Shown piece by piece: positions 1 through 64,000 of a stretch of 64,000 nt of DNA (position 1 is the stretch's first letter; each line of letters begins with the position of its first letter). The notes under the pieces are model-generated. The model ran no database searches, was not told the DNA's origin, and worked only from the letters and a program-made list of their open reading frames with translations. The DNA is taken from positions 1,426-65,425 of the forward strand of contig CAUJCM010000002.1 in assembly GCA_963169655.1 (NCBI GenBank), in the 5' to 3' direction. This DNA is from Patescibacteria group bacterium (GTDB taxonomy: Bacteria > Patescibacteriota > Gracilibacteria > UBA1369). Both the position numbers and the translations under genes were made by a program.

Positions 1-63
1 GTCCCTGCGATGATGCTTCTAGCAGGTATTGCTATGATAGCAATTCGTCGTCGCCTTCGCTAA
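1..63 (+). CDS. 3' end of a CDS cut by the window edge; encodes ...VPAMMLLAGIAMIAIRRRLR*, a hydrophobic helix plus basic tail like a C-terminal surface-sorting/anchor signal
   Basis: Frame +1 is open from base 1 to TAA at 61-63. Hand translation gives about 12 hydrophobic residues followed by RRRLR. Confidence 0.4.
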   Translation, partial: VPAMMLLAGIAMIAIRRRLR

Positions 64-145
64 ATAAGTCCGGGTAAGCTTCCCCGGCCTGAAAGCTATG
101 AGAATGACGTCCGTATTTGTCTTCTTCACAGCTCTCAGTTGTTGT

Positions 146-180
146 CCCCCTCCTCAAGTTTTGTATGCTTGGGGAGGGGG
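146..180. other. GC-rich hairpin (ccccctcctcaag / cttggggaggggg, 9-nt loop) in an intergenic region that is GC-richer than its surroundings
   Basis: The 13-nt arms are complementary by inspection with one G-U position. No U-run follows on the + strand. Confidence 0.5.
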
Positions 181-231
181 AGGTGGATTTGAGCTCTCAA
201 CTAAGAGGTGCTTAAAATTCCAAAAAAATGA

Positions 232-268
232 ACCCTATTTTCCAATTTGTGGAGAATAGGGTTTTTTT
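232..268 (+). terminator. Rho-independent terminator, possibly bidirectional
   Basis: Stem accctattttcc / ggagaatagggt (12 bp, one G-U), 7-nt loop, then a T-run at 262-268. An A-run at 222-228 gives a U-run on the minus strand. Confidence 0.6.
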
Positions 269-408
269 GTGTTGTTTGAGAAAATCCACCCCGTCAAATT
301 CTTTGAATTTGACACCCCTCAAGAGGGGAAGGTTTTCCTCAAGTATCTTTGGTTTACTAACCATGTCCACCCCTTCCTAAATTTTGAAAGATAGTGTAAA
401 ACGGTTTT

Positions 409-1464
409 ATGAAAATATTATCCATAGAAACATCTTGCGATGAAACTGCAGTAGCTATTCTTGAAGGAGAAGGTAATCGAGTAAAGGTTATCTCTTCTGT
501 AATTGCTTCTCAAATTGATATTCATAAACTAACTGGAGGTGTAGTCCCTGAAGTTGCGGCAAGAGAACATGTAATAAAAATTAATGCGACTATTCAAGAG
601 GCTATTCAAAATGCAAATTTGACTATTCAAGACATAGATATTTTTGCAGTTACACGAGGTCCTGGTCTACTCAGTTCATTAATAGTTGGTTATTCAGCTG
701 CTTATACTTTAGCCAAAGTTTTAAATAAGCCCTTAGTTCCGGTACACCATATAGCTGGACATATTTATGCGAATTGGCTGAATCTGGAAGAAGATATTCA
801 ATTTCCTGTAATGGTTTTAACGGTTTCCGGAGGGCATAATGAATTAGTACTATTAAAGGACAATTTAAATTTTGAATTAATAGGAGAAACTTTGGATGAT
901 GCAGCTGGTGAAGCATATGATAAAGTAGCAAGACTTTTGGGACTTGGATACCCTGGAGGACCAGAAATAAGTAGGGTAGCAAAAGATGGAGATAAAAACT
1001 TTATTGAATTTCCAAGAGCTTTAAATAAATCAAATAACTTTAATTTCTCTTTCTCCGGACTAAAAACCGCTGTACTTAGAGAAATAGAAAAATTCTATCA
1101 AGAAAATGGACAACTTACAGATCAATTTATTAAAGACTGTGCTGCTTCATTTCAAGAAGCTATAAATGATAGTCTAAGTCAAAAATTAATTTTAGCGGCA
1201 AAAAAATATCAAGTAAAAGAAATACATTTAGCTGGTGGTGTCTCTGCAAATCAAAATTTAAGAGAAATGGTAACAGAAAAAATAAAAAAATATAAATTGG
1301 AGGTTAAGTTTCGATTTAATGAAAACTTAAGTTATTGTACAGATAATGCTGCAATGATAGGATGTGCGGGATATTATATATTTAAAAAAGATTCTGAAAA
1401 ATATAGTTCTAATACTGTAAATTTCCCTTTACCACAATTAAATTTATATGAAGAAAAATATTAA
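409..1464 (+). CDS. tsaD: tRNA N6-adenosine threonylcarbamoyltransferase TsaD (Kae1/Gcp family)
   Basis: Motifs ETSCDET, HHIAGH, SGGHNELV, DDAAGEAYDKVARLLGLGYPGGP, FSFSGLKT, LAGGVSAN and CTDNAAMIG. Confidence 0.9.
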   Translation: MKILSIETSCDETAVAILEGEGNRVKVISSVIASQIDIHKLTGGVVPEVAAREHVIKINATIQEAIQNANLTIQDIDIFAVTRGPGLLSSLIVGYSAAYTLAKVLNKPLVPVHHIAGHIYANWLNLEEDIQFPVMVLTVSGGHNELVLLKDNLNFELIGETLDDAAGEAYDKVARLLGLGYPGGPEISRVAKDGDKNFIEFPRALNKSNNFNFSFSGLKTAVLREIEKFYQENGQLTDQFIKDCAASFQEAINDSLSQKLILAAKKYQVKEIHLAGGVSANQNLREMVTEKIKKYKLEVKFRFNENLSYCTDNAAMIGCAGYYIFKKDSEKYSSNTVNFPLPQLNLYEEKY

Positions 1465-2461
1465 TACTAAAAAAAATAAAAGAACAATTTGGTTAGTAAT
1501 ATTTTTTATATTAGGTGTAGTCTTATTTATTCATGCTATTTACACTGCAGGTATCAAAAATATTATTGATTCTATTGTAAAATTTTCATTAACTCATTTT
1601 TTAATTCTACTAGTATTATCATTACTAAATTTTTATCTATATAGTTTGAGGTGGGAGATCATAGTTGGTTCAATTCATAAAGAAAAAAAACTTCCATCGA
1701 TGATATTTTTTTGGAATAGACTTGCAGCTTATGCTATGAGCTATATTACTCCATCTGCTCAATTAGGAGGAGAACCTTTACGAGTAATTCTCACTATAGA
1801 TGAAGGAATACCAAAAAATAAAGCTGTCTCGTCTACTATTATAGATAAAGCATTTGAATCATCTGTATTAATTTTATTTATTTCATTTGGGACTTTAACT
1901 GCAGCTTTTGATTCGAATATTGGAATGACTGGTAAGCCTTTTTTAATTTTAATTAGTTTAATTTTAATTTTTATTGTGTTCTGGTTTTACTATACTTCAT
2001 TTAAAAATATTGGTTTTTTAAGTTCTTTGTTTAAGATTTTCAAAATTTCAAAAATTAAAAAATTAAAAAATTTTGAAAATAAGTTGAATATTTTTGAAAA
2101 AGAAATGAATCAATTCTATCACGAGAATGCAAAAGAAATGTGGAAACTAATTTTAATAAGTATAATTACTATTTCCTTTCTTTTAGTTGAGCACTTTATA
2201 GTAGCTTATTTTATGGGTGTAAAACTAACTTTTCTCCAAGTATTTCTTGCTAGCACGGTACCTTATATTGCTTATTTCCTACCGCTTCCTGGAGGTATTG
2301 GAGTACTTGAAAGTGGTCATGCTACTATGTTTATGCTTTTAGGTGTTAATATAAACGCCATTGCTTTTGTTTTTATTATTAGATTAAGAGATTTTGTTTT
2401 AGTTGCTTTGGGTTTAGGTAGAATCTGGTACAAAGGTTTAAAAATTTTAAAGAAAAATTAA
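1448..2461 (+). CDS. Polytopic membrane protein, lysylphosphatidylglycerol-synthase-TM-like (flippase-like) family
   Basis: About 8 hydrophobic segments, a Lys-rich N terminus, and LRW and GGEPLR motifs typical of that family. Overlaps the tsaD stop by 17 nt. Confidence 0.55.
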   Translation: MKKNINTKKNKRTIWLVIFFILGVVLFIHAIYTAGIKNIIDSIVKFSLTHFLILLVLSLLNFYLYSLRWEIIVGSIHKEKKLPSMIFFWNRLAAYAMSYITPSAQLGGEPLRVILTIDEGIPKNKAVSSTIIDKAFESSVLILFISFGTLTAAFDSNIGMTGKPFLILISLILIFIVFWFYYTSFKNIGFLSSLFKIFKISKIKKLKNFENKLNIFEKEMNQFYHENAKEMWKLILISIITISFLLVEHFIVAYFMGVKLTFLQVFLASTVPYIAYFLPLPGGIGVLESGHATMFMLLGVNINAIAFVFIIRLRDFVLVALGLGRIWYKGLKILKKN

Positions 2462-2547
2462 TTATTAGCTTTGCCTGTTAATTTTATTTGTAGTATATTT
2501 AAGTTCGTGTAGGCCTATTATGGCTTTATTTATCTATAAAAAAAATT

Positions 2548-3930
2548 ATGGTTAATGATCAAAAACATATTGATGAGTATTTTGAGACCGAAGAAGAAAT
2601 AGAAGGTGAAGGCAAGACTCCTCCTTTTCAGACTCCGAAAGGAGTGCATGATATTCTACCTCATGATCATGAATTTCATACATATATTAAAAAGATTGTA
2701 AGACATCGTAGCAGACAAGCTGGATTTAAGAGGATAAGTACTCCTATATTTGAATTTACTGAAGTCTTTAAGAGAACTATCGGAGAAGCTACAGATATTG
2801 TAAGTAAAGAGATGTATACATTTGAAGATAAAAAAGGTCGGTCTTTAACTTTAAAACCAGAAGGTACAGCTTCAATTTGCCGTGCTTATATTCAACATAA
2901 TATGAAAGATTTACCTCAACCAGTTGAATTATTTTACTATGAACCACATTTTAGATATGACAGACCACAAGCAGGAAGATATAGACAATTTTGGCAATAT
3001 GGTTTTGAGGTAATTGGGGAATCAGATCCTGCATTAGATGTTCAATCAATTCTATTAGCTTATAAAATTTTTGAAGATCTTGGTATCGCCCATACTTTAA
3101 AATTACAAATTAATAATATTGGTGATTTAAATTCAAGGAAAGTATATGTAGAAGCATTAAGAGATTATTATTTTGGTAAAGAAAGATATCTTTCTGAAGA
3201 AGACAAAATTAGGCTTCAAAAAAATCCTTTACGAGTTCTTGATTCTAAGTATGAAGATACAATTATTCTCAATCAATCAGCTCCTAAATTTAAAGATTTT
3301 ATTTCTCCTGAAAGCCAGGCGTTCCACGAAGAAGTATTAGAATATTTAACTGATTTAGGAATTGAATATACTGAAAATAACTCTTTAGTTAGGGGTTTAG
3401 ATTACTATAACCAAACTGTTTATGAATTTTGGGATGAAAAGAAAGGAGCACAAAATTCAGTTGGAGGTGGCGGGAGATATGATGGTTTAATTGAGATGCT
3501 TGGAGGTCAACCAACTCCTGCAATTGGCTTTGCTATGGGAATTGAAAGAGTTATTGCACAAATGAAAAGACATAAAGTAAGAGTACCAAGTAAAGATGAT
3601 TTACATGTTTTTGTTGCACAGCTAGGTAGAGAAGCTAAAAAGATTTGTATTCCTTTAATTAATCAATTACGAGATAGAGGTGTGAGATCGATGGGAGCTT
3701 TGGGTAAAGGAGCAATTAAAAATCAGTTGAAAATTGCTGATAAGTTTAAGGCTCCATATTGTATTTTGATTGGACTTACAGAAGTGAGAGACCAAACTGC
3801 AATAATCAGAAATATGATTAAAGGTAGCCAAAGGACTGTAAAAATGAGTGAAGTAGTAGATGAAATTATCAAGAGTGTTGGTAAAGAAAATTTAGATTTT
3901 TATAATCCTCAAGACCCAATAGATTTGTAA
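2548..3930 (+). CDS. hisS: Histidine--tRNA ligase
   Basis: Class II HisRS motifs: KEMYTFEDKKGRSLTLKPEGT, RYDRPQAGRYRQF, GGGGRYDGL and GFAMGIER. A C-terminal anticodon-binding region is present. Confidence 0.9.
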   Translation: MVNDQKHIDEYFETEEEIEGEGKTPPFQTPKGVHDILPHDHEFHTYIKKIVRHRSRQAGFKRISTPIFEFTEVFKRTIGEATDIVSKEMYTFEDKKGRSLTLKPEGTASICRAYIQHNMKDLPQPVELFYYEPHFRYDRPQAGRYRQFWQYGFEVIGESDPALDVQSILLAYKIFEDLGIAHTLKLQINNIGDLNSRKVYVEALRDYYFGKERYLSEEDKIRLQKNPLRVLDSKYEDTIILNQSAPKFKDFISPESQAFHEEVLEYLTDLGIEYTENNSLVRGLDYYNQTVYEFWDEKKGAQNSVGGGGRYDGLIEMLGGQPTPAIGFAMGIERVIAQMKRHKVRVPSKDDLHVFVAQLGREAKKICIPLINQLRDRGVRSMGALGKGAIKNQLKIADKFKAPYCILIGLTEVRDQTAIIRNMIKGSQRTVKMSEVVDEIIKSVGKENLDFYNPQDPIDL

Positions 3931-4054
3931 TCTAATTATTTGATTATATTTTAAAGATAATCGTATTAAAAAAATTTCTTTAGAAAGAGTTAGAATAATT
4001 TAAATATCTTTATTCTTTGTACTTGTATTATTATAAATTCAATACTTTATCCAA

Positions 4055-4531
4055 TTGCTTCACAAGAAAATAAATCAAAAAAATATAGATAATTTAAATC
4101 AACTTTTTATTAAAAGCATTAATAAATGTTTAAATAATAAATATATTAGAATTTTTTTTATTATATTCACACTAATCATGTTGATTTTTGGGTCTAGGTT
4201 ATTTATCAGTGAACCCCCCTTTCATACTGAATGGCTACAAAATAATACTGATTATGCCATACAAAGAGAAAAATTTGCCAAATGTATTGCTAGTAGTGGA
4301 GCAACTATGTTTGGGGTTGATACTTGTCCGTATTGCCAACAGCAAAAGAAATTATTTGGAACAAGTTTTGCTGAAATTAATTATGTAAATTGTGATTTTG
4401 ACAAGTTAATTTGCCAAGAAAACAATATTTATTCCTACCCTATTTGGGAAATAAATGGTAATCTTGCCCTTGGTTATCAAAGTTTCGATCAACTAGCGCA
4501 ATTAACTAATTGTACTGCTCCAAAATTATAA
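4055..4531 (+). CDS. Membrane-anchored thioredoxin-fold protein (CPYC), resembling the Trx-like domain usually fused to bacterial VKOR
   Basis: N-terminal TM (IRIFFIIFTLIMLIFGSRLF), then GATMFGVDTCPYCQQQKKLFG...YVNC...C...YPIWEING. The TTG start is the only start upstream of the TM, so the start is uncertain. Confidence 0.6.
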   Translation: MLHKKINQKNIDNLNQLFIKSINKCLNNKYIRIFFIIFTLIMLIFGSRLFISEPPFHTEWLQNNTDYAIQREKFAKCIASSGATMFGVDTCPYCQQQKKLFGTSFAEINYVNCDFDKLICQENNIYSYPIWEINGNLALGYQSFDQLAQLTNCTAPKL

Positions 4532-4554
4532 ATTAAAAATTTAATTTTAAAATT

Positions 4555-5742
4555 ATGGCCACTCCTAAAAAAAATGTGAAGAAAACTACGGTAAAAACTA
4601 GTTTAAAGAAGAAAGTATCACCAAAGAAAGTGTCAGTATCACAAGACCTAAAAAAGGAACCTATAGTAAAAACTACTACCCGACAGGTTGAAACTAAGGT
4701 TGATCAACAAGATGAGAATGTAGGCACATTTTCATGGTGGGCTTTACTTTCTACAATTTTAATTTTAGTTTTTGTAACAATTTTGGTTTATCAGAATAAT
4801 GTTACATTTAGACAAAATGTTAATAAATTTGTAGCTTCAACTGGGCTAGTTTCTGAAAATAATAATACGTCTAATACAGTAAATAATGCTCCAGTATTTA
4901 ATATGAAGATGAATATTGTCTATAATAAAGATGATGCTTATATGGAAAAGACAATTAAAGATTATTTAGTAAATATTGAAAATAATCTTGGTAATACTAA
5001 AGTAGATGCTAATTGGGTAGATAAAAATAGTGATGAAGGAAAAGCAATAATTGAAGCTTTAAATGCAAAATTCTTACCAATATTTACAACAGATTCTTCT
5101 ATTACAAAACATCCAAAATATACTCAATTTGCACCTGCAATTAATGTTGTTGGAGATATTTACCATTTCCAATCTGAAGGTATGGAATATTTAGTTACTC
5201 CTGAAGTAAATGATGCTAATCATATGGGAGCAAATCCAGAAACTGCAAAAGTAAAGATTATTGAATATATGAGTTTAACTTGCTCATATTGTAAAACAAT
5301 GCAACCAATTCTTGAGAAAGCTATGGATAAATATGGTAAAGATGTCGTTTGGGTAGTTAAACACTATGATAGAGGTGGAATTGACTCTTTGCTTGCACAA
5401 GGCGCTGAGTGTGCAGCTGAACAAAATAAATTTGAAGAAATGATGAGTGATGTTTTTGCAAGACAAAGTGAAATTGGATCAGCTATTACTTCTGAAGAGA
5501 CTATGAAAAAAGATGTAATTGAACAATTAAAGATTTCTGCAAAGAATGTAAAAATTAATACAGACAAGTTAGCTAGCTGTGTTGAATCTGGAAAATATGC
5601 TCAAAAAGTTGAAGATCAAACTAAAGAAGGATTAGAATTTGGCATTATGGGTACTCCTGGTTTCTTCATAAATAACAGATTTATTGGAGGAGCTACTGAT
5701 GAAGAAACATTTATGAAGATTATTGAAGAACAATTAAATTAA
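4555..5742 (+). CDS. Membrane-anchored DsbA-family thiol:disulfide oxidoreductase with long N-terminal extension
   Basis: Lys-rich N terminus, TM WWALLSTILILVFVTILVY, about 150-aa linker, then a DsbA-like domain with CSYC and a GTPGFFIN cis-Pro loop. Confidence 0.7.
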   Translation: MATPKKNVKKTTVKTSLKKKVSPKKVSVSQDLKKEPIVKTTTRQVETKVDQQDENVGTFSWWALLSTILILVFVTILVYQNNVTFRQNVNKFVASTGLVSENNNTSNTVNNAPVFNMKMNIVYNKDDAYMEKTIKDYLVNIENNLGNTKVDANWVDKNSDEGKAIIEALNAKFLPIFTTDSSITKHPKYTQFAPAINVVGDIYHFQSEGMEYLVTPEVNDANHMGANPETAKVKIIEYMSLTCSYCKTMQPILEKAMDKYGKDVVWVVKHYDRGGIDSLLAQGAECAAEQNKFEEMMSDVFARQSEIGSAITSEETMKKDVIEQLKISAKNVKINTDKLASCVESGKYAQKVEDQTKEGLEFGIMGTPGFFINNRFIGGATDEETFMKIIEEQLN

Positions 5743-7157
5743 TGACTTTGAATTTTAATAAATATTATTTCTCAAGAAAATTATTATTAATTAGCTTAAT
5801 AAGTAGTCTAGTATTTAACTGGACTACTTTAAGTTTTGCACAAAATAATATTTTTACTGATGTTACTAAAGATAATAAATATTATTTTGCAATTAATTTT
5901 CTCAAAGAAAAAAATATTATTAAAGGTTATGATGATGGTACTTTCAAGCCAGATCAAACAATAAATAGGGCTGAAGCTTTAAAAATAGTATTCTTGTCTC
6001 GTGATATGCTTGGCTTACCTGGTGGAAATGAAGCTAAAATTTCTTTTCCAGATGTAAAAAACAGTGATTGGTTTGCGAGTTTTGTTAAGAAAGCGGTTGA
6101 CCTTAAAATTGTAGAAGGTTATCAGGATGGAACTTTTAAACCTGCAAATCAAATTACTGCAGGGGAGAGTTTAAAGATAATGATGACTGGTTTAATTAAA
6201 AATTATCAAATAAGAGATGTGAAAGAGAATCCTTTCACTGATGTTGTGATTGATCAATGGTATACTCCATATTTAGCTGATGCAAAAAATTTACAATATA
6301 TAGAGGCAAATGTAGATGGTAGTTATGCACCAAACCGCTCTATGAGTCGTGGTGATTTTGCAGAAGCAATTTATCGAATTTTATATACACAATTAAATAA
6401 TTTAGATAATTTTCCATTAAATCTAAATTGGCCTTACTGTAATAATTATGAGCTCGGATATAAAGTGAAAACTCCTTTAAATTGGGATGTGTTAGCAGTT
6501 GATAATCAGATGATTATATGGAGGAAAGACAATGACAATGGTCAAGTTAGTTTTGCTAGGGTATATCCAAATAGTGCTGTGGCAATTATAGCTGTAGATA
6601 TGAATAGATCTAAACTGTCACTTAATCAGTTTATGAAAAAAATTGAATATGGAGATAAATCTAATACTGAAGTAATAACTTTAAATGGACTCCCTTATGC
6701 TTCTGTTTATATTGAAGAAAGTGGATTGCAAGATAGTTATTTTCAAATGCCTGATGGAAGAATTGTAATTATTTATTCTCAAATTGGTGATGGAAATATG
6801 AAAGATCAATTAAAGAATGAATTAAAATATATTTTAGGAAGTATTAGAAGTTCAAATAAACCTCAAGAGGGAGAGAAAAATTGCTTCAATATTCAAACTA
6901 ATAGTGAGGAGGAAAATAATGTGAATACTTTAAACCAATTAAAAAATGATATTCTTAAACAAGTTTTGGCAGAAGGTAAGGCTGATAGTGTTTTGAGTAA
7001 AGTAAATGATAAAATTATTATTGAAACAGATAGTATTGGTATTGGAACTGGTCCAATTGATTATTATTTTTCAGAGAGCTTGAATTTTACAATAAAAGTT
7101 GATAGAAATGCAAAGACAATACTAGCAACAAAGACTGGTAAAACTACAGCATTTTAA
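5742..7157 (+). CDS. Secreted S-layer-homology (SLH) domain protein with uncharacterised C-terminal domain
   Basis: Signal peptide ending SFAQ. Three SLH-like repeats follow (F.DV....W/Y......... GY.DGTFKP...I.R.E). The start overlaps the upstream stop as TAATG. Confidence 0.7.
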   Translation: MTLNFNKYYFSRKLLLISLISSLVFNWTTLSFAQNNIFTDVTKDNKYYFAINFLKEKNIIKGYDDGTFKPDQTINRAEALKIVFLSRDMLGLPGGNEAKISFPDVKNSDWFASFVKKAVDLKIVEGYQDGTFKPANQITAGESLKIMMTGLIKNYQIRDVKENPFTDVVIDQWYTPYLADAKNLQYIEANVDGSYAPNRSMSRGDFAEAIYRILYTQLNNLDNFPLNLNWPYCNNYELGYKVKTPLNWDVLAVDNQMIIWRKDNDNGQVSFARVYPNSAVAIIAVDMNRSKLSLNQFMKKIEYGDKSNTEVITLNGLPYASVYIEESGLQDSYFQMPDGRIVIIYSQIGDGNMKDQLKNELKYILGSIRSSNKPQEGEKNCFNIQTNSEEENNVNTLNQLKNDILKQVLAEGKADSVLSKVNDKIIIETDSIGIGTGPIDYYFSESLNFTIKVDRNAKTILATKTGKTTAF

Positions 7158-7167
7158 TCCCAATAAT

Positions 7168-7458
7168 ATGAAAAAAATATTAAATATCACCTTAGGCCTA
7201 TTGTTCTTAACATTATTTTCTGCTTGCCAATCTAATACTGAAATTCTAGAAAATAATAATGATGTCCCAAAAGAGGTGGTTGATCATGGTATTCCTTTTA
7301 CAAATGGGCCTGATAGTGAACCTAATATCAAAGGACCAGATTCTTTGCCACCAGAAAGTAATTTAAGTGAAAAACAAGCTAATAATCTTGTAAGTCAGGC
7401 ACAAGCAATTACAACTTCAGAAAGTATTCGTTTAACTCTTCCAAAGAAGACAGAATAA
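7168..7458 (+). CDS. Small putative lipoprotein
   Basis: N terminus MKKILNITLGLLFLTLFSAC is lipobox-like. The remainder is hydrophilic and Pro/Asn/Ser-rich. Confidence 0.5.
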   Translation: MKKILNITLGLLFLTLFSACQSNTEILENNNDVPKEVVDHGIPFTNGPDSEPNIKGPDSLPPESNLSEKQANNLVSQAQAITTSESIRLTLPKKTE

Positions 7459-7465
7459 GAATATT

Positions 7466-8833
7466 TTAACTTTCAAAAGTATATTTCACTCCTGGTTTTA
7501 GTTTTTTATTGGTTTTAGAGCTTTTAGAGATGATATTTTCATCTTTTGCTTCATCTAATTTTGATTCTTTTGCGGATTGAATATTTTTTTGCTTTTTAAT
7601 TTCTTCTACCTGAATATTTTCAATAGTTTCTTTTAAATTATTAGGAATTTTTGTAAATGTTTCATCCCCTTTTTGGAGGAGATTTAATCTTTTGGCTTGA
7701 TAATCTAGGATTTTTTGAATAACCATTTGTCCATGGCTTTCAAAACTAGCATCTTTAATTCTAAAACCTGCAGCTTTATGATGTCCCCCACCGCCGAATA
7801 AAGAGGCAATTTCACTAGCATCTAAATTATCAGATAAAGTTCTTAAACTTCCATATAAAAGTCCATCAGATTTTTCTTTTAAAAGTAAAACTATATCCGT
7901 ATTTGGAGCGTTAGACATTAATTCATCAATTATATCGCCTGTTTCATCAGCTGAACTACCTGTATCTAATAAATCTTTATGAGAAATTTTAGACCAAAGA
8001 AATCTGTGATCTTTTTCAATTTTGATATTAGAAAGAACTCTTCCCCAAAGTCTTAATGTAGAAAGTTTTTTAGTTTTATAAATATTTTGAATAATTTCTT
8101 GCTGTCTTGCTCCCCTTTTAATTAATTTTGCAGAATTTGCAAAAGATTTTGGATTGGTATTGGAATGTTGAAAAGATCCGGTATCAGTAATAATTCCAGC
8201 AAGTAATAAAGTAGCAATATCCTCATCAATTAGCTCTTTTTCATATTTCTCTTCCATTCCTTCAATGATACTTAAAGTAATTTCAGTAGTGGAAGAACTT
8301 AAAACATCGATGTAATTAACTAAACCAAATTGCTCATTAGAAATGTGATGATCAATATTAATTACTGGTAAGTCAGTGAATAATTTAACATTATCTTCAT
8401 AGAATTTACCTAATTGCTGTAAAGAAGCAGTATCAACTGTAATAATTAAATCATAAAGATTTGGGCCTTGAGAAAAACTAATATTTTTCTGTGAAAATTG
8501 TCCTGACTTTGCAGTTAAAATAATATTAACTTTATTTTCTTCGACTTGGCTTTCAATACTCCCTAGTTCTGCTTTCAATGTATCTAATGTAATAATAAAG
8601 TCTGGGCTTGGTGAAAATTCATTTGAAACTGCATTAATCATTGGTAGAAATTCTAATGAATCTGGAATTGGATCAGCACAAACTACTGTGTTTTTTTTAT
8701 TTAACTTTTGAAGAGCTAAATACAAAGCAATAGCACTACCAAGAGAATCACCGTCTGGAGGACTAGAAGGCATAATCAAAATACTTTCAGCTTGATCTAT
8801 TAATTTGGTTATTTGTAAGATACGGTTATTCAT
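7466..8833 (-). CDS. DHH/DHHA1 phosphoesterase (NrnA-like) with charged C-terminal extension
   Basis: DGDSLGS, IDHH and GGGGHHKAAGF motifs. About 90 aa of Lys/Glu-rich tail lies beyond the DHHA1 domain. Confidence 0.75.
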   Translation of the reverse strand: MNNRILQITKLIDQAESILIMPSSPPDGDSLGSAIALYLALQKLNKKNTVVCADPIPDSLEFLPMINAVSNEFSPSPDFIITLDTLKAELGSIESQVEENKVNIILTAKSGQFSQKNISFSQGPNLYDLIITVDTASLQQLGKFYEDNVKLFTDLPVINIDHHISNEQFGLVNYIDVLSSSTTEITLSIIEGMEEKYEKELIDEDIATLLLAGIITDTGSFQHSNTNPKSFANSAKLIKRGARQQEIIQNIYKTKKLSTLRLWGRVLSNIKIEKDHRFLWSKISHKDLLDTGSSADETGDIIDELMSNAPNTDIVLLLKEKSDGLLYGSLRTLSDNLDASEIASLFGGGGHHKAAGFRIKDASFESHGQMVIQKILDYQAKRLNLLQKGDETFTKIPNNLKETIENIQVEEIKKQKNIQSAKESKLDEAKDENIISKSSKTNKKLKPGVKYTFES

Positions 8834-8912
8834 TCGATTTATTTTAAACCATTTGTATATTATAAAATAAAATATCTATTTTGTAAAATACAAGTATAGA
8901 TTTAAATGATTG

Positions 8913-11639
8913 TTAAGTATTTTTTGGTTTAGCTACTAATTGACTCAAATATTTTTCTTTAATTTTAGCAATTGAAGAACGGATCGCTAATTTAGTTTTT
9001 TCAATTCCATCTTGAATTGGTGACTCTATTGCCTCATTTTGACTACTTGGTGTTTGCTCTTCATTATTGTCATTTGCTGGTTTTTGATCTAGCTCAAACC
9101 TAAATGGAGAATTGATCATATTATTAAAGATTGGACCTCCTTGTGGTACTACCTGTTTTTGTGGAGTAGTAGTTTGATATTGAGCAGGTTTTTGATCTTG
9201 AGTTACTGGGACAATATATTTTAAAGATTTATTTAAGTAATTATTATAACTATTTTCTTTTATACACCAAGCTTTATGCATAAAAGCTATGCCACTTCTA
9301 GCATCTTTATCTTTATATTTTATTCCAATATCCCTGATTCTTCTGCAAATATCTGTTTTAATTTCATTAAAATCATTATAAACAACCAATTTGGAAGGAT
9401 CTGTTTCTTGTTGCATTTGTCTTGCTGCTTCTTCAAAAGCTAATTTGAAAGTAGGAGCAGCAGTTTTCATTTGTTCTAAAACTGGATTTGATTTTGGATC
9501 TATATCTGGGGCATACCCAATAATATCTGGTGGGGCAACTAATTGAACTGGAGTTTGGAATAATTCAAAAAATTTTCTTGCCCCTAAATCAGCACCATTT
9601 TTCTCCCATTGACCAGTTTTTTTAAAATATTCTAAACTAGTTAATTGATTTTGGAAGAAACCTCTTACCCATTTATTGTCTATATCTTGTTTTAAGGCAT
9701 GCACTAAAAATGCCTCCATCATTACTAATCTTTTTTCAATATCAGTTTCTTTTCCTGTTAAAACAAATTTTCCTTTTGCCTTAGCAGCTTCAATTTCTTG
9801 ATTATCTTGTAAATAATCCACTTTTACCTGGCCAGCTATGTCTTTGATGGTGGCTACTAGACCTGAAGATTGCTTAATGGTAGCCAAATATTGATTATAA
9901 CCTGGAGCATCAAAATCCATTTTATAAATACCTTTTTCTCTTTTCTCAGATTGACTTTCTGTTTGTATTTCTTCTTTTACCTTATTATCTTGAGATTGAG
10001 TTTTAGTATCACTAGTTTTTGACTGTAATTCTAAATCTTTATTATTTGTAGCTAATTTATTGGATTGATTTGGAGCTTCAGTGGAGTCAGTATTAGACAC
10101 GGATTGATAAATTCTATAGCCACCAACTGCACCTCCTAATGATAAAGCGCCTAACAATGCAATTGTAGAAGCTCTTTTTCTTTTTTTATGAGTTATGTGA
10201 TTAGTTTCCTGTGTTAACAGTGTGGAATGATCTTTAGTTTTGAGATAATCACTTGGTTTTGGAAAATATTCAGGAAGTGGAGATAAGCCATCTTCTGAAT
10301 GATTAAGTTCTTGTTTAATTAAAGTTGGAGCAGGTGTTGAAATTTTATCCTGAACTTTAGGCTCTTTTTTTGTACTTGGAAGAGATGGTTCCTCTTGTTG
10401 CATAGAGGCAGAAGGTTGAACTACCTCTGCTTTTTCAATTTTTTCAACTTTTGCTATTTGTTCATCGGATATGTTAATAATAACTTTTGGAAATTTATGA
10501 TCACTAATTTTCTGTACAGGTAATTTGATGCCGGATTGACTTTCTTTCCTGTTTTGAGGCTTTTCCATAATTAAAGTACCTTGTCTTGTTTTTGGTAAAT
10601 GGCTAAACGCTTCTTCATCAGACAATTTTGTAGTAACCTTTAAATCTTTTTGTCCCTGAGGTAATGTAACGGCGTTTTGATTGTCATCTTTTGCTTTTTT
10701 CTCGATCTCATCTATTTTCTGCTCTGTAACTAAAATAGTTTCATCTTTATTAACTGATTCTGAATATTGATTTTGCTGATCAATACTCAACACTGTATCA
10801 CTATTTTCAACTGTTTTTTTAGAATCACTATGGGCTTTCACACCTGCCTTTAATGTTACTGGAACCTGTTCTATTATTTTTGTATCAGACAAGTCTTTTT
10901 CCATACCTTGACTGTGATTATTATCTTCTTTTTGAATATTTTGTTCTTGTGAAATAACTTGGTCGTCAATAGTTTTATCTTCATCTTGGATTTCAAAATG
11001 AGCTTTTTGAAAAGCTTCTGTAATTGCTGGAGATTGAGCAACATGATCAATTAAATCCCAAGGAACATTATTTTTTGGAATTTCTGGAACTTCAATTTCT
11101 TGCTCTGGCCTTAAATTATTTTTAACACCAACGTCACCAATACCAATTTGTGTCTTGGTATAAACGATATTTTCTTGTTGTTTTGAAGAATTTAAATTAG
11201 CTGTATTTTTATAAAGTTGAATTAATGTAAAATCATATTCATGCAAACTTTTAGAACCTTGATTATGTTTGGCTAATAATTCATTAAATTCATTGATTAA
11301 TCCTGCTTTGTCAAAAATAATTTTTACTTGCTGTATAGTTCTATACGCAGATTCCATAAAACTAACTGCTTCTGAACGATTTTTATCATTTAATCTAATT
11401 AAAGTTTCTAATGTTTTAACAATATTAGAAAATAAAGCATCTAAATAAGCATCTATTCTGTCAAAATCTTCCTCCTCAAACGCTTTAGATAGAAGTAATA
11501 ATCTTTGTGAAACCTTGTCTAGAATTTCTTTAACTTGACTATCTATATTTTCTCTTTGATAAACTTTTGCTAGAATATCGAAAGATTTTGAAATACTTGA
11601 TATTGTAGTTGTATCTAATTTGCTTTTAAACTGTTCCAT
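8913..11639 (-). CDS. Hypothetical 908-aa single-pass membrane protein
   Basis: Long ORF with ATG start. It has a helical N-terminal region, a low-complexity Gln/Lys/Glu-rich middle, one TM (IALLGALSLGGAVGGYRIY) and a roughly 400-aa C-terminal domain with no motif I recognise. Confidence 0.6.
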   Translation of the reverse strand: MEQFKSKLDTTTISSISKSFDILAKVYQRENIDSQVKEILDKVSQRLLLLSKAFEEEDFDRIDAYLDALFSNIVKTLETLIRLNDKNRSEAVSFMESAYRTIQQVKIIFDKAGLINEFNELLAKHNQGSKSLHEYDFTLIQLYKNTANLNSSKQQENIVYTKTQIGIGDVGVKNNLRPEQEIEVPEIPKNNVPWDLIDHVAQSPAITEAFQKAHFEIQDEDKTIDDQVISQEQNIQKEDNNHSQGMEKDLSDTKIIEQVPVTLKAGVKAHSDSKKTVENSDTVLSIDQQNQYSESVNKDETILVTEQKIDEIEKKAKDDNQNAVTLPQGQKDLKVTTKLSDEEAFSHLPKTRQGTLIMEKPQNRKESQSGIKLPVQKISDHKFPKVIINISDEQIAKVEKIEKAEVVQPSASMQQEEPSLPSTKKEPKVQDKISTPAPTLIKQELNHSEDGLSPLPEYFPKPSDYLKTKDHSTLLTQETNHITHKKRKRASTIALLGALSLGGAVGGYRIYQSVSNTDSTEAPNQSNKLATNNKDLELQSKTSDTKTQSQDNKVKEEIQTESQSEKREKGIYKMDFDAPGYNQYLATIKQSSGLVATIKDIAGQVKVDYLQDNQEIEAAKAKGKFVLTGKETDIEKRLVMMEAFLVHALKQDIDNKWVRGFFQNQLTSLEYFKKTGQWEKNGADLGARKFFELFQTPVQLVAPPDIIGYAPDIDPKSNPVLEQMKTAAPTFKLAFEEAARQMQQETDPSKLVVYNDFNEIKTDICRRIRDIGIKYKDKDARSGIAFMHKAWCIKENSYNNYLNKSLKYIVPVTQDQKPAQYQTTTPQKQVVPQGGPIFNNMINSPFRFELDQKPANDNNEEQTPSSQNEAIESPIQDGIEKTKLAIRSSIAKIKEKYLSQLVAKPKNT

Positions 11640-11686
11640 ATGGACTTTTTATAGAGAGCTTAATCTAAACAATTTATTTAAATATG

Positions 11687-13420
11687 TCAAGTTGTGGAAG
11701 GTTTGATGTCTATAACTTGTAATTGAATAGACTGATGTCCTTTCCAAGTATTGTTTTCTAAAGAAAAAACTATATCAAGATGCCTTAAATGAGTAATTTG
11801 GTCTATTAATTTACCTAATTTAAAAGCAATACAAGAATATCTATTACCAATTTCTGTTTTTACTAAAAAATGAAGATGATTTTGATCCTTTCCAACTAAT
11901 TTTGGATCTACGATTTCAATATTTTTTAACATAAAAAGTGGTTTTTCATTTTCAACTCCAAAAGGCTCCATTTGGCTAATTAACTTCATTAGCTGGTCTG
12001 AAATATCTTTGGAGTCCAGTAAAGCGTCAATTTTAATTGTTGGATGATTTTCTAGTCCGTTCAATTTATCTTTAGCAAATTGAGTCACTCTTTCAACAAA
12101 TGCTGAATATTTGTCTTTGCTAATACTAAAACCTGCTGCTTGCGCATGACCACCATAATGAATTAATAAATCTTTTACGCTGTTTAATACTTCAACAGCA
12201 TTTAATTCTGTGGTGCTTCGGAAAGATGCTACTAAATGTTCATCAAATTCTTGCAGAGCTATAGTTGGTAGATTTGTTTTTTCAACTACCCGACTGCAAA
12301 TCAATCCAAGAATACCAACATGCCAATCAGGGCTTGATGCAATAAAAATTTTATGGTCTTCTGCCCAATTGGCTACTTTTTCTTCTACTTCTAAAATAGC
12401 ATTTTTGACCATTTCTTGTCTTTCCTGATTAAGTCTTTCTAAATTTAATGCTTTAGACTTGCCTTCTTCAATGTCCCCTTGATGAAGCAACATCTGCAAA
12501 GCATAGTAAGGATGATCAATCCTACCTGCTGCATTGATCCTAGGACCAATTTTAAAACCAATATCATGTACTCCAAGCTTTTGACTTAAATCAATGCCTG
12601 CTGATTCCATTAAAAGTTGCAAACCTTCCCAATTAGAATTTTGCATTGCTTCTAGACCATATTTTACGATAACTCTATTTTCATCTAATAAAGGACCGAG
12701 ATCTGCAACTGTTCCAAGACTAGCCAAATCTAATAAAGAGTAAATCAGTTTATCTCTTTGTTCAGAGGGAAGTAGGCTTGTAATTAAAGCAGTAGCGAGT
12801 TTATAAGCTACTCCTGCACCAGTTAATCCTTTGAATGGATAATGACAATCCTCTTGTTTTGGATGTAAAATTGCATAAGCTTGGTCTGGAATTTGTTCTG
12901 GGATAGTGTGATGATCAGTAATAATTACATCAATACCAGCTTTTTTGGCAGCTTCAACTTGTTCTTTACAAGATATTCCACAATCAACAGTAATTAAAAC
13001 TTTGATACCTTTTTCCTTAAATTCATCAATAAATTTAATATTTAAACCATAACCATCCTTAACTCTGTGTGGTAAACGATATGACATATTGGCATTTAAA
13101 GCTTTCAAAGAGTTATACAAAACAGCCGTACCGCTTATTCCATCCACATCATAATCTCCAAAAACAATAATTCTTTCTTGATTTTTAATTGCAGTCACAA
13201 GCCTATTTACTGCTTTATCCATGTCCTTCATTAAAAAAGGATTATGAAAACTTCTTTTAAAAGATGGTGTTAAATAAGCATTAATATCTTGAGCATCAGT
13301 AATTCCTCGATTATGTAAAATATTATAGATAATATTTAAATTAGGATCTTGAGGTTGTAACTCCCATTGATTTCCTAATAAAGAATATGAATTTGAATTA
13401 ATATTTTGTGAACTACTCAT
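11687..13420 (-). CDS. recJ: Single-stranded-DNA-specific exonuclease RecJ
   Basis: DHH-family motifs GDYDVDGISG, DCG, ITDHH and GGHAQAAGF, with typical length. It has the only TGA stop seen in the window. Confidence 0.9.
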   Translation of the reverse strand: MSSSQNINSNSYSLLGNQWELQPQDPNLNIIYNILHNRGITDAQDINAYLTPSFKRSFHNPFLMKDMDKAVNRLVTAIKNQERIIVFGDYDVDGISGTAVLYNSLKALNANMSYRLPHRVKDGYGLNIKFIDEFKEKGIKVLITVDCGISCKEQVEAAKKAGIDVIITDHHTIPEQIPDQAYAILHPKQEDCHYPFKGLTGAGVAYKLATALITSLLPSEQRDKLIYSLLDLASLGTVADLGPLLDENRVIVKYGLEAMQNSNWEGLQLLMESAGIDLSQKLGVHDIGFKIGPRINAAGRIDHPYYALQMLLHQGDIEEGKSKALNLERLNQERQEMVKNAILEVEEKVANWAEDHKIFIASSPDWHVGILGLICSRVVEKTNLPTIALQEFDEHLVASFRSTTELNAVEVLNSVKDLLIHYGGHAQAAGFSISKDKYSAFVERVTQFAKDKLNGLENHPTIKIDALLDSKDISDQLMKLISQMEPFGVENEKPLFMLKNIEIVDPKLVGKDQNHLHFLVKTEIGNRYSCIAFKLGKLIDQITHLRHLDIVFSLENNTWKGHQSIQLQVIDIKPSTT

Positions 13421-13421
13421 T

Positions 13422-14411
13422 TTAAATTTCTAATACCTTTAATTGTTGTAAAATATTTTCTAAATCTTTTCCGATAATTGAATATACATTATTAAATTTC
13501 CTAAACCAAGTTAATTGTCTTTTAGCATAATTCCTCGTATTTTTCTTAAAGTTGATAAGTGCTTCTTCTTGTGTGGTTTTTCCATCTAAATAATCAGCCA
13601 ATTCCTGATAGCCTAAAGATGTTAATGATGGTAAATCACGAGCATATTTTGAAAGTAAAAATTTTACTTCATCAATCAAACCAGCTTTTATTTGTTGATC
13701 AATTCTAAGTTCAATTCTTTGATATAAATCTGGTCGAGGCCAATAGATTTGAATATATAAATTATGATAAGGTGAATTGTCTTGAGGATTAGTGATTTGC
13801 TTGTGTGAAGAGGTATTTTGCTTTTCAATAGCTCTGATTACATAACGCAAATTATTTGGATGAATAGTTTTTGCTAATTTTGGATTTTTAAGTAGTAAAA
13901 TTTCATAAACTACTAAATTCCCTTTTTCTTGAGCTAGTTTTTGATATTTTTCTCTTATTTTTATTTTTGGCTTAGCAGATGGTAAAAGATAATTTTCAGT
14001 AATTGAACTAATATATAAACCTGTTCCACCAACAAGTATGGGAATTAATTTTCGATTATTGAGATTTTGAATAACTTTTTGAGCTCCTTTTTGAAAATCA
14101 GATAAAGAAAAGGGCTGGTCAGGATCAAGTATATTAATAATATGGTGTTTTATATCTGTTAATTCTTTTTGGCTAGGTTTGGCAGTTCCAATATCCATAA
14201 AGTTGTAGACTTGTCTAGAATCAGCAGAAATAATTTCTGTGTTTAAGCTTTTTGCCAAAGCAATACTTAAGGAAGTTTTACCAGAAGCTGTAGGACCAAT
14301 AATAGAAATTAAAGGTATTTTAGATAATTTTTGTGCTTCTAATATGTGAGATTGAACTAAATTAAGTAGTTCTTTGGCACTATTTATTGATAACTGTGAA
14401 TTTAATTGCAT
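13422..14411 (-). CDS. miaA: tRNA dimethylallyltransferase MiaA
   Basis: P-loop GPTASGKTSLS, DSRQVY..MDIGTAKP and a conserved C-terminal QLTWFR. The stop lies 1 nt from the recJ start. Confidence 0.9.
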   Translation of the reverse strand: MQLNSQLSINSAKELLNLVQSHILEAQKLSKIPLISIIGPTASGKTSLSIALAKSLNTEIISADSRQVYNFMDIGTAKPSQKELTDIKHHIINILDPDQPFSLSDFQKGAQKVIQNLNNRKLIPILVGGTGLYISSITENYLLPSAKPKIKIREKYQKLAQEKGNLVVYEILLLKNPKLAKTIHPNNLRYVIRAIEKQNTSSHKQITNPQDNSPYHNLYIQIYWPRPDLYQRIELRIDQQIKAGLIDEVKFLLSKYARDLPSLTSLGYQELADYLDGKTTQEEALINFKKNTRNYAKRQLTWFRKFNNVYSIIGKDLENILQQLKVLEI

Positions 14412-14499
14412 ACTTTAAGTTATTGTTTGCACTTTAACAAAATGTTAATAAATTCTAAAATATAATTTTGTATAATTAGCGAAACCTTCAATAAAATTG

Positions 14500-14528
14500 T
14501 TGACAAGCCAAAGTTCACTTGTTAGATT
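14500..14528 (+). promoter_or_regulatory. Sigma70-type promoter of rplJL (TTGACA-N17-TAGATT)
   Basis: TTGACA at 14500-14505, a 17-nt spacer and TAGATT at 14523-14528, about 135 nt upstream of the rplJ ATG. Confidence 0.55.
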
Positions 14529-14532
14529 GTCC

Positions 14533-14640
14533 ACTGTCAAAGACAGTAGGTAGGCGCGGAGTGGTCGTGCCGTAAAAATCCTACCGAGACGCAAAATTCA
14601 TTTAGATATTTTAGCGTAACTCAACTGTCTTTAGATAATT
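14533..14640 (+). promoter_or_regulatory. Structured, GC-enriched rplJ 5' leader (L10-leader-like autoregulatory RNA candidate)
   Basis: Local hairpin actgtc-aaa-gacagt (14533-14547). Helix ggtagg (14549-54) pairs with cctacc (14580-85). An alternative long-range pairing joins aaagacagt (14539-47) to actgtcttt (14624-32). Confidence 0.5.
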
Positions 14641-14662
14641 GAGTATTTTAATAAAAATTAAC

Positions 14663-15253
14663 ATGGCAATTACAAAAGAGAAAAAGGGCCATATACTAAA
14701 AGATCTAGAAGAGAAATTTTCTAAAGCAAAATCAATTTATTTTGCAGAAAATAAGGGATTATCAGTACAAGATACAACAACACTTCGAAGGAAACTTAGA
14801 GAAAGTAATGTTGATTTTGTTGTAGCTAAAAAAACATTAATGAAATTGGCTGGTAAAAATCAAAATTTGCCTGAAATTACAGATGATGTTTTGACTGGAC
14901 CAATAGCAGCTGTTTTGGGTTATGACGAAGACACTTTAGTACCATCAAAAATAGTTAAAGATTTTGGTGATACAGTTGAAAAAAAGATTATATTAACTGG
15001 TGGTATTTTAGATGGAAAATTATTATCTCAAGCTGAAGCAATTGAACTTGCTTCTCTACCTTCAAAAGATCAATTAATTGCAAGATTGATTGGATCAATG
15101 AAATCTCCTCTTACTGGATTTTATATGGTTATCAAGGGATTATCGGAAAAAGCTCCTAAAGAAGAGGCTCAGGCTGACGCTCCTAAAGAAGAAGCTCAAG
15201 TTGATGCTCCTAAAGAAGAGGCTCAGGCTGACGCTCCTAAAGAAGAAAATTAA
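14663..15253 (+). CDS. rplJ: 50S ribosomal protein L10 with a C-terminal tandem-repeat extension
   Basis: MAITKEKK... matches typical L10 N termini, so the ATG at 14663 is preferred over the TTG at 14639. rplL lies immediately downstream. Confidence 0.9.
   Translation: MAITKEKKGHILKDLEEKFSKAKSIYFAENKGLSVQDTTTLRRKLRESNVDFVVAKKTLMKLAGKNQNLPEITDDVLTGPIAAVLGYDEDTLVPSKIVKDFGDTVEKKIILTGGILDGKLLSQAEAIELASLPSKDQLIARLIGSMKSPLTGFYMVIKGLSEKAPKEEAQADAPKEEAQVDAPKEEAQADAPKEEN
15152..15250 (+). repeat. In-frame 27-nt tandem repeat (3.7 copies) encoding APKEEAQ(A/V)D at the rplJ 3' end
   Basis: Copies at 15152-15178 and 15206-15232 are identical. The copy at 15179-15205 differs at four positions, three synonymous and one changing Ala to Val. 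A partial copy at 15233-15250 follows. Confidence 0.9.
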
Positions 15254-15295
15254 TCAATTACTAATAATTAATATATTTATTAACTTAATAATAAA

Positions 15296-15688
15296 ATGTC
15301 AGAAATCAATTTAAGTAAAGATGCTGAAAAGATCATGGAGTTAGTAGAAAATCTTTCAGTTATCGATTTATCCAACCTTGTAAAGGCAATGGAAGAAAAA
15401 TTTGGTGTTAGTGCTGCGGCTCCTGTAATGATGGCTGCTGGTGGTGCTGGTGCTGCTGGTGGTGCTGCAGAAGAATCATCAACTGTAAGTGTAGTTTTAG
15501 CTAGTGCTGGAGCTCAAAAAGTTGCAGTTATTAAAGTAGTCCGTGAGATTACTGGTTTAAATTTAATTGAAGCTAAAAATATTGTAGATGCTGCTCCAAA
15601 ACCTGTTAAAGAAGGTGTTGCTAGAGCTGAAGCAGAAGAAATGAAAGCAAAATTAGAAGAAGCAGGAGCTACTGTAGAATTAAAATAA
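15296..15688 (+). CDS. rplL: 50S ribosomal protein L7/L12
   Basis: Ala/Gly hinge, then a conserved C-terminal domain: [20 protein letters not shown]...[10 protein letters not shown]. Confidence 0.95.
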
Positions 15689-15710
15689 TTCTCGTAGATT
15701 TTTATTTAAA

Positions 15711-15745
15711 AGAGGTTTTACTACCATAGGTAAAACCTTTTTTTG
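15711..15745 (+). terminator. Rho-independent terminator after rplL
   Basis: Stem aggttttac (15713-21) / gtaaaacct (15730-38) followed by a T-run. Confidence 0.75.
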
Positions 15746-15792
15746 TATATAATTGATTGCATATATAGACACTTTTAAAAAATCGTCTTTTG

Positions 15793-15801
15793 TGATAAAA
15801 T
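15793..15801 (+). promoter_or_regulatory. Extended -10 element (TGaTAAAAT) upstream of the pilus-associated operon
   Basis: TG-N-TAAAAT lies 26 nt upstream of the ATG at 15827. No good -35 element is present. Confidence 0.35.
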
Positions 15802-15826
15802 GATATGATTTATTAATAAATTATAT

Positions 15827-17692
15827 ATGGATAATCCAATTTCAGACGACAAAAATCCACTAAATGAGCTAAATAAAGATTTACAAAATGGCTCTAATAT
15901 CAATAAACCTGATGCAATTTCAATAAATTTTTCTCCTAAAATTCCAAATGGAGTTCAAACTTCTTCAACAGATAAAACAGAAGTACCTGTTAATAATCCA
16001 GTATCTTTGTCGGGCAAACAAACTCCTATTATATCTTTAAATTTAACAAAAGATGACTTAAATAAAGTAGGAGAAATTCCAGAAGTAAATAAAGATGAAA
16101 AATCAAATAAACAGGGATTTTTTAGCGGTCTTTTTGCTAAAAAAGCAAATAACAATACAAAACCTAGCTCGGCTTGGAATGGGGCTTTAGATGTGAAGAT
16201 AGATAAAAATAATGAAGAAAAACAAGCTATAGATAGTAAAGCTGAGGAAAAAAATGATAAAACTATTTTGACAAATACTACAGAAATTAAGGCTGAAAAA
16301 AAGAATGAAGATATGCCTGTATTAAAGTTAAATAATGAAAATGAAAAAGTGGATTTCTTTTCAAGTACTAATTTAAAAGAAAAAGCAGGGACTAGCAAGT
16401 TAATGGAGAATATCACTAGTCAAAAATCACTATTAGAACAACCTAAAATTGAAGACTTATTAGGAAAAAAATCTAAGATTTTAGAAAAATCTATTGAGCA
16501 AGAATCAATTTTTAATTTAAAAAAGAAGTTAAGATTTGCTCAAGCTATGACTGTTTTTATTTTAGTATTAATGGTTGGCGTTAATTCATTCCTTTATTAT
16601 GAGCTTAGTCCAGGAATGGATATTCTTGGATATATTCATTACAATTTTGATTCAAATTTAAGAAATGATCTATTTAATTTAAATCAAAGCTTAAAATCTG
16701 TTCAAACTGAATTTAATAAATATAATATTTTATCTGGTCAATTATATTTGGACCAATTTGGCTATGAAAGTACAAAATTTCTTGATGGAATTAGTCAATT
16801 AGAATCACCTGGTCTTGCTTCAAGTAAAAATATTGTACAAAGTCTGGTTTCTGAAGCAAAACTAAATATGCCAGTAATGTTAGAAGGAGCCAAAAATAAT
16901 TTATCTAAAAATATAGTAATTGAAACTTATTCTACTAGAGGTGAAGATAAATTAGATGAACTGGCTATACAAAGTGAGTTTCAAAGCATGTTAAAAGAAT
17001 CTATTAAAAAAGAAAAGAAAGACTTTATTGATTCAAACTCTCAAAGTGATTTAGTTATACCAAACACATCTCTAGTTTTCTTTGATAATGCTTATAATTT
17101 AGTTGGAAATACTAAATTTTTAAATAGCTTAAAGTCACGTACAGTTGATGCGTTCAAGATTGATGCCGATGATTATGAAAATAATCCTGATACTGTCGAA
17201 AGAGAAAAATTCAGAAAGTTTATAGATGATTTGTTAGCTTCAACTAAAGTAAATTTTGCAATAATTACTAATCTCAAAAATGAAAGAGTTGAATGGACAA
17301 ATGTTATTGATAGACTTGAACAAATTACAAATAAAGTAAATACCGATCATAATACTGGATTAAATCAATATAATAATAGTGTAATTATATTTAGTAATTT
17401 TGATCTTAATTCTAATTCAGGACATATTTCAATTAATGGCTCTAATACAACAAGTAGTGGAACTAATCGTGAAGTTATAACTTATTTAATTGAGGCTTTA
17501 GAAAGCTCAATTGAGTTTAAGAATGTATCTAATAGAAATTTTCCGTTATCAAAATCAACAAATAGTATGGGGCAAGAAATATATACAATGAATTTTAAGA
17601 TTGATTTAGATATTGAAAATGGAGCTTTCTCAAAATCAAATAAACCAATAGCTGACTTAAGTAGTAAACCAAAAGTAGCTGTTAAAAAATAA
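15827..17692 (+). CDS. Hypothetical 621-aa bitopic membrane protein, first gene of the pilus-machinery operon
   Basis: About 235 aa of low-complexity Lys/Asn/Glu-rich N-terminal region, one TM (AMTVFILVLMVGVNSFLYY) and a roughly 360-aa external domain. A role in the pilus alignment complex is inferred from position only. Confidence 0.6.
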   Translation: MDNPISDDKNPLNELNKDLQNGSNINKPDAISINFSPKIPNGVQTSSTDKTEVPVNNPVSLSGKQTPIISLNLTKDDLNKVGEIPEVNKDEKSNKQGFFSGLFAKKANNNTKPSSAWNGALDVKIDKNNEEKQAIDSKAEEKNDKTILTNTTEIKAEKKNEDMPVLKLNNENEKVDFFSSTNLKEKAGTSKLMENITSQKSLLEQPKIEDLLGKKSKILEKSIEQESIFNLKKKLRFAQAMTVFILVLMVGVNSFLYYELSPGMDILGYIHYNFDSNLRNDLFNLNQSLKSVQTEFNKYNILSGQLYLDQFGYESTKFLDGISQLESPGLASSKNIVQSLVSEAKLNMPVMLEGAKNNLSKNIVIETYSTRGEDKLDELAIQSEFQSMLKESIKKEKKDFIDSNSQSDLVIPNTSLVFFDNAYNLVGNTKFLNSLKSRTVDAFKIDADDYENNPDTVEREKFRKFIDDLLASTKVNFAIITNLKNERVEWTNVIDRLEQITNKVNTDHNTGLNQYNNSVIIFSNFDLNSNSGHISINGSNTTSSGTNREVITYLIEALESSIEFKNVSNRNFPLSKSTNSMGQEIYTMNFKIDLDIENGAFSKSNKPIADLSSKPKVAVKK

Positions 17693-17707
17693 TAAGATTA
17701 AAAAATT

Positions 17708-18400
17708 ATGGCTAATAATCAATTAATTACAAAAAGAAAATTAAAAAATAGCTTAGTGCAGTATTCGTTAATAATTGCACTAATCTTAGTAGCTGGAGGA
17801 TATTTGGGATTTACTCAATATACAGAATATCAATCTACAAGAATTGCTTTTGAGACTGGGAAAGAAACACTGGATCAACTGAAATCTTCTGCAGACAAAG
17901 CTAAAGTAGATTATATCAATTTAAAAAAAGAATTTGACCAATCAAATCTTGGTATTAATGATGCGATTGAACAAATATTGCCTCCTGAAGAAGATTTTAC
18001 AATTTTAGCTAGAGCATTAGATGATTATTTTTTAAATACCAAACCTACAAATCACCCAATGTTTTTAAGCGATTTAAAATTTAATAATCCAAGAATTGAT
18101 AATAAATTAGATTACACGATTTTACCTTTCACAATGAATATAAGTGGTGATGAAGAAGGTTTTAAAGAATTTTTAAAATATATCAATACTACTGGAGATA
18201 TTAATCAAAAAACTAGATTATTGAAAATTACAAATATTGGAATTTCTTTTCAAAAACAACCATCAAATGATTTGATGTCAGGTAATACTTCTAGCCCTTT
18301 ACCTAATTCCTTAACTAGTAATAGTAATTTAATTACGGCTAATGTGCAATTAGAAGCTTATTTCCAAAAGCCATTGGCTGATAATCTCAATACTAAATAA
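17708..18400 (+). CDS. PilO/PilN-like bitopic protein (topology-based call)
   Basis: Short basic N terminus, TM (LVQYSLIIALILVAGGYLGF), a coiled-coil segment and a globular domain. It overlaps pilB as TAATG. Confidence 0.45.
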   Translation: MANNQLITKRKLKNSLVQYSLIIALILVAGGYLGFTQYTEYQSTRIAFETGKETLDQLKSSADKAKVDYINLKKEFDQSNLGINDAIEQILPPEEDFTILARALDDYFLNTKPTNHPMFLSDLKFNNPRIDNKLDYTILPFTMNISGDEEGFKEFLKYINTTGDINQKTRLLKITNIGISFQKQPSNDLMSGNTSSPLPNSLTSNSNLITANVQLEAYFQKPLADNLNTK

Positions 18401-19707
18401 TGGAAAATAATTCAAATAACAATTTGGGTGGAAATAATGTGGCAGCAAATGATGTCCATGTAAAACTACAACAATTACAAGAGGCTATTTTGTCAGGAAA
18501 TATCCCTCAGATGGTATTAAATATTATTAGTTATGCTTTAGATTTAAGGTCTTCAGATATTCATATTGAACCTGAAACAAATACTGTAAGATTAAGGTAT
18601 AGAATTGATGGTGTTTTAAGACAAATAGTTGAATATCCATTAAATATTCATCCAGCAGTTGTCTCCAGAATCAAGATTATGTCAAATTTAAAAATTGATG
18701 AACAAAGGATTCCTCAAGATGGGAGAAGTGAAGTAACAACAAAGGATAATAGAGAAATGGATTTACGTGTTTCTACTCTACCTACTGTAAATGGAGAAAA
18801 GATAGTAATGCGTATCCAAGATAAATCAAGAAAAATCCCTGATTTACCTGAACTTGGGCTTGATGCTCATAATTTGGAAATGCTTCAAGATGCTCTTGCA
18901 TTACCCAATGGTATTTTACTAACTACTGGACCAACTGGTTCAGGAAAAACTACTACTTTGTATTCAGCGTTAAGTCGTTTAAATACAATTAAAGTAAATA
19001 TTATGACTATTGAAGATCCAGTGGAAATTCAAATGGATGGGTTAAATCAAAGTCAGGTTCATCCAGATATTGATTATACATTTGCTTATGGTCTTAGAAC
19101 AGCCCTTCGTCAAGATCCGGATATTATAATGGTGGGTGAAATTCGTGACCAAGAGACTATCCAAACTGCTATTGAGGCCTCATTGACTGGACATTTAGTT
19201 CTCTCAACCATACACACGAATAGTGCTGTAGAAACGCTAACTCGTATTGATAATTTAGGAGTACCTCCATTTTTAATGGCAGCAACTATTGAATTGATTA
19301 TCGCTCAAAGGCTTGTAAGAAAATTATGTCAAAATTGTAAAATTCAATTTAATCCTGAAACAGAGATGCTGAATAGAGTTAAAAAAGCTATTGATAAGAT
19401 TGGTACTCCAGGAATAGTTCCACCAAATTTAATAGAAAACCCTATTTTTTGGAAAGAAAATCCTGAAGGTTGTGCTGAATGTGATGGAATTGGATATAAA
19501 GGTCGTGTCGGTTTATATGAAATTTTGAGAACTAATAATGAAATTAGAAAAATGATCCTAGATAAAGCTTCACCACTTGATATTGAAGAAATAGCAATGC
19601 AAAAAGCTGGAATGATTACTCTTGAACAAGATGGAGTTTTAAAAGTATTACAAGGAATTACTTCTCTCGATGAAATTTATCGCGTAGCCAAGAGAATGGA
19701 ATTATAA
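18400..19707 (+). CDS. pilB: Type IV pilus/T2SS assembly ATPase (PilB/GspE family) lacking the long N-terminal domain
   Basis: Walker A GPTGSGKTTT, Asp box MTIEDPVE, Walker B DPDIIMVGEIRD, His box TGHLVLSTIHTN, and a tetracysteine motif CQNC...CAEC. Confidence 0.85.
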   Translation: MENNSNNNLGGNNVAANDVHVKLQQLQEAILSGNIPQMVLNIISYALDLRSSDIHIEPETNTVRLRYRIDGVLRQIVEYPLNIHPAVVSRIKIMSNLKIDEQRIPQDGRSEVTTKDNREMDLRVSTLPTVNGEKIVMRIQDKSRKIPDLPELGLDAHNLEMLQDALALPNGILLTTGPTGSGKTTTLYSALSRLNTIKVNIMTIEDPVEIQMDGLNQSQVHPDIDYTFAYGLRTALRQDPDIIMVGEIRDQETIQTAIEASLTGHLVLSTIHTNSAVETLTRIDNLGVPPFLMAATIELIIAQRLVRKLCQNCKIQFNPETEMLNRVKKAIDKIGTPGIVPPNLIENPIFWKENPEGCAECDGIGYKGRVGLYEILRTNNEIRKMILDKASPLDIEEIAMQKAGMITLEQDGVLKVLQGITSLDEIYRVAKRMEL

Positions 19708-19717
19708 TTAAAATATT

Positions 19718-21028
19718 ATGGCAGAAAGACAAACAAAAGGGTTTTATCAAGATGTTGAGGGGCAAGTATTTGAACTCAATAAAGATAATAAAAAAGATGA
19801 ACCAATATTAAAACTATCTGATAAGAAAGCTGAAATTGATGGATTTGTTTTAAATATTGGAGCTGATAATCAAAGTAGTACTCAAAAAATCTTTTTAAAA
19901 AAGAATTTTTCTACTTCAAAATTAACTGGAAATGCATTTTTAGATAGTTTTGTAAGATTAAATGATTATTTTGTTGAACATAGTAAGATTAAAGTAAAAG
20001 ATATGGCTGTATCTTTCAGACTTTTGTCTACAATGATCAATTCTGGCATTCCATTAATTAAGTCTTTAAATACTTTGGGAGTACAATCAGAAAAATCTCC
20101 AAAATTACAAAAAGTTTTATTTGACTTAGCCAGTCAAGTAGAATCTGGAAGTAGCTTGTCTCAGGCAATGAGTAAATATCCTGATGTTTACACTGAAGCA
20201 CAAATTGGAGCCGTTCAAGCTGGTGAAGCTTCTGGACAATTAAATAAAACTTTTAAAAACCTTGCTGAAGAAACAGAAAAGTCAGCATCAATTGCTGCAA
20301 AAGTTAAAGGCGCTTTGGTTTACCCAGTTGTAATTATTAGTATTATGGTGGCGGTTGTATTTTTAATGATGATTTTAGTAGTTCCTCAAATTTCTCAATT
20401 ATATGTTGATTCTGGAAAAGATTTGCCAATGGCTACTCAAATTTTAATTAAGTTAAGTAATTTAACAGTTGATTATTGGTGGTTAATGATTTTAATGTTA
20501 GTGGGATTTATTTCTGGAATTATTGCTTGGAAAAGGACAAAAACAGGAAGATATTATTGGGATTTAATGCTAATTAAACTTCCAATTTTTGGAGATTTAG
20601 TAATTAAATCGATTTTATCTAAATTTGCTTATGGATTTGGAAATTTATTGTCATCAGGTGTCCCTATTATTAAAGCAATGGAAATAGTTTCAGTAGCAGT
20701 AGGTAATGAGGTTTACAGAAAAAGGTTCTTGCTTACTGCTGAAGATATGAAAGGTGGTATTCCAATGGCCGAAAACTTATCAAATAGTAAATTATTTCCA
20801 ACAATGTTAGTAAATATGATTGAAGTTGGAGAACAAACAGCACAACTTGAAAATGTAACACAAAAAGTTGCAGAATTTTATGATGAAGAAGTGACAAACG
20901 CGGTAAATTCTTTGACTAAAATTATGGAACCGTTAGTAATTGTAATTGTAGGTATTACAGTTGGAGGACTTGTTGCAGCTATTATGCTACCTATCTTACA
21001 ATTAACAGATATGGCAAATGTAAGTTAG
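19718..21028 (+). CDS. pilC: Type IV pilus platform protein (PilC/GspF family)
   Basis: Two T2SS-F-like repeats, each followed by TM segments. Typical motifs include LSTMINSGIPL, LSQAM and EVGEQTAQLE. Confidence 0.85.
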   Translation: MAERQTKGFYQDVEGQVFELNKDNKKDEPILKLSDKKAEIDGFVLNIGADNQSSTQKIFLKKNFSTSKLTGNAFLDSFVRLNDYFVEHSKIKVKDMAVSFRLLSTMINSGIPLIKSLNTLGVQSEKSPKLQKVLFDLASQVESGSSLSQAMSKYPDVYTEAQIGAVQAGEASGQLNKTFKNLAEETEKSASIAAKVKGALVYPVVIISIMVAVVFLMMILVVPQISQLYVDSGKDLPMATQILIKLSNLTVDYWWLMILMLVGFISGIIAWKRTKTGRYYWDLMLIKLPIFGDLVIKSILSKFAYGFGNLLSSGVPIIKAMEIVSVAVGNEVYRKRFLLTAEDMKGGIPMAENLSNSKLFPTMLVNMIEVGEQTAQLENVTQKVAEFYDEEVTNAVNSLTKIMEPLVIVIVGITVGGLVAAIMLPILQLTDMANVS

Positions 21029-21114
21029 AGTTATCATTTAAAATTAAGTGACTTTTAAAAGTTCTTAATTTATGATAATATAAAATGATATATTAAAAAC
21101 TTAACAAAAATAAA

Positions 21115-22593
21115 ATGACTAGGACTAAAACAAATAATTTATTTAAGCTATTTTTAAGTGGAATAGCAATTGGAATTCTAAGTTTTTCTAATTTAACTCA
21201 AGCAGCCATAATTTATGATGGTGCTGAAACTTCAGGTGTAACCACCGATGACCAATATATTATTGATTATGATGATACATCAACAACAAATATTGCTTTA
21301 GAATTTGGTAGTTCTGGAATAACTTATTTGAGATACAATATTTCTGGAAATAAGTTTGAGTTTTCTCATGATGTAGATTTCCAATCTAACCAATTACTTA
21401 ATGCAAGAGTACAGAATGTTTCTGGTGTTGCAAATATACCAGCTTGTCTTGCTCCTACAGATGCTGGAAAAGTTATTTTTATAACAAGTACTTTTGTTAA
21501 TATTTTGCCTAATCAAACATTAACAGTTGATAATTATTATATTTGTAATACAGCTGGGAATTTATGGTTAAGTATTCCAACTGGCTTTAACCCTGGAGAT
21601 TATCTAAGATCAAATGATAATACTACTTATGTGGGTGGAGGTATTGGACAAAACACATTGGATTTTGGAAATGGAATTAATCCAGTAAATATTAATTTCA
21701 ATGATAATTCTACAGTTCATTTTGACTCTAATGCAGAGGTTGATTTGTCTAGAACTAGTGCAAATACATTTACATTTAACTATGATGCAGCAAATGGGGA
21801 CACTACTTCATTGGTATTTGGAGATGGTTCAGGAGTAATGACATTTAATGATACAACCGGACAATTTACTTTTAATAACAAGGTATTTATTGGTGGAGAC
21901 ACTACAATTTGGGGCAATTTAGATATGAATTTAAACCAAATTACTAATATGCGAATTGACAATGTAGGCTCTTTGCCTGCATGTAATGGTTCAAGTGTTG
22001 GTAGAATAGTATTTTTAACATCGGGTAATGTCGGTGAATATATTTGTGATGGATTTAATTGGATTAGAAATTCAATAGAAGGTACAACTGGAACACTTGA
22101 ATTTTCAGCTGCATTTAAAGATGGAGTAGTAAGACCTGATGGTACAAATAATGTGGGTACTATGACTCAAGATACAGATACAATAAATAATAAAAACTTC
22201 TATAGATGGACAACAAATAGAACTCCAGCTTTACATGATTTGGATATAGTAGTTGATGTAAGACTACCAGATGACTTCAAAGAATTTGCTTCAAGTAATA
22301 ACTTTGTATATGATTTCAGATCTACAACAATAAATCCAGCTCAAGCAAAGATGGATATTAGTGGAGTAGATACGGCTGGAGCACCTATTTCATTTACAAT
22401 TCCAGCAACTAATATTGTCCCTGGAGTTGCAAATACATGGACATCAACTAATAATAATATTAATGGAGGAACATTTAATGCTGGAGACAGAATGCAGTTA
22501 ACATTTAAATTATCTTCTAGAAATATTGGTGGAGGACCACACAATTTTGACCTTGCTAATTTTAGATTAAATTATATTAAGAAAGCTCAATAA
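21115..22593 (+). CDS. Secreted repeat protein, paralog of 23821..25179
   Basis: Signal peptide ending TQA. An internally duplicated module (L.FG....YLRYN...NKFEFS ... N.I.N ... P.C ... G+IVF+TS) is followed by a shared C-terminal Y+WTT domain. Confidence 0.7.
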   Translation: MTRTKTNNLFKLFLSGIAIGILSFSNLTQAAIIYDGAETSGVTTDDQYIIDYDDTSTTNIALEFGSSGITYLRYNISGNKFEFSHDVDFQSNQLLNARVQNVSGVANIPACLAPTDAGKVIFITSTFVNILPNQTLTVDNYYICNTAGNLWLSIPTGFNPGDYLRSNDNTTYVGGGIGQNTLDFGNGINPVNINFNDNSTVHFDSNAEVDLSRTSANTFTFNYDAANGDTTSLVFGDGSGVMTFNDTTGQFTFNNKVFIGGDTTIWGNLDMNLNQITNMRIDNVGSLPACNGSSVGRIVFLTSGNVGEYICDGFNWIRNSIEGTTGTLEFSAAFKDGVVRPDGTNNVGTMTQDTDTINNKNFYRWTTNRTPALHDLDIVVDVRLPDDFKEFASSNNFVYDFRSTTINPAQAKMDISGVDTAGAPISFTIPATNIVPGVANTWTSTNNNINGGTFNAGDRMQLTFKLSSRNIGGGPHNFDLANFRLNYIKKAQ

Positions 22594-22612
22594 TCATTAA
22601 TCATAATTATTT

Positions 22613-22641
22613 AAAAGGATGGTGAAATGCCATCCTTTTTT
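22613..22641 (+). terminator. Rho-independent terminator after 21115..22593
   Basis: Stem ggatgg (22617-22) / ccatcc (22630-35) with flanking A/T extension and a T-run at 22636-41. Confidence 0.7.
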
Positions 22642-22706
22642 GATCATTAAAAAACCCCATCTGTAAGAAAATGGGATTTTTCAAAACTTTCCTTTATTTA
22701 ATTTCC

Positions 22707-23711
22707 TTATGACTTTTTAGCTCTGATACTATCTGCTAATGCTTTAGCAGCATTTTTGGATTGATTTGCTAAATTTTGTACAGATATACTTATTCCCATC
22801 GCCTCATCAGATAAATTATAGGCATTCCCACATAATGTTAAAGCTCCATCTAAATCCCCTTTTTTAACTGCATCATAAGCTTTTGTTAAAGCCTCAAAAG
22901 CATCTACAACTTTAACAGCAGATTTGACAACATTTTCATTTGGATATTTTGTTAAAGTTTGATTTACTAAATTTTTTGCATTAGCAACATCTTGCAGGGC
23001 ATATTCGATCTTATCATCTTGTAAATCAATCATTAATTGTAATAATTGAGCTTCTGTTCTGCTTAAAAGCATTTGAGCTGGCCCACCTTTTACAACCAAT
23101 TCTAATTTATAGATTATATCAGCAACTTCTCCACGAGTTAAATCAGATGAAGGCTTGATATTTCCATTGGAATCTGGAGTAATTAAATTTAAATTTTTAG
23201 CAAAATCAAAATATTGAATATACCATTCAGAAGGGTTAGTGGTGTCTTTGTATAATGGTCTTGCAGGTAAGGCATAATTGACAAATTCTACCTCATAACC
23301 TAATTCCAACATTTTCAAAAATTCTGCTTTATTAACATTTCTTCCAGGAGCAAAAGTTCCATCAGGATTTCCTTTAATAATTTTCATTTCTTTTGCTGTT
23401 TCAACAAATGGGAAAAACCATGCATCAACTGGTACATCTGGGAAAGAGGATTTTGTATATTGTTTACCGTCTTTTTTTTTGGCAGTAAAAATCATTTTTA
23501 AAGCTTCAGCTCTATTAACTACTTGATTAGGTTTAAAAGTCCCATCATCATAACCTTGAATTATTCCATTAGATTTGAGTGATTCAATAGCTGTAAAATA
23601 AGGATTATTAATACTAACATCACTAAAAGATTGTGCAGTTGCAGTAATTAAAGAAAAGCTAAAAATTGAAATAGCTAATCCAATATAGAAAAGAGATTTA
23701 TATTTGTTCAT
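22707..23711 (-). CDS. Secreted SLH-domain protein with helical C-terminal region
   Basis: ATG at 23711 gives MNKYKSLFYIGLAISIFSFSLITATAQ, preferred over the TTG at 23738. Three SLH-like repeats precede an Ala/Leu/Lys-rich helical tail. Confidence 0.7.
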   Translation of the reverse strand: MNKYKSLFYIGLAISIFSFSLITATAQSFSDVSINNPYFTAIESLKSNGIIQGYDDGTFKPNQVVNRAEALKMIFTAKKKDGKQYTKSSFPDVPVDAWFFPFVETAKEMKIIKGNPDGTFAPGRNVNKAEFLKMLELGYEVEFVNYALPARPLYKDTTNPSEWYIQYFDFAKNLNLITPDSNGNIKPSSDLTRGEVADIIYKLELVVKGGPAQMLLSRTEAQLLQLMIDLQDDKIEYALQDVANAKNLVNQTLTKYPNENVVKSAVKVVDAFEALTKAYDAVKKGDLDGALTLCGNAYNLSDEAMGISISVQNLANQSKNAAKALADSIRAKKS

Positions 23712-23820
23712 TTTGATATTTATATTAAAGCTAGGCAAATTTTAATATAAAAAACTGTTTTAGCAAAGTGAAAGAGTCAATGAACTCAGATTTAATAAGT
23801 TCTTTTTAATTAATTGGAAA

Positions 23821-25179
23821 TTATCTGGACATATAATAAAGGACTAAATCTCCAACTCTAGCAAATTTACCTCCATTGATTGCTGAAAATTGAATATCAA
23901 ATTCAATATAAGTATTTGGAGTAAATGTTGGAGTTCCATTAAATGTGATATCAGAGTAATTCCAGAGGTCAGATCGTAAACCAGTAGCATTATTTAATAA
24001 GACTGCATTACCGTTAGAGTCTGTCATTGTAATATCAATTCTGTTATTTAAAACATTATTATCCTCAGTATTGAAATAAACTCTGATTGGATTTGGTGTG
24101 AAGCCAGTAAATCCTTCTGGTAATTGATATCTTACTTTCATATTCATAGTTTGTGTAGTAGCTTTACCAGTTGTCCATTGATAATAATGATATTTTGTAC
24201 CGAGATAGTCTTCGACTGAAGATAAAAGTCTTCCATTATTATCAAGACCTGATGGATTTAAAACTGTGTTTGGATACTCAGGAGTTAAACGAATTTCACG
24301 GTGAGTTGGCAAAATTGCAGTTGGCAGAATATTGGTGATAGTATTCATAGTTCCATCAATTGTAGCTCCGTAAATAGTAGCAGAGCCTGTAAAAGTTAAA
24401 TCGCCGTTGATATTTAAAGATTTGCTAAATTCAAAACGATTTAATGGATTATTGAATCTTAAATATTCACCTAAGGCATTACCAAATTGTAAAGTAATTA
24501 TATTTGCTGGAGCATTATTATCCATATCTAAAATAAATGTATTAGCATTAACTCCATCAGGTAAAACTCCATAAATTAGTTTTCCTGATCCATCAAGTAC
24601 TGGGATATTATTTGGGGTATTACTGGCATCTCTATTATCTACTGTATCCGCATTAATAGCATAAGGGACTGAATTAAATGGTTTTCTATCATTATTATCT
24701 GCTAAGTTTCCAGTAGGGTCTAATACTTCAAATGCAGTATTTGGAGCAACAGAGCTTTTGATATCTACTTCTAAAAATAGATGGGTTGAAGATGTAAAAT
24801 TAGGAAATACATTTTGGGAACCTAAATATACTGAAAAGATACCTTCTGCATTAGGTGTGACTGTGTGAGTTTCTTGCCAGCCGACATAATTTGGGGCAGT
24901 GATATCGATATCTCCTAAAGGATCAAAATCTGTATTTTGCCAATCTGCATCTTTCCAAAGAGAAAATCGGACTGTTTGAGGAGTTGTTATTGGATTTCCT
25001 GCATTATTAGTTAGTTTTGCAGTATAAGTGACTTGATATGGAGCAGTAGTGTTGGAAGCTGGTGGTGGAGGAGCAGCAAATACTTTTTTAACAAATGGGT
25101 TATTTGTTATCAGCGCTACTACAATAGCTAGTATTAACGGTAATAAACTTAATTTTAAAAAATGTTTACTTAATTTCAT
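23821..25179 (-). CDS. Secreted protein, paralog of 21115..22593
   Basis: ATG at 25179 gives MKLSKHFLKLSLLPLILAIVVALI, preferred over the TTG at 25197. It shares L.FG....YLRFN...NRFEFS and the C-terminal YYQWTT...LP.GF domain with 21115..22593. Confidence 0.7.
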   Translation of the reverse strand: MKLSKHFLKLSLLPLILAIVVALITNNPFVKKVFAAPPPPASNTTAPYQVTYTAKLTNNAGNPITTPQTVRFSLWKDADWQNTDFDPLGDIDITAPNYVGWQETHTVTPNAEGIFSVYLGSQNVFPNFTSSTHLFLEVDIKSSVAPNTAFEVLDPTGNLADNNDRKPFNSVPYAINADTVDNRDASNTPNNIPVLDGSGKLIYGVLPDGVNANTFILDMDNNAPANIITLQFGNALGEYLRFNNPLNRFEFSKSLNINGDLTFTGSATIYGATIDGTMNTITNILPTAILPTHREIRLTPEYPNTVLNPSGLDNNGRLLSSVEDYLGTKYHYYQWTTGKATTQTMNMKVRYQLPEGFTGFTPNPIRVYFNTEDNNVLNNRIDITMTDSNGNAVLLNNATGLRSDLWNYSDITFNGTPTFTPNTYIEFDIQFSAINGGKFARVGDLVLYYMSR

Positions 25180-25285
25180 TTTATTTTTGAATTGCAATCA
25201 ATTTATTATAGCAGATTTGAAGAATATTTAAAAGGTAAATCAAGTGAGTCTTATTTAATATAAAATATTTAAAATAAATAAAAAT

Positions 25286-25314
25286 TTGCAATATTTCTAA
25301 AATATGGGTAAAAT
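25286..25314 (+). promoter_or_regulatory. Sigma70-type promoter of the pilin gene (TTGCAA-N17-TAAAAT)
   Basis: Hexamers at 25286-91 and 25309-14, 36 nt upstream of the ATG at 25350. Confidence 0.5.
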
Positions 25315-25349
25315 ATACTTAGCTTAATATAAATAACCAAAATAAAAAT

Positions 25350-25847
25350 ATGAGCATGAAAATTAAAAAAGGTTTTACCTTAATTGAACTTTTGATCGTA
25401 ATTGCGATCATTGGTATTTTAGCGGTTGCGCTTTTACCTAATGTATTAGGAGCTCCAGCAAGAGCAAGAGATAGTGCAAGACAATCAGATATACTTCTTA
25501 TTGTAAGAGCTTTAGAAACATATAATGTGGATAAAGGTTCTTATCCGGCAGACTCTTTTTGTGTAAAAACAGGAGATGCAAAGCTACCAGCTACATTAGC
25601 TGATGATTACTTTAATGGTAAATTACCAGTAGACCCATCTGGAACTAGCCATACAAATTATACTGGATGTGACGGAGCTTATTATTATTGTAAATTAGAT
25701 GGATCTCCAAACCATTATGCTGTTATTGCAAAATTAGAGAATACGAACTCAAATAAATATGCTAACGATGCGATTACTGCTTGTGATGGAACAAAAGGCT
25801 TTGATGATTCCAAAACTGGAACAGACTTTTTTGCAGCTTTACAATAG
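25350..25847 (+). CDS. pilA: Type IV pilin (prepilin with class III signal)
   Basis: MSMKIKKG/FTLIELLIVIAIIGILA has the canonical G/FTLIE cleavage and methylation motif. The hydrophobic alpha1-N is followed by a globular domain with four Cys. Confidence 0.85.
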   Translation: MSMKIKKGFTLIELLIVIAIIGILAVALLPNVLGAPARARDSARQSDILLIVRALETYNVDKGSYPADSFCVKTGDAKLPATLADDYFNGKLPVDPSGTSHTNYTGCDGAYYYCKLDGSPNHYAVIAKLENTNSNKYANDAITACDGTKGFDDSKTGTDFFAALQ

Positions 25848-25868
25848 TCTATTCAAAAGTTTATAATT

Positions 25869-25897
25869 AAGAGGGCTTAAATTAGCCCTCTTTTTTA
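25869..25897 (+). terminator. Rho-independent terminator after the pilin gene
   Basis: Stem gagggct (25871-77) / agccctc (25884-90), then a T-run at 25891-96. Confidence 0.75.
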
Positions 25898-26009
25898 TTT
25901 GTATAATCATTTGATTAATTGGATGATTATTCATTCGATTAATCAATGTATATGAGAATAGAAAATAGATATATTTATAGTCAATAAGAAATACCCTTTT
26001 TTGGCTTAA

Positions 26010-26043
26010 TGTATAGGCGGTTGGGCTTTTTTTGTATAGGCGG
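26010..26043 (+). promoter_or_regulatory. Perfect 11-bp direct repeat TGTATAGGCGG x2 (23-bp register) upstream of the giant gene
   Basis: Copies at 26010-26020 and 26033-26043. They are GC-rich islands in an AT-rich spacer, immediately 5' of the extended -10 element. Confidence 0.6.
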
Positions 26044-26047
26044 AATT

Positions 26048-26056
26048 TGCTATAAT
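26048..26056 (+). promoter_or_regulatory. Extended -10 element TGcTATAAT, candidate promoter of the giant-protein operon
   Basis: TG-N-TATAAT lies 52 nt upstream of the GTG at 26109. The -35 position is a T-run. Confidence 0.45.
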
Positions 26057-26108
26057 TATTGGAGTTAAAAACAAAACTAAAAAAAGACAAAAATAAACAT
26101 TTTCTTTT

Positions 26109-29100
26109 GTGCAAAAGATTAAAAATAAAATCACAAAATTAATTAATTTAAATTTTAATAAATTAGCAAATACAAGGCATTTTTTATTAAAATTTATTAA
26201 ATTTTTAAATAAAGAAAGAAGTTTTTCTCTTTTAATTACTGCTTTATTTACTTTTAACTTATCAGCTCCAAGTGTTTTAGCCTTTTGGGATAATAATAAA
26301 TCATTAAACTCAAGTCCTTTCAAAACTCAAGTAGCTAAAGCTGCTGAAAGTATTTTTGGTAAATCGGGAGAAATACTACAACAATTTTCTACGAAATCTG
26401 AAGCTTTAAAATATCAACAAAATGCTAAAAGTAAACCACAATTTGATTTAATTGCTATTTTAGTTGATGAAGAAATTACTAAAAATTTAAAAGATTATGA
26501 TGGTTTAATTTCAAGTCATAATCCAAATGTCCCTAATAAACCAGAAGAAGCATATCGTAAGTTAAATGAGAAAACTTTAATGGATAGAATTGAAAGATAT
26601 GCCAAAGACATTCAGGGGATCAACAAAGTAATAGATCCAGTTCCATATCAAAAAACTGTAATTATCAAGGTAAAAAGAGATGAGCCGACTGAAAATATTG
26701 CAATGACTTTAGAAAAACTTTATCGAGAAGGTGATTCTACTTTAAATGAAAATAATAAATTAAGAGGAATTGTGATTATTGGCGAAGTGCCTCTCCCAGT
26801 CGTCAATAAAAATGGAAATCGTTTTGTCAGTTTATTCCCTTATACAGATTTTGACGATCCTTATTATATTTTCGATCAGGAAAGTGGAGATTTTGTTGTA
26901 AATGTGTCTAGTCAAGATCACAATGCTGAGATTTGGCATGGAATAATTGTTCCACCAGTTGATGGGGAAGAAGGAAATAAACTTTTGGCTGAATATTTTG
27001 ATAAAAATCACTTATTTAAAATTGGTGAAAAAGGTTATCAAGATTTTAACAAAGAAATTTTTTATAGTGATTTAAATAAAGAATTTCAATTAATGGGGAA
27101 AGAAGGTCTTCCTGCTTATTATAATTATTTAAAATATTGGGAAGATATCTCTTATTTTAGATTTAATAAAAATTGGCTAAAACTGTTATATGAAAATTCT
27201 TCTTTTGGAGGTGATGAAGGAGATGGAATTGATAATGATGGGGATGGAAAAATAGATGAAGATCCAGTTAATGGATATGATGATGATGGAGATGGGGAAA
27301 ATGGTAGTCCTCTTTTTGGATTAATTAATGGAGTAGATGATGATGGAGATGGAGTAATAGATAACGATGAAGAAGGTGTTTGGGGATTTTGTGGACCAAT
27401 ACCAGCAAAAGGACCTGTAAAATTACAAAATTGTAAAGTTCCAGGAATGCCTTATAAAACAGATAATTTTTATAATACAAAAGCTGGAAGTTATTATAAA
27501 GTTGCTGATGGAATTAATAATAACCCAGAAGAAAACGCTTTAATTGATGAAGGAATTGATGAGGACCCAGGTGATGCTATGAAAGGAATTGATAATGATA
27601 GAGATGGAAGAATTGATGAAGATGGAACAGATGATAATGATGCTGATGGAGATAAAAAAGTGGATGAAGATATGCCAGGAGATATGAATAAAGATGGGTG
27701 TCCAGGAGAATGTGGCGTAGATGAAAATTTAGATTCTATTGATAGCGATAATGATGGTTGGCCAGATGGTTATGAGAAAAAGTATGGGTCAATTAAGATT
27801 GGGGCTTCTCAATTTGGGGATTTGCTATCTGGAAATATGCCAAGTTTTAATACTCCGACTAATCCTCGTGATCCTTTTTCTTTTCCAACTATAGCAATTT
27901 CCTTTCCTGGACCAATTCCTACTATGTTTATTCCAAGATTTATTCCTTGGCCTAATTCTAATGAATGGGTGGATAATAGTATCTCTTTTGATGATGATGA
28001 AGATGGAAAAATAGATGAAGATGGGTTGGATGATAATGATGCAGATGGAGATGGTTTATTTGATGAAGATCCTGGAGACCCACTTGGTAATGACAAAAAA
28101 AACGCTGGCTCCCAAATATCTGAAGGATTACCAGATATTAAGTCAAAAGATGTAATTATGACTTATCTTAAGCAATATAATGAATTGTTTGATAATTTTT
28201 ATGCTGATGTAAATACATGGATAGCTGGGACTGGAAGATATGAAATTTCAGCTCCAAAAGTTGATGGAAGTAATAAATCTGATTTAAGAAGCTTTCCATT
28301 TTTAATTTCTGTAAAAGATGAATTTACAAGACTTTATTTAAAAGCTGTAAATGATGCAATTGAAAAAAGAGTTGATCAATATGTACAGAAACTACAGTAT
28401 GACATCCGCTTAATTAAAGGTTCTAATTTAAGTGGATATATTGTTTTAGATGATAGTTTAGGAATATTTCCTAATCAAAAAATAAAATTTAATGATATTA
28501 ATTTTATAAACTTTGGTTATAAAAATTCTGTATTCGCAAATAAAGTACACACTTTCTTAAATGATCCTATAATTAAAATATTCCTAAAATCAGCTCTACT
28601 AGGTAATCCAAATAAAGATAATATTAAAGATTTAAGAAACGAATTATTAAAAGATATGAAAGGATCAGTGACATCCACTACCCCAATTTATATTAATGGT
28701 AAGCCAATAGATTCTATTACTAATATTCAACAATGTAGCTTATATAGAGGTTCGGAAGGTATTGGAGAACAAAGTCAAATGGTTTATGCCAATACTCTCA
28801 ATGATGTATTTGGAAATTTAAATAAAGAAACTCCTCCAAGTATCCCAGAAAGCTGGAGATCAAAATCTAAAAATGAATTATTAGGAACGAGTGGTGAAGA
28901 TTATAAAAATGGTCTTTTTTATTGGTGGAATAATTCATCAGACTCACCAATGGTGAAATGGCTAAAAAAACAAAAAGCTTTAAACGAATCTTTTGCTGGT
29001 TGTTTTTATGAGAATAGTCAAAATCCAGATAGATGTTATGTAAGTCTTGCCACTCGATATATTTTTAGCTTAGGAGGGGCTATACAAGTTAAAAATATTC

Positions 29101-32100
29101 CTGAAAATTATGTAAGTCATCAAGCATGTTTTGATTTAAAAGAAAAATCAGGTTATGACGCATTTATGATTGATACAAATATTTATCTCGAAGCAATATC
29201 TCAAACTAAATCTCCTGAACAAAAAGAAAAATATGAAATTATCAAACCTAATCCAGCTGATGCATACAAAAAACCAAAAGATATTATATTATTAGATTTT
29301 GGAGATAATGCTCCAAGCGAGTATGAAGTTACTCCTAATAATTACTTACCTATTAATCCTCTTGAAATACAAGCCATACAGCAAAATCCAAATTTTCAGG
29401 CATTCAATATAAATTTGGAGCAAGTATTAAGAGCCTACATGGGAGGGAATAGAGTAGATGATAATGGTAATGGTGTGACAGATGAATTAGCTGAGTCAAA
29501 TATTCAGTTTTTCCCAATTGATGCAAATGGTCAGCCTAACTGGTTTCAAGTTGGAGAACAACTTTTACAAAATACTAGAATTGACGAAGCAGCAACTGAT
29601 CCCAAACTCAAACCTTTAAGATTCTTAAATGGTATTATCCCAGGTACAAAAGAGGTTTATATTAGAGTTCAACCAATTTTTGGTAAAGAAATAAGTTCTT
29701 TAATTTTCCATAAAGAACCAACCATTGATACTTTAGAAGCTCAAATTTATCAACTTGAAAGAGATGATAATGGAGACTTTATAGTAGATAACACTTTAAG
29801 TGATAGGGAAAAAAGAAATATTGGACAATATAAAGTTGAAACTAAAGAAAATCCTAATGGAGATAAAGTTCCTCAAAAACATGGAGTTGCACAAAGTTTA
29901 CCAATTGATAGTCCTCGTTATGTTTCATTTAGAGATTCAAATGGTAATTATCAAAAAATTGTCTATCCAAACGCTTTTCAATCTAAAGATTCGAATGATT
30001 TTAAACAACAATTAAAAGATTTAGAGTTACAACTTGCAAATATTAAAGTAAATCCTAAATATGCAAATATTGGACCAAATTCAATAGATGGATATTTAAC
30101 AGGAGCTTTAGCTGATTTTATTAATAATGATGTTATGAATTCAGCTACTGGAGATATTAGCGTAATTTCTGAAAAGAAATTAAAAGATGCTTATGATTGG
30201 AAAAAAATGGATATTGATGAGAAACATCAATATGCAATATCTCATTATTTAGGACAGGCTTTTACTCCTTTTACACCAAATGTTGAAGCTAATAAGGGAT
30301 ATGAGGTTCTATATTTAAATTCAGCTGGAGATAGTCAAAAACTGTCAATGAAGTTTAATGCTGATATTCCTCCAATACAGCAAAAAACTATGATGGAAGA
30401 AGTAGATTGTACTGATCCACAATTTGCTAAATATGCAATTTGTAAAGATATGGTTAGTGATATGGATGGTTTAAATATTAATATTGAACAAAATAAACAA
30501 ATTAATAATCCAAATAGTGTTTTAAATGGGGGTAAAGGTTCTGGAGGAGGATTAACTCCTGTATTTATTACAGAATGGTTTGCTGCACTTGCAAAATGGG
30601 CGGATGAAACTGCAGAAATTATAAATGGAAAAGATTCATTTAATAGTTGTCCTGCGCCTATATATGATAAAAATGCTGGAACAGAACAAGTTGATTCTAA
30701 TTTGGATAATACAATTCTAGATTTAATGCCTGATTTAACTGGAGGTTCAAATACTACTTATTCAAGTAGCACTGATATTAAGGCAAATACTGTTAATTTA
30801 AAATTAGAAATAGAAAATAATAAGACACTTCTAAGGTCTAGTATGTCAGATCAAGCAAAAATTATAGTGACTGCCTTAAATAAAAATGGACAAATAAATC
30901 GTGCAGATAGTTTTAGCAATGTAAATTTAAATATTACAAATGCTATTGGAAATGGAGATATTATTGAAGTAGTAGGAGAGAAAAGTAAAACTTTAGCTGG
31001 AGGCCAAACTATGTTCATTATTGCTGGTGGAGATGACGAAGGTAGCGTATTAATTAATGCATCTTTAAACGAAGATAACAAAGTTAAGAGTAATAGTGTC
31101 AGTGTCAAAGTTACAAAAGAAGTTATTAAATTATTAGCATTTAGAAGGTTCCAAGCTTATCAATTTACACAAGGAAATGAAGATGGATATACAATTAATG
31201 ATGGTAATGAAGTAGTAGCTGATATTGATCCTAAAACTGGATATATCAATATTTTAAATAAAAATTATCAATTAAAAGTACTCACATCTAAAGCTGAAAA
31301 ACCACTGAGACTTGCAGTTGTTAAAAAAGAAGATCAAAAAGTAATTTCAATACTCTATTTTGTAACAAGTGGAGAAAAAGGAATAACCATAGATGGTCCA
31401 AATGTTGATTATCAAAAAGATTTTGAAAAATTAGAAGGAGTCCATATTAAAGATTTAACTGCAAAAGATAATTTAAGTTTACAAAGTATTGGAGATGAAG
31501 ATCCAAAATTAAAAGGTAATTTATTAATAGTTGATAGTACTGTTAAAGAAAATAAGGGGCGTGTTGGTTTAATAGATAAAAAAGGAAATTTATTTACTGA
31601 ATTAGATGTACAAATTAAAGAAGGAGATAAAAATGAACCTGTAATTTGGGAAATATTAGGTAACGATGGAAGGCCCGCAATGGAAATGTATATTGCAGCT
31701 AAATTTAAAGAAATTACTATCTTGCCTTATGAAGATATTAAAGAGTTCTTTGCAAAACTTTCAAATCAACTACTCAATACTCAGTTTGCTAAATTAATTA
31801 AAACTGCTCATGCACAAGAAAAAACAGAAAATGAAGAAAAGGCTGATACGAATGATATTAAGAAAAAAATTACTGATAGTGATGGAGATGGGTTAAATGA
31901 TTTAGAAGAATTAATTATTGGTATTGATCCATATAAATTAGATAGTAATGGTGATGGAATTAATGATTTAGATTCTTTATATCAAAATATTGATCCAATT
32001 AATAAACAAAAAACTCCTTTATTTGCTGATATTAATGAAAAAGATAATGGATTTAAAGAAATAGTAAAATTATTCCGTAGGGGAATTTTTGTGATGGATG

Positions 32101-35100
32101 CTAATAAATTTGTGAGACCAAAAGATAAAATTACTAGAGAAGAATTTGTTAAATTAGATTTAGGAGGTATTTGTGTTATTTGTGATAGGTTTTCTGAAAA
32201 AATAAAAAGTGCTGTATGGCAAGTATATTCAAATAATCCATTCCCTGATTTAGATATTGGAAATGATTATAAATATTGTATAGCTGAAGGAAGAAATAGA
32301 GGAATTATTTCTGGTTATAAAGCATATTCAAATGCTGGTTATTTTGTTCCAAAAGCAAATATTTCTCGAGCTGAAGCTACCAAAGTAATACTAGAAACTG
32401 CAAGACAGCAAATAGAGAGTTTCCCTGATTTTCAAGTAAATGAAAAATTAGCAGGAAAACCTTGGTACTACACTTATGTATTGACTGCACAAAAAGAAGG
32501 CCTATATCCAAAAGGTTATTTTCAATCTTTAGATTCACTTAAACCAGAACAATTTAAAGCTTATTTTGATAATCAAATCGCTTTATCAAACTTAGGACTT
32601 CCAGGTGGATCTTTAAATAGCCAATTTATAACTTGGCTTGAACAACCAATTACCAGAGTTGAGTTTGCAATTATGGTTTCTCAATTTACAGATAAATATG
32701 ATTGTTTGAGTACAGATAGTGATATGGATGGTATTCCAGATAATTTTGAAAAATATATTTATGGAACAAATCCAAATTTAGCTGACACTGATAAAGGTGG
32801 TGTTAATGATGGAATTGAAATTTTAAGAGGAACAAATCCTTTAGACCCAAGTGATGATCAAAAAATTGAAAAAGAAGAAATACCAGTAATTAATGAAAAT
32901 GATGATCCTGATGAGGATGGTTTAACTAATAAAGAAGAGGCTAAATATGATACCAATCCAATGGATCCAGATACTGATCATGGAGGGGTTAAAGATGGTA
33001 TAGAAGTATTACTTGGAATAGACCCTTTAAATCCTGAAGATGACAATGATTTTGGAAAAGGAAGTGGCCTTGAAAATCAAAATACTGATGGGGCTTATCT
33101 TTCTGGAATTAATATCGTGCCAAAAATTATTTATACAACTATTGATAATGATGATGAAAATCAAATCAATACTGAAGAAACAGATAGAATACCTGCAGAT
33201 GGAGAAAGTACTTTATATATTAGAGCTTCGATATATAGTAGTGATGGTAAAATAAAAGCTGATGATAATGAAAGTATTATTAACTTTAGCTTTAAAAACC
33301 CTTCCGATTTTGAAAATGCAACTTTAAATCCATTAAGTGTTAAAGTTAAAAATGGTGTTGCTGAAACTACTTTAACTGCAAAAAAGAAAACTGGTTTACC
33401 AATTGTTATTGCCGGTATTCAAAATGAAAATGTACCTAGTGATGAACAGGTTGTAGAAATTTATGCACTTGAACCAGCAATTATTTCACTAGATACAAAA
33501 ACTCCAATTATTCCTAGTGGAGGACAATCTAATGCAGAAATTAAAGCCGTTCTAAAAGATAGGAATGGAAATATTGCTAATAGTGAAAATTACCTAGTTA
33601 CTTTCGATATTGATGATGATACTAATGAAGATCAAGATAGAGCAAGTCTTGATTACTCAAAAGATGAAAATAAAGAAATTGATGGTGTCCAGCAAAGTAC
33701 TGTTACTGGAGAATTAAGTATTAAATTAAAATCGGGAATTAATCCTGAAACCGTTAAAGTTAAAGCTACTTACCAAGGAAATATAGGACTAACTGAACCT
33801 ACTGATGTAAATGATTTAAATGCAGAGTTACTTAATGAAGATGCACAAATCTTTAAACCTAAAGAATTAAATTCTGAAATTACAATTAATACTCGTGATG
33901 ACTTAAATATAGTAATTGAAAAAGATAAATCTGAGTTAAAAGCTAATAATGCTGATATTGCTAACTTAACAGTGAGAATAGCCGATAAAAATGGCAATGT
34001 TTTAAATGACTTCCAAGGATCTATTACGGCCCAATTATTAGACTCTCGTTTAGGAACTTTAATTGATGATAAGGGGCAAGAAAGTCAAAGTTTAATCAGA
34101 TTAAATCTAATCAATGGACTAGCAAAATTAAAAGTAAGAAGTTCATTTATTGCTGGAGACTTAAAGATATTAATGAGTACAGATGGTATTGCTTCTTCAA
34201 CTGTTCAATTAGAAACTTATGCTTATGCTCCATATAAAATTGAATTAGAAAGTGATGATATGGAAGTAAGTACTGGAAAAAATAATATCTATTATCTTAA
34301 AGCAAAAGTTTATGATGGAATGGGAAATTTTGTAAGTAGAGATAATAGTACTCAAATTGTATTTAATATAAATCCTGAAACTCAGAAATTTGGAAAATTA
34401 ATGTCTGCTAATAGTGTTAAAGTTAAAAATGGTGAGGCATTAGTCCAATTTATGCCAACAAATATTACTGGACCAATTAGATTTACTGCAAAAGCAAATA
34501 AGTTAATGGAAGGTAGTTTAGAGGTAAATTCTGTTTATCATCTTGAGGGTAAAGAATTAAGAGATATACAACCAAAAATTTTATATGCCAATCTTCTTGG
34601 TTCTGCATTTGGAGATGTTACTTCCAAAGATTATTTTGGGGGATGGTTTGTATTTAGTGGAAAAGTAGAAAGTGCTGCAACATTGATTACTGATCCTAAA
34701 CCAAAGATGAGATTAGTTGAAGTATTACCTACGGGAAAAATTAAATTAACTGGTCAAGGTGATTTAGAAATAAGATTAATTCCTACAAGTACAGATAATA
34801 GTCCTGTAAAACAGCAAGCATTTGATTATGATAATAATAAACAGGTAATGGAAGTAATGAGTATATTAAGTCCATTATCAAAAACTAAATTAATTTATTC
34901 AGAAAGTGATTTAGATTTGGTTGGAAATACAGTTAATGTTCTAAATAAAGTACCTGATAATGAAAATTATACTTGGGAGAATGATACCGAAAAAGTAGAT
35001 ATACTAAAAAATGGTAGCTTAATAGCCAGTATTAAAAAAGATGGAAGAATTAAACTATTTAATCCAAATACTAGTTTAACAGTTAATGAAAGCTCAAATG

Positions 35101-38100
35101 ATAGTAATATTAATTGGAATTTAAATGATTCAAGTTTAGTTATTGCAAATATTATTATATCTAGTGAAACACAGGAGAATGTTAAATTATTAGAAAATAA
35201 AGAACCTCTTCCTAATACTGTTGGAGTTTATATTAGAAAATTAGCTAATTTACCTAATCGTAGTTATGTAACTAACTTTAGTGGTAATTCAACATCTAAT
35301 AAGAGAGGTTATTATTATACAGACGATACAAAAGAGCTAAATAAGAACCAATCTCCTGGACTTTCTTATAATTCACTTGAATCTGCAGATAAAGAAGATG
35401 GAGTAGGACTTCGTGGAGATAATAAAAATGTTTTACTCTTTGCTGGAGGGAACACAGTTGGAGAATCTAATTTAAATTATGCTTCTGATGCAGGTGTTGT
35501 TTTAGGTGATCCTACAATTAGAATAAATAATAAAAAGGATCCTGATAGTATTGTTCAAGATGATGTTTTGTATAGTAATACTGGTTTTACAAAAGATCTT
35601 GGGGAAATGATTTATTCTGGAAATAAGCCAATCAGAGAAATTTTGCAAATTGATTATGATAATGATGGTGATAAAGATTTAATGATTACTTATTCAGATG
35701 GAGAAATTAGACTTTTAGAAAATATTAATAAAGGAAAGAGATTTGAAGATAAAGGAATATTCTTAAATTTCCCAAATGGGATTTTAAGTATTGTTGTAAC
35801 AGATATTAATAATGATGGTTGGGAAGATTTAATAGTAGCTACAAGTGATAGTTGTAAAGTTGGAGAAGTTTGTGTTGATGCATATTTAAACAATCATACT
35901 AATTTTGTTAGACATAATCTGAACCTCGAAGGATATGATAGTAAGAATAAAGTTTATGAGATGAAAGTAGCAGATATGAATCAAGACTCTTATCCTGACT
36001 TAATAATTTCAGATGATTTTGGTAATATTAAGATTTTCTATACAAAAAATGGAGAATTAAATAAAGGAGGTCAATTAATTGGAAATTTGGGAGTTAAAAT
36101 TAATCAAAATGATAATTTAAGGAATGAAGTATTTGTAAATTATGATGGAATGAGTGATAAACCTCTTGGATCAATAGATGATAAAAATTATCAAGAAATA
36201 GTTGTTAAAGGAAATACTGCATCAGAAGACCAAAAGTTACTATTTAAATCTCTATCAGTCGATAATATTTTGAAAGTTAGTAGTATTAAACAAGCAAAAG
36301 ATATTACTGAACCTTTCAATATGTTAGCTGCTGGTGATCAAGTTGAATACACTATTAAAATTGCCAATATTGGATTGAAAGAAATTAAAAGTCTAAAGAT
36401 CGCAGATTTAGCACCAGCTCCAATTGAATTAGATCAAGACTCAATTAAATGTTTAGATTGTAAAAATGAAATTAATTTAATTCCAACTGGTCAAAGCTTA
36501 AGACCATATATCATTACTGGAATTGATTTGCCAGCTAAATCAACTAGAACAATTACTTATAAAACAACAGTAAAAAAGTTACCTAGAGTTAAATTAATGG
36601 TAGGTCAAAATTTGAGTAAAGATTACCCAATACAAGATGGTTATCCAGATATAATGGCTACTCCAGAAAATAATCCAACTGGTAAAGCTGTTTATTATTA
36701 TTCAATTAGTAAAGATTCAATTACTGGACAAATAAAGTATGGACAATATACAACTCCAGATCCAAATGCAGGGGTAAAGCCTGGATATAATCAAATGACT
36801 GATCAAGATGGAAATAAGGTTGGTCCTGATTTGAGCTTATTTGAAAAGAAAAATGCAGATGGTATTCCAATTGCAGTTCAACATTATATGGATTATGGAA
36901 CTTTCCCTGGTATGTCTATGGGTGATGTTGTAGATGGTGGAGGAGTTTATACAGATTCAAATGGAGATACTATTTCTACATTACCAGGTGTGGGACCTGT
37001 TTATGATAAGTTAGGGTCAACATTAGATAAAGCTGCAGATAAAATTGAGTCTGCAATTAATGCTTTAACTTGTACAAGTGGTTGTATACCAATGCCAATA
37101 AACTTTGCATTTTTAGCTCCTGGTCCAATAAATGTGATGGGGATTCCTAGTGGTTTTGATCCAGGATTACCAATTTTTGCTTGGGGAGTCCCTAGTATTG
37201 TTCCTGTTTGGCCTCCTTCACCATTTCAAGCTTCTACTGGAGGAAGAATTTATGTATCCCCTACTTTGACAGGAAAAGTAGCAATGGCAATTTGTACTGG
37301 TCCTTACTTAGTTGGTTATGGGCCAGTACCTGGAAATTGTTATACTATTGTTTTACCTGTTAATCCTCTAGGTGAACTTTGTGATAAAATAGCTGATACT
37401 ATGTCAGGTATGTTGAATGGTGCTATTAGTATGGTCAATGATACTGCTGGAAATATTGGACTTTCTACTGATGGAAGTATGTCAACAATGCCTACAAATG
37501 ATGGAAGTAATTATACTGGTGGATTTGAAGCATCAAATAGTATGGGAAATTATCGAATGTCAGTTAGTGCTAAAACGAATATTAGAATACCAAGCTTTCC
37601 TTCTGTTTTAACAGATTGGTTAGACAATCAAACTCAAGAAATAATTAATAAAGTAACTGATTTACCTGATATACATATCTTATTACCTGATATGTTATCT
37701 CCATTTGTAGATGGATCAAAACAAGATAAATTAAATGATTTAACAGAAGGATCTTCAAAAGTAGGAAGTGAACCAATGAGTGCCAAAGGTATTAGAGGAG
37801 TTTTACAAACTATCAATGAAATTCCTTTGATTGCTATTGAGCCAAAAGAAGTAATTATCTTTATTCCTTCTTTAACGCCGGGTGAAATAGATAGGTTTGT
37901 AAATGATGCAAAACAATGGGTACAAGATGAAAAATCTGAATTAAATAGAGCTTTAAATGTATGGAAATGTGGACCTTTTAAAGAAACAGTAATAGGACCT
38001 GATGGACAAAAAGTACCTGGCTATATTGATGAAAACGGAAATACTGTTTATGGCGACAGGCCTTATGCCAAGATTTGTGACATTATTACGGTTGATATGA

Positions 38101-41100
38101 CTGAATTGATTCAGACGGTTGAAAAAAATATTGAAATAATTAATAGCTATAAAAATTTACCAAGACAGATTTTGGCTTGGAGAAATATGCTAACTAAATA
38201 TGTTACTCAAATAATTTGTTATATTGATATCATTTTAGATTTCTTTATTGGGAATATAGCAAAATGGCTAGATCAAATTTATGGATGGATTGATGCTTAT
38301 AATAATGCTTTAGAAATGATATCGAGTTGGCAGGTTTTGATAGATCTTGTAATTGAATATCAAACAAGTTGTGATACTTGTACTAGCTCAAGATTCTCAC
38401 TTCTAGAATTAGTACTAAGAGTATTTACATTTATTCCTAGCCCACCAATTATTCCTTTTCCAAAACTTCCTGATATTTATATTGACTTGTCACAAGTTCA
38501 AATGGGTATAAAAATACTTTGGCCTGATTTGAAATTTAGACCGTTAAAACTTGTTTTGCCAAGATTACCAAGGATAGCTTTACCGGACTTGCCTACTTTA
38601 AATTTTAGATTACCTAGTATTGGACTGCTTCCTGAAATTGCTATCTTCCCTGAATTACCAGACTTGCCACCATTAACATTACCTCAACTACCAAATCTTC
38701 CACCTCCACCAAAGATCCCTGCTTTCTCAGCATCTTTTAAAGCAACGATTAATATTTTACAAAAAATATTTAAGATACTTTGTTTAATTAAAAAAGGATT
38801 TATTCCAACTCCTGAAATGAATCTTAAAACTACAATTGAACATATGACTGAAAGAGGTTTAGATCCTCTACTTCCAATTGATTTAGGATTGGGCTTCCAA
38901 ATGCCAGCAATTAGTTATAACTATATGGATAGAATGGTTTTAACTGCTAAAGTAAATCTTCAAACTGATTTTTCTGCCATTTACGATATCATGAAATACT
39001 TTGCAGATAAAATTAATCTACTACCTACTAATTTTGTAAATAATGTAAATGATATAACAAAAACAATTAATAGAGGGTTGGACGATACAGTTAATTCTAT
39101 TAATCAAGGTTTAAATGATGCTGTTAAAGTTAATTTTAATTGGAATAAACCAAATCAATTTCAAATTCCAGAAATTGAAAGTGATGGTGCAGATATGAGA
39201 ACAGTTTTAGATAATAATCCAGATATCTTAAAAGAATTAAATCAGATCTCTCCAGAAATTGGTTCTTTAGTTTCAGCTTTAGCCAATTCTACAAAAGAAA
39301 TGGAAATTGATAGAATTAAATATCAAGAAATTATAAATAGAGATTTCCAAGATATTCATTTAGTAGCTTCAAGTATGACTATTAGCCCTACTGATCCTTT
39401 AATGAATAAATCTATTGAAGATTTAAGAAATTTTGATATTCAAAAAATAATGGCTGTTCTTGGTCCAGGATTTGAAGAGACAAAACAACTAGCGAGATTA
39501 AGAAGTAATTTGTTTGCATTTGTAGAAGAAAATCAAAAACTAGATGATTTGGCAAATACCAATGACTTAGAAAAATTTGCCACTTTGATGGCACAAGCCC
39601 CTTCTATTAGCGATGTATTAATTAAATCAGGTTATTCAAGTGAAGGAACAATGATAGCTGATGATAAAAATAAAAAGTTATTTGCGAAAACTCCAAGTAT
39701 TGATGACATTATTAGAAATTCAGGACTTCCAGCCAGCACTCAAAGTAAACCAATAACTAAAGGGATGTTTATTTATAATGAAAAAGAGAAGTTCAATGAA
39801 AAATTAATTGATTTTGAAGAAGAATTATCTCTCCCAACAACTATGAATTTTATTGATGTTGATCAAGATAAAGATACCGACTTAATTTATTCATTTGGAC
39901 CAAATATTTACCTCAAGAACAATTATAAATTTAATACTAATATTGGTAGTTTCTATGGAGGAATACCACAATATCATGAATTGATTGATTTTATGCCTGC
40001 TAGAGGGTCGGTGACAGGATTTAGCTCTACATTTAATGGTAATAAAAACTTAGAAGTTAAATGGAATAAAGCTAATGGAAGTGATATTTATGGTTATGAA
40101 ATGATAGTAGGTAAAAGGCTGGGAGGATCTTCCAATAAAGGTGTAACTAATGATGTAAATAGCTCTGGACTTCAGAAATTTGTTTATTTAAATAATAAAG
40201 AAATTACAGGCGGATTACTGACAAATTCCCTATTACAACCTGATAGCAATTCTTATAAATTCCCTATTTCTAAATTATATGAATTATCAGCTAATAATGT
40301 AAATGGAGAGATAAGATTTACAGGGCCAAAACAAGAAATTATTGTCGCAAATAAAGATAAAATAAAAGTGAAAGGTGGTATTCAAATTTATGCAAGTAAA
40401 GATAGTATTTTGAAGGTTTGGCTAAATGGAGAAAGCAAAGCTGATAAAAAATTACAAGCTAATGAATTGATTGAAATGCCAAGAAACTTTGGTGGAAATC
40501 TAGAAATCCAATTAAATAGTGGATCAATTACTTTAATTGATACAAATGAAATTGTTAAAAATCAAAAATTAGTTGATGGAAATAAGATAGATATAAAAAC
40601 TAAATATACTTCGATTAATAATGGAACCGCAATAATTAAATTACCTGGAGATTCTTATACAAGAGTAGATGCTGGTCAAAGTTTAGAAATAAATATTTTA
40701 GATAATCCAAAAAAGCCTCAAGTAAATTTAAACTTAGAGAATGGATTCTACTATGCAGTAATTCGATCGTTTAATAAAACAGGATTTAGAAGTTTAATCT
40801 CTCAAAGTATTTTACTATGGCCAAATATTTGTAATGACAGACAGCTACCAATGCCAGTGGCTGGACCTGATGAAAGAGAAGTTGCAATATTTAAAACTTT
40901 AGAAATTGATGCAAGTAAGTCATTTGATGCCTTTGGCAGTGTAGTTAGTTATTATATTGATACCGATTTAAAGGTTGATAGTGATGGAGATGGTGATACT
41001 ACAAATGATAAAAATTTAGGTAGAGATTTGGATCCTAATGTAGATAGTGATGGGGATGGAATACCTTATAATGATTTAGATGATCCAATTTTATATGTAG

Positions 41101-43646
41101 GACCTTATAAAGATTTAAATGATATGGAAATAATGTTAAATATTGTTGATGAGTCAGGTAATATTGGGCAACAAAAAATCACTATTCACGTTTATGTTCC
41201 TTCTATAACATTGGATGATAGCTCAAGTAATTTAGAAGCAGATCCTGATGGAAATAATGGAAAGAGTGTGTCAGGAAGTATTGATCCAAAAGAAAGTAAT
41301 ATTCCAATTGCTATTATTCGAGATAGGAATGGAATTAAAGAAATTATTATAACCAAAAAAGCTAATAGTAAAGGAAAATACTTAACTGACGAACAAGGTA
41401 AATTTGATATTTCAGACTTAAATTTAAATGATAAAGTAGTTATTAAAAATGCTAATGGCCAAGTAGTTGCAGAAATAGATCCAGAAACAGGAAGAATTAT
41501 TTTAATTGATCCAACTTATTCGATTGAGGTTCTACCTGCTCAAGAACCAATATTGCCAACTCGAGTTGTAGTAAGAAACCCTCAAAAAGTTATAGTAGCT
41601 ACATTATTTATTGTGTCAGATGCTAATACTGATGTGACAATTGATGATCAAAATGTAATTTATAATAGGAATACAGTTTTACTATTTAATGGAGTTCACT
41701 ACAAAGATATTCAGCAAGAAAGTTTAGGATTTGAATTAAAACAAATCCCTGCAGATAGTAATAAATTTGCTGGAGGTATTGAAATGATTGAAAATAATAC
41801 TTTAAAGAGGGTATTTGTGCTTGATTCAGGTGGTAATTTCTATGTTTATGATCCAAGAATACAATTAAAATTGAAATCAGTAGATAATTTGGAAGATCCA
41901 ATGATTATCCAAGTTTTATGGCAGAAGGAAGATGGTAATAAAGAAGTTATTGGTGAATTTTATGTATCATTTAGCTCTAAAAATCCATTACAAATATTAG
42001 ATGCTGAAAAATATAACGCTTTTGTTGAAAATCCTAATGTTTTTGGACCTGAATTTGATACGGATATGGATGGTATGCCAGATTTATGGGAGATGCAATA
42101 TGGACTTGATTATAATAATCCTTTAGATGCTAAAGAAGATCCAGACCAGGATGGTTTAACTAATTTAGAAGAATATTTAGCCGGAACTAACCCACTTTTA
42201 GCTGATAGTGATGGAGATGGATATTTAGATGGCTTTGAAGTAATAATGGGTAAGGATCCTTTAACAAAAGTAATCTCACCATTTGCCGATGTGGATCCTA
42301 ATAACCCTTATTATGAATCAATAATTAACTTCTATCAAAGAGGTATTCTTGCTGGAATTCCTGCTGGCAATCAAACTAACTTTGGATTTAAAGAACCTAT
42401 TAATCGTGCGGAATTTGCTAAAGTGATGTTAGACACTTTCTGTATTGTACCAAGGCCTGAAGCTTATCAAGCTCCTGGAGTATTTTATGATATTCCATAT
42501 AAGGAAGGTCAAAATCCTTGGTATTTTACAGCTACTAAAGAAGCTTATTTCCAAGGATTTATTACTGGTTATAGAGGTGAAATAGATATAAGAACTGGTC
42601 AAACACCTTTTGCTCCAAATGAAACCATTACAAAAGCTGAAGCAGTAAAAATTATTTTAGAAGCTTTAGAAAGAGAAAGAATTATTGATCTATCTAAAAT
42701 ACCTGAAACTGAACCTTACTATATTCCTTATATGGCTGCTGCCCAAAACTTAGAACCTTATTTAATTAAAGGTAAAACTTTAAAAAGTAACTTTATTTTA
42801 ACAAAGGAAGAGGCCTCTAGACCTGGAGAAGAAATTAATCGTGGGGAATTTATAAAATTAGCAGATAGAGTCTTAACTGCTTTAGATTGTTCTGTTATTG
42901 ATACAGACCTTGATGGAATGCCAGATTTCTGGGAACAAAAAAATGGATTAAATTATTTAGATCCTAGTGATGCAGATTTAGACCCAGATCAAGATGGTTT
43001 AACTAATTTACAAGAATATAAATTTGGAACTGATCCAAATAATGCTGATACAGACGGTGGTGGTATCAAAGATGGAATAGAAGTTTTAAAGAGGAGGACT
43101 AATCCTTTAGATCCTAAAGATGATTATCTAGATAGTGATGGGGATGGAATTTCAGATGATGAAGAAATTAATAAATATGGAACTGATCCATTTAATTCTG
43201 ATACCGATGGTGGTGGGGTAGATGATTATACTGAAATATTTATTAAAGGTACTAACCCATTAAATCCACTTGATGATTTAGATAGCGATAATGATGGATT
43301 ATCAAATTATGAAGAAATTAATATTTACCATACTGATCCATTTAATCCTGACACTGATGGTGGTGGAGTTAAAGATGGAGTAGAAGTTTATAGAAATTCT
43401 GATCCTTTAAATCCAAATGATGATTTAATAGATCCAAGAAAAGATTTGGGACCAGGAGTTTATGTGATACCTCCAACTTGTTCAACATGTCCTTGCGAAT
43501 CAGCAATTGACCATACAGCTGACCTGATTCCAGGAGATAAGATTTTAGGAATTATTTCAAATGATGATAATTCACAAATATTTAGCCAAAGTAATTTAAT
43601 AGAAATAAAAGAAATAAATAAGAGTAAACCAAAAGAAGTAAAATAG
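26109..43646 (+). CDS. Giant (5,845 aa) multidomain cell-surface protein with SLH, Asp-rich Ca-binding-type, Ig-like, FG-GAP-like, DUF11-like and PKD-like modules
   Basis: One uninterrupted ORF with GTG start and TAG stop. It has an N-terminal hydrophobic signal/anchor (FSLLITALFTFNLSAPSVLAF), and the domain motifs were read by eye (see sub-features). Confidence 0.85.
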   Translation: MQKIKNKITKLINLNFNKLANTRHFLLKFIKFLNKERSFSLLITALFTFNLSAPSVLAFWDNNKSLNSSPFKTQVAKAAESIFGKSGEILQQFSTKSEALKYQQNAKSKPQFDLIAILVDEEITKNLKDYDGLISSHNPNVPNKPEEAYRKLNEKTLMDRIERYAKDIQGINKVIDPVPYQKTVIIKVKRDEPTENIAMTLEKLYREGDSTLNENNKLRGIVIIGEVPLPVVNKNGNRFVSLFPYTDFDDPYYIFDQESGDFVVNVSSQDHNAEIWHGIIVPPVDGEEGNKLLAEYFDKNHLFKIGEKGYQDFNKEIFYSDLNKEFQLMGKEGLPAYYNYLKYWEDISYFRFNKNWLKLLYENSSFGGDEGDGIDNDGDGKIDEDPVNGYDDDGDGENGSPLFGLINGVDDDGDGVIDNDEEGVWGFCGPIPAKGPVKLQNCKVPGMPYKTDNFYNTKAGSYYKVADGINNNPEENALIDEGIDEDPGDAMKGIDNDRDGRIDEDGTDDNDADGDKKVDEDMPGDMNKDGCPGECGVDENLDSIDSDNDGWPDGYEKKYGSIKIGASQFGDLLSGNMPSFNTPTNPRDPFSFPTIAISFPGPIPTMFIPRFIPWPNSNEWVDNSISFDDDEDGKIDEDGLDDNDADGDGLFDEDPGDPLGNDKKNAGSQISEGLPDIKSKDVIMTYLKQYNELFDNFYADVNTWIAGTGRYEISAPKVDGSNKSDLRSFPFLISVKDEFTRLYLKAVNDAIEKRVDQYVQKLQYDIRLIKGSNLSGYIVLDDSLGIFPNQKIKFNDINFINFGYKNSVFANKVHTFLNDPIIKIFLKSALLGNPNKDNIKDLRNELLKDMKGSVTSTTPIYINGKPIDSITNIQQCSLYRGSEGIGEQSQMVYANTLNDVFGNLNKETPPSIPESWRSKSKNELLGTSGEDYKNGLFYWWNNSSDSPMVKWLKKQKALNESFAGCFYENSQNPDRCYVSLATRYIFSLGGAIQVKNIPENYVSHQACFDLKEKSGYDAFMIDTNIYLEAISQTKSPEQKEKYEIIKPNPADAYKKPKDIILLDFGDNAPSEYEVTPNNYLPINPLEIQAIQQNPNFQAFNINLEQVLRAYMGGNRVDDNGNGVTDELAESNIQFFPIDANGQPNWFQVGEQLLQNTRIDEAATDPKLKPLRFLNGIIPGTKEVYIRVQPIFGKEISSLIFHKEPTIDTLEAQIYQLERDDNGDFIVDNTLSDREKRNIGQYKVETKENPNGDKVPQKHGVAQSLPIDSPRYVSFRDSNGNYQKIVYPNAFQSKDSNDFKQQLKDLELQLANIKVNPKYANIGPNSIDGYLTGALADFINNDVMNSATGDISVISEKKLKDAYDWKKMDIDEKHQYAISHYLGQAFTPFTPNVEANKGYEVLYLNSAGDSQKLSMKFNADIPPIQQKTMMEEVDCTDPQFAKYAICKDMVSDMDGLNINIEQNKQINNPNSVLNGGKGSGGGLTPVFITEWFAALAKWADETAEIINGKDSFNSCPAPIYDKNAGTEQVDSNLDNTILDLMPDLTGGSNTTYSSSTDIKANTVNLKLEIENNKTLLRSSMSDQAKIIVTALNKNGQINRADSFSNVNLNITNAIGNGDIIEVVGEKSKTLAGGQTMFIIAGGDDEGSVLINASLNEDNKVKSNSVSVKVTKEVIKLLAFRRFQAYQFTQGNEDGYTINDGNEVVADIDPKTGYINILNKNYQLKVLTSKAEKPLRLAVVKKEDQKVISILYFVTSGEKGITIDGPNVDYQKDFEKLEGVHIKDLTAKDNLSLQSIGDEDPKLKGNLLIVDSTVKENKGRVGLIDKKGNLFTELDVQIKEGDKNEPVIWEILGNDGRPAMEMYIAAKFKEITILPYEDIKEFFAKLSNQLLNTQFAKLIKTAHAQEKTENEEKADTNDIKKKITDSDGDGLNDLEELIIGIDPYKLDSNGDGINDLDSLYQNIDPINKQKTPLFADINEKDNGFKEIVKLFRRGIFVMDANKFVRPKDKITREEFVKLDLGGICVICDRFSEKIKSAVWQVYSNNPFPDLDIGNDYKYCIAEGRNRGIISGYKAYSNAGYFVPKANISRAEATKVILETARQQIESFPDFQVNEKLAGKPWYYTYVLTAQKEGLYPKGYFQSLDSLKPEQFKAYFDNQIALSNLGLPGGSLNSQFITWLEQPITRVEFAIMVSQFTDKYDCLSTDSDMDGIPDNFEKYIYGTNPNLADTDKGGVNDGIEILRGTNPLDPSDDQKIEKEEIPVINENDDPDEDGLTNKEEAKYDTNPMDPDTDHGGVKDGIEVLLGIDPLNPEDDNDFGKGSGLENQNTDGAYLSGINIVPKIIYTTIDNDDENQINTEETDRIPADGESTLYIRASIYSSDGKIKADDNESIINFSFKNPSDFENATLNPLSVKVKNGVAETTLTAKKKTGLPIVIAGIQNENVPSDEQVVEIYALEPAIISLDTKTPIIPSGGQSNAEIKAVLKDRNGNIANSENYLVTFDIDDDTNEDQDRASLDYSKDENKEIDGVQQSTVTGELSIKLKSGINPETVKVKATYQGNIGLTEPTDVNDLNAELLNEDAQIFKPKELNSEITINTRDDLNIVIEKDKSELKANNADIANLTVRIADKNGNVLNDFQGSITAQLLDSRLGTLIDDKGQESQSLIRLNLINGLAKLKVRSSFIAGDLKILMSTDGIASSTVQLETYAYAPYKIELESDDMEVSTGKNNIYYLKAKVYDGMGNFVSRDNSTQIVFNINPETQKFGKLMSANSVKVKNGEALVQFMPTNITGPIRFTAKANKLMEGSLEVNSVYHLEGKELRDIQPKILYANLLGSAFGDVTSKDYFGGWFVFSGKVESAATLITDPKPKMRLVEVLPTGKIKLTGQGDLEIRLIPTSTDNSPVKQQAFDYDNNKQVMEVMSILSPLSKTKLIYSESDLDLVGNTVNVLNKVPDNENYTWENDTEKVDILKNGSLIASIKKDGRIKLFNPNTSLTVNESSNDSNINWNLNDSSLVIANIIISSETQENVKLLENKEPLPNTVGVYIRKLANLPNRSYVTNFSGNSTSNKRGYYYTDDTKELNKNQSPGLSYNSLESADKEDGVGLRGDNKNVLLFAGGNTVGESNLNYASDAGVVLGDPTIRINNKKDPDSIVQDDVLYSNTGFTKDLGEMIYSGNKPIREILQIDYDNDGDKDLMITYSDGEIRLLENINKGKRFEDKGIFLNFPNGILSIVVTDINNDGWEDLIVATSDSCKVGEVCVDAYLNNHTNFVRHNLNLEGYDSKNKVYEMKVADMNQDSYPDLIISDDFGNIKIFYTKNGELNKGGQLIGNLGVKINQNDNLRNEVFVNYDGMSDKPLGSIDDKNYQEIVVKGNTASEDQKLLFKSLSVDNILKVSSIKQAKDITEPFNMLAAGDQVEYTIKIANIGLKEIKSLKIADLAPAPIELDQDSIKCLDCKNEINLIPTGQSLRPYIITGIDLPAKSTRTITYKTTVKKLPRVKLMVGQNLSKDYPIQDGYPDIMATPENNPTGKAVYYYSISKDSITGQIKYGQYTTPDPNAGVKPGYNQMTDQDGNKVGPDLSLFEKKNADGIPIAVQHYMDYGTFPGMSMGDVVDGGGVYTDSNGDTISTLPGVGPVYDKLGSTLDKAADKIESAINALTCTSGCIPMPINFAFLAPGPINVMGIPSGFDPGLPIFAWGVPSIVPVWPPSPFQASTGGRIYVSPTLTGKVAMAICTGPYLVGYGPVPGNCYTIVLPVNPLGELCDKIADTMSGMLNGAISMVNDTAGNIGLSTDGSMSTMPTNDGSNYTGGFEASNSMGNYRMSVSAKTNIRIPSFPSVLTDWLDNQTQEIINKVTDLPDIHILLPDMLSPFVDGSKQDKLNDLTEGSSKVGSEPMSAKGIRGVLQTINEIPLIAIEPKEVIIFIPSLTPGEIDRFVNDAKQWVQDEKSELNRALNVWKCGPFKETVIGPDGQKVPGYIDENGNTVYGDRPYAKICDIITVDMTELIQTVEKNIEIINSYKNLPRQILAWRNMLTKYVTQIICYIDIILDFFIGNIAKWLDQIYGWIDAYNNALEMISSWQVLIDLVIEYQTSCDTCTSSRFSLLELVLRVFTFIPSPPIIPFPKLPDIYIDLSQVQMGIKILWPDLKFRPLKLVLPRLPRIALPDLPTLNFRLPSIGLLPEIAIFPELPDLPPLTLPQLPNLPPPPKIPAFSASFKATINILQKIFKILCLIKKGFIPTPEMNLKTTIEHMTERGLDPLLPIDLGLGFQMPAISYNYMDRMVLTAKVNLQTDFSAIYDIMKYFADKINLLPTNFVNNVNDITKTINRGLDDTVNSINQGLNDAVKVNFNWNKPNQFQIPEIESDGADMRTVLDNNPDILKELNQISPEIGSLVSALANSTKEMEIDRIKYQEIINRDFQDIHLVASSMTISPTDPLMNKSIEDLRNFDIQKIMAVLGPGFEETKQLARLRSNLFAFVEENQKLDDLANTNDLEKFATLMAQAPSISDVLIKSGYSSEGTMIADDKNKKLFAKTPSIDDIIRNSGLPASTQSKPITKGMFIYNEKEKFNEKLIDFEEELSLPTTMNFIDVDQDKDTDLIYSFGPNIYLKNNYKFNTNIGSFYGGIPQYHELIDFMPARGSVTGFSSTFNGNKNLEVKWNKANGSDIYGYEMIVGKRLGGSSNKGVTNDVNSSGLQKFVYLNNKEITGGLLTNSLLQPDSNSYKFPISKLYELSANNVNGEIRFTGPKQEIIVANKDKIKVKGGIQIYASKDSILKVWLNGESKADKKLQANELIEMPRNFGGNLEIQLNSGSITLIDTNEIVKNQKLVDGNKIDIKTKYTSINNGTAIIKLPGDSYTRVDAGQSLEINILDNPKKPQVNLNLENGFYYAVIRSFNKTGFRSLISQSILLWPNICNDRQLPMPVAGPDEREVAIFKTLEIDASKSFDAFGSVVSYYIDTDLKVDSDGDGDTTNDKNLGRDLDPNVDSDGDGIPYNDLDDPILYVGPYKDLNDMEIMLNIVDESGNIGQQKITIHVYVPSITLDDSSSNLEADPDGNNGKSVSGSIDPKESNIPIAIIRDRNGIKEIIITKKANSKGKYLTDEQGKFDISDLNLNDKVVIKNANGQVVAEIDPETGRIILIDPTYSIEVLPAQEPILPTRVVVRNPQKVIVATLFIVSDANTDVTIDDQNVIYNRNTVLLFNGVHYKDIQQESLGFELKQIPADSNKFAGGIEMIENNTLKRVFVLDSGGNFYVYDPRIQLKLKSVDNLEDPMIIQVLWQKEDGNKEVIGEFYVSFSSKNPLQILDAEKYNAFVENPNVFGPEFDTDMDGMPDLWEMQYGLDYNNPLDAKEDPDQDGLTNLEEYLAGTNPLLADSDGDGYLDGFEVIMGKDPLTKVISPFADVDPNNPYYESIINFYQRGILAGIPAGNQTNFGFKEPINRAEFAKVMLDTFCIVPRPEAYQAPGVFYDIPYKEGQNPWYFTATKEAYFQGFITGYRGEIDIRTGQTPFAPNETITKAEAVKIILEALERERIIDLSKIPETEPYYIPYMAAAQNLEPYLIKGKTLKSNFILTKEEASRPGEEINRGEFIKLADRVLTALDCSVIDTDLDGMPDFWEQKNGLNYLDPSDADLDPDQDGLTNLQEYKFGTDPNNADTDGGGIKDGIEVLKRRTNPLDPKDDYLDSDGDGISDDEEINKYGTDPFNSDTDGGGVDDYTEIFIKGTNPLNPLDDLDSDNDGLSNYEEINIYHTDPFNPDTDGGGVKDGVEVYRNSDPLNPNDDLIDPRKDLGPGVYVIPPTCSTCPCESAIDHTADLIPGDKILGIISNDDNSQIFSQSNLIEIKEINKSKPKEVK
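27208..28094 (+). repeat. Giant protein: first cluster of Asp-rich DxDxDGxxDxD repeats (thrombospondin type 3-like, Ca-binding type)
   Basis: Examples are DNDGDGKIDEDP, DDDGDGVIDNDE, DNDRDGRIDEDGTDDNDADGDKKVDED, DSDNDGWPDGYE and DDDEDGKIDEDGLDDNDADGDGLFDED. Confidence 0.6.
31875..33050 (+). other. Giant protein: TSP3-like repeats, then two SLH-like domains, then further TSP3-like repeats
   Basis: DSDGDGLNDLEE..DSNGDGINDLD comes first. SLH-like FADINEKDNGFKEIVKLFRRGIF...ITREEF and FPDLDIGNDYKYCIAEGRNRGIISGY...ISRAEA follow. The segment ends with DSDMDGIPDNFE...DTDKGGVNDGIE...DPDEDGLTNKEE...DTDHGGVKDGIE. Confidence 0.6.
33188..34535 (+). other. Giant protein: at least four tandem bacterial Ig-like (Big/invasin-type) domains
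   Basis: A recurrent pattern IPADGESTLYIRASIYSSDGK / IPSGGQSNAEIKAVLKDRNGN / LKANNADIANLTVRIADKNGN / YYLKAKVYDGMGN, each followed by a V.F stretch. Confidence 0.55.
35643..36585 (+). other. Giant protein: FG-GAP/VCBS-like repeats followed by a DUF11-like conserved repeat domain
   Basis: DYDNDGDKDLMITYSDGEIRLL, DINNDGWEDLIVATSD and DMNQDSYPDLIISDDFGNIKIF come first. GDQVEYTIKIANIGLKEIKSLKIADLAP...TRTITYKTTV follows. Confidence 0.5.
38555..38725 (+). repeat. Giant protein: proline-rich LPxLP tract inside the unassigned core
   Basis: The encoded sequence is LPRLPRIALPDLPTLNFRLPSIGLLPEIAIFPELPDLPPLTLPQLPNLPPPPKIP. Confidence 0.7.
40848..41195 (+). other. Giant protein: PKD-like domain with embedded Asp-rich loops
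   Basis: PVAGPDEREVAIFKTLEIDASKSFDAFGSVVSYYIDTD...ITIHVY resembles the PKD pattern AGPD...V.LDAS.S.D..G.I.SY.W. Confidence 0.5.
42054..43428 (+). other. Giant protein C-terminal block: TSP3-like repeats, then SLH-like domains (42282-42890), then an extended TSP3-like array
   Basis: DTDMDGMPDLWE..DPDQDGLTNLEE..DSDGDGYLDGFE comes first. SLH-like FADVDPNNPYYESIINFYQRGILAG...INRAEF and FYDIPYKEGQNPWYFTATKEAYFQGFITGY...ITKAEA follow. Five or more DTDGGG/DSDGDG units end the block, and the nucleotide-level repeats are visible. Confidence 0.65.
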
Positions 43647-43663
43647 GTATAATATAAATATCA

Positions 43664-44317
43664 ATGAAAAATAAAAAAAATAAAAATAGCTTTCAACAAC
43701 TAAGTATTACAATTTCTTTGATGATGCTGTTATTTATTGGAAATAGCCTTGGTAATATTGGTAATATTTCTTTGGCTCAAGAAGATACACAAAGTATTTC
43801 TACTGTTACTCCAGTGGAAGGAAATCAAATACAAATTAATAAAGAAACTCAAGTAGCTTGCCAAACTAAAATTGCTGAATGGGCGGAACCTGAATTTGAA
43901 AAATATAAAGTTTTTATGGAAAACCATTTTAGCAATAAAAGTAAGACTTCTTCTTTAATGGAAGAGGCTATGAATAGATACGAAAAATTTAAGTATGATA
44001 TTTCTGTAAAATATTCTGAATTTGTAACATTTCACATCAATCAAGCTGGTATATCAGGTGCAAATGTGGGAGTACAATTAGTAGGTTTATCTCAATGTGA
44101 ATCATTAGTTCGAGAATATATTCAAAATGCAAATAAACTATTGCAAATGAGAGCTATTACAACTGCAAAGATTAAAAAGGCTTCTGTTTTTGTTGAAAAA
44201 TATCAACAAATAAATTCAAAACTAAGATCTTTAAATGATGATTTTATTAAGATGGTTGTAAATATCTCTACTTTTGATCAAAAACTTCCTTGTTATCTAA
44301 AATCTTGTGTACAATAA
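43664..44317 (+). CDS. Secreted hypothetical protein 1 of 4 (217 aa, 4 Cys, ends ..LPCYLKSCVQ)
   Basis: Signal peptide ending SLAQ. The start lies 17 nt after the giant-gene stop, and there is no recognisable domain. Confidence 0.7.
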   Translation: MKNKKNKNSFQQLSITISLMMLLFIGNSLGNIGNISLAQEDTQSISTVTPVEGNQIQINKETQVACQTKIAEWAEPEFEKYKVFMENHFSNKSKTSSLMEEAMNRYEKFKYDISVKYSEFVTFHINQAGISGANVGVQLVGLSQCESLVREYIQNANKLLQMRAITTAKIKKASVFVEKYQQINSKLRSLNDDFIKMVVNISTFDQKLPCYLKSCVQ

Positions 44318-44318
44318 A

Positions 44319-45329
44319 ATGAAAAATAAAATTATTTATCTATCAGCTAGTTTACTCATAATTTTGAGTGGGGTTATGCTTTTTGGTTCTTATAGAGGGA
44401 TAGCTCAAAACAATGAAAATATTCCTCCAGTAAATTCTGCTAATTTTATTAATGCTTTTTGTTTTGATGGACAAATAGATCAAATGGATATTAAAGATTT
44501 ACAAGAGATGTATCTTGAGAAGACAAATGAATATTTTAATCAAAAAATTAAAGATGTTTTGCAGGACGAAAGAGATGAGGCTCCTACTCCAAATTTAGAT
44601 GAATATGACAAACTAGGTGGGAATCTCTGTACTAGTAGCGGAGATAGTGATTTAACTTGTAAATCTATAGCTGTTTGTAATCCAAACAAACAAGTTGATG
44701 AAAACCAAGATTATGCAAATCATCCTTATTGTGTTGGAGTTACTTTACTTGGCTTGCCTCCTGCTAAATTTGATCATTATAATTATCAAAGATTACAAGA
44801 AATCGAACAATTAAAATACAGTTATTTTTGTTATTATTCAGCTTTGAATTTAAAAAGAGATGCTATTTATGATGGGACTCCACAAGGAATTTTAGATAAA
44901 TGTAATACTGACAATCCATTTAAAAATGAAAAAGTATGTACCTTACAATCTCAAATCTCACAAGAAAATGATTCCGAGAAAAAAGAAGAATTGAAAGGAC
45001 AATTAAATCAAGAATTAACAAAGCAAATGGTTGGGTATGGATATATGGATGACGATACTCCTGATCCTGGAAATAGTATTATTAGCTATATGAATTACAC
45101 AGCTAATAGAATAAATTTTATAGACGATGAAATTGAGAAAGCTAAGCTTGCATTAGACCAAACTTTAGATGCTTATAGTCAATTAAAAACTTCATGGCAA
45201 TTACATATTAGATATATAGATATTTTTAATAATTTAGTAAAATACAGAGATCAATTGGTTAATATTCGACAACAGACTGATGTATTTCCAATGAAATTTG
45301 TAGATGCTACAACTACTAGATGTCTTTAA
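44319..45329 (+). CDS. Secreted hypothetical protein 2 of 4 (9 Cys, ends ..TTTRCL)
   Basis: ATG at 44319, in the TAAAATG junction, gives MKNKIIYLSASLLIILSG..GIAQ. It is preferred over the GTG at 44307. Confidence 0.7.
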   Translation: MKNKIIYLSASLLIILSGVMLFGSYRGIAQNNENIPPVNSANFINAFCFDGQIDQMDIKDLQEMYLEKTNEYFNQKIKDVLQDERDEAPTPNLDEYDKLGGNLCTSSGDSDLTCKSIAVCNPNKQVDENQDYANHPYCVGVTLLGLPPAKFDHYNYQRLQEIEQLKYSYFCYYSALNLKRDAIYDGTPQGILDKCNTDNPFKNEKVCTLQSQISQENDSEKKEELKGQLNQELTKQMVGYGYMDDDTPDPGNSIISYMNYTANRINFIDDEIEKAKLALDQTLDAYSQLKTSWQLHIRYIDIFNNLVKYRDQLVNIRQQTDVFPMKFVDATTTRCL

Positions 45330-47152
45330 TGAAAAAATTAATTTACATAATTGGTTTTCTAATGTTTATGAGCGTAATAATTCGCCCAGGCGGAATGATT
45401 GACTTAAAAAATGTCTTTGCAGCTGATTCTGAAATCGAAGACTGCGTTCCAAGCAGGAACTTGGGATGTAGAGAAAGCCAATTAATTAAAAGAGTATTAA
45501 AAGATAATCCAAATAAAAACTTAGATTGGGGGCAAAGTTTTGGATCAACAGATCCAAATATTATTGGAGATAATCTTTACTTAATTATATATAAAGATAT
45601 TAATTTAAACTCACTTGATGAAGCAATTAATGCTACTGCTGATCAATATGGAATGCCTGTAGAAAGAATGTCTGAAATATTATACGGTGATATTAAACCG
45701 ATTCTTGAAAGAAACCCATTAATGACTATTGAAAGAGCTACAGAAATTTATATGCAAATAATTGCTACTTATGAAGATAAAAAAGATAGTGCAGAATTAC
45801 AAAATTATTTAAATTCAAAAATTCTATCTAATGAAATGTTTGCAGATGGAAAACTAGAAAACTCTGGTTTTGATTTAGTTGTAGATTTAAATAATATAGA
45901 AACTATTTTATTCCAAAGAGCAGAACCAATTACTTATGGAGCAAACTATGTTCCTAGTGCTAATACTGGAGATAATAATGATGATTCAAAATTAAAAGAT
46001 GATATTATTGATTTACCAATTGATCTGTCAGGGGATATTTCTTTAAATAATGGTTCTTCCAATGGACAATCTAGTAATAATCAACAAAAAACTAATCAAA
46101 ATCCTTTTAAACAAGCTGAAGAGCTAAAAAAATCTATTTTTGATAAAGGAATTAATCCTAATATTTGTTTTACCACTCAAGACCTAGATAAACCATTAGA
46201 TAAATTGTCTAAAGATTTACAAGGTAATAAAAAGCTAAAAAGTAATTTTGATGCTGAAAAAGATTTAGACAAAATAAATAATAGCCAAAACAATCAGAGG
46301 GGGGATAATGTTAATGATTTAAGTAATGTAGGACCAGATTTACCAATTGATTTAATTCCAACGGATAGTCAAATCCCAAAAGATGTTAAATCGGCACCTC
46401 CAGGAGATTATAGTAAAGCTCCTTTATGTGAAGATATTATTTGTATAACTTTTGAAACTTTTTATAAACCAGCTACCCCAAGTTTTACAAAGACAGATAA
46501 CTGTATTCAATGTCATGTTCAATATATTAATGAAAGTCTACAAAAGACTGTAAGTCATAGCTTAATTCCTGCAAAAGCTACTGGAAATCTTGGAGAAAGT
46601 GCTTTATGTAAGAATGCAGCTGCTGCTTCACTTTCTGCAATTGGTATGAATATTAGTGTAAATATGGTGCCAGTTATTACACCTCCCAAAAATGATTTAA
46701 TGAGTGTAGGAAATATTAATGATGAATGGAATAAATATGCTCAAACAAATGGATTTTGGAATTATGGTGAAAAACAAAGAAGAGAAGCTGATGCTAAAAA
46801 GAAAAATGGCCCAGTAGACTATTCCCCTATTTCAAGTGATATGGAAAGAATGTTGGTAGTTGAATTATTTAATGCTGGTGATAATTCTTCAATTGATGAG
46901 GTAATGTCACAAGCATCAAGTAGCTATGAAAAATTAAAAGTTCAAGCTGCGCAAGAACAATTAGTTGTGGAAATAGCTCAAGATGCCTATGGAGAAATTA
47001 ATACTTATGATGCTTTAGAGGATGAAATGAAGCAAATGAATGGATTTTTTAAAAACTTTAAAGATCAAATGCGTACTTTGTATGAAGATGTTCCTGGATT
47101 AAATTCAACAAAAGCTTGTACTAACTTAAATAATAAAAGGGCTTGTACATAA
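45329..47152 (+). CDS. Secreted hypothetical protein 3 of 4 (10 Cys, ends ..KACTNLNNKRACT)
   Basis: ATG at 45329, in a TAATG overlap, gives MKKLIYIIGFLMFMSVII. An alternative ATG lies at 45320. A central Asn/Asp/Gln-rich low-complexity region is present. Confidence 0.7.
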   Translation: MKKLIYIIGFLMFMSVIIRPGGMIDLKNVFAADSEIEDCVPSRNLGCRESQLIKRVLKDNPNKNLDWGQSFGSTDPNIIGDNLYLIIYKDINLNSLDEAINATADQYGMPVERMSEILYGDIKPILERNPLMTIERATEIYMQIIATYEDKKDSAELQNYLNSKILSNEMFADGKLENSGFDLVVDLNNIETILFQRAEPITYGANYVPSANTGDNNDDSKLKDDIIDLPIDLSGDISLNNGSSNGQSSNNQQKTNQNPFKQAEELKKSIFDKGINPNICFTTQDLDKPLDKLSKDLQGNKKLKSNFDAEKDLDKINNSQNNQRGDNVNDLSNVGPDLPIDLIPTDSQIPKDVKSAPPGDYSKAPLCEDIICITFETFYKPATPSFTKTDNCIQCHVQYINESLQKTVSHSLIPAKATGNLGESALCKNAAAASLSAIGMNISVNMVPVITPPKNDLMSVGNINDEWNKYAQTNGFWNYGEKQRREADAKKKNGPVDYSPISSDMERMLVVELFNAGDNSSIDEVMSQASSSYEKLKVQAAQEQLVVEIAQDAYGEINTYDALEDEMKQMNGFFKNFKDQMRTLYEDVPGLNSTKACTNLNNKRACT

Positions 47153-48336
47153 TGAAACTAAATAATAATAAAATTTGGATTTTAAATTCTATTGTTCTTA
47201 CAATAACTTTTATGATTCTATTAAGCGGGTCAAATAATGATGTTAGTTATGCTCAGAAAAGTGTAGATAATAATTCAGGATCAGGAAAACAATTATTCTG
47301 TACTAGAGATTTTAGTAATTTTATAAATAACGGATTGGACTTTAATGGGGAAGGATTTATTGACTATTGGAATGATATTTTAGTTATTTATAATACAAAT
47401 TACTGCCAATATTCTGATATTGATAGTTTATTAAATAGAATTGATAAAGCCAGGAAACAAATAAGACAAGCCTTTTATGTTTGTGATACTGCTACAGCAA
47501 CTAGAGTAGCCAGTCAATATTACCAATTATCTGCAGAACTCTATTATTTAAGACATTTTGTAAATATAACTAATCCACCAAATCCAAAGGCTAGCGAGAA
47601 AGAAAAGGCATTAAATGTTATAAAAGATAGTAGTGTGCGCAAAAAATTTATGAATATGTTCGTTAATGATTTAAAATATTTTGATGCTGATACTGGAAAT
47701 AGAGTATTTGAACAATTAGAAGCAAAGTATGCAAGTAAAATTGAAGCTTATCAAAATTGTTCTGACCCTAACTTAGGAATGTTAACAGATAGAATAAATA
47801 ATATTAAAAATACGCTTAACCAACTCAAATTACTTGGTGATAGATTTCAAGCTAAAGTAGAAGCAAGAAATAATGCTCGTGATAAAAGATTAAAAGAAAA
47901 TCCAGGTATTTTATCAGCATTTTCCGCTCATAATGCAGCTGAATTTTTTAATAGCGTCTTTAATATAAGATTAAATAATGAACCAATTAAGGAAACTACT
48001 GTCTGGGAACAAATTTCTAACACTTATAAACAAAATAAACTTGGAGGTAATTTAACTGCTGAGAAAGATAATATTGAAGTGCCAAGAGGTATTAAATTTA
48101 ATGATATTGCTGATGATTTATCTTTAATAAAAAGGAGAGATATGGATGTGGATATGGATATTAAGTTTGTGACAAGCTATGACTTAAAATACAGGCAAGT
48201 TGGAGGGATGGGACTAGATAAAGCTAAAGTAAATTTAGATGATTTGAAAGTAATTCTGACTGATACTTTCCAACCTCTTTTAGAAATTAAAGGATGTACG
48301 GCTAATATTGTTGGAAAACAGTGTGGAGAACGCTAA
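47152..48336 (+). CDS. Secreted hypothetical protein 4 of 4 (6 Cys, ends ..GCTANIVGKQCGER)
   Basis: ATG at 47152, in a TAATG overlap, gives MKLNNNKIWILNSIVLTITFMILLSG..SYAQ. It is preferred over the TTG at 47143. Confidence 0.7.
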   Translation: MKLNNNKIWILNSIVLTITFMILLSGSNNDVSYAQKSVDNNSGSGKQLFCTRDFSNFINNGLDFNGEGFIDYWNDILVIYNTNYCQYSDIDSLLNRIDKARKQIRQAFYVCDTATATRVASQYYQLSAELYYLRHFVNITNPPNPKASEKEKALNVIKDSSVRKKFMNMFVNDLKYFDADTGNRVFEQLEAKYASKIEAYQNCSDPNLGMLTDRINNIKNTLNQLKLLGDRFQAKVEARNNARDKRLKENPGILSAFSAHNAAEFFNSVFNIRLNNEPIKETTVWEQISNTYKQNKLGGNLTAEKDNIEVPRGIKFNDIADDLSLIKRRDMDVDMDIKFVTSYDLKYRQVGGMGLDKAKVNLDDLKVILTDTFQPLLEIKGCTANIVGKQCGER

Positions 48337-48450
48337 ATAAGTAAATAATTTAAATGTTTTATTTGCTAACTTAGTTTTTGATATGGAGTTAAAAAGATAC
48401 ATTAATTTGTATTTAAATCGAGAAGTTTATTACCCCATAAAAACCACAAT

Positions 48451-48467
48451 CCCCGCTGTTAGCGGGG
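48451..48467. terminator. GC-rich hairpin between convergent genes (candidate bidirectional terminator)
   Basis: Stem ccccgct / agcgggg with a 3-nt loop. On the minus strand it is followed by attgtggttttta. The U-run is weak on the + strand. Confidence 0.4.
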
Positions 48468-48497
48468 TAGTTGAGGTTATTCTAGGGCTTAAATTTT

Positions 48498-48677
48498 TTA
48501 TCTTGCTACTAAAGTGAGAATAGATCCTTTTACTCTGTCTTTCCATGCAAGATACGATTTTTTTCTTGATTTACCTGTAATATGTTCTAGGGCCTCAATA
48601 TTACTTGTTTTACAGTGAGGACAATTTTCTTTTTTGGTGGAGATTGATACTCCGCAATTGAGGCAATTAAATATCAT
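48498..48677 (-). CDS. Small zinc-ribbon protein (59 aa), absent from the supplied ORF track
   Basis: Hand translation gives MIFNCLNCGVSISTKKENCPHCKTSNIEALEHITGKSRKKSYLAWKDRVKGSILTLVAR*. It has CxxC-N11-CxxC, and its ATG lies 5 nt after the stop of the upstream HTH gene. Confidence 0.6.
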   Translation of the reverse strand: MIFNCLNCGVSISTKKENCPHCKTSNIEALEHITGKSRKKSYLAWKDRVKGSILTLVAR

Positions 48678-48682
48678 AGTAT

Positions 48683-49078
48683 TTATTGTAGTTTATAGTA
48701 CTGATCGTCCCCTCCTTTCTGTAAATTTTGTGTATCTTGTTTTTCAATAATTTTTAGTTTTGTGACCTTAATAGCACTTTCTTGATCTATTGTATTTTCT
48801 ATTATTGTTTTTTCAGATGGTGGGTCTGTTAATTCTTTTTTAAGAGATTTGTTTTTGTTTTTGGTTTTTTTAATAATATTAGTTGAAGTTTCCTCAGTTT
48901 TCTTATGATTTGATGAAGTTTGTTCAAGAAAACCTTCTAAGTCGCTTTCTCTGATGCGATAAACGCGTCCAAGCTTACTTGCTTTAAGTTTGCCTTGTTT
49001 AATAAATTTTAACACAGTGAATGGATGCACTTGTAAAATTTGGGCAACTTGGTCTGGAGTTAGTATTTTTTCCTGCAT
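48683..49078 (-). CDS. Excisionase-family (MerR-like HTH_17) DNA-binding protein with charged C-terminal tail
   Basis: LTPDQVAQILQVHPFTVLKFIKQGKLKASKLGRVYRIRESDLEGFL matches the excisionase-type helix-turn-helix pattern. Confidence 0.7.
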   Translation of the reverse strand: MQEKILTPDQVAQILQVHPFTVLKFIKQGKLKASKLGRVYRIRESDLEGFLEQTSSNHKKTEETSTNIIKKTKNKNKSLKKELTDPPSEKTIIENTIDQESAIKVTKLKIIEKQDTQNLQKGGDDQYYKLQ

Positions 49079-49167
49079 TTAATTAACCAATTTATTGATT
49101 AATTAAATTTTAGCATTATTTTTAATGTTCTTCAATCGTTACAGTGTTGTTTATTTATCTGTTTTGC

Positions 49168-49195
49168 ATTTTACTCATATTTTTAAATATTTCAA
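49168..49195 (-). promoter_or_regulatory. Sigma70-type promoter of the HTH/zinc-ribbon pair (TTGAAA-N16-TAAAAT on the minus strand)
   Basis: The reverse complement of 49190-95 is TTGAAA, and that of 49168-73 is TAAAAT. It lies about 90 nt upstream of the ATG at 49078. Confidence 0.45.
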
Positions 49196-49210
49196 TAGTA
49201 TTTTTATATT

Positions 49211-49232
49211 TTATTAAACTTTATTAAACTTT
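49211..49232. repeat. 10-bp tandem repeat ATTAAACTTT (2 perfect copies) abutting the -35 of the HTH-gene promoter
   Basis: 49213-22 and 49223-32 are identical. Confidence 0.8.
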
Positions 49233-49320
49233 GAACACTTTTTATACAACTTTTGCACATTATTTTAACAATATCCCACTTAGATTAAAGGCTTTTGAAC
49301 TTATTTGAAGTTAATACAAT

Positions 49321-49370
49321 CTTAAACTTTATTAAATTCTATTAAACTTTATTAAACTTTATTTAATATT
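49321..49370. repeat. Second array of the same 10-bp unit (about 5 copies, 2 perfect)
   Basis: The array reads cttaaacttt / attaaattct / attaaacttt / attaaacttt / atttaatatt, all in one register. Confidence 0.8.
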
Positions 49371-49388
49371 TTTAATATAAAATAAAAG

Positions 49389-49419
49389 AAAAAACTCTTT
49401 AATAAATAAAGAGTTTTTA
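49389..49419 (-). terminator. Rho-independent terminator after uvrA
   Basis: Stem actcttt (49394-400) / aaagagt (49408-14), extended by A/T pairs, with U-runs in both orientations. Confidence 0.6.
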
Positions 49420-49443
49420 AATATAAATTAAATTAAAGCTAAT

Positions 49444-52344
49444 TTATGATAATAATTTATTTAACCAAAGTGCAGTATATGATTTTTTATCTTTAGCAAC
49501 TTCTTCTGGAGTGCCTGAAGCAATGATTTCGCCACCACCATCACCTCCATCTGGCCCAAGATCTATTATATAGTCCACTGACTTAATTATATCTAAATTA
49601 TGTTCAATTGTTAAAACTGTATTACCTTTGTCTACAAGTTTTTGTAGAACATCTAATAATTTTTTAACATCTTCAAAATGAAGACCAGTAGTTGGCTCAT
49701 CTAAAACATATAGTGTCTGACCTGTAGATTTACGTGATAATTCAGTTGATAGTTTAATTCTCTGTGCTTCACCACCTGATAAAGTTGTAGCTTGTTGACC
49801 TAGTCGTATGTATCCAAGCCCAACCTGTAATAATGTATCTAATTTAACTTTAATATTTGGAATAGCCTCAAAAAAATCAAATGCTTCTTCTACAGACATA
49901 TCTAAAACATCAGCTATATTTTTTCCTCTATAAGTAATTTCCAAAGTTTCTGTATTATATCTCTTACCATGACAAGTTTCACATTCCACATAAATATCTG
50001 GTAAAAAATGCATTTCTATCTTCTTAATACCATCACCTTGACACGCTTCACACCTACCGCCTTTGACATTAAAACTAAAACGTCCTGATTTATAACCGCG
50101 AAGCTTGGCTTCTGAACTAGCGGCAAACAAATCACGAATATCTGTGAATACACCAGTATAAGTAGCAGGATTTGACCTTGGCGTTCTTCCAATTGGAGAC
50201 TGATCAATATTGATTATTTTATCTAAATTTTCAATACCTTCTATGGCTTCATGTGTTCCAGAGGTGTTTTTAGTTCCATAAATAGCTTTAGACACCTCTT
50301 TTACTAAAATTCCATTAATTAAAGTGGATTTTCCTGAACCCGATACACCGGTAACGGCTATAAAAGTCCCTAAAGGAAATTTAGCAGAAACATTTTTTAA
50401 ATTATGTTCGCTTGCTCCAATGATTTTTAAAAATTTACCATTACCTTTTCTTCTTTTTTTAGGAATTTTTATTTCAGCTTCTCCAGATAAATATTTACCA
50501 GTAATGGAATTTTTATTTTTCATCACTTCTTGAGGAGTACCAGATGCTAATACTTTACCTCCATTTTTCCCTGCCCCTGGACCAATATCTAAAATATAAT
50601 CAGAAGCCAGCATAGTATCAATATCATGTTCGACTACAATAACTGTGTTTCCAAGGTCTCTTAAAGAAATTAAGGTATCAATCAATTTAGCATTATCATT
50701 TTGATGTAATCCGATAGATGGCTCATCTAAGACATAAATTACTCCTGATAATTTAGAGCCGATTTGAGTAGCTAATCTTATCCTTTGTGCCTCTCCACCC
50801 GATAAAGTGTTTGCAGCTCTCTCTAAAGTCAAATAATTAAGCCCAACATCTTCTAGAAAATTTAACCTACTTTGTATTTCTTTGGTAATTAAGTTAGCAA
50901 TTTCTTGTTGTCCTTTTGGTAAAGACAAATTAGCAAAGAATTTTCTTGCTTCTTTAACTGAAATTTTTGTTAAATCAATAATTGAATTTCCATTAATTTT
51001 AATAGCCAAAACCTCAGGTTTAAGTCTATTCCCAAGGCATTTAGGACAAACTAAAATCTGCATATATTTTTCTATTTTCTTTCTTATATAATCAGAATCT
51101 GTTTCATGATAGCGTCTTTCAAGATTTGGAATTACTCCTTCAAAACGAGTTTGATATTCACCATTAAAGCCTTCTCCTTCTTCACTAAACTGAGAATTAG
51201 ACATTTTAATTTTATATTTTTTCTCACCAGTGCCATACAAAACAATATCTAATTGCTCTTTAGTAAGCTTTTTAATTGGAGTATTCATTGAAAATCCTAC
51301 TTGTTTGGCAACGGCTTCTAAAATTCTATTATACCAAGTTAAGTGGCTTGTAGTAGCTGACCAAGGCATTATAGCACCTTCAGATAGAGTTAAATTTGAA
51401 TTAGGGATAATTAACTTTGGATCCATTTCTAGCTTTGTCCCTAAACCATGACAATATTCACATGCACCTTGAGGAGAATTGAAAGAAAATAAACTTGGTG
51501 TAATTTCTGGAATATTTAACTTTGAATCTTCAGAGGCATATTGTTCTGAAAATAATTGTTCCTCTTTTGTATCATGATCAACTACTATAATTTGACCATT
51601 CCCCTGCCTCAAAGATAATTCAACAGAATCAGCTAAACGCGATCGATCAGGATTTGGCACCTCAATTTGATCGCCATTAGACATTGTTTCAAACCTTTTA
51701 TTTAAATCTTTGACTACTAAACGATCAACTACTATTTCAATATTATGCTTTTTATTTTCATCTAACTCTGGAATATCCACAATGCTTGATACTTCTCCGT
51801 CAACCCGTACTCTCACAAAACCATCTTTTTTAATTTTTTCAAAGATTTTTAAGTGAGCTCCTTTTTTTTGAGTAATAACTGGAGCCAATAAGAGGATTTT
51901 TTTCCCTTCGGGCATTTGAGCAATGATTTCAATGATTTCTGAAGCTGATTGTTTAGTTAATGGTTTACCAGTAACAGGATCATAAGGAATACCTACTTTT
52001 GCAAATAATAATCTTAAATAATCATAAATTTCAGTAACAGTACCAACAGTAGAACGAGGATTTCTTGGTGCTGTTTTTTGATCTATAGAAATCGCAGGAC
52101 TTAAACCCTCAATAGAGTCAACATCAGGTTTCTCCATTAATTGTAAAAACTGTCTTGCATAGGTAGATAAACTCTCGACATATCTTCTTTGACCTTCAGC
52201 ATAAATAGTATCAAAGGCAAGCGTAGATTTTCCTGATCCTGATAAACCTGTTATTACAGTAAGTTTATTTTTAGGTATTTCTACATCAATATTTTTTAAA
52301 TTATGTAGTCTGGCTCCTGTAACTTTAATTTTATCGTTTAACAT
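49444..52344 (-). CDS. uvrA: Excinuclease ABC subunit A
   Basis: 966 aa with two ABC ATPase modules ([12 protein letters not shown] and [12 protein letters not shown]), LSGGEAQR signatures and zinc-finger Cys clusters. Confidence 0.95.
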
Positions 52345-52539
52345 TTTCTAAATAAAATGAAGGATACATCGCTTCAATTAGCGTGATCTCTATGTAAATA
52401 TATATTTATTTTCCTACTTATTAACGACAGGTAATCTATCACTTAATTTAATCTTTATCAATGTATGTACTGCAAAAAAACCTGATTAATAACTAGATTA
52501 ATTGTGTATGTTACATTAATGAAATAAGATAGTAAAGTT

Positions 52540-53379
52540 TTATTTTTCTACTAATAAATACTCTTTATCAATTCTTTTACTATCAAACATAAATGATAGA
52601 GTGATAAAGCCAATGGTTAAATAAGGGATAATTAAAAAAGTCCAGTTCATTTCGAGGAATATATTAAAGAAAGCATGAAGTACTGATGCTATAATAAGTC
52701 CCTGTGCTATTTTTTCATTATGGAAAGTTTGAATTTTATCTAGTTTAAACACTTCAACAAATTTTTTGAGAATTGGCCACTTATTTTTATTGTATTTTTC
52801 TTTCATAACCGAGTCTGCAAAAGTAGCTAAACCATAGTAATAACCTAAAATCCCAGAGAACATAACATGAGCAAAGGTAGAAAAGAGCGACCTAAAGACA
52901 AAAGGTAATAAAATGCTTTCTGCCCCTCTTACTTGCATAATATTGTAAAAATAAATCATATTTTCAGCGAAAGAAAAGCCTAGAGCCACAATAATAAAAT
53001 ATTCTATACAATCAGTGATAGAAGTAATTTTTTTATTTTTAATAAATTTTACAGCACTAAACTTGGCTATTTCTTCAATAATTCCAACGATCATAAATGT
53101 TAATAAAGTATCTAGCGGGATAGCAGCTAAATTCTCAAAACCAATTAAATTATCTTGAAAAGTATTAGTATAAGTAAAAGCATTAATCCAAGGGAAATAT
53201 CTCCAAAGATACTTGTAAGCTAAAAGAGGAGCTACGGTGAATATTCCAGCTACAAATAAATGTACAACAGTCCATTTGTTTGTTGGTTGTTTCCTATAAA
53301 ATATCACCCCCCAAAATAAAGCTGGGATTACCGCTAGAAAGCCGGCTAACAAGATGTTAATTATTGGTTGACTAAGCAT
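52540..53379 (-). CDS. PrsW-family intramembrane metalloprotease
   Basis: About 8 TM segments with EEIAKF, FSFAENMIYF, FAHVMFSG and HAFFN motifs. Confidence 0.7.
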   Translation of the reverse strand: MLSQPIINILLAGFLAVIPALFWGVIFYRKQPTNKWTVVHLFVAGIFTVAPLLAYKYLWRYFPWINAFTYTNTFQDNLIGFENLAAIPLDTLLTFMIVGIIEEIAKFSAVKFIKNKKITSITDCIEYFIIVALGFSFAENMIYFYNIMQVRGAESILLPFVFRSLFSTFAHVMFSGILGYYYGLATFADSVMKEKYNKNKWPILKKFVEVFKLDKIQTFHNEKIAQGLIIASVLHAFFNIFLEMNWTFLIIPYLTIGFITLSFMFDSKRIDKEYLLVEK

Positions 53380-53511
53380 TATATTTTCCTATCGTTTTTA
53401 TGAGTTTTATTTGACATTACTTACAAATCCTTACATTATATCATTTCTATTTTTGCTTGCCAATACAAATTTTATGGATTTATGTTAGAGTTAAATCAAA
53501 AGTTGGTTTTT

Positions 53512-54633
53512 ATGTTAAAAAAATTAAATCTTCAGAATTTTCGAAATTATCAAGAAATAAATTTAGATTTTGAAGCTAAATCTGGTCTAACTTATTTGAT
53601 TGGCGACAATGGACAGGGTAAAACTAATATTTTGGAGGCTATTTATATGATGGCGTTAGGTAAGTCTTTTAGAATTTCTAAAGAAGATAATTTAATTAAA
53701 TGGAATGAAGATTATGCGAGAATAAATGCAAATTTTTTAATTAATAAAGAATTAAATTTAGAAATTTTTCTTGGTAAACCACCTCAACCTAAAAGAGTTT
53801 TCAAAATAAATGAAGTAAAAAGCTCTTTAATTAACTTTTTGGGACAAATTAAAGTTGTTTTTTTCAACCCTGAAGACTTAAATATGCTTTATTTAGGCCC
53901 AGAACTTCGAAGACAGTATTTAGATATTTTAAATATTCAAAGCAATAAAGAATATCTATTAGCTTTGAGGAAATTTAAAAAAATAAAAGAACAAAGGAAT
54001 GCTTTACTTAATTTAATTAAAGAAAATAAGGCTAATTCTAATGACTTAGAAATCTGGGACAAGCAATTAGTAGAAAATGGAGTTATTTTATGGGAAGAAA
54101 GGGCTAAAGTATTGGAATATTTTAATCAAAAAATTAGTCAAAAATATCAAGAAATCACTAATTTAAAACAAGAAATTTTAATAAATTACCAAAATAGTTT
54201 ATCTTTAGACTTTAATATACTTAATTTAACTGAAAATTTATCAGAAATATATTTAGATAAATTAAAAGATAGTTTATTAAGAGATATTAATTCAGGTCAT
54301 ACACAAGTTGGACCACATAGAGATGAAATTATTTTTAATTTAAATCAAAAACCTCTTTATGAACATGCTTCAAGAGGAGAGTATCGTACAATTTTATTAG
54401 CTTTAAAGTTAATTGAAATGGATTGGTTTGAAGAGCAAGGACAAAATCCAATTTTACTTTTAGATGATGTTTTTTCTGAATTAGATCATCAAAGACAGCA
54501 ATTTTTATTAAATAAAGTATCTAATTATCAAACTTTTATTACCACAACAAAAGATTCTGCAATATTAAATAAAGAAAATTTACTAAATGGAGATTTTATA
54601 GAAATATCACAAGGAAAAGCGGTTAGGATATAA
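53512..54633 (+). CDS. recF: DNA replication and repair protein RecF
   Basis: MLKKLNLQNFRNY and the Walker A GDNGQGKTNILEAI are present, with LLLDDVFSELD at the C terminus. The ATG at 53512 fits the RecF N terminus better than 53482. Confidence 0.9.
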   Translation: MLKKLNLQNFRNYQEINLDFEAKSGLTYLIGDNGQGKTNILEAIYMMALGKSFRISKEDNLIKWNEDYARINANFLINKELNLEIFLGKPPQPKRVFKINEVKSSLINFLGQIKVVFFNPEDLNMLYLGPELRRQYLDILNIQSNKEYLLALRKFKKIKEQRNALLNLIKENKANSNDLEIWDKQLVENGVILWEERAKVLEYFNQKISQKYQEITNLKQEILINYQNSLSLDFNILNLTENLSEIYLDKLKDSLLRDINSGHTQVGPHRDEIIFNLNQKPLYEHASRGEYRTILLALKLIEMDWFEEQGQNPILLLDDVFSELDHQRQQFLLNKVSNYQTFITTTKDSAILNKENLLNGDFIEISQGKAVRI

Positions 54634-54698
54634 TAGTTTGTCAATTAAAATAAATTAATTTAAACTTCCGGCAGTTTTATTATTTAACAAAGAAAAAT

Positions 54699-56576
54699 AT
54701 GTCAGCTGAAGACTCTCAAAATCAAGCTAATAATAATGATAATTTGCTGACAAATACAACGATAACAGCTTCTAATGCTGAAATTGATCAAATTCATAAT
54801 CAAGATGAAAAATTAGCACATATGCGCCATAGTTGTGCTCATATGCTTGCTCAAGCTGTTTTAGAATTATTTCCTGACGCTAAACTTGGTATTGGTCCTA
54901 CAATTGAAAATGGTTTTTATTATGATTTTGACTTACCAAGAACTTTAACTCCTGATGATTTAAAGATTTTACAAAAGAAAATGGAGCATATAGCTAAACA
55001 AAGACAAACCTTCCATAGAAATGAAATGGAAATTAATCAAGCTATTAAGTATTTAGAGGGAAAAGCACAACCTTTTAAAGTTGAATTAGCAGAAGATTTA
55101 GCAAAAGATGGTGAAACTAAAGTTTCTTTTTATGAAAATCAATTAAATGATGGTACCGTAAAGTTTTGGGATTTATGCCGTGGAGGACATACTCAAAATA
55201 CAGGTGAAGTTGGGGTATTTAAACTTTATAAAATAGCTGGTGCTTATTGGAGAGGTGATGAAAAAAGGCCAATGCTACAGAGAATTTATGGTTTATGCTT
55301 TGAAACTCAAAAAGAATTAGACGATTATATTGAGATGATGGAAGAAGCTAAGAAAAGAGATCATCGTAAACTTGGGACAGAGTTGGGAATATTTGCTTTT
55401 TCAGAAGAAATTGGACCAGGTTTACCTCTTTGGCTACCAAATGGAGCTGTTTTAATTGAAGAATTAGAAAAATTAGCTAAAGAAACAGAGTTTAAAGCTG
55501 GATATAAGAGAGTTAGAACCCCACTAATAACAAAAGAAAGTTTATTTTTGAAATCAGGTCATTTACCTTACTATAAAGACTCTATGTATGCTCCAATGCA
55601 AATAGATGAGCAAAATTACTATTTAAAACCGATGAATTGTCCATTCCATCATGAATGTTATGCTGCAAGTCCAAAAAGTTATAGAGATTTACCACTTCGA
55701 CTTGCTGAATATGGGACTTGCCATAGATATGAAGATTCTGGAGCTTTATTTGGTTTAATGCGTGTTCGGTCAATGCAAATGAATGATGCACATATTTATT
55801 GTACTGAAGATCAATTTGAAGAGGAATTTTTAAATGTAGTAAATATGTATTTAAACTACTTTAAACTTTTTGGAATTGAAAAGTATGTGATGAGGCTTTC
55901 ACTTCACAGTAAAGAAGGTTTAGGTAAAAAATATATAAATGAACCTGAACTTTGGCTTAAAACAGAAGATATGGTGAGGAAAGCTATGAAAAAAGCAAAT
56001 GTGCCTACTGTGGAAATTGAAGATGAAGCTGCATTTTATGGACCAAAAATTGATGTACAAGTTTGGAGTGCTATTGGTAGAGAATTTACTTTAGCTACAA
56101 ATCAAATAGATTTTGCCGTACCCAAAAGATTTAATCTAACTTATATTGATCATGATGGCTTTGAAAAAACTCCACTTTGTATTCACAGAGCTCCTCTAAG
56201 TACACATGAGAGATTAATTGGATTTTTAATTGAACATTTTGCTGGAGCATTTCCAACTTGGCTTGCCCCAATACAAGTAAGATTACTTCCAGTAGCTGAT
56301 ACTCATAAAGATTTTGCTAAGAAATTAAGTGAAGAATTACTTGATATGATGATTCGAGTAGAAATAGATGATAGCAAAGATTCCTTAGGTAAAAGAATTA
56401 GAAATGCAGAAATGATGAAGATTCCTTATATGTTGGTTATTGGAGATAAAGAAGTAAATGGTGAAAATTTAGTAATTCGAAGATATGGAAGTAAAGAACA
56501 AAAGTCACTATCTTGGGAAGAATTTAAAAAAGAATTAGAAGGAGAAATTGCAAAAAGATTTTTAAATTTGCAATAA
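54699..56576 (+). CDS. thrS: Threonine--tRNA ligase lacking an N-terminal TGS domain
   Basis: Editing-domain HSCAHMLA, a class II catalytic core (RDHRKLG, FHHECY, RVRSMQMNDAHIY) and an anticodon-binding domain. The first 40 or so aa are low-complexity rather than a beta-grasp TGS domain. Confidence 0.9.
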   Translation: MSAEDSQNQANNNDNLLTNTTITASNAEIDQIHNQDEKLAHMRHSCAHMLAQAVLELFPDAKLGIGPTIENGFYYDFDLPRTLTPDDLKILQKKMEHIAKQRQTFHRNEMEINQAIKYLEGKAQPFKVELAEDLAKDGETKVSFYENQLNDGTVKFWDLCRGGHTQNTGEVGVFKLYKIAGAYWRGDEKRPMLQRIYGLCFETQKELDDYIEMMEEAKKRDHRKLGTELGIFAFSEEIGPGLPLWLPNGAVLIEELEKLAKETEFKAGYKRVRTPLITKESLFLKSGHLPYYKDSMYAPMQIDEQNYYLKPMNCPFHHECYAASPKSYRDLPLRLAEYGTCHRYEDSGALFGLMRVRSMQMNDAHIYCTEDQFEEEFLNVVNMYLNYFKLFGIEKYVMRLSLHSKEGLGKKYINEPELWLKTEDMVRKAMKKANVPTVEIEDEAAFYGPKIDVQVWSAIGREFTLATNQIDFAVPKRFNLTYIDHDGFEKTPLCIHRAPLSTHERLIGFLIEHFAGAFPTWLAPIQVRLLPVADTHKDFAKKLSEELLDMMIRVEIDDSKDSLGKRIRNAEMMKIPYMLVIGDKEVNGENLVIRRYGSKEQKSLSWEEFKKELEGEIAKRFLNLQ

Positions 56577-56650
56577 ACTATTCTTGATTAGTTTGACTAA
56601 TATTAACTACCTAAATATTAGTAATGAGTGCGGTAAAATATCATATTTAC

Positions 56651-56678
56651 TTGCAATATATGTCTATTCTGTTAAAAT
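56651..56678 (+). promoter_or_regulatory. Promoter candidate TTGCAA-N16-TAAAAT with a TG extension
   Basis: TTGCAA at 56651-56, tgtTAAAAT at 56670-78. The hexamers match those of the pilin promoter. Confidence 0.45.
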
Positions 56679-56713
56679 CAACGCTTGTTGGTCTTTTAAA
56701 AAATAAATGCGTC

Positions 56714-56780
56714 AGTAGAGTTAAACTTGTATAAAAGTCATCAAAAATGGTTTTTATACAGAAAGACTCTACTACTTTTT
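56714..56780 (+). terminator. Long imperfect hairpin plus T-run (thrS terminator or attenuator upstream of the small ORF)
   Basis: Outer stem agtagagt (56714-21) / actctact (56766-73), inner stem tgtataaaa (56728-36) / ttttataca (56752-60), then ttttt at 56776-80. Confidence 0.5.
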
Positions 56781-56808
56781 GGGAGGTTTTTAGGGAGGAG
56801 GTGATAAA

Positions 56809-57060
56809 TTGGCAAAGACTGTAGCTGAAATGGTGCTGTTGATGGCAATGTCGTCTATCATTGCATCAATGTCTGATAACAAAGATTACATTATTGCTGG
56901 CATGATGCTGGCAATGATGTTTCCCTTTGTGAAGGGGGTGGCTTTTTGGGCCAGAAAGAAGAGACTGAAGAATCTTGAGTCAAAATTTAAGCCGTATGAG
57001 ATCACTCTTTTACGGTCAGTGATTTATTCACCAGGGAACACACAACAATACAAAAAGTAG
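56809..57060 (+). CDS. Small (83 aa) two-TM, Met-rich membrane protein with basic C-terminal tail
   Basis: TTG start preceded by GGGAGGAGGTG, the only strong SD-like tract seen in the window. The ORF is visibly GC-richer than its neighbours and ends at a strong terminator. Confidence 0.5.
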   Translation: MAKTVAEMVLLMAMSSIIASMSDNKDYIIAGMMLAMMFPFVKGVAFWARKKRLKNLESKFKPYEITLLRSVIYSPGNTQQYKK

Positions 57061-57065
57061 TTTTT

Positions 57066-57098
57066 ATCCCGTTAGTTAAAGTACTAACGGGATTTTTT
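57066..57098. terminator. Bidirectional rho-independent terminator
   Basis: 11-bp stem atcccgttagt / actaacgggat with a 6-nt loop, a T-run at 57093-98 and an A-run at 57061-65. It sits between convergent stops. Confidence 0.8.
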
Positions 57099-60000
57099 AA
57101 GCTGCTTGTTTTAATTTTTGCTGTTCTTCCCAAGACATTTGTGCACCTGACATTCCCGTTAATGATGATCTTCTGTTTTTCATTAAGCTAGCTAATTGTT
57201 GAGGTTTAGTTTCAGCTAATTTATTTATAGTTAAAAGTAATTCTTCTCTAAATAATTTTTCTTTATTACTATCTATTTCTGTTTCTCCAGTAACTAGAAC
57301 TTCTCCTACAATACTAGCTAATTTCTTATTACCTGATAAATTAATAATATCTTGTGCAATTTCTCTAATGAACTGTTCAGTTTCTAGAGCGAAAGCCCTA
57401 ACTGATCTTTTTTTATCTACATTTGGCTTGTCATCTAATTGAGCTTCACCAAGCCTCAAATAAAAAGCTTTATTTTTAATTCTGCTACGAACAATATTAT
57501 TAAAATAAATAAAAGAATAGACCATTTGGCCGAAATCTTTAGCTAGCTCAAGATTAGCTTCTTTATTACTACCTGTCTCTAATTTATTGGCTCTTAAAAT
57601 TAATTGATTATTATAACCAACATACATATTTTTAACAGTATCAAGTTTAGCACTGCTTCCAAATCTCGTGCTTAAAATTTTATCTAAATCATTTTCCTGC
57701 CAAACTAAAGGACCGAGATAGTGATAAAGGTTTGGATCTAGATCTGGATTACCTGCTTTGTTTGTAGCCTGCCTTTTTAATGTTGGCGAGGTAAGCACTT
57801 CTGATTGAATCCAGTTAATGGTATTCTTCCCAGCAGTGTATTTTTCTAAATCTCTTTTCTCTGAGGCGTTAATATCTTGTTGAACTACTCTATTAAATAG
57901 TTCCTTAAAGTTATTTAAACCAAATTTACCTGTTTTTGGAATAATATTCCCTTTGGAATCCTGAATCATAACTGGATTACCATTTTCATCTAATATATTA
58001 TGTGCTGCTGCAAAATAAGAATAGACTTGTAAATTCCTTAAATCAGAGACAAAATGATTTAATCTAGAAAATGGTAGTAAAGTTTGTCCATTTTTATTTT
58101 TCACACTAAATGCAGAAATCAAAAATAACATACCCTGCTCCATATTTACTTCTAATTCTTTGATTGCACTTACCAATAAACCTTCAAATTCAGCTGCATT
58201 AACATCTCTATCATTTTCCCAATCATAGAGCATTTTTTTAAGCTGTTTATTAATTCCTCCTTGTAAAAATTCATATTTACTTCTCATATTTTTACCCGCC
58301 TCCTCTCTTTGCTTTATATATTCACTTTCATTTTGACCACTCCATGTATCAAACATTCCTGCCCCATATAAACCATCAATAATAGCTCGATATTGGTCAA
58401 AAATACTTAAAGTAGGTTCTTTATCCATAGCTGATTTGTCTCCTACAACTACAACCACATCTTTTAATGTATCTTTGAATTTATCAGGGTACTTTATTTC
58501 ACCAGAACTATTTAAACGATTTACCGCAGCTATTAATTTTGGATCATCTTCCCAGCGTAGTCCTCCTTTTTTTATTAAAATTGCCATTGCAGCTTGAAAA
58601 GTTTTTGAAGCTTCAGCTGTATTAGACATTTCAGCTGTTTCATATAAAATATCACGTATTTCACTAGATGAGTGATTATTTTCAAGAAATTCTTGTAGAT
58701 CTTTGACCTCTTTAACTACTTTACTTCCTAATTTTCCAGCATAATCATCACTTAAACTATTTAACCCTCCAAACTTTGGAAATCCTTTATAAAATTGTGA
58801 CCCAACAATTGCCTCTTTAGTTTCAGATCTATCCTTTAACCAATTAGCGATCTTTTCTTTTGGTGCTTTGAAAAATAAACCATACATTTCCATTAAACTT
58901 AAAAAATTAGTATTATTCCATAAATTTTGGAAATATCCTGGTTTTGTAAATTTATGTTCTTTTTCTTCATTATCTGTGGTAGCTGGACTTACAACTTTTA
59001 ATGCCTGATCCATTTCTTTAACTTTATTCTTGTTTTTCTCCTTTTCAGCTTGTTCTTTTAATTCTTTTAATTGCTTCTCATTTGGATTTGTTAAATTTTG
59101 ATCTCTAACTAAACGATAAAATTGATTTGGAGTTAAATAATTATTATCTGTAAAAGTAATTTTATTAGGATTTGCTTCTTTTATATAGAGAACTGGCAAT
59201 TCCATAGGTTTATCAGCTGAAATTATGGGGAAAGGAAATTTGGCATTGGTGAATTTCATAGGTTTTACTTCATCTTTAGACCAACCTTTTTCTTCACATA
59301 AAATCTGGTGCTGTTGTTCTAGAGCATTATCTAATTCCTCTAAAGATTTAAAATCTGGTACAGTTTTAAACTTGTTGTACCATTTGTGAAATTCAGATAA
59401 AGTTAATTTACTTGTAAAGCTAGTATTGTTTAAACTTCTTTTACTTTTAGGCTTATAATCTAGCGCTACTTCTTGATCTAAATATATAACTCCATTTTCA
59501 ATTCTTTCTATTTTGACTGTTTTAGTCAATTTCTTACTTGAATCATCAGTAATTTTATATGGCAACTCATATTCAAAAGTTTGACCTGCTTTCAAAAAAC
59601 CATTGATACCAAGATGAGAAGCTAATTGCTCTTCATTTTCAAAAGCTAAGGATAAATCATTTTCTTCAGCCCATCTAGCAAATCGTGAGGCAGATAAATT
59701 ATAGGTAATAACTTCATTACTTGGACTAGTTAACTTTAAAACTAATACTGGCTCTAAACTTGGGATTTTCCTTTTGTATTGTGAAGGACCATCATAAATA
59801 ATTTCTTCTGCACTATGAGTAATATCAACAATTTCTACCTTGATATTTTTAGGTAAGTTTTGATTTGGATCTACTTGATATTGATTAGGATCAGCCATAT
59901 AAAACACAGTTCCTTTTTTCAAAGGAAGTCCGAGTTGTTTTGAAGTTTTTTCTAAAGCTTCTTTTCTTAACTGTTTATTTTCTTCATCTTCAGCTACAGT

Positions 60001-60879
60001 AGCAATTTGTGTAATTAATTTTTCAACAAATTGATTGTATCTATTGATATAATTATTAAGCTCTTGATCTAGTAATTTAATACGTTTATCTAACTCATTT
60101 AAATTTTTTAAATAATCAGTAGAGTTGGTAGCGTCATATCTACTAATTTTAGTTAAAATTTGTTCTTTTTCATGACCAATATCTTCTACTGTTTTAGGGA
60201 AAGCAGATTTTAGTGTATTAATCTGCGAAGTCTTTAATTTATTTTCAGTTGATAATCTATTTAATAAATCTTGGTAATTCTCAGTTTCAGTATTATTTAG
60301 TTGATTAACATCTTCTTCAGTTAATTTTGTTAAATCCTTATTATCCTCATTTTTGCTTAAAATAGACTTAACTATTTTTTGATATTCTACTTTTTGATCT
60401 TGACCAGTAAAAATAGCTTTTTCAGCAAGAGTAATTACTTCTTGTGAACTCAACTGTTCCAATAACTTTTGATATTTGTCAAAATAACGAGTAGATTCTT
60501 CATAAAGCTTATCTAATTGATAATTTAATAATCCTTGGAAGTCATCTTTATTAGCTTCATAAAAACTATCAAAGTTTGGATATGATTTTTGAGCTTTTTG
60601 GAAGGATTTTTTAAATTCTTTTAAACTACTAAGTAAATAATGAATTTTTTGATTAATTTCTTTAGCATTATTTTCAGTTAGCTTAATAGATTCAAAAGGT
60701 AGATTCTCTTGTTCTAAAAGTGATTGTTCCTCTGTATCTTCTTCATTTAATAACTCTTGATCATTTTCATCTTCAACTTCTTCCAAATTATCCATTAAAT
60801 CATCTTCTTGAACTTGGGATTCTTGTGGGTTACGTCGATTATTTCTTCGTCTTACTTGTTGTCTACTATTTCTAGGCAT
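57097..60879 (-). CDS. Hypothetical 1,260-aa soluble protein (Arg-rich then acidic N terminus, coiled-coil-rich)
   Basis: Long ORF with ATG start, and the last gene of a three-gene minus-strand operon. It has no TM segment, no P-loop and no other motif I recognise. Confidence 0.65.
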   Translation of the reverse strand: MPRNSRQQVRRRNNRRNPQESQVQEDDLMDNLEEVEDENDQELLNEEDTEEQSLLEQENLPFESIKLTENNAKEINQKIHYLLSSLKEFKKSFQKAQKSYPNFDSFYEANKDDFQGLLNYQLDKLYEESTRYFDKYQKLLEQLSSQEVITLAEKAIFTGQDQKVEYQKIVKSILSKNEDNKDLTKLTEEDVNQLNNTETENYQDLLNRLSTENKLKTSQINTLKSAFPKTVEDIGHEKEQILTKISRYDATNSTDYLKNLNELDKRIKLLDQELNNYINRYNQFVEKLITQIATVAEDEENKQLRKEALEKTSKQLGLPLKKGTVFYMADPNQYQVDPNQNLPKNIKVEIVDITHSAEEIIYDGPSQYKRKIPSLEPVLVLKLTSPSNEVITYNLSASRFARWAEENDLSLAFENEEQLASHLGINGFLKAGQTFEYELPYKITDDSSKKLTKTVKIERIENGVIYLDQEVALDYKPKSKRSLNNTSFTSKLTLSEFHKWYNKFKTVPDFKSLEELDNALEQQHQILCEEKGWSKDEVKPMKFTNAKFPFPIISADKPMELPVLYIKEANPNKITFTDNNYLTPNQFYRLVRDQNLTNPNEKQLKELKEQAEKEKNKNKVKEMDQALKVVSPATTDNEEKEHKFTKPGYFQNLWNNTNFLSLMEMYGLFFKAPKEKIANWLKDRSETKEAIVGSQFYKGFPKFGGLNSLSDDYAGKLGSKVVKEVKDLQEFLENNHSSSEIRDILYETAEMSNTAEASKTFQAAMAILIKKGGLRWEDDPKLIAAVNRLNSSGEIKYPDKFKDTLKDVVVVVGDKSAMDKEPTLSIFDQYRAIIDGLYGAGMFDTWSGQNESEYIKQREEAGKNMRSKYEFLQGGINKQLKKMLYDWENDRDVNAAEFEGLLVSAIKELEVNMEQGMLFLISAFSVKNKNGQTLLPFSRLNHFVSDLRNLQVYSYFAAAHNILDENGNPVMIQDSKGNIIPKTGKFGLNNFKELFNRVVQQDINASEKRDLEKYTAGKNTINWIQSEVLTSPTLKRQATNKAGNPDLDPNLYHYLGPLVWQENDLDKILSTRFGSSAKLDTVKNMYVGYNNQLILRANKLETGSNKEANLELAKDFGQMVYSFIYFNNIVRSRIKNKAFYLRLGEAQLDDKPNVDKKRSVRAFALETEQFIREIAQDIINLSGNKKLASIVGEVLVTGETEIDSNKEKLFREELLLTINKLAETKPQQLASLMKNRRSSLTGMSGAQMSWEEQQKLKQAA

Positions 60880-60934
60880 TTGCGATATAAATTTATAAGG
60901 TGTTATTATAACTTATTTACTAAAATTAGCAAGA

Positions 60935-63277
60935 TTATGGAGTTCCTCCTGTTCCCGCACCCCCTGATGGTGTGCCTCCGCCACCTCCTGGAGCCGCCCC
61001 TCCTCCGCCTGGGCCTGCCGGTGCTCCTCCTCCTGCTCCCCCTGCTGGAGCTCCTCCAGCTCCTGTTCCTCCGGCACCTCCACCTGAAGTATCGCTTGCT
61101 CCTCCAGAAGGTTCTATTCCAGTTGCTCTTTCTCCACGCTCTAAAATATCCTCTACGATTTGAGTAGCTTTAGCATTATCTCCTCCAACTTTAGGGGTAA
61201 ACTTTCTAATTAAAGCTTTCTTTGCAGCCTCTTGTGCTGCTGGAGGTAATTTGTCATAGTTTTCTTTAAATGATTCGGCTCCAGCTGGTTTGGCTATTGC
61301 ACCGCTTTCGCTAATAATATCAGAGCCAGCCTGATATACTGCACTAGCAGCTTTTCTCATTGCTTCAACATTTCTAGTTTCTTCCTCAACTTTTCTTACT
61401 TTATCTTCTTTATCTTCATTTCCTCTTAATTCGTCTACAGCTCTATTTAGTTTAGTAACAGCATCAGTTAATTCAGGTATGGCAGTGTTTCTTTCAGAAG
61501 TAGGAATATTTAATGCACTTTGAGCTTCTTTTTTTGCTTGTTCTCCTCTTGCTTTAGCTATACTAGTATTTGATTCAGTTGCAAATTCTCTTAAATCTTC
61601 AGGAGTTACTTTTCCTGCTTTTAAATCTTCTAGAAATGCTTTTTTATTTCCATTATATCTACTTGGAGGTATAAAATCTTTATAGTATTTATCTAACTTA
61701 TCTGCTAAAACTGCTTGAGAAGCTGGATTTAAACGATAATCTACTTGGTTTAAAGCTTTAGCAATTTTTTGTTTTATATCCTCACTACCTCTAACGCTTT
61801 CTAAAGTAGATTTTGCTTTTTCAGAAGGACTTCCAAATTTTTCCCTTATATCTCTATCTTGATCTTGAATATATTGCTCCAATCCACCACCTAAACCACC
61901 TGCAGTTAAAGCTGCTAAACCAACTTTACCTTGAGCAGTAGGAATAATTGGGACATAGGCTGGTAATTTTGCCAAGTTAGTTCCAAATCTTCGAACTTGC
62001 CCTTGAATAGCATCCACAATGAAATCTGCTTTTGTACCTTTGAGAGCCATAAAGGCTGCTAACCAAATAAAAGCAGCTGTTGCTAAACCAGCAATTAAAT
62101 CTTGTAAGGTTGATGTTCCACCTGCTGTAATAGCACCCAAATTAGCTGGGTTTGTTGATAGTATTAAATTAGGTGAAGTTTGTTTTAATTGTGAAATCAT
62201 AATCATACCTATGGTTAAAACTACAGACACCTGTATAGGAATAAAAGCGTGCTTCATAAATAATTTAAAGAATGGGTCATTATCACCTAATTTACTACCT
62301 ACAAAAGACTTAAATGGGATACCTAAAAATGAAATTGGAGAAGTAGCAATGGCAATCCATAAAATGACAACTCTTACCAACATAACAGCAAATAAAGCAA
62401 TAAAAGCAGTCACATAAATTGTTAAGAAGATAATCGCAAATATTGTTTGAACTGTTAAAGTTTTAACATCTTTTACTTCTTTTAAATTGACAGTATCAAT
62501 ATTGGAAATATCCATTAATTCAAAAGCCATTACTAAACCTGCATTCCTTGAGTTAAAATTACTAAAGAAGTCTACAGCTGAGGACTTTAACTTATATTTC
62601 AAAGGTTCAACCTTGCTTCCTGTTGTAGTATCTGTGCTTGAGGCTGTATTACCATTTGTACCAGCTGGCTCACAAAACATGTTTTCTGTACCTTCCATCC
62701 CCTTAATATCCATAATCTTATTACAAAATTTTTCTGATAAGTAGTTGATACTTGTTTTATTTTCTTCATATTTCTTTAATTGATCTGAGGCTAAAGGTAT
62801 CGAGTAAATTGCTGTTGTAGTTACATTCACTACATCTAAAATAATTTTACAGGCAAAAAATGAAAAATTAACAGCAATTAAGGCAACTGCAATCTTTGGT
62901 AAAGCCTTATTCATACTAAAATCCTCATTTTCAATAAAACCTAAAATATTTACAATTGCTAAAGCTAATAATCCAAGTACAAATAAAATATTTACAAAAT
63001 CTCTAACAACTGCCCAAATATTGAGTAAAACCGTGGACATTCCTCCACTGAATAATAAATCATTATTAAGTAAACCACCCATTAAAATTAAAATAGGCCA
63101 CATAGCTGCCTGCATAGCTTGTAAAATTAAGCTAAAAGAGTCAAAAGCAGTTTGTATAACTTGGGTTTGAGACTGTGCTAAAGCTATATAAGGTACTGAA
63201 TATAGTATTATTGCAAATAATATTAATCTAAAAGATTTTTTATATTTTCCTAAATTTAATAGTTTTTTGAAATTCAT
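60935..63277 (-). CDS. Polytopic membrane protein with long cytoplasmic or extracellular tail ending in a Gly/Pro/Ala low-complexity region; topology reminiscent of TrbL/VirB6
   Basis: Signal peptide ending ALAQ and about 8 hydrophobic segments with one large loop. A roughly 330-aa charged helical region follows, then GGASDTSGGGAGGTGAGGAPAGGAGGGAPAGPGGGGAAPGGGGGTPSGGAGTGGTP. Confidence 0.7.
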   Translation of the reverse strand: MNFKKLLNLGKYKKSFRLILFAIILYSVPYIALAQSQTQVIQTAFDSFSLILQAMQAAMWPILILMGGLLNNDLLFSGGMSTVLLNIWAVVRDFVNILFVLGLLALAIVNILGFIENEDFSMNKALPKIAVALIAVNFSFFACKIILDVVNVTTTAIYSIPLASDQLKKYEENKTSINYLSEKFCNKIMDIKGMEGTENMFCEPAGTNGNTASSTDTTTGSKVEPLKYKLKSSAVDFFSNFNSRNAGLVMAFELMDISNIDTVNLKEVKDVKTLTVQTIFAIIFLTIYVTAFIALFAVMLVRVVILWIAIATSPISFLGIPFKSFVGSKLGDNDPFFKLFMKHAFIPIQVSVVLTIGMIMISQLKQTSPNLILSTNPANLGAITAGGTSTLQDLIAGLATAAFIWLAAFMALKGTKADFIVDAIQGQVRRFGTNLAKLPAYVPIIPTAQGKVGLAALTAGGLGGGLEQYIQDQDRDIREKFGSPSEKAKSTLESVRGSEDIKQKIAKALNQVDYRLNPASQAVLADKLDKYYKDFIPPSRYNGNKKAFLEDLKAGKVTPEDLREFATESNTSIAKARGEQAKKEAQSALNIPTSERNTAIPELTDAVTKLNRAVDELRGNEDKEDKVRKVEEETRNVEAMRKAASAVYQAGSDIISESGAIAKPAGAESFKENYDKLPPAAQEAAKKALIRKFTPKVGGDNAKATQIVEDILERGERATGIEPSGGASDTSGGGAGGTGAGGAPAGGAGGGAPAGPGGGGAAPGGGGGTPSGGAGTGGTP

Positions 63278-63281
63278 TTGT

Positions 63282-64000
63282 CTATGTAAAGATGATTTTT
63301 GAAAATGTAGATCCTATTGCTGCAATAATAGGCACAGCTGTTGATACACCCACTATTAATGCCGGTTTTAAAATTTTTCCTAATTCGCCTTTACCTTGAG
63401 TACCTTTTACTTTGCTATCGCTACCACTATCATCCTCAATGTTACCAAAGTTTTTTTGCTGAATATTTTGATCCATAGTAGTTTCTCCTGAAGCCAAAAT
63501 TTTTTGTGGCCCTTGCATAGGCTCTCCTCTTTCACTAAGCTTTGGTTTCACTTTTCTTGCTGGTTGTGCACTTCTTAAGGCTCCTTCTTCTTTTAATTGC
63601 TGTATTCTTGACTCTTCTCTTTGATCTTCAATTGGCAATTTTCCTTTGATATTTGGACTTTGAAAAAATGGTAATCGAGATTGAGAAGCCAACTGATCTG
63701 ATGGTTGGAGATCTGAAATATTATTATCTCCAGGGATAGGTGTGGATTCTTTTGGGAATTGTAAGCGAAAACTATCTAGGTGTGGATTGATATCTTGAGG
63801 TTGTTGCAATTGTCCATACAGAGATAAAAGTGGTGTTTGCAACTTGTGTAAATCTTCACTAGGTAAACTAATTTTTGGAGCTGAAGGAGAGTCCTGATCT
63901 GGTCTATCATATAAACTAAAATTATAACTAGAGTGCCCATTGGCCCTATAAGCTGATGTATCAGTCAATAATCTTGCCGATACTCCTTCTTGATCTATAA
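63282..64000 (-). CDS. Hypothetical tail-anchored protein, 5' end probably beyond the window
   Basis: The frame stays open upstream of the TTG at 63968 to the window edge. The protein is Pro/Gln/Ser-rich and disordered-looking, with a C-terminal TM (LKPALIVGVSTAVPIIAAIGSTF). Its stop lies 4 nt from the next gene's start. Confidence 0.55.
   Translation of the reverse strand, partial: IDQEGVSARLLTDTSAYRANGHSSYNFSLYDRPDQDSPSAPKISLPSEDLHKLQTPLLSLYGQLQQPQDINPHLDSFRLQFPKESTPIPGDNNISDLQPSDQLASQSRLPFFQSPNIKGKLPIEDQREESRIQQLKEEGALRSAQPARKVKPKLSERGEPMQGPQKILASGETTMDQNIQQKNFGNIEDDSGSDSKVKGTQGKGELGKILKPALIVGVSTAVPIIAAIGSTFSKIIFT

Follow-up and report, generated by a model that had tools for sequence, protein, structure and literature searches.

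The locus described here sits among housekeeping genes in a window of 64 kb, by which we mean the whole stretch of DNA that was analysed. It consists of co-directional genes on the + strand, in the order u621, u230, pilB, pilC, pilin and giant, followed by four genes named D1 to D4. The first two (15827..18400), whose products (621 aa, and 230 aa including an N-terminal TM helix) gave no match in a Pfam search, are candidates for pilus assembly-platform proteins. They precede pilB, for the type IV pilus extension ATPase (18400..19707; T2SSE, PF00437, E 2e-126), pilC, for the platform protein (19718..21028; T2SSF, PF00482, E 1.6e-50), and a gene for a type IV pilin of 165 aa with a GFTLIE class III signal (25350..25847; N_methyl 5.5e-9, T2SSG 3.2e-5). 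No minor pilin genes were visible within the window. The pilus gene cluster is closed by the giant, which bears Asp-rich, SLH and Ig-like modules, and by its four secreted partners.

The giant gene (26109..43646, + strand) runs without internal stop over 17,538 nt, from GTG at 26109 to TAG at 43644-46, and encodes 5,845 aa, as an earlier interpretation of the same DNA (the sequence-only reading) had reported. It is separated from D1 (ATG at 43664) by 17 nt. The following junctions are TAAAATG, with 1 nt between D1 and D2 (ATG at 44319), and TAATG, with an overlap of 1 nt (−1), both between D2 and D3 (ATG at 45329) and between D3 and D4 (ATG at 47152). These junctions are exactly those given by the sequence-only reading, and the same abutting gene starts were present in a relative, L002, of only 45–52% identity. 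D1 to D4 are predicted to be translationally coupled genes with Sec-exported products.

Transcription of the giant operon probably starts at its own promoter. The pilin gene is followed by an intrinsic terminator (25869..25892, + strand), a hairpin and T-run with equivalents in the related loci L038, L039 and L041, and a candidate extended −10 element, TGCTATAAT, was read from the sequence at 26048..26056 (+ strand). Like elements (GCTATAAT, TGGTATAAT or TGCTATAAT) precede the start codon of the giant by 40–60 nt in L038, L040 and L041, the conserved −10 of the relatives being of the TGnTATAAT type; a simple sigma-70 scan missed TGCTATAAT because it has no −35 match. Terminator and −10 element together indicate that pilin and giant are separate transcripts. 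The promoter proposed earlier is therefore retained, and the direct-repeat operator that had been proposed with it is not: the repeat TGTATAGGCGG, present twice (at 26010 and 26033; 26010..26043, + strand, 23 nt start-to-start), had no counterpart in the orthologous intergenic regions of L038–L042, which leaves an operator role unsupported.

All four downstream genes are on the + strand. D1 (43664..44317) encodes 217 aa with a Sec signal peptide and the end KLPCYLKSCVQ, its orthologs sharing a conserved C-terminal Cys pair; it had no family match and no PDB match. D2 (45329 being its last position and 44319 its first, 44319..45329) encodes 336 aa, also with a Sec signal peptide, and ends FVDATTTRCL, in agreement with the C-terminal consensus of its family, FIDATTTKC[LT]. 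D3 (45329..47152; 607 aa) has the MKKLIY start common to its orthologs and ends KACxxLxxKxxCT. In it, a low-complexity linker joins a helical domain at the N-terminus to a C-terminal domain that carries DNCIxCH; 42 homologs were collected, and the AF2 model was poor (pLDDT 48). D4 (47152..48336; 394 aa) has a Sec signal peptide and ends CTANIVGKQCGER. The signal peptides of the set are of the SPase-I type (AxA then Q, D or E). Cys-rich, the term first applied to these proteins, overstates their content of 4, 9, 10 and 6 Cys (1.5–2.7%), whose positions are conserved, above all at the C-termini. The suggestion that they are fibre subunits found no support either: the N_methyl/GFTLIE pilin motif is absent from all four, they show no detectable paralogy with one another, and no likeness to any part of the giant was found. 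Searches of Pfam, NCBIfam, PHROGs, PADLOC and PDB detected no relatives of D1-D4. A DsbA-like oxidoreductase, encoded at 4555-5742 in the window, would be in keeping with exported proteins forming disulfides.

Domain content of the giant protein

The first 59 residues of the giant (aa 1-59, 26109..26285), hydrophobic at 41-59 and ending in VLA, followed by F, look like a signal peptide or an N-terminal anchor; this agrees with the sequence-only reading, and the orthologs have ordinary Sec-type N-termini. An N-terminal alpha/beta domain follows (N-domain, aa 110-370, 26436..27218), the best-conserved part of the giant family, with a mean identity of 58% over 22 orthologs at aa 201-300. Its AF2 model reached a pLDDT of 71.7 and a pTM of 0.71, and gave no significant PDB fold match; nor was there a PDB sequence match or a credible Pfam match. 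Next come Asp-rich repeats of the DxDxDG type (aa 370-680, 27216..28148), which correspond to DNA repeat families D2 and D5 and vary among orthologs (occupancy 0.39–0.71).

A module of TSP3 repeats, an SLH triad and further TSP3 repeats is present twice. Copy 1 spans aa 1697-2318 (31197..33062), with its triad at aa 1972-2169 (nt 32022-32615), and copy 2 spans aa 5114-5784 (41448..43460), with its triad at aa 5385-5584 (nt 42261-42860) and six TSP3 repeats after it; the two are about 29% identical across 722 aa. The two separate SLH blocks reported previously were recovered both by Pfam (aa 1972-2013 and 5391-5437) and by alignment of each, over about 125–200 aa, to a three-SLH protein from the same window. 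SLH triads imply non-covalent binding to the secondary cell-wall polymer, so that non-covalent wall anchoring is implied for the giant; two other SLH proteins are encoded in the window, indicating that the organism uses SLH anchoring. Of five Asp-rich repeat clusters claimed at first, four are TSP3_bac clusters in Pfam (aa ~1912-60, 2200-2310, 5310-80 and 5598-5790), and the N-terminal one, at aa 370-680, had no Pfam match.

Four Ig-like domains occupy aa 2340-2810 (33126..34538), with matches to Glyco_hydro2_C5 (1.3e-20, three stretches), Invasin_D3 (7e-9) and Big_1 (5e-6). With a further weak match at aa 1566-1653 there are at least five in the Pfam search, where at least four had been reported. 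The FG-GAP-like module is also well founded: repeats of the FG-GAP, or integrin-alpha, beta-propeller type lie at aa 3180-3370 (35646..36218; PF13517, FG-GAP_3, 4.7e-12; PF01839, FG-GAP, 1.8e-9), a PDB sequence search with this region returned integrin alpha-6 (8.4e-6), and the region is conserved even in UGA-recoded relatives. The DUF11-like domain (aa 3406-3490, 36324..36578; PF01345, 5.6e-5) is seen but borderline, at 23.9 bits against a cutoff of 24.6; NCBI names one fragment of a giant ortholog "DUF11 domain-containing protein". A PKD-like module, likewise proposed, had no Pfam match at E <= 0.1.

The second best-conserved region, the C1 core (aa 3980-4310, 38046..39038), combines a helical bundle and an amphipathic helix with an SCDxCT motif and a Pro-rich LPxLP segment. 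Its identity across orthologs is 45–56%, with 26 invariant columns in the alignment; it also occurs in the UGA-recoded relatives, and had no credible match in PDB or Pfam. Extended to NCBIfam, PHROGs and PADLOC, the searches detected no relatives of either the N-domain or the C1 core. At the C-terminus, a conserved mini-domain CxxCPC...HxAD..PGD (aa 5783-5845, 43455..43643) was kept in all 22 ortholog C-termini inspected. The stretches aa 1-1560 and 3500-5300, about 3,300 aa in all, have no known match, which goes beyond the 2,500 or more unassigned residues of the earlier count.

Distribution and integrity of the locus

The DNA belongs to a bacterium of Candidatus Peregrinibacteria/Peribacteria (CPR). 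The locus was found in nearly every Peregrinibacteria genome sampled, and the giant has about 106 ortholog cluster representatives, mostly of 3.5–6.1 kaa; the ortholog alignment is collinear. In 26 of the 40 related loci the genes stand on one strand in the order giant-D1-D2-D3-D4, even where D3 identity falls to 22%; the loci lacking the full order are mostly on truncated contigs. This is the syntenic co-occurrence that the sequence-only reading had proposed to check, and the giant and D1-D4 are, judging from gene order, a real conserved five-gene unit. HMMs verified D1-D4 in L041 and L042. In L039 and L040 the giant is present and D1-D4 were not found within 7–10 kb downstream, meaning that the partnership is not obligatory in cis. 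UGA-recoded relatives keep the N-domain, FG-GAP region and C1 core, with four secreted ORFs next; in L043 four signal-peptide, Cys-containing ORFs directly follow the giant, the last of them D3-like (E 2.6e-10). No pilin match upstream of the giant and no SLH matches were obtained in the recoded L043 and L044.

Linkage to pilus genes proved stronger than first claimed. The gene immediately before the giant is a pilin gene in 60 of 61 metagenome loci (same strand) and in L038–L042, and pilB/pilC are upstream in 33 of 36 metagenome loci (pilB in 29 of 31 loci with a flank of at least 9.4 kb). Homologs of the 621-aa and 230-aa genes precede pilB co-directionally in 18 and 23, respectively, of 31 metagenome loci, and some related loci have two or three pilin-like genes upstream of the giant. 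The wider region, from miaA, rplJ and rplL to uvrA, is likewise syntenic (rplJ/rplL upstream in 19 of 31 loci), so adjacency to the pilus genes could partly reflect general genome stability. Pilin and giant are still adjacent in L039 and L040, where the flanks on both sides have been rearranged.

Aligned with that of a close relative along its 5,845 aa, the giant is 86% identical, has gaps at only 8 positions and contains no hypervariable cassette. DNA repeats within the gene are short and divergent (identity at most 80%), the largest tandem array being 150 nt x 2.6 copies at 70%. An independent Logan assembly contains the identical giant sequence, D1, D4 and pilin were each found on 6 contigs, collinear orthologs of 4.9–6.1 kaa come from many assemblies, and the chromosome-titled records OY782391.1, OY970195.1 and OZ246407.1 carry the locus. 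An artefactual origin of the 17.5-kb ORF, whether as a chimeric assembly, a collapsed repeat or a run of pseudogenes, has nothing in its favour beyond the prior suspicion due to any metagenome ORF of this size, and is effectively refuted by the collinear orthologs and the independent identical assembly.

Possible roles of the giant and its partners

Peregrinibacteria, members of the CPR, are ultra-small and probably host-dependent bacteria, and the operon is a conserved candidate for a cell-contact apparatus in this group. We estimate at about one in two the probability that the giant and D1-D4 form a wall-anchored, pilus-associated cell-surface complex contacting another cell. Gene structure, domain content, synteny, conservation and the export signals in the sequence are observed; from these features we infer that the giant is anchored to the wall, that a complex forms, that it cooperates with the pilus and that it serves in contact. 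The giant does have the surface and adhesion-type modules on which an adhesin or fibre had been postulated, and it is from these domain types that such a role is deduced. The giant and D1-D4 would be the terminal part of a conserved core chromosomal cluster that includes platform genes, pilB, pilC and pilin. The giant would leave the cell via Sec and be tied non-covalently to the wall by its two SLH triads, displaying Ca-binding TSP3 repeats, Ig-like spacers, the integrin-type FG-GAP propeller, the N-domain and the C1 core. D1-D4, which appear largely helical, each with one conserved Cys or a pair of them at the very end of the chain, would most likely join it in a surface complex of fixed stoichiometry, possibly through disulfides. 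Working together with the type IV pilus, this complex would engage another cell; plausibly, reaching and retraction would fall to the pilus, and holding or processing of the contact to the wall-anchored complex. Precedents are the proposed adhesins of saccharibacterial pilus loci, which are large non-pilin beta-propeller proteins (PMC11623550), and the proposed host-attachment proteins of Vampirococcus (PMC8080830).

Collinearity and the lack of a hypervariable cassette mean that the giant does not behave like a fast-evolving adhesin; such even, high conservation is unusual for a host-recognition adhesin, and would be no less expected of a structural apparatus under constraint than of an adhesin specific to a host. 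A less likely reading, which we tentatively retain, is that the complex is not an adhesin but a scaffold embedded in the wall or S-layer, for example a collar or portal for passage of the pilus through the wall, or an organiser of the envelope in general, with D1-D4 as ring or connector subunits. The housekeeping setting, the near-universal presence in the clade and the position tight at the end of the pilus assembly genes point the same way, as do the two triads, suggestive of a fixed wall-bound geometry, and the fact that the best-conserved parts are cores without known match, including the Pro-rich LPxLP segment, typical of wall-spanning regions. However, Ig-like, FG-GAP, DUF11 and TSP3 modules are typical of adhesins and not of known conduits, no resemblance was found to secretins, PilP/Q/TsaP or S-layer lattice proteins, a protein of 5,845 aa is an improbable high-copy lattice subunit, and the recoded L043 and L044 had neither upstream pilin nor SLH matches.

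More doubtful is an independent wall-anchored adhesin, whose place beside the pilus genes would be a relic of old gene order in a small genome that rearranges slowly, and for which D1-D4 would be extracytoplasmic folding or maturation factors, acting for instance in thiol-disulfide chemistry via the CIxCH/CxxC of D3. This motif is found in 24 of 28 D3 orthologs, the giant has the conserved Cys motifs SCDxCT and CxxCPC, terminator and promoter separate it from the pilin gene, and rplJ/rplL and miaA are conserved neighbours as well. Against this, the adjacency of the pilin outlasts that of every other neighbour and survives toxin-antitoxin insertions as well as flank rearrangements, CIxCH is missing in four D3 orthologs and in the recoded D3-like protein, and D3 had neither a thioredoxin-fold nor any other family match.

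Four small proteins beside a large protein also recall the minor-pilin/PilY1 operon. In Saccharibacteria, pilus loci encode large non-pilin beta-propeller proteins, proposed to be adhesins, and PilX1 and PilX2 of TM7x, like the PilY1/PilC family, are large, Sec-type, non-prepilin proteins with a beta-propeller and Ca-binding motifs (PMC11623550). The giant resembles them in these traits and in lying within a type IV pilus locus beside a few accompanying genes. It could then be a pilus-tip adhesin, with D1-D4 replacing the four core minor pilins of a priming or tip complex, in line with the lack of visible minor pilin genes in the window and of prepilin signals in PilX1 and PilX2. We consider this unlikely: the giant is 4–5 times larger, with about 3,300 aa lacking a known homolog, and has no PilY1 or Neisseria PilC domain match; its partners carry SPase-I signals and are not pilins; its two triads, as a wall tether, are hard to square with travel on an extending filament; and the two or three pilin-like genes of some related loci suggest that minor pilins may exist elsewhere.

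Profile, sequence, PDB and literature searches retrieved no characterised system matching the locus, as had been suspected. Signal peptide, SLH triads and neighbouring SLH genes are shared with the SLH and S-layer-associated proteins of monoderms, from which the giant differs by its size, its dedicated four-partner operon and the placing of its two separate triads, internal or near the C-terminus and not together at one end, within an ancient internal duplication. Giant Ca-dependent repeat adhesins of the LapA, SiiE and MpIBP type, which are exported by type I secretion, similarly run to thousands of residues, are retained at the cell surface and combine Ig-like spacers with Ca-binding Asp-rich repeats; unlike them, the giant has an N-terminal Sec signal, no RTX repeats, no type I secretion genes nearby and no long near-identical repeat array, and is a fixed mosaic, collinear between species. 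FG-GAP repeats with Ca-binding loops relate it to integrin alpha and other FG-GAP (VCBS) proteins, integrin alpha-6 being its best PDB sequence match, but that region covers only ~200–400 of the 5,845 residues.

Closest in phylogeny (Gracilibacteria, Absconditabacteria and Peregrinibacteria), domain types and proposed host attachment are the giant DUF11/integrin membrane proteins of Vampirococcus lugosii, of up to 4,163 aa, put forward as host-attachment factors (PMC8080830), and the "large extracellular proteins" of Ca. Peribacter riflensis (PMC4736985). These may include orthologs of the giant. Such proteins of Peregrinibacteria are mentioned only generically (PMC4736985, PMC11573180), and the V. 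lugosii and P. riflensis papers, generic in their descriptions, report neither the conserved pilin-giant-D1-D4 locus nor the two conserved cores nor the four partner proteins.

The convergent unit downstream of D4

Beyond D4, a GC-rich hairpin, CCCCGCTGTTAGCGGGG (48451..48467), lies between convergent units and was scored as a − strand terminator. It is followed by a block (48498..49078, − strand) that pairs a 59-aa CxxC...CxxC zinc-ribbon ORF (48498-48677) with a gene for an HTH_17 DNA-binding protein (48683-49078; 3.3e-14), convergent to the operon. The HTH gene is absent from L039 and L040, both without D1-D4, and comes after D4 in nearly all loci, even in L041 and L042, which have no adjacent uvrA. 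The HTH_17 and zinc-ribbon pair travels with D1-D4.

The giant gene and the four genes coupled to it

The gene for the 5,845-aa surface protein, hereafter the giant (aa numbers refer to it), was found to be a single uninterrupted ORF from GTG 26109 to TAG 43644-46, as the sequence-only reading had claimed. Four more ORFs follow on the same strand and encode the secreted proteins D1 (43664..44317), D2 (44319..45329), D3 (45329..47152) and D4 (47152..48336, all +). The junctions, read base by base, are exactly those first reported: a 17-nt spacer before ATG 43664 of D1, TAA-A-ATG leading to D2 ATG 44319, and TAATG overlaps at D3 ATG 45329 and D4 ATG 47152. The D3 ATG gives the MKKLIY start common to orthologs; the public D3 gene call starts later than the 610-aa start variant. 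The G+C content of the window is ~30%, and Rfam and tRNA scans of it gave no matches.

An assembly chimera had been a concern for an ORF of this size. An independent assembly holds the same sequence as the window, 22 giant orthologs of 4,900 aa or more give a collinear alignment from end to end, and the DNA repeats within the gene are short and divergent, with no long near-identical ones, all of which rules out a chimeric ORF. D1, D4 and the pilin each turned up on 6 contigs. With aa 690-1500 as query, an exhaustive phmmer search gave 106 cluster representatives, nearly all of them giants of 3.5-6.1 kaa with this stretch at the same relative position. Only 2 proteins were retrieved with aa 3561-4560, a search probably swamped by low-complexity Pro-rich words.

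Synteny was examined by tblastn of the window proteins against related loci. In 26 of these 40 loci all five genes stand on one strand in the order giant-D1-D2-D3-D4, which answers the check proposed earlier on whether the five genes occur together elsewhere. Loci where it was not detected are mostly on truncated contigs or too divergent for single-sequence detection; in L041 and L042, D1-D4 were recovered by profile HMMs. In L039 and L040 the giant is present, and D1-D4 are absent from the available flank together with the HTH gene described below.

Convergent to D4, on the minus strand, lie a 59-aa CxxC...CxxC zinc-ribbon ORF (48498-48677) and an HTH_17 (excisionase/MerR-like) gene (48683-49078). 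D4 is followed by the convergent HTH_17 gene in almost all loci, also in those where uvrA does not come next, and the zinc-ribbon ORF usually accompanies it, at the same position in L002-L004 and L041. Being kept beside D4 and absent where D1-D4 are absent, the HTH_17 gene may regulate the giant/D1-D4 operon.

D1-D4 had been described as secreted, Cys-rich proteins. Secretion is supported by N-terminal hydrophobic segments that each end in an AxA-type site. "Cys-rich" is an overstatement, as the four proteins contain 4, 9, 10 and 6 Cys respectively, at conserved positions. Each has a conserved Cys or Cys pair at most 3 residues from its C-terminus, within the motifs KLPCYxKxC (D1), FIDATTTKC (D2), KACx8C (D3) and Cx8C (D4). 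Together with the conserved CxxCPC mini-domain that ends the giant (aa 5783-5845), these residues could form intermolecular disulfides or belong to an unrecognised C-terminal processing signal. No match to D1-D4 was found in Pfam, NCBIfam, PHROGs or PADLOC, and hhalign detected no paralogy among them (probability at most 8.4%) or with 300-aa tiles of the giant (at most 2.6%).

For D3, 42 homologs of full length were found, all unnamed; the closest, P0002, is 84% identical. A structure model from a 26-sequence alignment reached a pLDDT of 48, too low to be used in a fold search. Residues 393-399 of D3 (610-aa numbering) form an invariant-looking DNCIxCH motif, which resembles the haem-attachment site of c-type cytochromes or a CxxC redox site. 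In c-type cytochromes, a CxxCH haem-attachment motif goes with a haem-attachment system in the genome. No cytochrome family in Pfam or NCBIfam matched D3, and CIxCH, kept in 24 of 28 orthologs, is lost in the other 4 (one subclade) and in the D3-like ORF of a UGA-recoded relative, which leaves a haem-binding or catalytic role no more than possible.

Position at the end of a pilus cluster

Upstream of the giant we found pilB (T2SSE, 2e-126), pilC (T2SSF) and a pilin gene (N_methyl and T2SSG), and this neighbourhood, already pointed out from the sequence, recurs in relatives. A metagenome scan with the N-domain of the giant (aa 110-370) gave 80 loci. A same-strand pilin-like gene lies within 4 kb upstream in 60 of the 61 that have at least 1.5 kb of upstream sequence, and pilB/pilC in 33 of the 36 with at least 6 kb. 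In five loci fetched via full-length orthologs, the pilin gene was just upstream of the giant in all five. The usual order, all co-directional, is u621, u230 (genes for 621-aa and 230-aa candidate assembly-platform proteins), pilB, pilC, pilin, giant. Toxin-antitoxin pairs, one PemK-type and one HicA-type, sit between pilin and giant at L040:9258-9861 and L042:3679-4238; the adjacency is otherwise undisturbed in both loci.

A clean terminator stands at 25869-25892, after the pilin gene. The giant had been credited with its own candidate promoter and a direct-repeat operator. The first part held: relatives, too, have the terminator and, ahead of the giant, a TGnTATAAT-type element. The second did not, since none of five orthologous intergenic regions shares the TGTATAGGCGG direct repeat.

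In most relatives the pilin gene comes immediately after pilC. In this genome and its close relatives L045 and L046 only, an insertion separates the two. It holds two secreted proteins without family, at 21115-22593 (+, 492 aa) and 23821-25197 (-, 458 aa), weakly paralogous to each other (24% identity over 218 aa, E 6e-7), and an SLH protein at 22707-23738 (-).

Domain architecture and conserved cores of the giant

Domains were mapped by Pfam scan of the whole giant and of ten overlapping 650-aa tiles. A signal peptide or anchor (aa 1-59; hydrophobic aa 41-59, then VLA|F) precedes the N-domain, a conserved alpha/beta domain without family, and Asp-rich DxDxDG-type repeats at aa 370-680 that have no Pfam match. 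After a stretch without assignment (aa 690-1560) come a weak Ig-like domain (aa 1566-1653), TSP3 (aa ~1912-1960), a first SLH block (aa 1972-2169), TSP3 again (aa 2200-2310) and four Ig-like domains (aa 2340-2810), in keeping with the at least four claimed. The FG-GAP module, also foreseen, spans aa 3180-3370 (PF13517 4.7e-12, PF01839 1.8e-9; PDB integrin alpha-6 8.4e-6). Of the DUF11-like and PKD-like modules proposed, DUF11 gave a borderline match (aa 3406-3490) and PKD no Pfam match. A second stretch without assignment (aa 3500-5300) leads to TSP3 (aa 5310-5380), the second SLH block (aa 5385-5584), six TSP3 repeats (aa 5598-5790) and the CxxCPC mini-domain. An internal duplication, aa 1697-2318 versus aa 5114-5784, is ancient, with ~29% identity.

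Both SLH blocks of the original description were found by Pfam (PF00395) above the gathering score, at aa 1972-2013 (4.2e-7) and aa 5391-5437 (6.4e-8). SLH motifs normally occur as three in tandem, and each block can be aligned over ~125-200 aa to a three-SLH protein from the window. The giant thus combines SLH motifs with a predicted export signal (Sec-type N-termini in orthologs), as SLH proteins do. Wall-anchored proteins of this kind are also expected to go with a pyruvylated secondary cell-wall polymer and CsaB in the genome; no csaB was seen within the 64-kb window. By its FG-GAP repeats the giant is also integrin-alpha-like, and single-sequence PDB searches with three further unassigned tiles returned only integrin alpha-6, for the FG-GAP part.

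Conservation across the family is highest at aa 200-300 of the N-domain (58% identity) and at aa 4000-4300 within the C1 core (aa 3980-4310; 45-56%), followed by the FG-GAP region, aa 4900-5200 and the C-terminal SLH/TSP3 module. The close relative P0045 is 86% identical to the giant with just 8 gap positions, and a hypervariable block is absent. Between the window and the more distant locus L002, identity is 60-62% for the C-terminal half of the giant, 45-52% for D1-D4 and 82% for UvrA. The giant gene call of L002 (OY782391.1 relative) is also exactly 5,845 aa, though its C-terminal half is only ~60% identical; this may be a coincidence, other orthologs measuring 3.5-6.1 kaa.

Neither the N-domain nor the C1 core has a credible match in Pfam or any in PHROGs, and a whole-protein NCBIfam scan placed nothing in either. 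Profiles of both, and of D1-D4, run against PDB sequences gave just coiled-coil or chance matches. The N-domain was modelled as a three-layer alpha/beta sandwich (pLDDT 71.7, pTM 0.71), for which Foldseek found no significant PDB neighbour (best E 0.05, TM < 0.3). A resemblance to peptidase C25/caspase, which we had considered, is hence unsupported: no credible Pfam match appeared at E <= 1, caspase-9 scored a Foldseek E of 0.3, and the domain contains no conserved Cys, a caspase-hemoglobinase fold having a His/Cys dyad.

A pattern scan (one genome per GTDB species) gave 33 loci, all from MAGs, labelled Candidatus Peregrinibacteria, Peribacteria, 'Gracilibacteria' or, more broadly, Patescibacteria group, Candidatus Altimarinota or 'bacterium'. 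The C1-core profile search also returned 27 'proteins' of 180-600 aa. Two contigs inspected (L043, L044) contained runs of small same-strand ORFs which, when TGA was read through, fused to 11.8 kb (L043:2234-14062) and 13.7 kb (L044:128-13804) and kept the module order N-domain, FG-GAP, C1 core. By this fusion and shared order, they are giant orthologs of UGA-recoded relatives, mis-called with the standard code. Such public calls shatter each recoded ortholog into about 10-20 'hypothetical proteins'. In L043, four signal-peptide, Cys-containing ORFs directly follow the giant, the last of them D3-like (E 2.6e-10). No SLH, TSP3 or Ig-like matches were found in the recoded relatives, which makes N-domain, FG-GAP and C1 the family core and the SLH/TSP3 modules lineage-specific additions. 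One record of the recoded pair is labelled Candidatus Peribacteria.

Possible roles and relation to known systems

The giant carries adhesion-type modules, SLH anchors and a Sec-type export signal; it is deeply conserved, closes the pilus cluster in a fixed position and has four coupled secreted partners. Taken together, these features suggest a wall-anchored surface complex that would cooperate with the type IV pilus in contacting another cell, a reading to which we assign a probability of about one half. The even conservation of the giant, its Pro-rich conserved core and the housekeeping setting of the locus would favour a structural envelope or pilus-portal apparatus; this main rival is possible, if doubtful in our judgement. 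Part of the conservation is general synteny, since the genes upstream include rplJ/rplL at 19 of 31 loci and miaA at 13 of them. That the whole arrangement is historical, with D1-D4 as maturation factors, we consider unlikely; pilin adjacency is the most persistent neighbour relation of the giant and survives rearrangements on both sides. A PilY1-like tip system, which the gene arrangement recalls, is quite improbable given the SLH anchors and the lack of pilin signals in D1-D4, and we found no PilY1/Neisseria_PilC C-terminal propeller domain in the giant (Pfam/NCBIfam, whole and tiled), its propeller being of the FG-GAP type, and no core minor pilins with class III signals at the locus, where only the major pilin is adjacent.

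Other classes were rejected. D1-D4 are not type IV pilins: they have SPase-I-type sites and no N_methyl, and both they and their orthologs lack the G|F/M-T-L-x-E motif with ensuing hydrophobic helix that the adjacent pilin shows. RTX/type I adhesins carry RTX nonapeptide repeats and a C-terminal secretion signal and have adjacent ABC/MFP genes; the giant has an N-terminal signal and no HemolysinCabind/RTX match, and no type I secretion genes were found in the window. Sortase-assembled Gram-positive pili use LPXTG sorting signals and a sortase encoded at the same locus; none of the five C-termini shows LPXTG with a hydrophobic tail, and the window holds no sortase. Polymorphic toxins (Rhs/CDI/MafB) end in a variable toxin domain and have an immunity gene beside them; here the last 60 aa are conserved throughout the 22 ortholog C-termini inspected, no toxin domain matched, and the downstream genes encode conserved secreted proteins that are not immunity-like.

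Peregrinibacteria are uncultured CPR bacteria presumed to live on other cells, and to our knowledge it is not known how they contact them. They are among the phyla most enriched in proteins >5,000 aa, none with a COG function (PMC11573180). Every related locus examined carries one giant, and the pilin-giant locus may thus account for part of that enrichment. The Peribacter (PMC4736985) and Vampirococcus (PMC8080830) papers mention large or giant surface proteins generically only, and for Saccharibacteria, large propeller proteins that are encoded in pilus loci without being pilins have been proposed as adhesins (PMC11623550). As a giant, modular surface protein linked to pilus genes, the present one would be of a known kind. 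What appears new is the conserved pilin-giant-D1-D4 locus with its two cores and four partner families, of which the literature searched contained no description, as the sequence-only reading had supposed. The giant thereby gains a defined context, as conserved last member of a pilus cluster followed by its partners, and the N-domain, C1 core and D1-D4 become concrete targets for cryo-ET, proteomics and structure prediction on enrichment cultures. It is tempting, if speculative, to see in the giant and D1-D4 an unrecognised, lineage-defining envelope machine of Peregrinibacteria and UGA-recoded relatives, a host-contact/uptake organelle in physical connection with the type IV pilus, perhaps under the control of the HTH_17/zinc-ribbon genes; the N-domain, C1 core and four partners would then be new protein folds or families.

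Elsewhere in the window, four ORFs had no Pfam match at E <= 1e-4: 8913-11639 (-, 908 aa), 57097-60879 (-, 1,260 aa), 60935-63277 (-, 780 aa) and 63282-63968 (-, 228 aa). Three of these are large, and all encode uncharacterised proteins. At 4555-5742 (+), a gene for a 395-aa DsbA/thioredoxin-like protein, predicted to be an extracytoplasmic disulfide-forming enzyme, abuts that of a 471-aa, presumably wall-anchored three-SLH protein (5742-7157, +).

Follow-up and report, generated by a model that had tools for sequence, protein, structure and literature searches.

To our knowledge, no mechanism has been described for host attachment and exploitation by Gracilibacteria, Absconditabacteria and Peregrinibacteria. 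For the few predators in enrichment or culture, publications mention only "giant surface proteins" whose adhesion domains are generic (PMC8080830, PMC13059738). Such giant cell-surface proteins, described in Vampirococcus lugosii and Strigamonas (Absconditabacteria, CPR), have been proposed to act in host recognition and attachment (PMC8080830, PMC13059738), and Peregrinibacteria are enriched in proteins of >5,000 aa (PMC11573180). Here we describe a protein of this kind, encoded in a 64,000-nucleotide stretch of DNA from a Patescibacteria group bacterium (hereafter, the window). Judged by described features, it shares with the CPR giants its size, a signal sequence, and DUF11, integrin/FG-GAP and fibronectin-type domains; the published accounts report recognisable adhesion domains only (PMC8080830, PMC13059738, PMC11573180) and do not describe its core of about 900 aa. 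From its sequence, this core is best read as a new domain family within a known kind of protein, the giant adhesin-like surface proteins of the CPR.

Three better-known systems invite comparison. Oral streptococci build the stalk of antigen I/II (SpaP/SspB) by pairing alpha-helical with polyproline-II structure, the Ala-rich and Pro-rich regions concerned being long tandem repeats. The giant protein likewise places a tract with three-residue Pro spacing beside a very long helix in a putatively wall-attached chain, but its tract occurs once, has invariant positions and is flanked by Cys; moreover, neither the window nor the homologues matched a Pfam antigen I/II family, and no antigen I/II fold match was found. 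By analogy, helix-polyproline pairing of this style may be how the tract works. With SLH-anchored S-layer and S-layer-associated proteins the giant protein shares SLH repeats and a CsaB-type pyruvyl transferase in the genome, but it differs in that a single chain of 5,845 aa carries two separate SLH regions, one on either side of the novel module, and no similarity to known S-layer crystallisation domains was found. Finally, class I fusion proteins have a fusion peptide by a cleavage site, two heptad-repeat regions and a C-terminal membrane anchor. The likeness of the module to class I viral fusion proteins or helical pore-formers (a hydrophobic Gly-rich segment, long helices, an amphipathic helix) is superficial: it has no sequence or fold similarity to them and no membrane anchor, and its hydrophobic segment is a predicted beta domain.

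Layout of the giant protein

The whole finding lies within a single ORF, in which we located all the elements quoted by an earlier sequence-only reading (a Gly/Pro stretch, helices, a CDTC pair and an LPxLP tract). The main features are the following:

26109-43646, + strand: ORF of the giant surface protein, 5,845 aa
aa 41-59: N-terminal signal sequence (hydrophobic N terminus)
36588-36980, + strand (aa 3494-3624): remainder of a DUF11-like domain, then a gap-rich variable linker; the Pfam DUF11 match stops at aa 3488
36981-39713, + strand (aa 3625-4535): novel conserved module, with no known family or fold match
39714-40841, + strand (aa 4536-4911): one FG-GAP-like repeat, then an Fn3 domain interrupted by a FecR-like insert
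end of the giant protein: C-terminal CxxCPC domain
43664-48336, + strand: four co-oriented genes downstream of the giant gene, for secreted proteins that all have a Cys close to their C terminus

The gene takes up 1.7% of the 1-Mb genome. Its product combines TSP3 calcium-binding repeats with Ig-like (Big_1, Invasin_D3, GH2_C5), FG-GAP propeller and DUF11-like domains, and carries SLH triplets at ~aa 1970-2180 and ~5340-5560 (matches near aa 1972 and 5391, of 26.5 and 29.3 bits for a curated cut-off of 20.8, with which the genome search agrees). The genome has 43 SLH repeats and a CsaB-type pyruvyl transferase (PF04230, E=1.4e-40). All the marks of an SLH-anchored surface protein were thus found (signal sequence, SLH matches above cut-off, genomic pyruvyl transferase), and the presence of SLH repeats together with the CsaB-type enzyme implies a predicted non-covalent anchoring to the wall. 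The N-terminal 1,900 aa gave no match in a Pfam search either, so the core is not the sole site where a novel activity could be sought, as had been proposed. Most related loci preserve the synteny of the downstream four-gene block with the giant gene, and the products of the block are possible partners of the giant protein. A profile of the novel core detected no homology with the other ORFs of the window, these four included.

Limits of the unassigned core

The sequence-only reading had proposed an unassigned core of about 1,400 aa (36590-40840), devoid of familiar motifs from the DUF11-like to the PKD-like module. This interval corresponds to aa 3494-4911 of the ORF and is made of three parts (aa 3494-3624, 3625-4535 and 4536-4911), of which only the central one, about 900 aa long, keeps its unassigned status. 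It is true that Pfam and NCBIfam found no family in the window's own sequence from the end of the DUF11-like match (aa 3488) to ~aa 4911; however, homologues and a structure model allowed the C-terminal quarter to be assigned, and the N-terminal part is a DUF11 tail and a linker. The DUF11-like match upstream of the module (aa 3406-3488) scores 19-21 bits, below the PF01345 cut-off of 24.6; in the linker, columns 3560-3610 are poorly conserved and 41% gapped, and no DUF11 or TIGR01451 repeat was matched inside aa 3625-4535 (PF01345, Pfam search).

For aa 4536-4911, where the window's own sequence had no profile match, Pfam searches of 55 homologues returned FG-GAP_3 in 10, FecR in 6 (best 4.8e-6) and fn3 in 3. 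The AF2 model of this part is all-beta (pLDDT 85, pTM 0.74) and retrieved Fn3 arrays with Foldseek at E ~9e-5, the global TM-scores being low because several domains are involved. The FecR-like beta insert within the Fn3 domain is ~200 aa long (aa 4665-4870) and is missing from 5 loci. On the strength of the homologues and of the model, this part is assigned to ordinary beta modules.

Remote-homology searches, which the sequence-only reading had called for, gave no confident family or fold match for the module itself. Pfam, NCBIfam and PHROGs found nothing in the window and 10 diverse homologues, Foldseek with the 988-aa core model found nothing at E<0.6 in the PDB and BFVD, and sequence and profile searches of the PDB with the core yielded coiled-coil-type noise on the helical arm only. 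A spike HR1 mimic gave the sole PDB profile match of note (E=0.007), one that lies in this poorly conserved arm and looks compositional.

Architecture of the module

We consider aa 3625-4535 to be a folded, Cys-stabilised extracellular module of a Sec-secreted, SLH-bearing giant protein. The AF2 model of the 988-aa core is of moderate quality (mean pLDDT 67, pTM 0.54) and, together with conservation, delimits the following parts:

36981-37388, + strand (aa 3625-3760): helix, then a Gly/Pro/aromatic-rich beta domain (AF2 strands, pLDDT 85-90)
37071 (aa 3655): CTSGCIPMP...
aa 3727-3750: AICTGPYLVGYGPVPGNCYTIVLP
37389-38096, + strand (aa 3761-3996): low-confidence loop, then an alpha/beta part
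38097-38381, + strand (aa 3997-4091): predicted ~90-residue helix (373-465 in the AF2 model), ending in the invariant S-C-D-x-C
38199-38270 (aa 4031-4054): YVTQIICYIDIILDFFIGNIAKWL
38370-38381 (aa 4088-4091): CDTC
aa 4096-4117: FSLLELVLRVFTFIPSPPIIPF
38394-38549, + strand (aa 4096-4147): short hydrophobic helix FSLLELVLRVFTF, then an invariant P-K-x-P-D...D-x-S....G.....P-D beta hairpin
38550-38729, + strand (aa 4148-4207): Leu-Pro ladder, non-repetitive
38730-39074, + strand (aa 4208-4322): Lys-striped amphipathic helix ILQKIFKILCLIKKG, then conserved helices and a strand
39075-39713, + strand (aa 4323-4535): helical arm, poorly conserved, partly disordered, of coiled-coil-like composition

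The beta domain, whose consensus is C-x-x-G-C-x-P-x-P-x-N-x-AFLAPG, contains 14 Gly, 18 Pro and 11 aromatic residues within the 106 aa of aa 3655-3760, which is above chance, and only 6 charges. The Gly/Pro hydrophobic stretch is confidently predicted to be this folded domain and not a loose segment. The alpha/beta part is marked by the motifs NIRIPGFPS..TDW..Q..E...K..DLPD.Y and IPLI.IE, and the "YVTQIICY..." segment sits within the predicted ~90-residue helix. AF2 gives the Leu-Pro ladder no regular secondary structure, yet a pLDDT of 68-84; the ladder is probably of polyproline-II type. Two segments, aa 3767-3826 and ~4315-4367, are disordered in the model and weakly conserved.

Conservation of the cysteines and of the Leu-Pro tract

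Across 302 giant homologues, identity is 30-60% over ~95% of aa 3600-4500, and the module is less variable than the Ig, propeller and Fn3 domains on its flanks. The best conserved 100-aa segment of the entire protein is aa 4101-4200, which holds the PKLPD motif and the Leu-Pro tract, a ranking that is mildly biased by the use of the core as probe in gathering the homologues. The core has many invariant prolines. The 60 aa of the tract include 17 Pro, and of the 39 "LP" dipeptides in the protein 11 fall there, again above chance; three P-x-x-P pairs of the ladder are invariant, and a fourth lies just upstream within the PKLPD motif.

The cysteines follow the same trend. The module holds 11 of the 36 Cys of the whole protein (aa 3625-4535; above chance), and eight core Cys are invariant or nearly so in 120 homologues: Cys 3655, 3729, 3744 and 3758 of the beta domain are invariant and Cys 3659 is found in 117 of the 120, both Cys of the CDxC pair (4088 and 4091) are present in all 120, and Cys 4225 of the Lys-striped helix is invariant. 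Furthermore, Cys 3954 and 3990 covary, each being present only where the other is, which indicates a putative disulfide across a variable insert. A mean-field coevolution analysis of 261 sequences, aimed at contacts of the helix with the Leu-Pro ladder, yielded none that could be used, as the top pairs were gap or indel artefacts near aa 4161-4184 and 4250. The Cys pairs and the LPxLP tract are conserved across homologues, a check that the sequence-only reading had asked for, and this contradicts a core that is a spacer only.

Does the core cross a membrane?

The sequence-only reading had also noted possibly membrane-active helices. Taking as a TM helix a stretch of ~19-23 aa for which the apparent free energy of insertion is close to, or less than, 0 to +1 kcal/mol, we found no translocon-type helix in the core: the core minimum had a median of +5.4 kcal/mol and never fell below +1 in 120 homologues, these being rough sums over 19 aa of the Hessa 2005 scale, with no position weighting. 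In the query protein, the N-terminal signal sequence alone drops below +3. The Kyte-Doolittle maxima of the homologues, at aa 4208-4228 and 4096-4112, each carry 2-5 charges or prolines, and the transmembrane reading was rejected, as these maxima fail the insertion-energy test; AF2 assigns the helices in question to the ~90-residue helix and to a short one. A single membrane crossing is also disfavoured in that it would leave SLH and Ig domains on both sides.

Distribution of the module

The module matches ~440 clusters at 50% identity, and among the 150 matching clusters listed nearly all are giant proteins or shorter fragment-like sequences; the proteins that bear it are giants of 3-6 thousand aa. 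A genome scan found it in 212 species. Among sampled genomes, it is present in 181 of 251 of its class (~72%) and in all those of its order, but in none of ~190 from other classes of the same phylum. As sampled, it thus occurs in a single class of ultra-small, host-dependent bacteria, in lineages of Peregrini-, Peri-, Gracili- and Absconditabacteria type, including some that read TGA as sense. In the window's own 1.02-Mb genome it is single-copy.

Possible roles of the module

Judged from its position and conservation, the module would most likely act as a hub or stalk, a role as variable host-recognition tip, membrane anchor or spacer being less likely. We tentatively favour, with slightly less than even confidence, a disulfide-stabilised extracellular structural or assembly hub between two SLH anchors. 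Both SLH triplets, whose binding is predicted from sequence, would hold the cell wall, and the intervening 3,100 aa would form a projecting loop whose outer part contains the module. There the module would form a rigid hub, a disulfide-locked junction or stalk in which the Leu-Pro ladder possibly packs along the long helix. Such a hub would hold the adhesive arms, and it may dock the giant protein onto itself or onto the four Cys-tailed partners encoded beside it.

High conservation is also compatible with the binding of a universal host feature, and a target such as a lipid would suit it. The beta domain and the Lys-striped helix could then contact or perturb the host membrane, with the long helix and the arm as an extending rod, and so help an episymbiont or predator to attach or feed, in loose analogy with fusion or pore-forming proteins. 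The scarcity of charges in the hydrophobic beta domain, the conserved and very hydrophobic helix at aa 4208-4229 with its one-sided Lys stripe (KD19 up to 2.5 in homologues) and the placement of the module in the outer part of the loop agree with this, as does the fact that relatives in the class include contact-dependent predators with giant surface proteins proposed for attachment (PMC8080830, PMC13059738). However, the summed insertion energies give no inserting helix, the hydrophobic stretch is a confidently predicted beta domain with invariant Cys and not a free loop, Foldseek found no likeness to fusion or pore-forming proteins, and the spike HR1 mimic match is confined to the variable arm; we regard this explanation as unlikely. 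A covalent polymerisation node, in which free conserved Cys would bond other copies or the four Cys-tailed partners into a lattice or fibre, is an unlikely explanation as well. The Cys counts per half are odd (5 in the beta domain; 3 invariant and 1 variable in the helical half) and the partner genes are syntenic across most loci, but an odd count alone is weak evidence, and the presence of Cys 4037 does not follow the tail Cys of partner 3 (2x2 counts 28/10/4/5, no significant association), while the other core Cys are invariant and hence have no variation with which to track partner Cys. Host-membrane contact and polymerisation had both been suggested from the outset, and we give each a low probability. 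Doubtful to a further degree is the more specific proposal of a conserved host-envelope device of episymbiotic or predatory Gracilibacteria-class bacteria, binding or breaching the host membrane from the outer part of the loop, with the Cys-locked beta domain and the Lys-striped helix as acting parts and a rod, either rigid or extending, formed by the long helix together with the Leu-Pro ladder.

An enzymatic or self-processing module, either a host-envelope hydrolase or a device for autocatalytic cleavage at the conserved Asp-Pro of G-x-D-P-G-x-P, appears very improbable. The very high conservation, the invariant polar residues K4119, D4122, D4126, S4128 and D4089, and a conserved D-P-G motif in a protein rich in calcium repeats could be explained in this way; nevertheless, there is no conserved His, the invariant positions are mainly Pro, Cys, Gly and Trp, and no catalytic family or fold was matched (Pfam, NCBIfam, PDB profile, Foldseek). 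Least credible of all is a disordered low-complexity spacer between folded adhesin domains. The proline-rich composition and the two disordered, poorly conserved segments are what such a spacer would show, but nothing in the protein is better conserved than the proline tract, which has invariant positions, is not repetitive and is modelled at the pLDDT given above, and the eight invariant or near-invariant Cys contradict the idea.

The interest of the module is threefold: it is almost universal in the class, where it is single-copy; no part of its gene is better conserved; and its ~900 aa have no known fold. It offers a precise target for structure and localisation work and a sequence marker for the class. 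Were it only a structural junction, it would still found a domain family of its own, with an invariant Leu-Pro ladder that is unusual; if it did bind or breach the host membrane, it would represent contact-dependent, membrane-active bacterial machinery of a new class.

Type IV pilus genes near the giant gene

We considered a linkage to type IV pilus genes as a defining trait of the giant gene and rejected it, as it is an order-level feature and not a universal one. No pilus operon or pilin was found up to ~30 kb upstream in six further genomes, four of them TGA-recoded. In one other genome these genes lie ~20 kb from the giant gene, and in 3 of 3 genomes of the same order a type IV pilus operon and a pilin are located immediately upstream of it.

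Architecture of the giant protein

The giant open reading frame (26109..43646, + strand; 5,845 aa) contains the entire studied interval, window 36590-40840, which encodes aa 3494-4911. G+C in the window is about 30%, and the source genome measures 1.02 Mb at 98.7% completeness. A single signal-type hydrophobic segment lies at the N terminus (aa 41-59), and Pfam and NCBIfam matches identify the following features in the protein:

~aa 1972 and ~aa 5391: SLH repeats
aa 3406-3488: DUF11, weak
Giant protein: TSP3-type calcium-binding repeats
Giant protein: Ig-like domains Big_1, Invasin_D3 and GH2_C5
Giant protein: FG-GAP propeller

The genome encodes a CsaB-type pyruvyl transferase (PF04230, E=1.4e-40), and about 17 of its proteins together give 43 SLH repeat matches, which makes it plausible that the giant protein is held to the cell wall by SLH. 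This mode of anchoring is used unusually heavily for a 1.02-Mb genome.

From aa 3488 to about aa 4911, the window's own sequence has no Pfam or NCBIfam family match, and the sequence-only reading had placed here a novel core of about 1,400 aa. Such a core does exist, with no family or fold match, but it is smaller than proposed, as both ends of the interval can be assigned:

aa 3494-3624: end of the DUF11-like domain and a gap-rich, poorly conserved linker (alignment conservation)
aa 3625-4535 (window 36981-39713): unassigned module, no family match
aa 4536-4911: ordinary beta region, FG-GAP / Fn3 / FecR (model and homologue profile matches)

The model of aa 4536-4911, built on a 55-sequence alignment, is confident and all-beta (pLDDT 85, pTM 0.74), its best PDB structural matches being fibronectin type III arrays (E about 9e-5). 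When 55 homologues were scanned singly over these residues, FG-GAP_3 was found in 10/55, FecR in 6/55 (best 4.8e-6) and fn3 in 3/55. An insert of about 200 aa (aa 4665-4870, window 40101-40718) interrupts the Fn3 domain. In some homologues it matches FecR; since five related loci lack it, it is on comparative grounds a dispensable inserted domain.

All the motifs quoted in the sequence-only reading are present where it placed them, and the compositional oddities that it described (Pro, Leu-Pro, Gly, aromatic and Cys counts) are real. The Pro-rich tract at aa 4148-4207, which we call the Leu-Pro ladder, has 17 Pro in 60 aa and 11 of the 39 Leu-Pro dipeptides of the whole protein. Residues 3655-3760 include 14 Gly, 18 Pro and 11 aromatic residues with just 6 charged ones, and the module holds 11 of the protein's 36 Cys.

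Distribution and conservation

A word-indexed search with aa 3600-4500 found 302 proteins that align with about 95% of this stretch at 30-60% identity, nearly all of them 3.7-6.2 thousand aa long. Scanned exhaustively with HMMER, 1.84 billion cluster representatives gave 440 clusters matching aa 3600-4799 at E<=0.001; the 150 matches listed were giant proteins or shorter fragment-like sequences, and no other architecture carrying the module was seen among them. Among species-representative genomes, 212 species carry the module; their labels are nearly all Peregrini-, Peri- or Gracilibacteria, or merely generic. Within the class, 181 of the 251 genomes sampled have it, as do all the same-order genomes listed, mostly as a single copy; about 190 genomes sampled from other classes of the phylum all lack it.

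Homologues from several families of the class (loci L077-L080 and many class genomes) carry in-frame TGA and no other stop, and some of these codons align with conserved Gly columns, consistent with a TGA=Gly code. The family thus spans lineages reading TGA as sense, and the giant gene occurs under both genetic codes.

Giant surface proteins of Vampirococcus and Strigamonas, with DUF11, integrin and fibronectin domains, are candidate host-attachment factors (PMC8080830, PMC13059738), and proteins of >5,000 aa are enriched in Peregrinibacteria, where they are uncharacterised (PMC11573180). We found no description of the module in the literature searched on such giant surface proteins; it is a new domain family within a known kind of protein.

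The module is a real and conserved feature. In a BLAST-based profile of 118 homologues, conservation over 100-aa stretches of the whole 5,845-aa chain peaks at aa 4101-4200 (0.56), where the PKLPD hairpin lies and the Leu-Pro ladder begins, with aa 201-300 second (0.53); this ranking is mildly biased, the homologues having been retrieved with the core as probe. Cys 3655, 3729, 3744, 3758, 4088, 4091, 4225 and 4908, the CDxC cysteines among them, are invariant in 120/120 homologues, while Cys 3659 is found in 117/120 and Cys 4037 in 102/120. Cys 3954 and Cys 3990 are both kept in 104 homologues and both lost in 13, a joint behaviour that is the signature of a putative intrachain disulfide. The remaining invariant positions are mainly Pro, Gly and Trp, plus a K-x-P-D...D-x-S motif.

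The N-terminal third of the protein (aa 1-1900, window 26109-31800) is a further unassigned region, with a conserved stretch at aa 201-300. Its only Pfam match is a single TSP3 repeat, so that the module is not, as had been suggested, the only possible site for a novel activity.

Predicted structure

An AlphaFold2 model of aa 3625-4612, computed with 74 species-level sequences, reached a mean pLDDT of 67 and a pTM of 0.54. The predicted elements are:

Gly/Pro/aromatic stretch: beta strands, pLDDT 85-90
aa 3767-3826: disordered loop
aa 3997-4089: single helix of about 90 residues
aa 4122-4147: beta hairpin
aa 4148-4207: Leu-Pro ladder, without regular secondary structure, pLDDT 68-84
aa 4208-4247: helices
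aa 4323-4535: helical arm, interrupted by disordered gaps and poorly conserved (model and alignment)

The long predicted helix includes the 'YVTQIICY' segment singled out in the sequence-only reading and terminates at the CDxC motif. When PDB sequences were searched with a profile, only the helical arm drew matches, all of coiled-coil type; we regard the strongest of them, to a spike HR1 mimic (E=0.007), as compositional.

Gene neighbourhood

The giant gene is followed, in the same orientation, by four genes for secreted proteins that have a Cys close to their C-terminal end (window 43664-48336, +), and this downstream synteny is kept in most related loci (L001-L076). The core profile detects no homologue among the other ORFs of the window. 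Directly upstream, and co-oriented, are a type IV pilus operon (PilN/O-like, PilB, PilC) and a pilin gene (window 15827-25847). The same arrangement is found in 3/3 same-order genomes. In another family, type IV pilus genes lie about 20 kb from the giant gene, and six other genomes, four of them TGA-recoded, have none within about 30 kb upstream. The linkage of pilus and giant genes holds at the order level only.

Possible roles of the module

The module is new, folded, Cys-stabilised, extracellular, class-specific, mostly single-copy and strongly conserved, with no known relative among the families and structures searched. Wall binding is expected of both SLH regions; the intervening 3,100 aa would then project as a loop carrying the module in its outer part. 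The module is more conserved than the adhesion-type domains flanking it, and we favour, tentatively, a rigid structural or assembly hub, a serious candidate that we would stop short of calling probable. Here the Leu-Pro ladder may lie along the long helix, possibly mirroring the arrangement in antigen I/II stalks, and candidate docking partners for the module are further copies of itself and the four downstream-encoded proteins.

Other readings have to be weighed against this hub. The Kyte-Doolittle maximum falls in 63/120 homologues at aa 4208-4228, a helix with every Lys on one face (ILQKIFKILCLIKKG), and in 29/120 at aa 4096-4112, where a hydrophobic helix some 12 residues long is followed by prolines. 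Insertion as a membrane anchor is rejected: on a rough scale with no position weighting, the minimum insertion energy summed over 19 aa lies at +5.4 kcal/mol in the median homologue and never falls below +1 in any of the 120, and a single crossing is topologically implausible because SLH and Ig-type domains flank the module on both sides. We conclude that the module has no conserved translocon-type membrane segment. Activity at a membrane surface after secretion is possible, and a device engaging the host membrane is in our opinion unlikely. We likewise doubt a covalent polymerisation node, to which the invariant cysteines and the Cys-tailed neighbours might point: in about 15 loci the third of these proteins has no C-terminal Cys, and in two loci that of the second is missing too, this loss tracks no core cysteine across L001-L076, and the presence of the third protein's Cys is not correlated with that of Cys 4037 (28/10/4/5). 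An enzyme or self-processing module would also be strongly conserved; with Foldseek the model had no match better than E=4 (PDB) or E=0.6 (BFVD), the core stays without a confident fold or profile match, and we consider this reading quite improbable. A disordered spacer, to which a lack of conservation would have pointed, is contradicted by the invariant Cys, Pro, Gly and Trp and the K-x-P-D...D-x-S motif across the 120 homologues, and deserves hardly any credence. The sequence-only reading is thus partly supported: its novel core stands, but this core is smaller, is no membrane anchor and is not the only unassigned region.

A C-x-x-C-P-C motif in the C-terminal domain (aa 5791-5796, window 43479-43496), present in 8/8 homologues read full-length, may serve as a further disulfide or metal site.

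Follow-up and report, generated by a model that had tools for sequence, protein, structure and literature searches.

Why should four neighboring genes, each predicted to encode a secreted protein of no recognizable family, all end in a cysteine, and what might these cysteines be bonded to? The locus that raises this question lies within a 64,000-nucleotide stretch of DNA, here called the window, immediately after the gene of a giant protein (Table 1; the four small proteins are designated P1 to P4). Among the 33 likely genes of the window, only these four encode a Cys within the last four residues. Given that Cys makes up 0.63% of residues, such an ending would be expected in ca. 2.5% of proteins, and in four neighbors with a chance of roughly 4e-7. 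This expectation, together with the conservation of the cysteines in homologues (see below), indicates that the four tails are not a product of chance. The C termini and Cys counts (4, 9, 10, and 6) quoted in an earlier note on this DNA were exact on recount, and a Lys or Arg usually lies one to three residues ahead of the last Cys.

Table 1 Features of the locus, with positions in the window
Feature	Positions	Strand	Description
Thioredoxin-fold pair, membrane-anchored, adjacent genes	4055..5742	+	CPYC site (4055-4531); DsbA-like, CSYC site (4555-5742)
Giant gene	26109..43646	+	5845 aa; directly upstream of P1-P4; conserved partner of all four genes
C-x2-C-P-C codons (giant C5791, C5794, C5796)	43479..43496	+	C-terminal domain; invariant in 33/33 loci
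Promoter-like extended -10 element	43645..43653	+	aGgTATAAT here, TGnTATAAT in relatives; 10 nt before P1 ATG
P1	43664..44317	+	217 aa, secreted (predicted); tail KLPCYLKSCVQ
P1 tail Cys codons	44291..44308	+	C210 (44291-44293), C215 (44306-44308)
P2	44319..45329	+	336 aa, secreted (predicted); ATG 44319, longest ORF from GTG 44307; tail FVDATTTRCL
P2 C335 codon	45321..45323	+	Invariant penultimate Cys, counted as unpaired
P3	45329..47152	+	607 aa, secreted (predicted); start ATG 45329; tail ACTNLNNKRACT (C597, C606)
P3 tail Cys codons	47117..47146	+	C597 (47117-47119), C606 (47144-47146)
P4	47152..48336	+	394 aa, secreted (predicted), all-alpha; start ATG 47152; tail GCTANIVGKQCGER (C382, C391)
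P4 tail Cys codons	48295..48324	+	C382 (48295-48297), C391 (48322-48324)

The P1/P2, P2/P3, and P3/P4 junctions read TAAaATG, TAATG, and TAATG, so that neighboring genes lie end to end or share a single base, and equally tight junctions were seen in related loci. The order giant gene, P1, P2, P3, P4, with tight or overlapping junctions, is kept in loci L006 to L014, and the five-gene order in ca. 40 Peregrinibacteria genome loci, down to ca. 25% identity in P3. In every locus holding P1 (33 distinct loci), a long ORF with the same C-terminal domain stands directly upstream of it, and the complete giant genes of related loci encode 5,316 to 5,889 aa. The likely start codons of P1 to P4 differ slightly, as a set, from those of the longest ORFs, and public gene calls place the start of P2 at M24 (nt 44376) and thereby miss the signal peptide.

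In all four N termini, basic residues at the start are followed by a hydrophobic segment 15 to 20 residues long and a cleavage site (SLA↓Q, GIA↓Q, VFA↓A, and SYA↓Q in P1 to P4, respectively), in agreement with the Sec-type signal peptides proposed in the earlier note. They contain neither a lipobox nor a prepilin motif, and lipoproteins were rejected on the grounds that no Cys lies at or near the predicted cleavage sites. Beyond the signal peptides, all segments remained below the membrane-helix threshold used, with P3 432-450 being moderately hydrophobic. P1 to P4 were unmatched in Pfam, NCBIfam, PHROGs, PADLOC, and PDB, and profile searches of the four against PDB sequences returned nothing. 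As judged from their sequences, they are four undescribed protein families. The picture of secreted, tightly coupled products with no known domain is thus upheld by the signal peptides, the abutting genes, and the empty profile and database searches. The LPXTG/sortase, PEP-CTERM, MYXO-CTERM, and GlyGly-CTERM systems were discarded as identities, since the four proteins stop one to four residues past the Cys and have no C-terminal hydrophobic segment.

The homologue search that the earlier note had called for found the terminal Cys conserved in all four families, and P1 C215, P2 C335, and P4 C391 were present in every locus and in the family alignments. The other tail cysteines are variable, and their losses are coordinated between proteins. 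P1 C210 and P3 C606 were both present in 30 loci and both absent in 5, and P3 C597 and P4 C382 were both present in 31 and both absent in 7, with no discordant locus for either pair (the counts cover 35 to 38 loci, and the Fisher p-values of these co-losses ignore shared ancestry). In contrast, the two tail cysteines of a single chain were often lost separately (P1, 5 discordant loci; P3, 6; P4, 7). Only three patterns of loss were seen, {P3 C597, P4 C382}, {P1 C210, P3 C606}, and the union of both, and each of them is a set of whole bonds within one consistent pairing. Losses of each proposed bond occurred in at least two deep clades; parsimony on a rough neighbor-joining tree gave ca. four bond-loss events, which brings the replicated part of the test only to ca. 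p = 0.1. In three loci fetched later (L059 to L061, possibly from clades sampled already), a P4 without C382 always stood beside a P3 without C597, and in L061, P3 also lacked C606 and P1 lacked C210, which fits the co-loss prediction.

The parity of the cysteines followed similar lines (mature counts depend on signal-peptide trimming by alignment). The mature counts of P1, P3, and P4 were odd only two at a time, and that of P2 was odd in 33 of 34 loci; the exception in both cases was L021, where P2 and P3 each have one extra Cys. Wherever all of the genes were complete (32 loci), the P1-P4 total was odd. The invariant cysteines of P2 form a minimal set of three (C120, C138, and the penultimate C335). 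This set and the odd mature counts support an unpaired Cys in P2, in line with the suggestion in the earlier note that its odd number could lead to an intermolecular bond. Covariation is silent on the partners of P1 C215, P4 C391, and P2 C335 because all three are invariant. Given that the variable tail cysteines are lost together with a Cys of another protein, the bonds would be interchain rather than in-chain. The model that we favor is a coupled operon in which the tails of P1, P3, and P4 are disulfide-joined between chains and P2 keeps a spare Cys for a further link; we regard its chances of being right or wrong as about equal.

In the earlier note, the C-x4-C and C-x8-C pairs had been read as in-chain loops comparable to the pilin D-region. 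Under this explanation, each pair would cap its own chain, only the P2 Cys would be free, and interchain bonds would form just where a loop has been broken. The cysteines are near each other in sequence, a nonhelical tail would easily accommodate a loop of four to eight residues, and both tail cysteines are retained in P1, P3, and P4 of most genomes; cross-pairing of cysteines orphaned by loop breakage would fit the variant lineages equally well. However, each of the separate losses within a chain is matched by a loss in another protein, so that local loops require a new interchain bond at every double loss. The AlphaFold2 model of P4 (mean pLDDT, 75.8) also speaks against them. It ends in a helical hairpin (residues 316-347 and 352-391), and C382 and C391 are both placed, with moderate confidence, on its last, continuous helix (pLDDT, 74 to 79, with the last residues below 50). 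At positions i and i+9 of one predicted helix, the two would be too far apart for a mutual bond. We therefore consider local loops unlikely, and the D-region itself was rejected on indirect evidence, namely, the independent loss of tail cysteines of one chain and the predicted helical tail of P4.

The resemblance to type IV pilins is limited to the export of a protein with two cysteines toward its C-terminal end and to the pilus genes located upstream in the window, among them a true pilin (25350-25847) that matches PF07963 (N_methyl). P1 to P4 differ in having no class III signal peptide, no G↓F(T/S)L(I/L)E N-methylation motif, no match to N_methyl, and no pilin alpha-beta fold. Pilins and pseudopilins were discarded accordingly, and the N termini are ordinary signal peptides of the basic-hydrophobic-AxA type, in keeping with the earlier note, which had denied a prepilin signal to all four.

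A metal site shared between subunits is a more doubtful explanation, and we consider it improbable. Here, the tail thiolates would jointly hold Zn, Cu, or Fe, possibly together with the C-x2-C-P-C motif of the giant protein, which resembles a soft-metal site and to which the three invariant single tail cysteines could add ligands. Ligands shared across proteins would be co-lost as well, and metal links of this kind have precedents in the zinc clasp of CD4/Lck and the zinc hook of Rad50. Reducing, anoxic surroundings would leave such a link intact, and anoxic habitats disfavor disulfides. On the other hand, co-loss in strict pairs and even Cys parity suit bonds between two partners better than sites of three to four ligands, DsbA-like oxidants are encoded nearby, and no conserved pattern of His, Asp, or Glu ligands was found in the P1-P4 tails.

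Slightly less probable still is that the last Cys is a tag that joins the protein covalently to a nonprotein partner (such as a wall polymer, lipid, or cofactor) or marks it for a dedicated processing enzyme. Short tags tend to look like this, with a Cys a few residues from the C terminus beside basic residues, and covariation assigns no partner to the three invariant terminal cysteines. Nevertheless, the conserved five-gene module contains no transferase or sortase-like gene in the related loci examined, the motif is followed by neither a membrane helix nor a basic tail, unlike LPXTG, PEP-CTERM, and MYXO-CTERM, and the cross-protein co-loss of the variable cysteines would be left unexplained. 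That P2 to P4 are components of a ClyA/Hbl/Nhe-type pore-forming toxin against a host cell, with the giant protein as delivery platform, is very improbable: the operon of several helical proteins of 200 to 600 aa with signal peptides and a weak NCBIfam match of P4 to HblD (E = 0.023; 13.6 bits against a cutoff of 650) are set against empty PDB profile searches, mid-protein segments that are all under the membrane-helix threshold, and a Foldseek search of the P4 model against PDB without a hit at an E of ≤0.001 (best E = 0.54, low TM scores, and no ClyA-family structure). The ClyA/Hbl/Nhe/Ahl class was rejected, with the fold test covering P4, the sole subunit modeled well enough.

The favored interchain model starts from P1 to P4 as secreted subunits of largely alpha-helical structure, which their translationally coupled operon, part of the conserved five-gene module, supplies in fixed proportion. 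After Sec export, they would assemble through their C-terminal regions, where the tails of P1, P3, and P4 meet. Co-loss points to the bonds P1 C210-P3 C606 and P3 C597-P4 C382, and P1 C215-P4 C391 would follow by elimination only; together, the three interchain bonds would close a ring. The exported cysteines would probably be oxidized by membrane-anchored proteins of the DsbA/thioredoxin-like type, for which the pair encoded upstream in the window is, as far as gene context goes, a plausible candidate. Against the model, disulfides outside the cell may lack stability in the anoxic water that many Peregrinibacteria inhabit.

The penultimate Cys of P2, with no partner in its own chain, would be left for a fourth covalent link, speculatively with the C-x2-C-P-C domain of the giant protein or with a second P2; either link would tie the complex of small subunits to the wall-anchored giant protein. 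The latter, a surface protein, has TSP3, SLH, FG-GAP, Invasin_D3/Big, and Glyco_hydro2_C5-like domains and an N-terminal signal or anchor segment. All 21 cysteines in its last 2,850 aa were invariant in 8 genomes, and no free one could be identified among its 36 cysteines; its C-x2-C-P-C motif is a putative point of attachment for a tail Cys that is left unpaired. The whole assembly would most likely be a cell-surface structure for contact with other cells, a role suggested solely by the domains of the giant protein and by proposals for related lineages. Like their relatives, the ultra-small Peregrinibacteria are uncultured, have tiny genomes, and are presumed to live in attachment to other cells. 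The most complete version of the model, in which a closed P1/P3/P4 disulfide ring and a P2 staple to the giant C-x2-C-P-C motif form a five-protein cell-contact machine specific to Peregrinibacteria, can be offered only tentatively.

The deduced P1-P3, P3-P4, and P4-P1 pairing would have the topology of the fibrinogen ring, in which three different helical chains, each with two closely spaced cysteines where the helical assembly ends, are clamped in register by three interchain bonds. In laminin, an interchain disulfide is found at the C-terminal end of the coiled coil. As for the defining feature of such a ring, two cysteines per chain with two partners, co-loss held without exception for two of the bonds proposed, and the third came by elimination, with few independent events. 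Sequence and fold are unrelated to those of fibrinogen, the spacing differs (C-x4-C and C-x8-C in P1, P3, and P4 versus C-x3-C), and the proteins here are bacterial, Sec-exported, and accompanied by a fourth, single-Cys subunit, with the ring being deduced from covariation. If the full arrangement is correct, disulfide clamps of the fibrinogen/laminin type would gain their first counterpart in bacteria, built from four families without known relatives.

Other parallels are more partial. In the IgM/IgA tailpiece, a short C-terminal tail, the penultimate Cys serves solely to join other chains covalently, and its C-x-COOH ending is shared by P2 and P3, although the IgM/IgA tailpieces are eukaryotic beta strands on an Ig fold and no homology exists. 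The assembly of the IgA tailpiece with the J chain is described in PMC7707832. Bacillus endospore appendages (Ena pili) are extracellular structures whose subunits are disulfide-locked through the cysteines of short peptides that act as terminal connectors (bioRxiv 10.1101/2020.08.21.260141). Those connectors are N-terminal, however, and belong to beta-rich jellyrolls (DUF3992) in homopolymeric fibers, while here the tails are C-terminal, the subunits are helical and of four different kinds, and nothing points to a fiber. Within the same lineage, Peribacteria have been described to encode large Cys-rich extracellular proteins (average of ca. 1,655 aa, 7% Cys) thought to serve attachment (Anantharaman et al. 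2016, PMC4736985). That article also mentions a disulfide-formation protein, and exported, Cys-bearing surface proteins are a theme shared with the present locus. Term searches of PMC4736985 gave no mention of the five-gene module, the small subunits, or terminal cysteines.

Among large cell-surface gene sets, the module is one of few that are conserved across Peregrinibacteria, and most of its parts are without known relatives. Covariation turns these hypothetical proteins into a testable model of which subunit touches which and via which residues, with targets for coexpression, disulfide mapping, multimer modeling, and cryo-tomography. More generally, Cys co-loss across neighboring genes can expose which subunits touch even if searches by sequence and by fold come up empty.

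Outside the tails, the proteins have their own sets of core cysteines. The core of P1 comprises C66 and C145 together with C215, C210 being variable, and in P4, we infer the pairs C50-C111 and C85-C203. P3 has six core cysteines, among them C367-x4-C372 and those of the invariant motif DNC392-IQ-C395-H396. The CXXCH type of this motif is the one that attaches heme in c-type cytochromes; P3 matched no cytochrome family in Pfam, NCBIfam, or PDB profile searches. A thioredoxin/DsbA identity suggested by its C-x2-C was rejected for want of a Pfam or NCBIfam thioredoxin match, the AlphaFold2 model of P3 (mean pLDDT, 50.6) being too poor to judge the fold. The real thioredoxin-fold proteins of the window were, unlike P3, easily detected or evident by eye. 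The distant paralogy hinted at in the earlier note was recovered in part: hhalign of the last 100 residues gave probabilities of 88% for P1/P3 and 66% for P1/P2 (at most 25% for the reversed-sequence controls), while P4 showed nothing. The tails of P1, P2, and P3 show a weak profile similarity that exceeds the controls.

Finally, we considered the start of transcription. The perfect TATAAT (43648-43653) reported upstream of P1 is in the position given, but its distance to the ATG is 10 nt and not 11 nt. Within the window, this element alone says little, since the sequence is AT-rich and the + strand holds 39 copies. Across loci ranging from 30 to 55% GC, however, an exact TATAAT was found in 17 of 28 giant-P1 spacers, against 0.36 expected; it was preceded by TGn in 16 of these 17 and stood exactly 8 nt ahead of the ATG in 11. 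No -35 element passed the scan upstream of P1, and no terminator-like site was found between the giant gene and P1. The operon would probably be transcribed from its own extended -10 promoter, at a distance of 8 to 10 nt from the start codon of P1, and read-through from the giant gene is probably possible too. The conservation of TGnTATAAT across genomes (16 of 28 spacers) backs the nearly leaderless internal transcript that had been suggested, an internal promoter of this kind is plausible, and the 8-nt distance to the start codon hints at nearly leaderless transcripts in Peregrinibacteria.

Directly downstream of the gene for a giant surface protein, which carries SLH, TSP3, and FG-GAP domains, four ORFs on the same strand (P1 to P4) encode small secreted proteins that each have a Cys within four residues of the C terminus (see the table of features). 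We confirmed this observation: the Cys counts of the earlier note (4, 9, 10, and 6 for P1 to P4) and its four C termini matched ours exactly, and none of the other genes among the 33 likely ones in the window (G+C content, ca. 30%; share of Cys among residues, 0.63%) encodes a Cys in the last four positions. The junctions P1/P2, P2/P3, and P3/P4 read TAAaATG, TAATG, and TAATG. All four N termini are Lys rich and continue into a hydrophobic stretch and a cleavage-type site (SLA/Q, GIA/Q, VFA/A, and SYA/Q, the slash marking the cut), and beyond this stretch no second segment in P1 to P4 reached the membrane-helix threshold. Public gene calls (loci L001 to L005) begin P2 at Met24 (317 aa), with loss of the signal peptide, so that automatic annotation would overlook the secretion of P2. 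One public call places the start of P3 11 codons late (596 aa).

Features in the window, with likely starts of P1 to P4 read from the gene junctions
Feature	Position	Strand	Remarks
Thioredoxin-fold protein	4055-4531	+	158 aa, 7 Cys; N-terminal membrane anchor, CPYC site
DsbA-like thioredoxin-fold protein	4555-5742	+	395 aa; N-terminal membrane anchor, CSYC site; adjoins the preceding gene
Type IV pilus set	15827-25847		Upstream of the giant gene
PilB-like ATPase	18400-19707		Type IV pilus set
PilC-like platform protein	19718-21028		Type IV pilus set
Gene with upstream layout like that of P1	23821-25197	-	Start codon TTG
Upstream layout of that gene	25198-25215		TGcTATAAT, then 8 nt
Pilin with N_methyl motif	25350-25847		Immediately 5' of the giant gene
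Giant gene	26109-43646	+	5845 aa
P1	43664-44317	+	217 aa
P2	44319-45329	+	336 aa
Part of P2 omitted in public calls	44319-44376
P3	45329-47152	+	607 aa
P3 C367-x4-C372 and DNCIQCH	46427-46516
P4	47152-48336	+	394 aa
G+C-rich hairpin and T run	48451-48467	-	Terminator-like, for the HTH_17 gene and the 59-aa ORF
59-aa ORF	48498-48677	-	Downstream of the HTH_17 gene

The module recurs throughout the lineage. All P3 homologues (n = 46) lacked a name and Pfam domains, and a full HMMER scan with P1, P2, and P4 gave 623 relatives (E <= 1e-3); each of the best 150 of these matched one of the three proteins, most with similar length and aligned through the C terminus. Scanning one genome per species yielded 41 loci, nearly all labeled Candidatus Peregrinibacteria, Peribacteria, Gracilibacteria, or Patescibacteria. 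Wherever the contig was long enough, the gene order was identical (giant, P1, P2, P3, P4), with tight or overlapping junctions and sizes of 5316 to 5889 aa for the giant protein (where fully called), followed by ca. 200 to 220, 230 to 346, 588 to 614, and 347 to 398 aa. The usual 3' neighbors, on the opposite strand, were HTH_17, UvrA, and PrsW genes. Identical P4 copies were found on assemblies from several sequencing runs. One P3-P4 pair (L054, JBLIGW010000031.1) is filed in an Oceanicoccus sp. (Gammaproteobacteria) bin; since all other matches were Peregrinibacteria or Patescibacteria genomes, this contig is probably mis-binned.

Homologues of all four families keep the C-terminal Cys, and the observation thus withstood the refuting condition set in the earlier note, a lack of such conservation. 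The P1 family ends in TFxxKLPCYxKxC(x0-3), with C66 and C215 invariant, C145 nearly so, and C210 variable, while the P2 family ends in FPxKFIDATTTxCx and has C120, C138, and the penultimate C335, the entire Cys set in many members. In the P3 family, six core Cys (C280, C367, C372, C392, C395, and C427) are accompanied by C597 and C606 in the tail VPGLxSxKACxxLxxKxxC(T/S/Q/E). The P4 tail is C-x8-C, usually with a (K/R)QC end, in which C391 is invariant and C382 variable; within the P4 core, the pairs C50-C111 and C85-C203 are implied by the joint absence of C50 and C111 at two loci (L043 and L046).

In order to see which tail Cys vary together, we tabulated all seven over 35 to 38 distinct loci. 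P1 C215, P2 C335, and P4 C391 were present in every one. Losses of the others followed three patterns: P3 C597 with P4 C382 (L050, L052, L044, and L054), P1 C210 with P3 C606 (L045 and L047), and the union of these two (L038, L048, and L049). One pairing, P1 C210-P3 C606 and P3 C597-P4 C382, accounts for every pattern as a set of whole putative bonds. The invariant P1 C215, P2 C335, and P4 C391 give no covariation signal, and their partners can therefore only be inferred; by elimination, P1 C215 would bond with P4 C391.

Joint presence and absence of tail Cys, in numbers of loci
Cys pair	Both	Neither	Discordant
P1 C210 / P3 C606	30	5	0
P3 C597 / P4 C382	31	7	0
P1 C210 / P1 C215 (same protein)	30	0	5
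P3 C597 / P3 C606 (same protein)	31	3	6
P4 C382 / P4 C391 (same protein)	31	0	7

Fisher p values for the co-losses, which ignore shared ancestry, were 3e-6 and 8e-8. A rough neighbor-joining tree gave about two losses per bond, so that in its replicated part the test is weak (roughly p = 0.1). We also made a prospective check on three loci of P4 variants lacking C382, possibly from clades sampled before, and the adjacent P3 lacked C597 in all three; in one of them (L061), P3 additionally lacked C606 and P1 lacked C210. The locus of a P1 variant (P0157, L058) ends before P3. Along similar lines, P2 had an odd mature Cys count at 33 of the 34 loci, the counts of P1, P3, and P4 became odd only in twos, and P1 to P4 together summed to an odd number at every one of the 32 loci whose genes were complete. 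The single exception to the first two rules, L021 (CAUJDC010000036.1), has one extra Cys each in P2 and P3, for mature counts of 10 and 11; here, too, a shift of parity in one protein goes with a change in another.

The earlier note had proposed intrachain C-terminal loops like the D-region of pilins. On this reading, local loops would be present in most genomes, and interchain pairing would be confined to Cys orphaned by the breaking of a loop; the variant genomes are explained just as well in this way. In the P4 model, C382 and C391 lie on the same helix (i, i+9), an arrangement in which, with moderate confidence, a mutual bond would not be possible. The interchain and local-loop readings both require the three tails to lie close together, and both require an interchain disulfide in the variant lineages. 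Overall, the first interpretation is partly supported: the conserved Cys tails stand, but neither the signal peptide nor the covariation agrees with a D-region, and the pilin reading of P1 to P4 was rejected. Readings as a pore-forming toxin, a lipoprotein, or a carrier of a sortase-type sorting signal were each rejected on tests of defining features.

In the last 2850 residues of the giant protein, 21 of 21 Cys were invariant among eight diverse genomes in which P3 identity was only ca. 30 to 50%, and at no other aligned position did Cys occur in two or more of the eight. The C-x2-C-P-C of its C-terminal domain was invariant in 33 of 33 loci. Because all of these Cys are invariant, none covaries with the tail Cys of P1 to P4. 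Residues ca. 3640 to 4300, a Pro-rich, hydrophobic stretch, show strong conservation. A protein search with residues 3600 to 4400 gave no hit, and a metagenome scan with the N terminus gave matches confined to Asp-rich repeats. Other SLH proteins are also encoded upstream of the giant gene. The adjoining pair of genes for membrane-anchored thioredoxin-fold proteins looks like a disulfide-forming system for exported proteins.

Searches of P1 to P4 against Pfam, NCBIfam, PHROGs, and PADLOC returned only noise for all four, and their family profiles matched nothing among all PDB sequences. The AlphaFold2 model of P4 (mean pLDDT, 75.8) is all-alpha and ends in a helical hairpin (residues 316 to 347 and 352 to 391); for this model, Foldseek found no fold match in the PDB (top E = 0.54). 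The model of P3 was poor (mean pLDDT, 50.6). P3 contains an invariant DNCIQCH (D390-N-C392-I-Q-C395-H396) and, 20 residues upstream, C367-x4-C372, both invariant in 39 homologues. Judging by its CXXCH form, this may serve for heme attachment or, as a CXXC site, for redox chemistry or metal binding; P3 matched neither cytochrome nor thioredoxin families. Within the reach of these searches, no earlier description of the four families or of the five-gene module came to light. The earlier note had also seen a hint of distant paralogy. Blastp found no similarity among P1 to P4, and whole-family profiles aligned P1 with P2 at 76% probability over the C-terminal ca. 100 columns. Profiles of the last 100 residues gave 88% for P1 versus P3 and 66% for P1 versus P2, with reversed controls at <=25%. 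Profile comparison of P4 with the other families gave no signal; its C-x8-C spacing and K-x-C ending resemble those of P3. From these profiles, a C-terminal helical module common to P1 to P3 is plausible, not proven.

The spacer between the giant gene and P1 contains TATAAT. Judged from the window alone this means little, with 39 copies on its plus strand and no acceptable -35 element there for this copy. Our initial reading of it as chance in an AT-rich window was overturned by comparison between genomes of 30 to 55% G+C: the exact hexamer occurred in 17 of 28 spacers, where the TATAAT frequencies of the individual loci would predict 0.36. In 16 of the 17, a TGn in front gave it the extended -10 form, and in 11 its distance to the P1 ATG was exactly 8 nt, while TAAAAT or TAGAAT took the equivalent place in other loci. 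At four loci (L026, L031, L032, and L034), the TGA stop of the giant gene doubles as the TG of TGnTATAAT, so that the end of this gene is also part of the promoter-like site of the next. The gap narrows to 5 nt in L045 and 1 nt in L038 and is absent from L048, where the stop of the giant gene and the P1 start overlap (TAATG). P1 to P4 thus probably have their own promoter, with a leader of a few nucleotides. No terminator was found between the giant gene and P1, and read-through is therefore possible. The same layout precedes a minus-strand gene within the pilus region, and transcripts of this organism may often carry very short leaders.

The most likely mechanism is that P1 to P4 are exported subunits in fixed proportion that would assemble via their C-terminal regions. 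Their tails would be stapled by interchain disulfides into a ring like that of fibrinogen, leaving one reactive Cys on P2 for another link, perhaps to the C-x2-C-P-C end of the giant protein or to a second P2. In this model, the giant protein, bound to the cell wall via its SLH domains, would carry the complex. Fibrinogen and laminin have interchain disulfide clamps, which are among the nearest parallels in mode of working, without kinship in sequence or fold. The same holds for the penultimate Cys of the IgA/IgM tailpiece (PMC7707832) and for disulfide-linked Ena pili (bioRxiv 10.1101/2020.08.21.260141). Roles have been proposed earlier for large surface proteins of this and related lineages (PMC4736985 and PMC8080830); on the basis of those proposals and the domains of the giant protein only, the complex probably serves to contact other cells. 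A term search of these two papers, the most relevant found, gave no description of the five-gene module. The result is a surface module conserved across the lineage, together with a specific and testable model of subunit contacts.

Neither Rfam families nor tRNAs were detected in scans covering the window. Beyond P4, the 59-aa ORF on the minus strand has two C-x2-C pairs and is zinc ribbon-like, and ORFs of 59 to 63 aa occupy the equivalent position at four other loci (L006, L008, L012, and L013).
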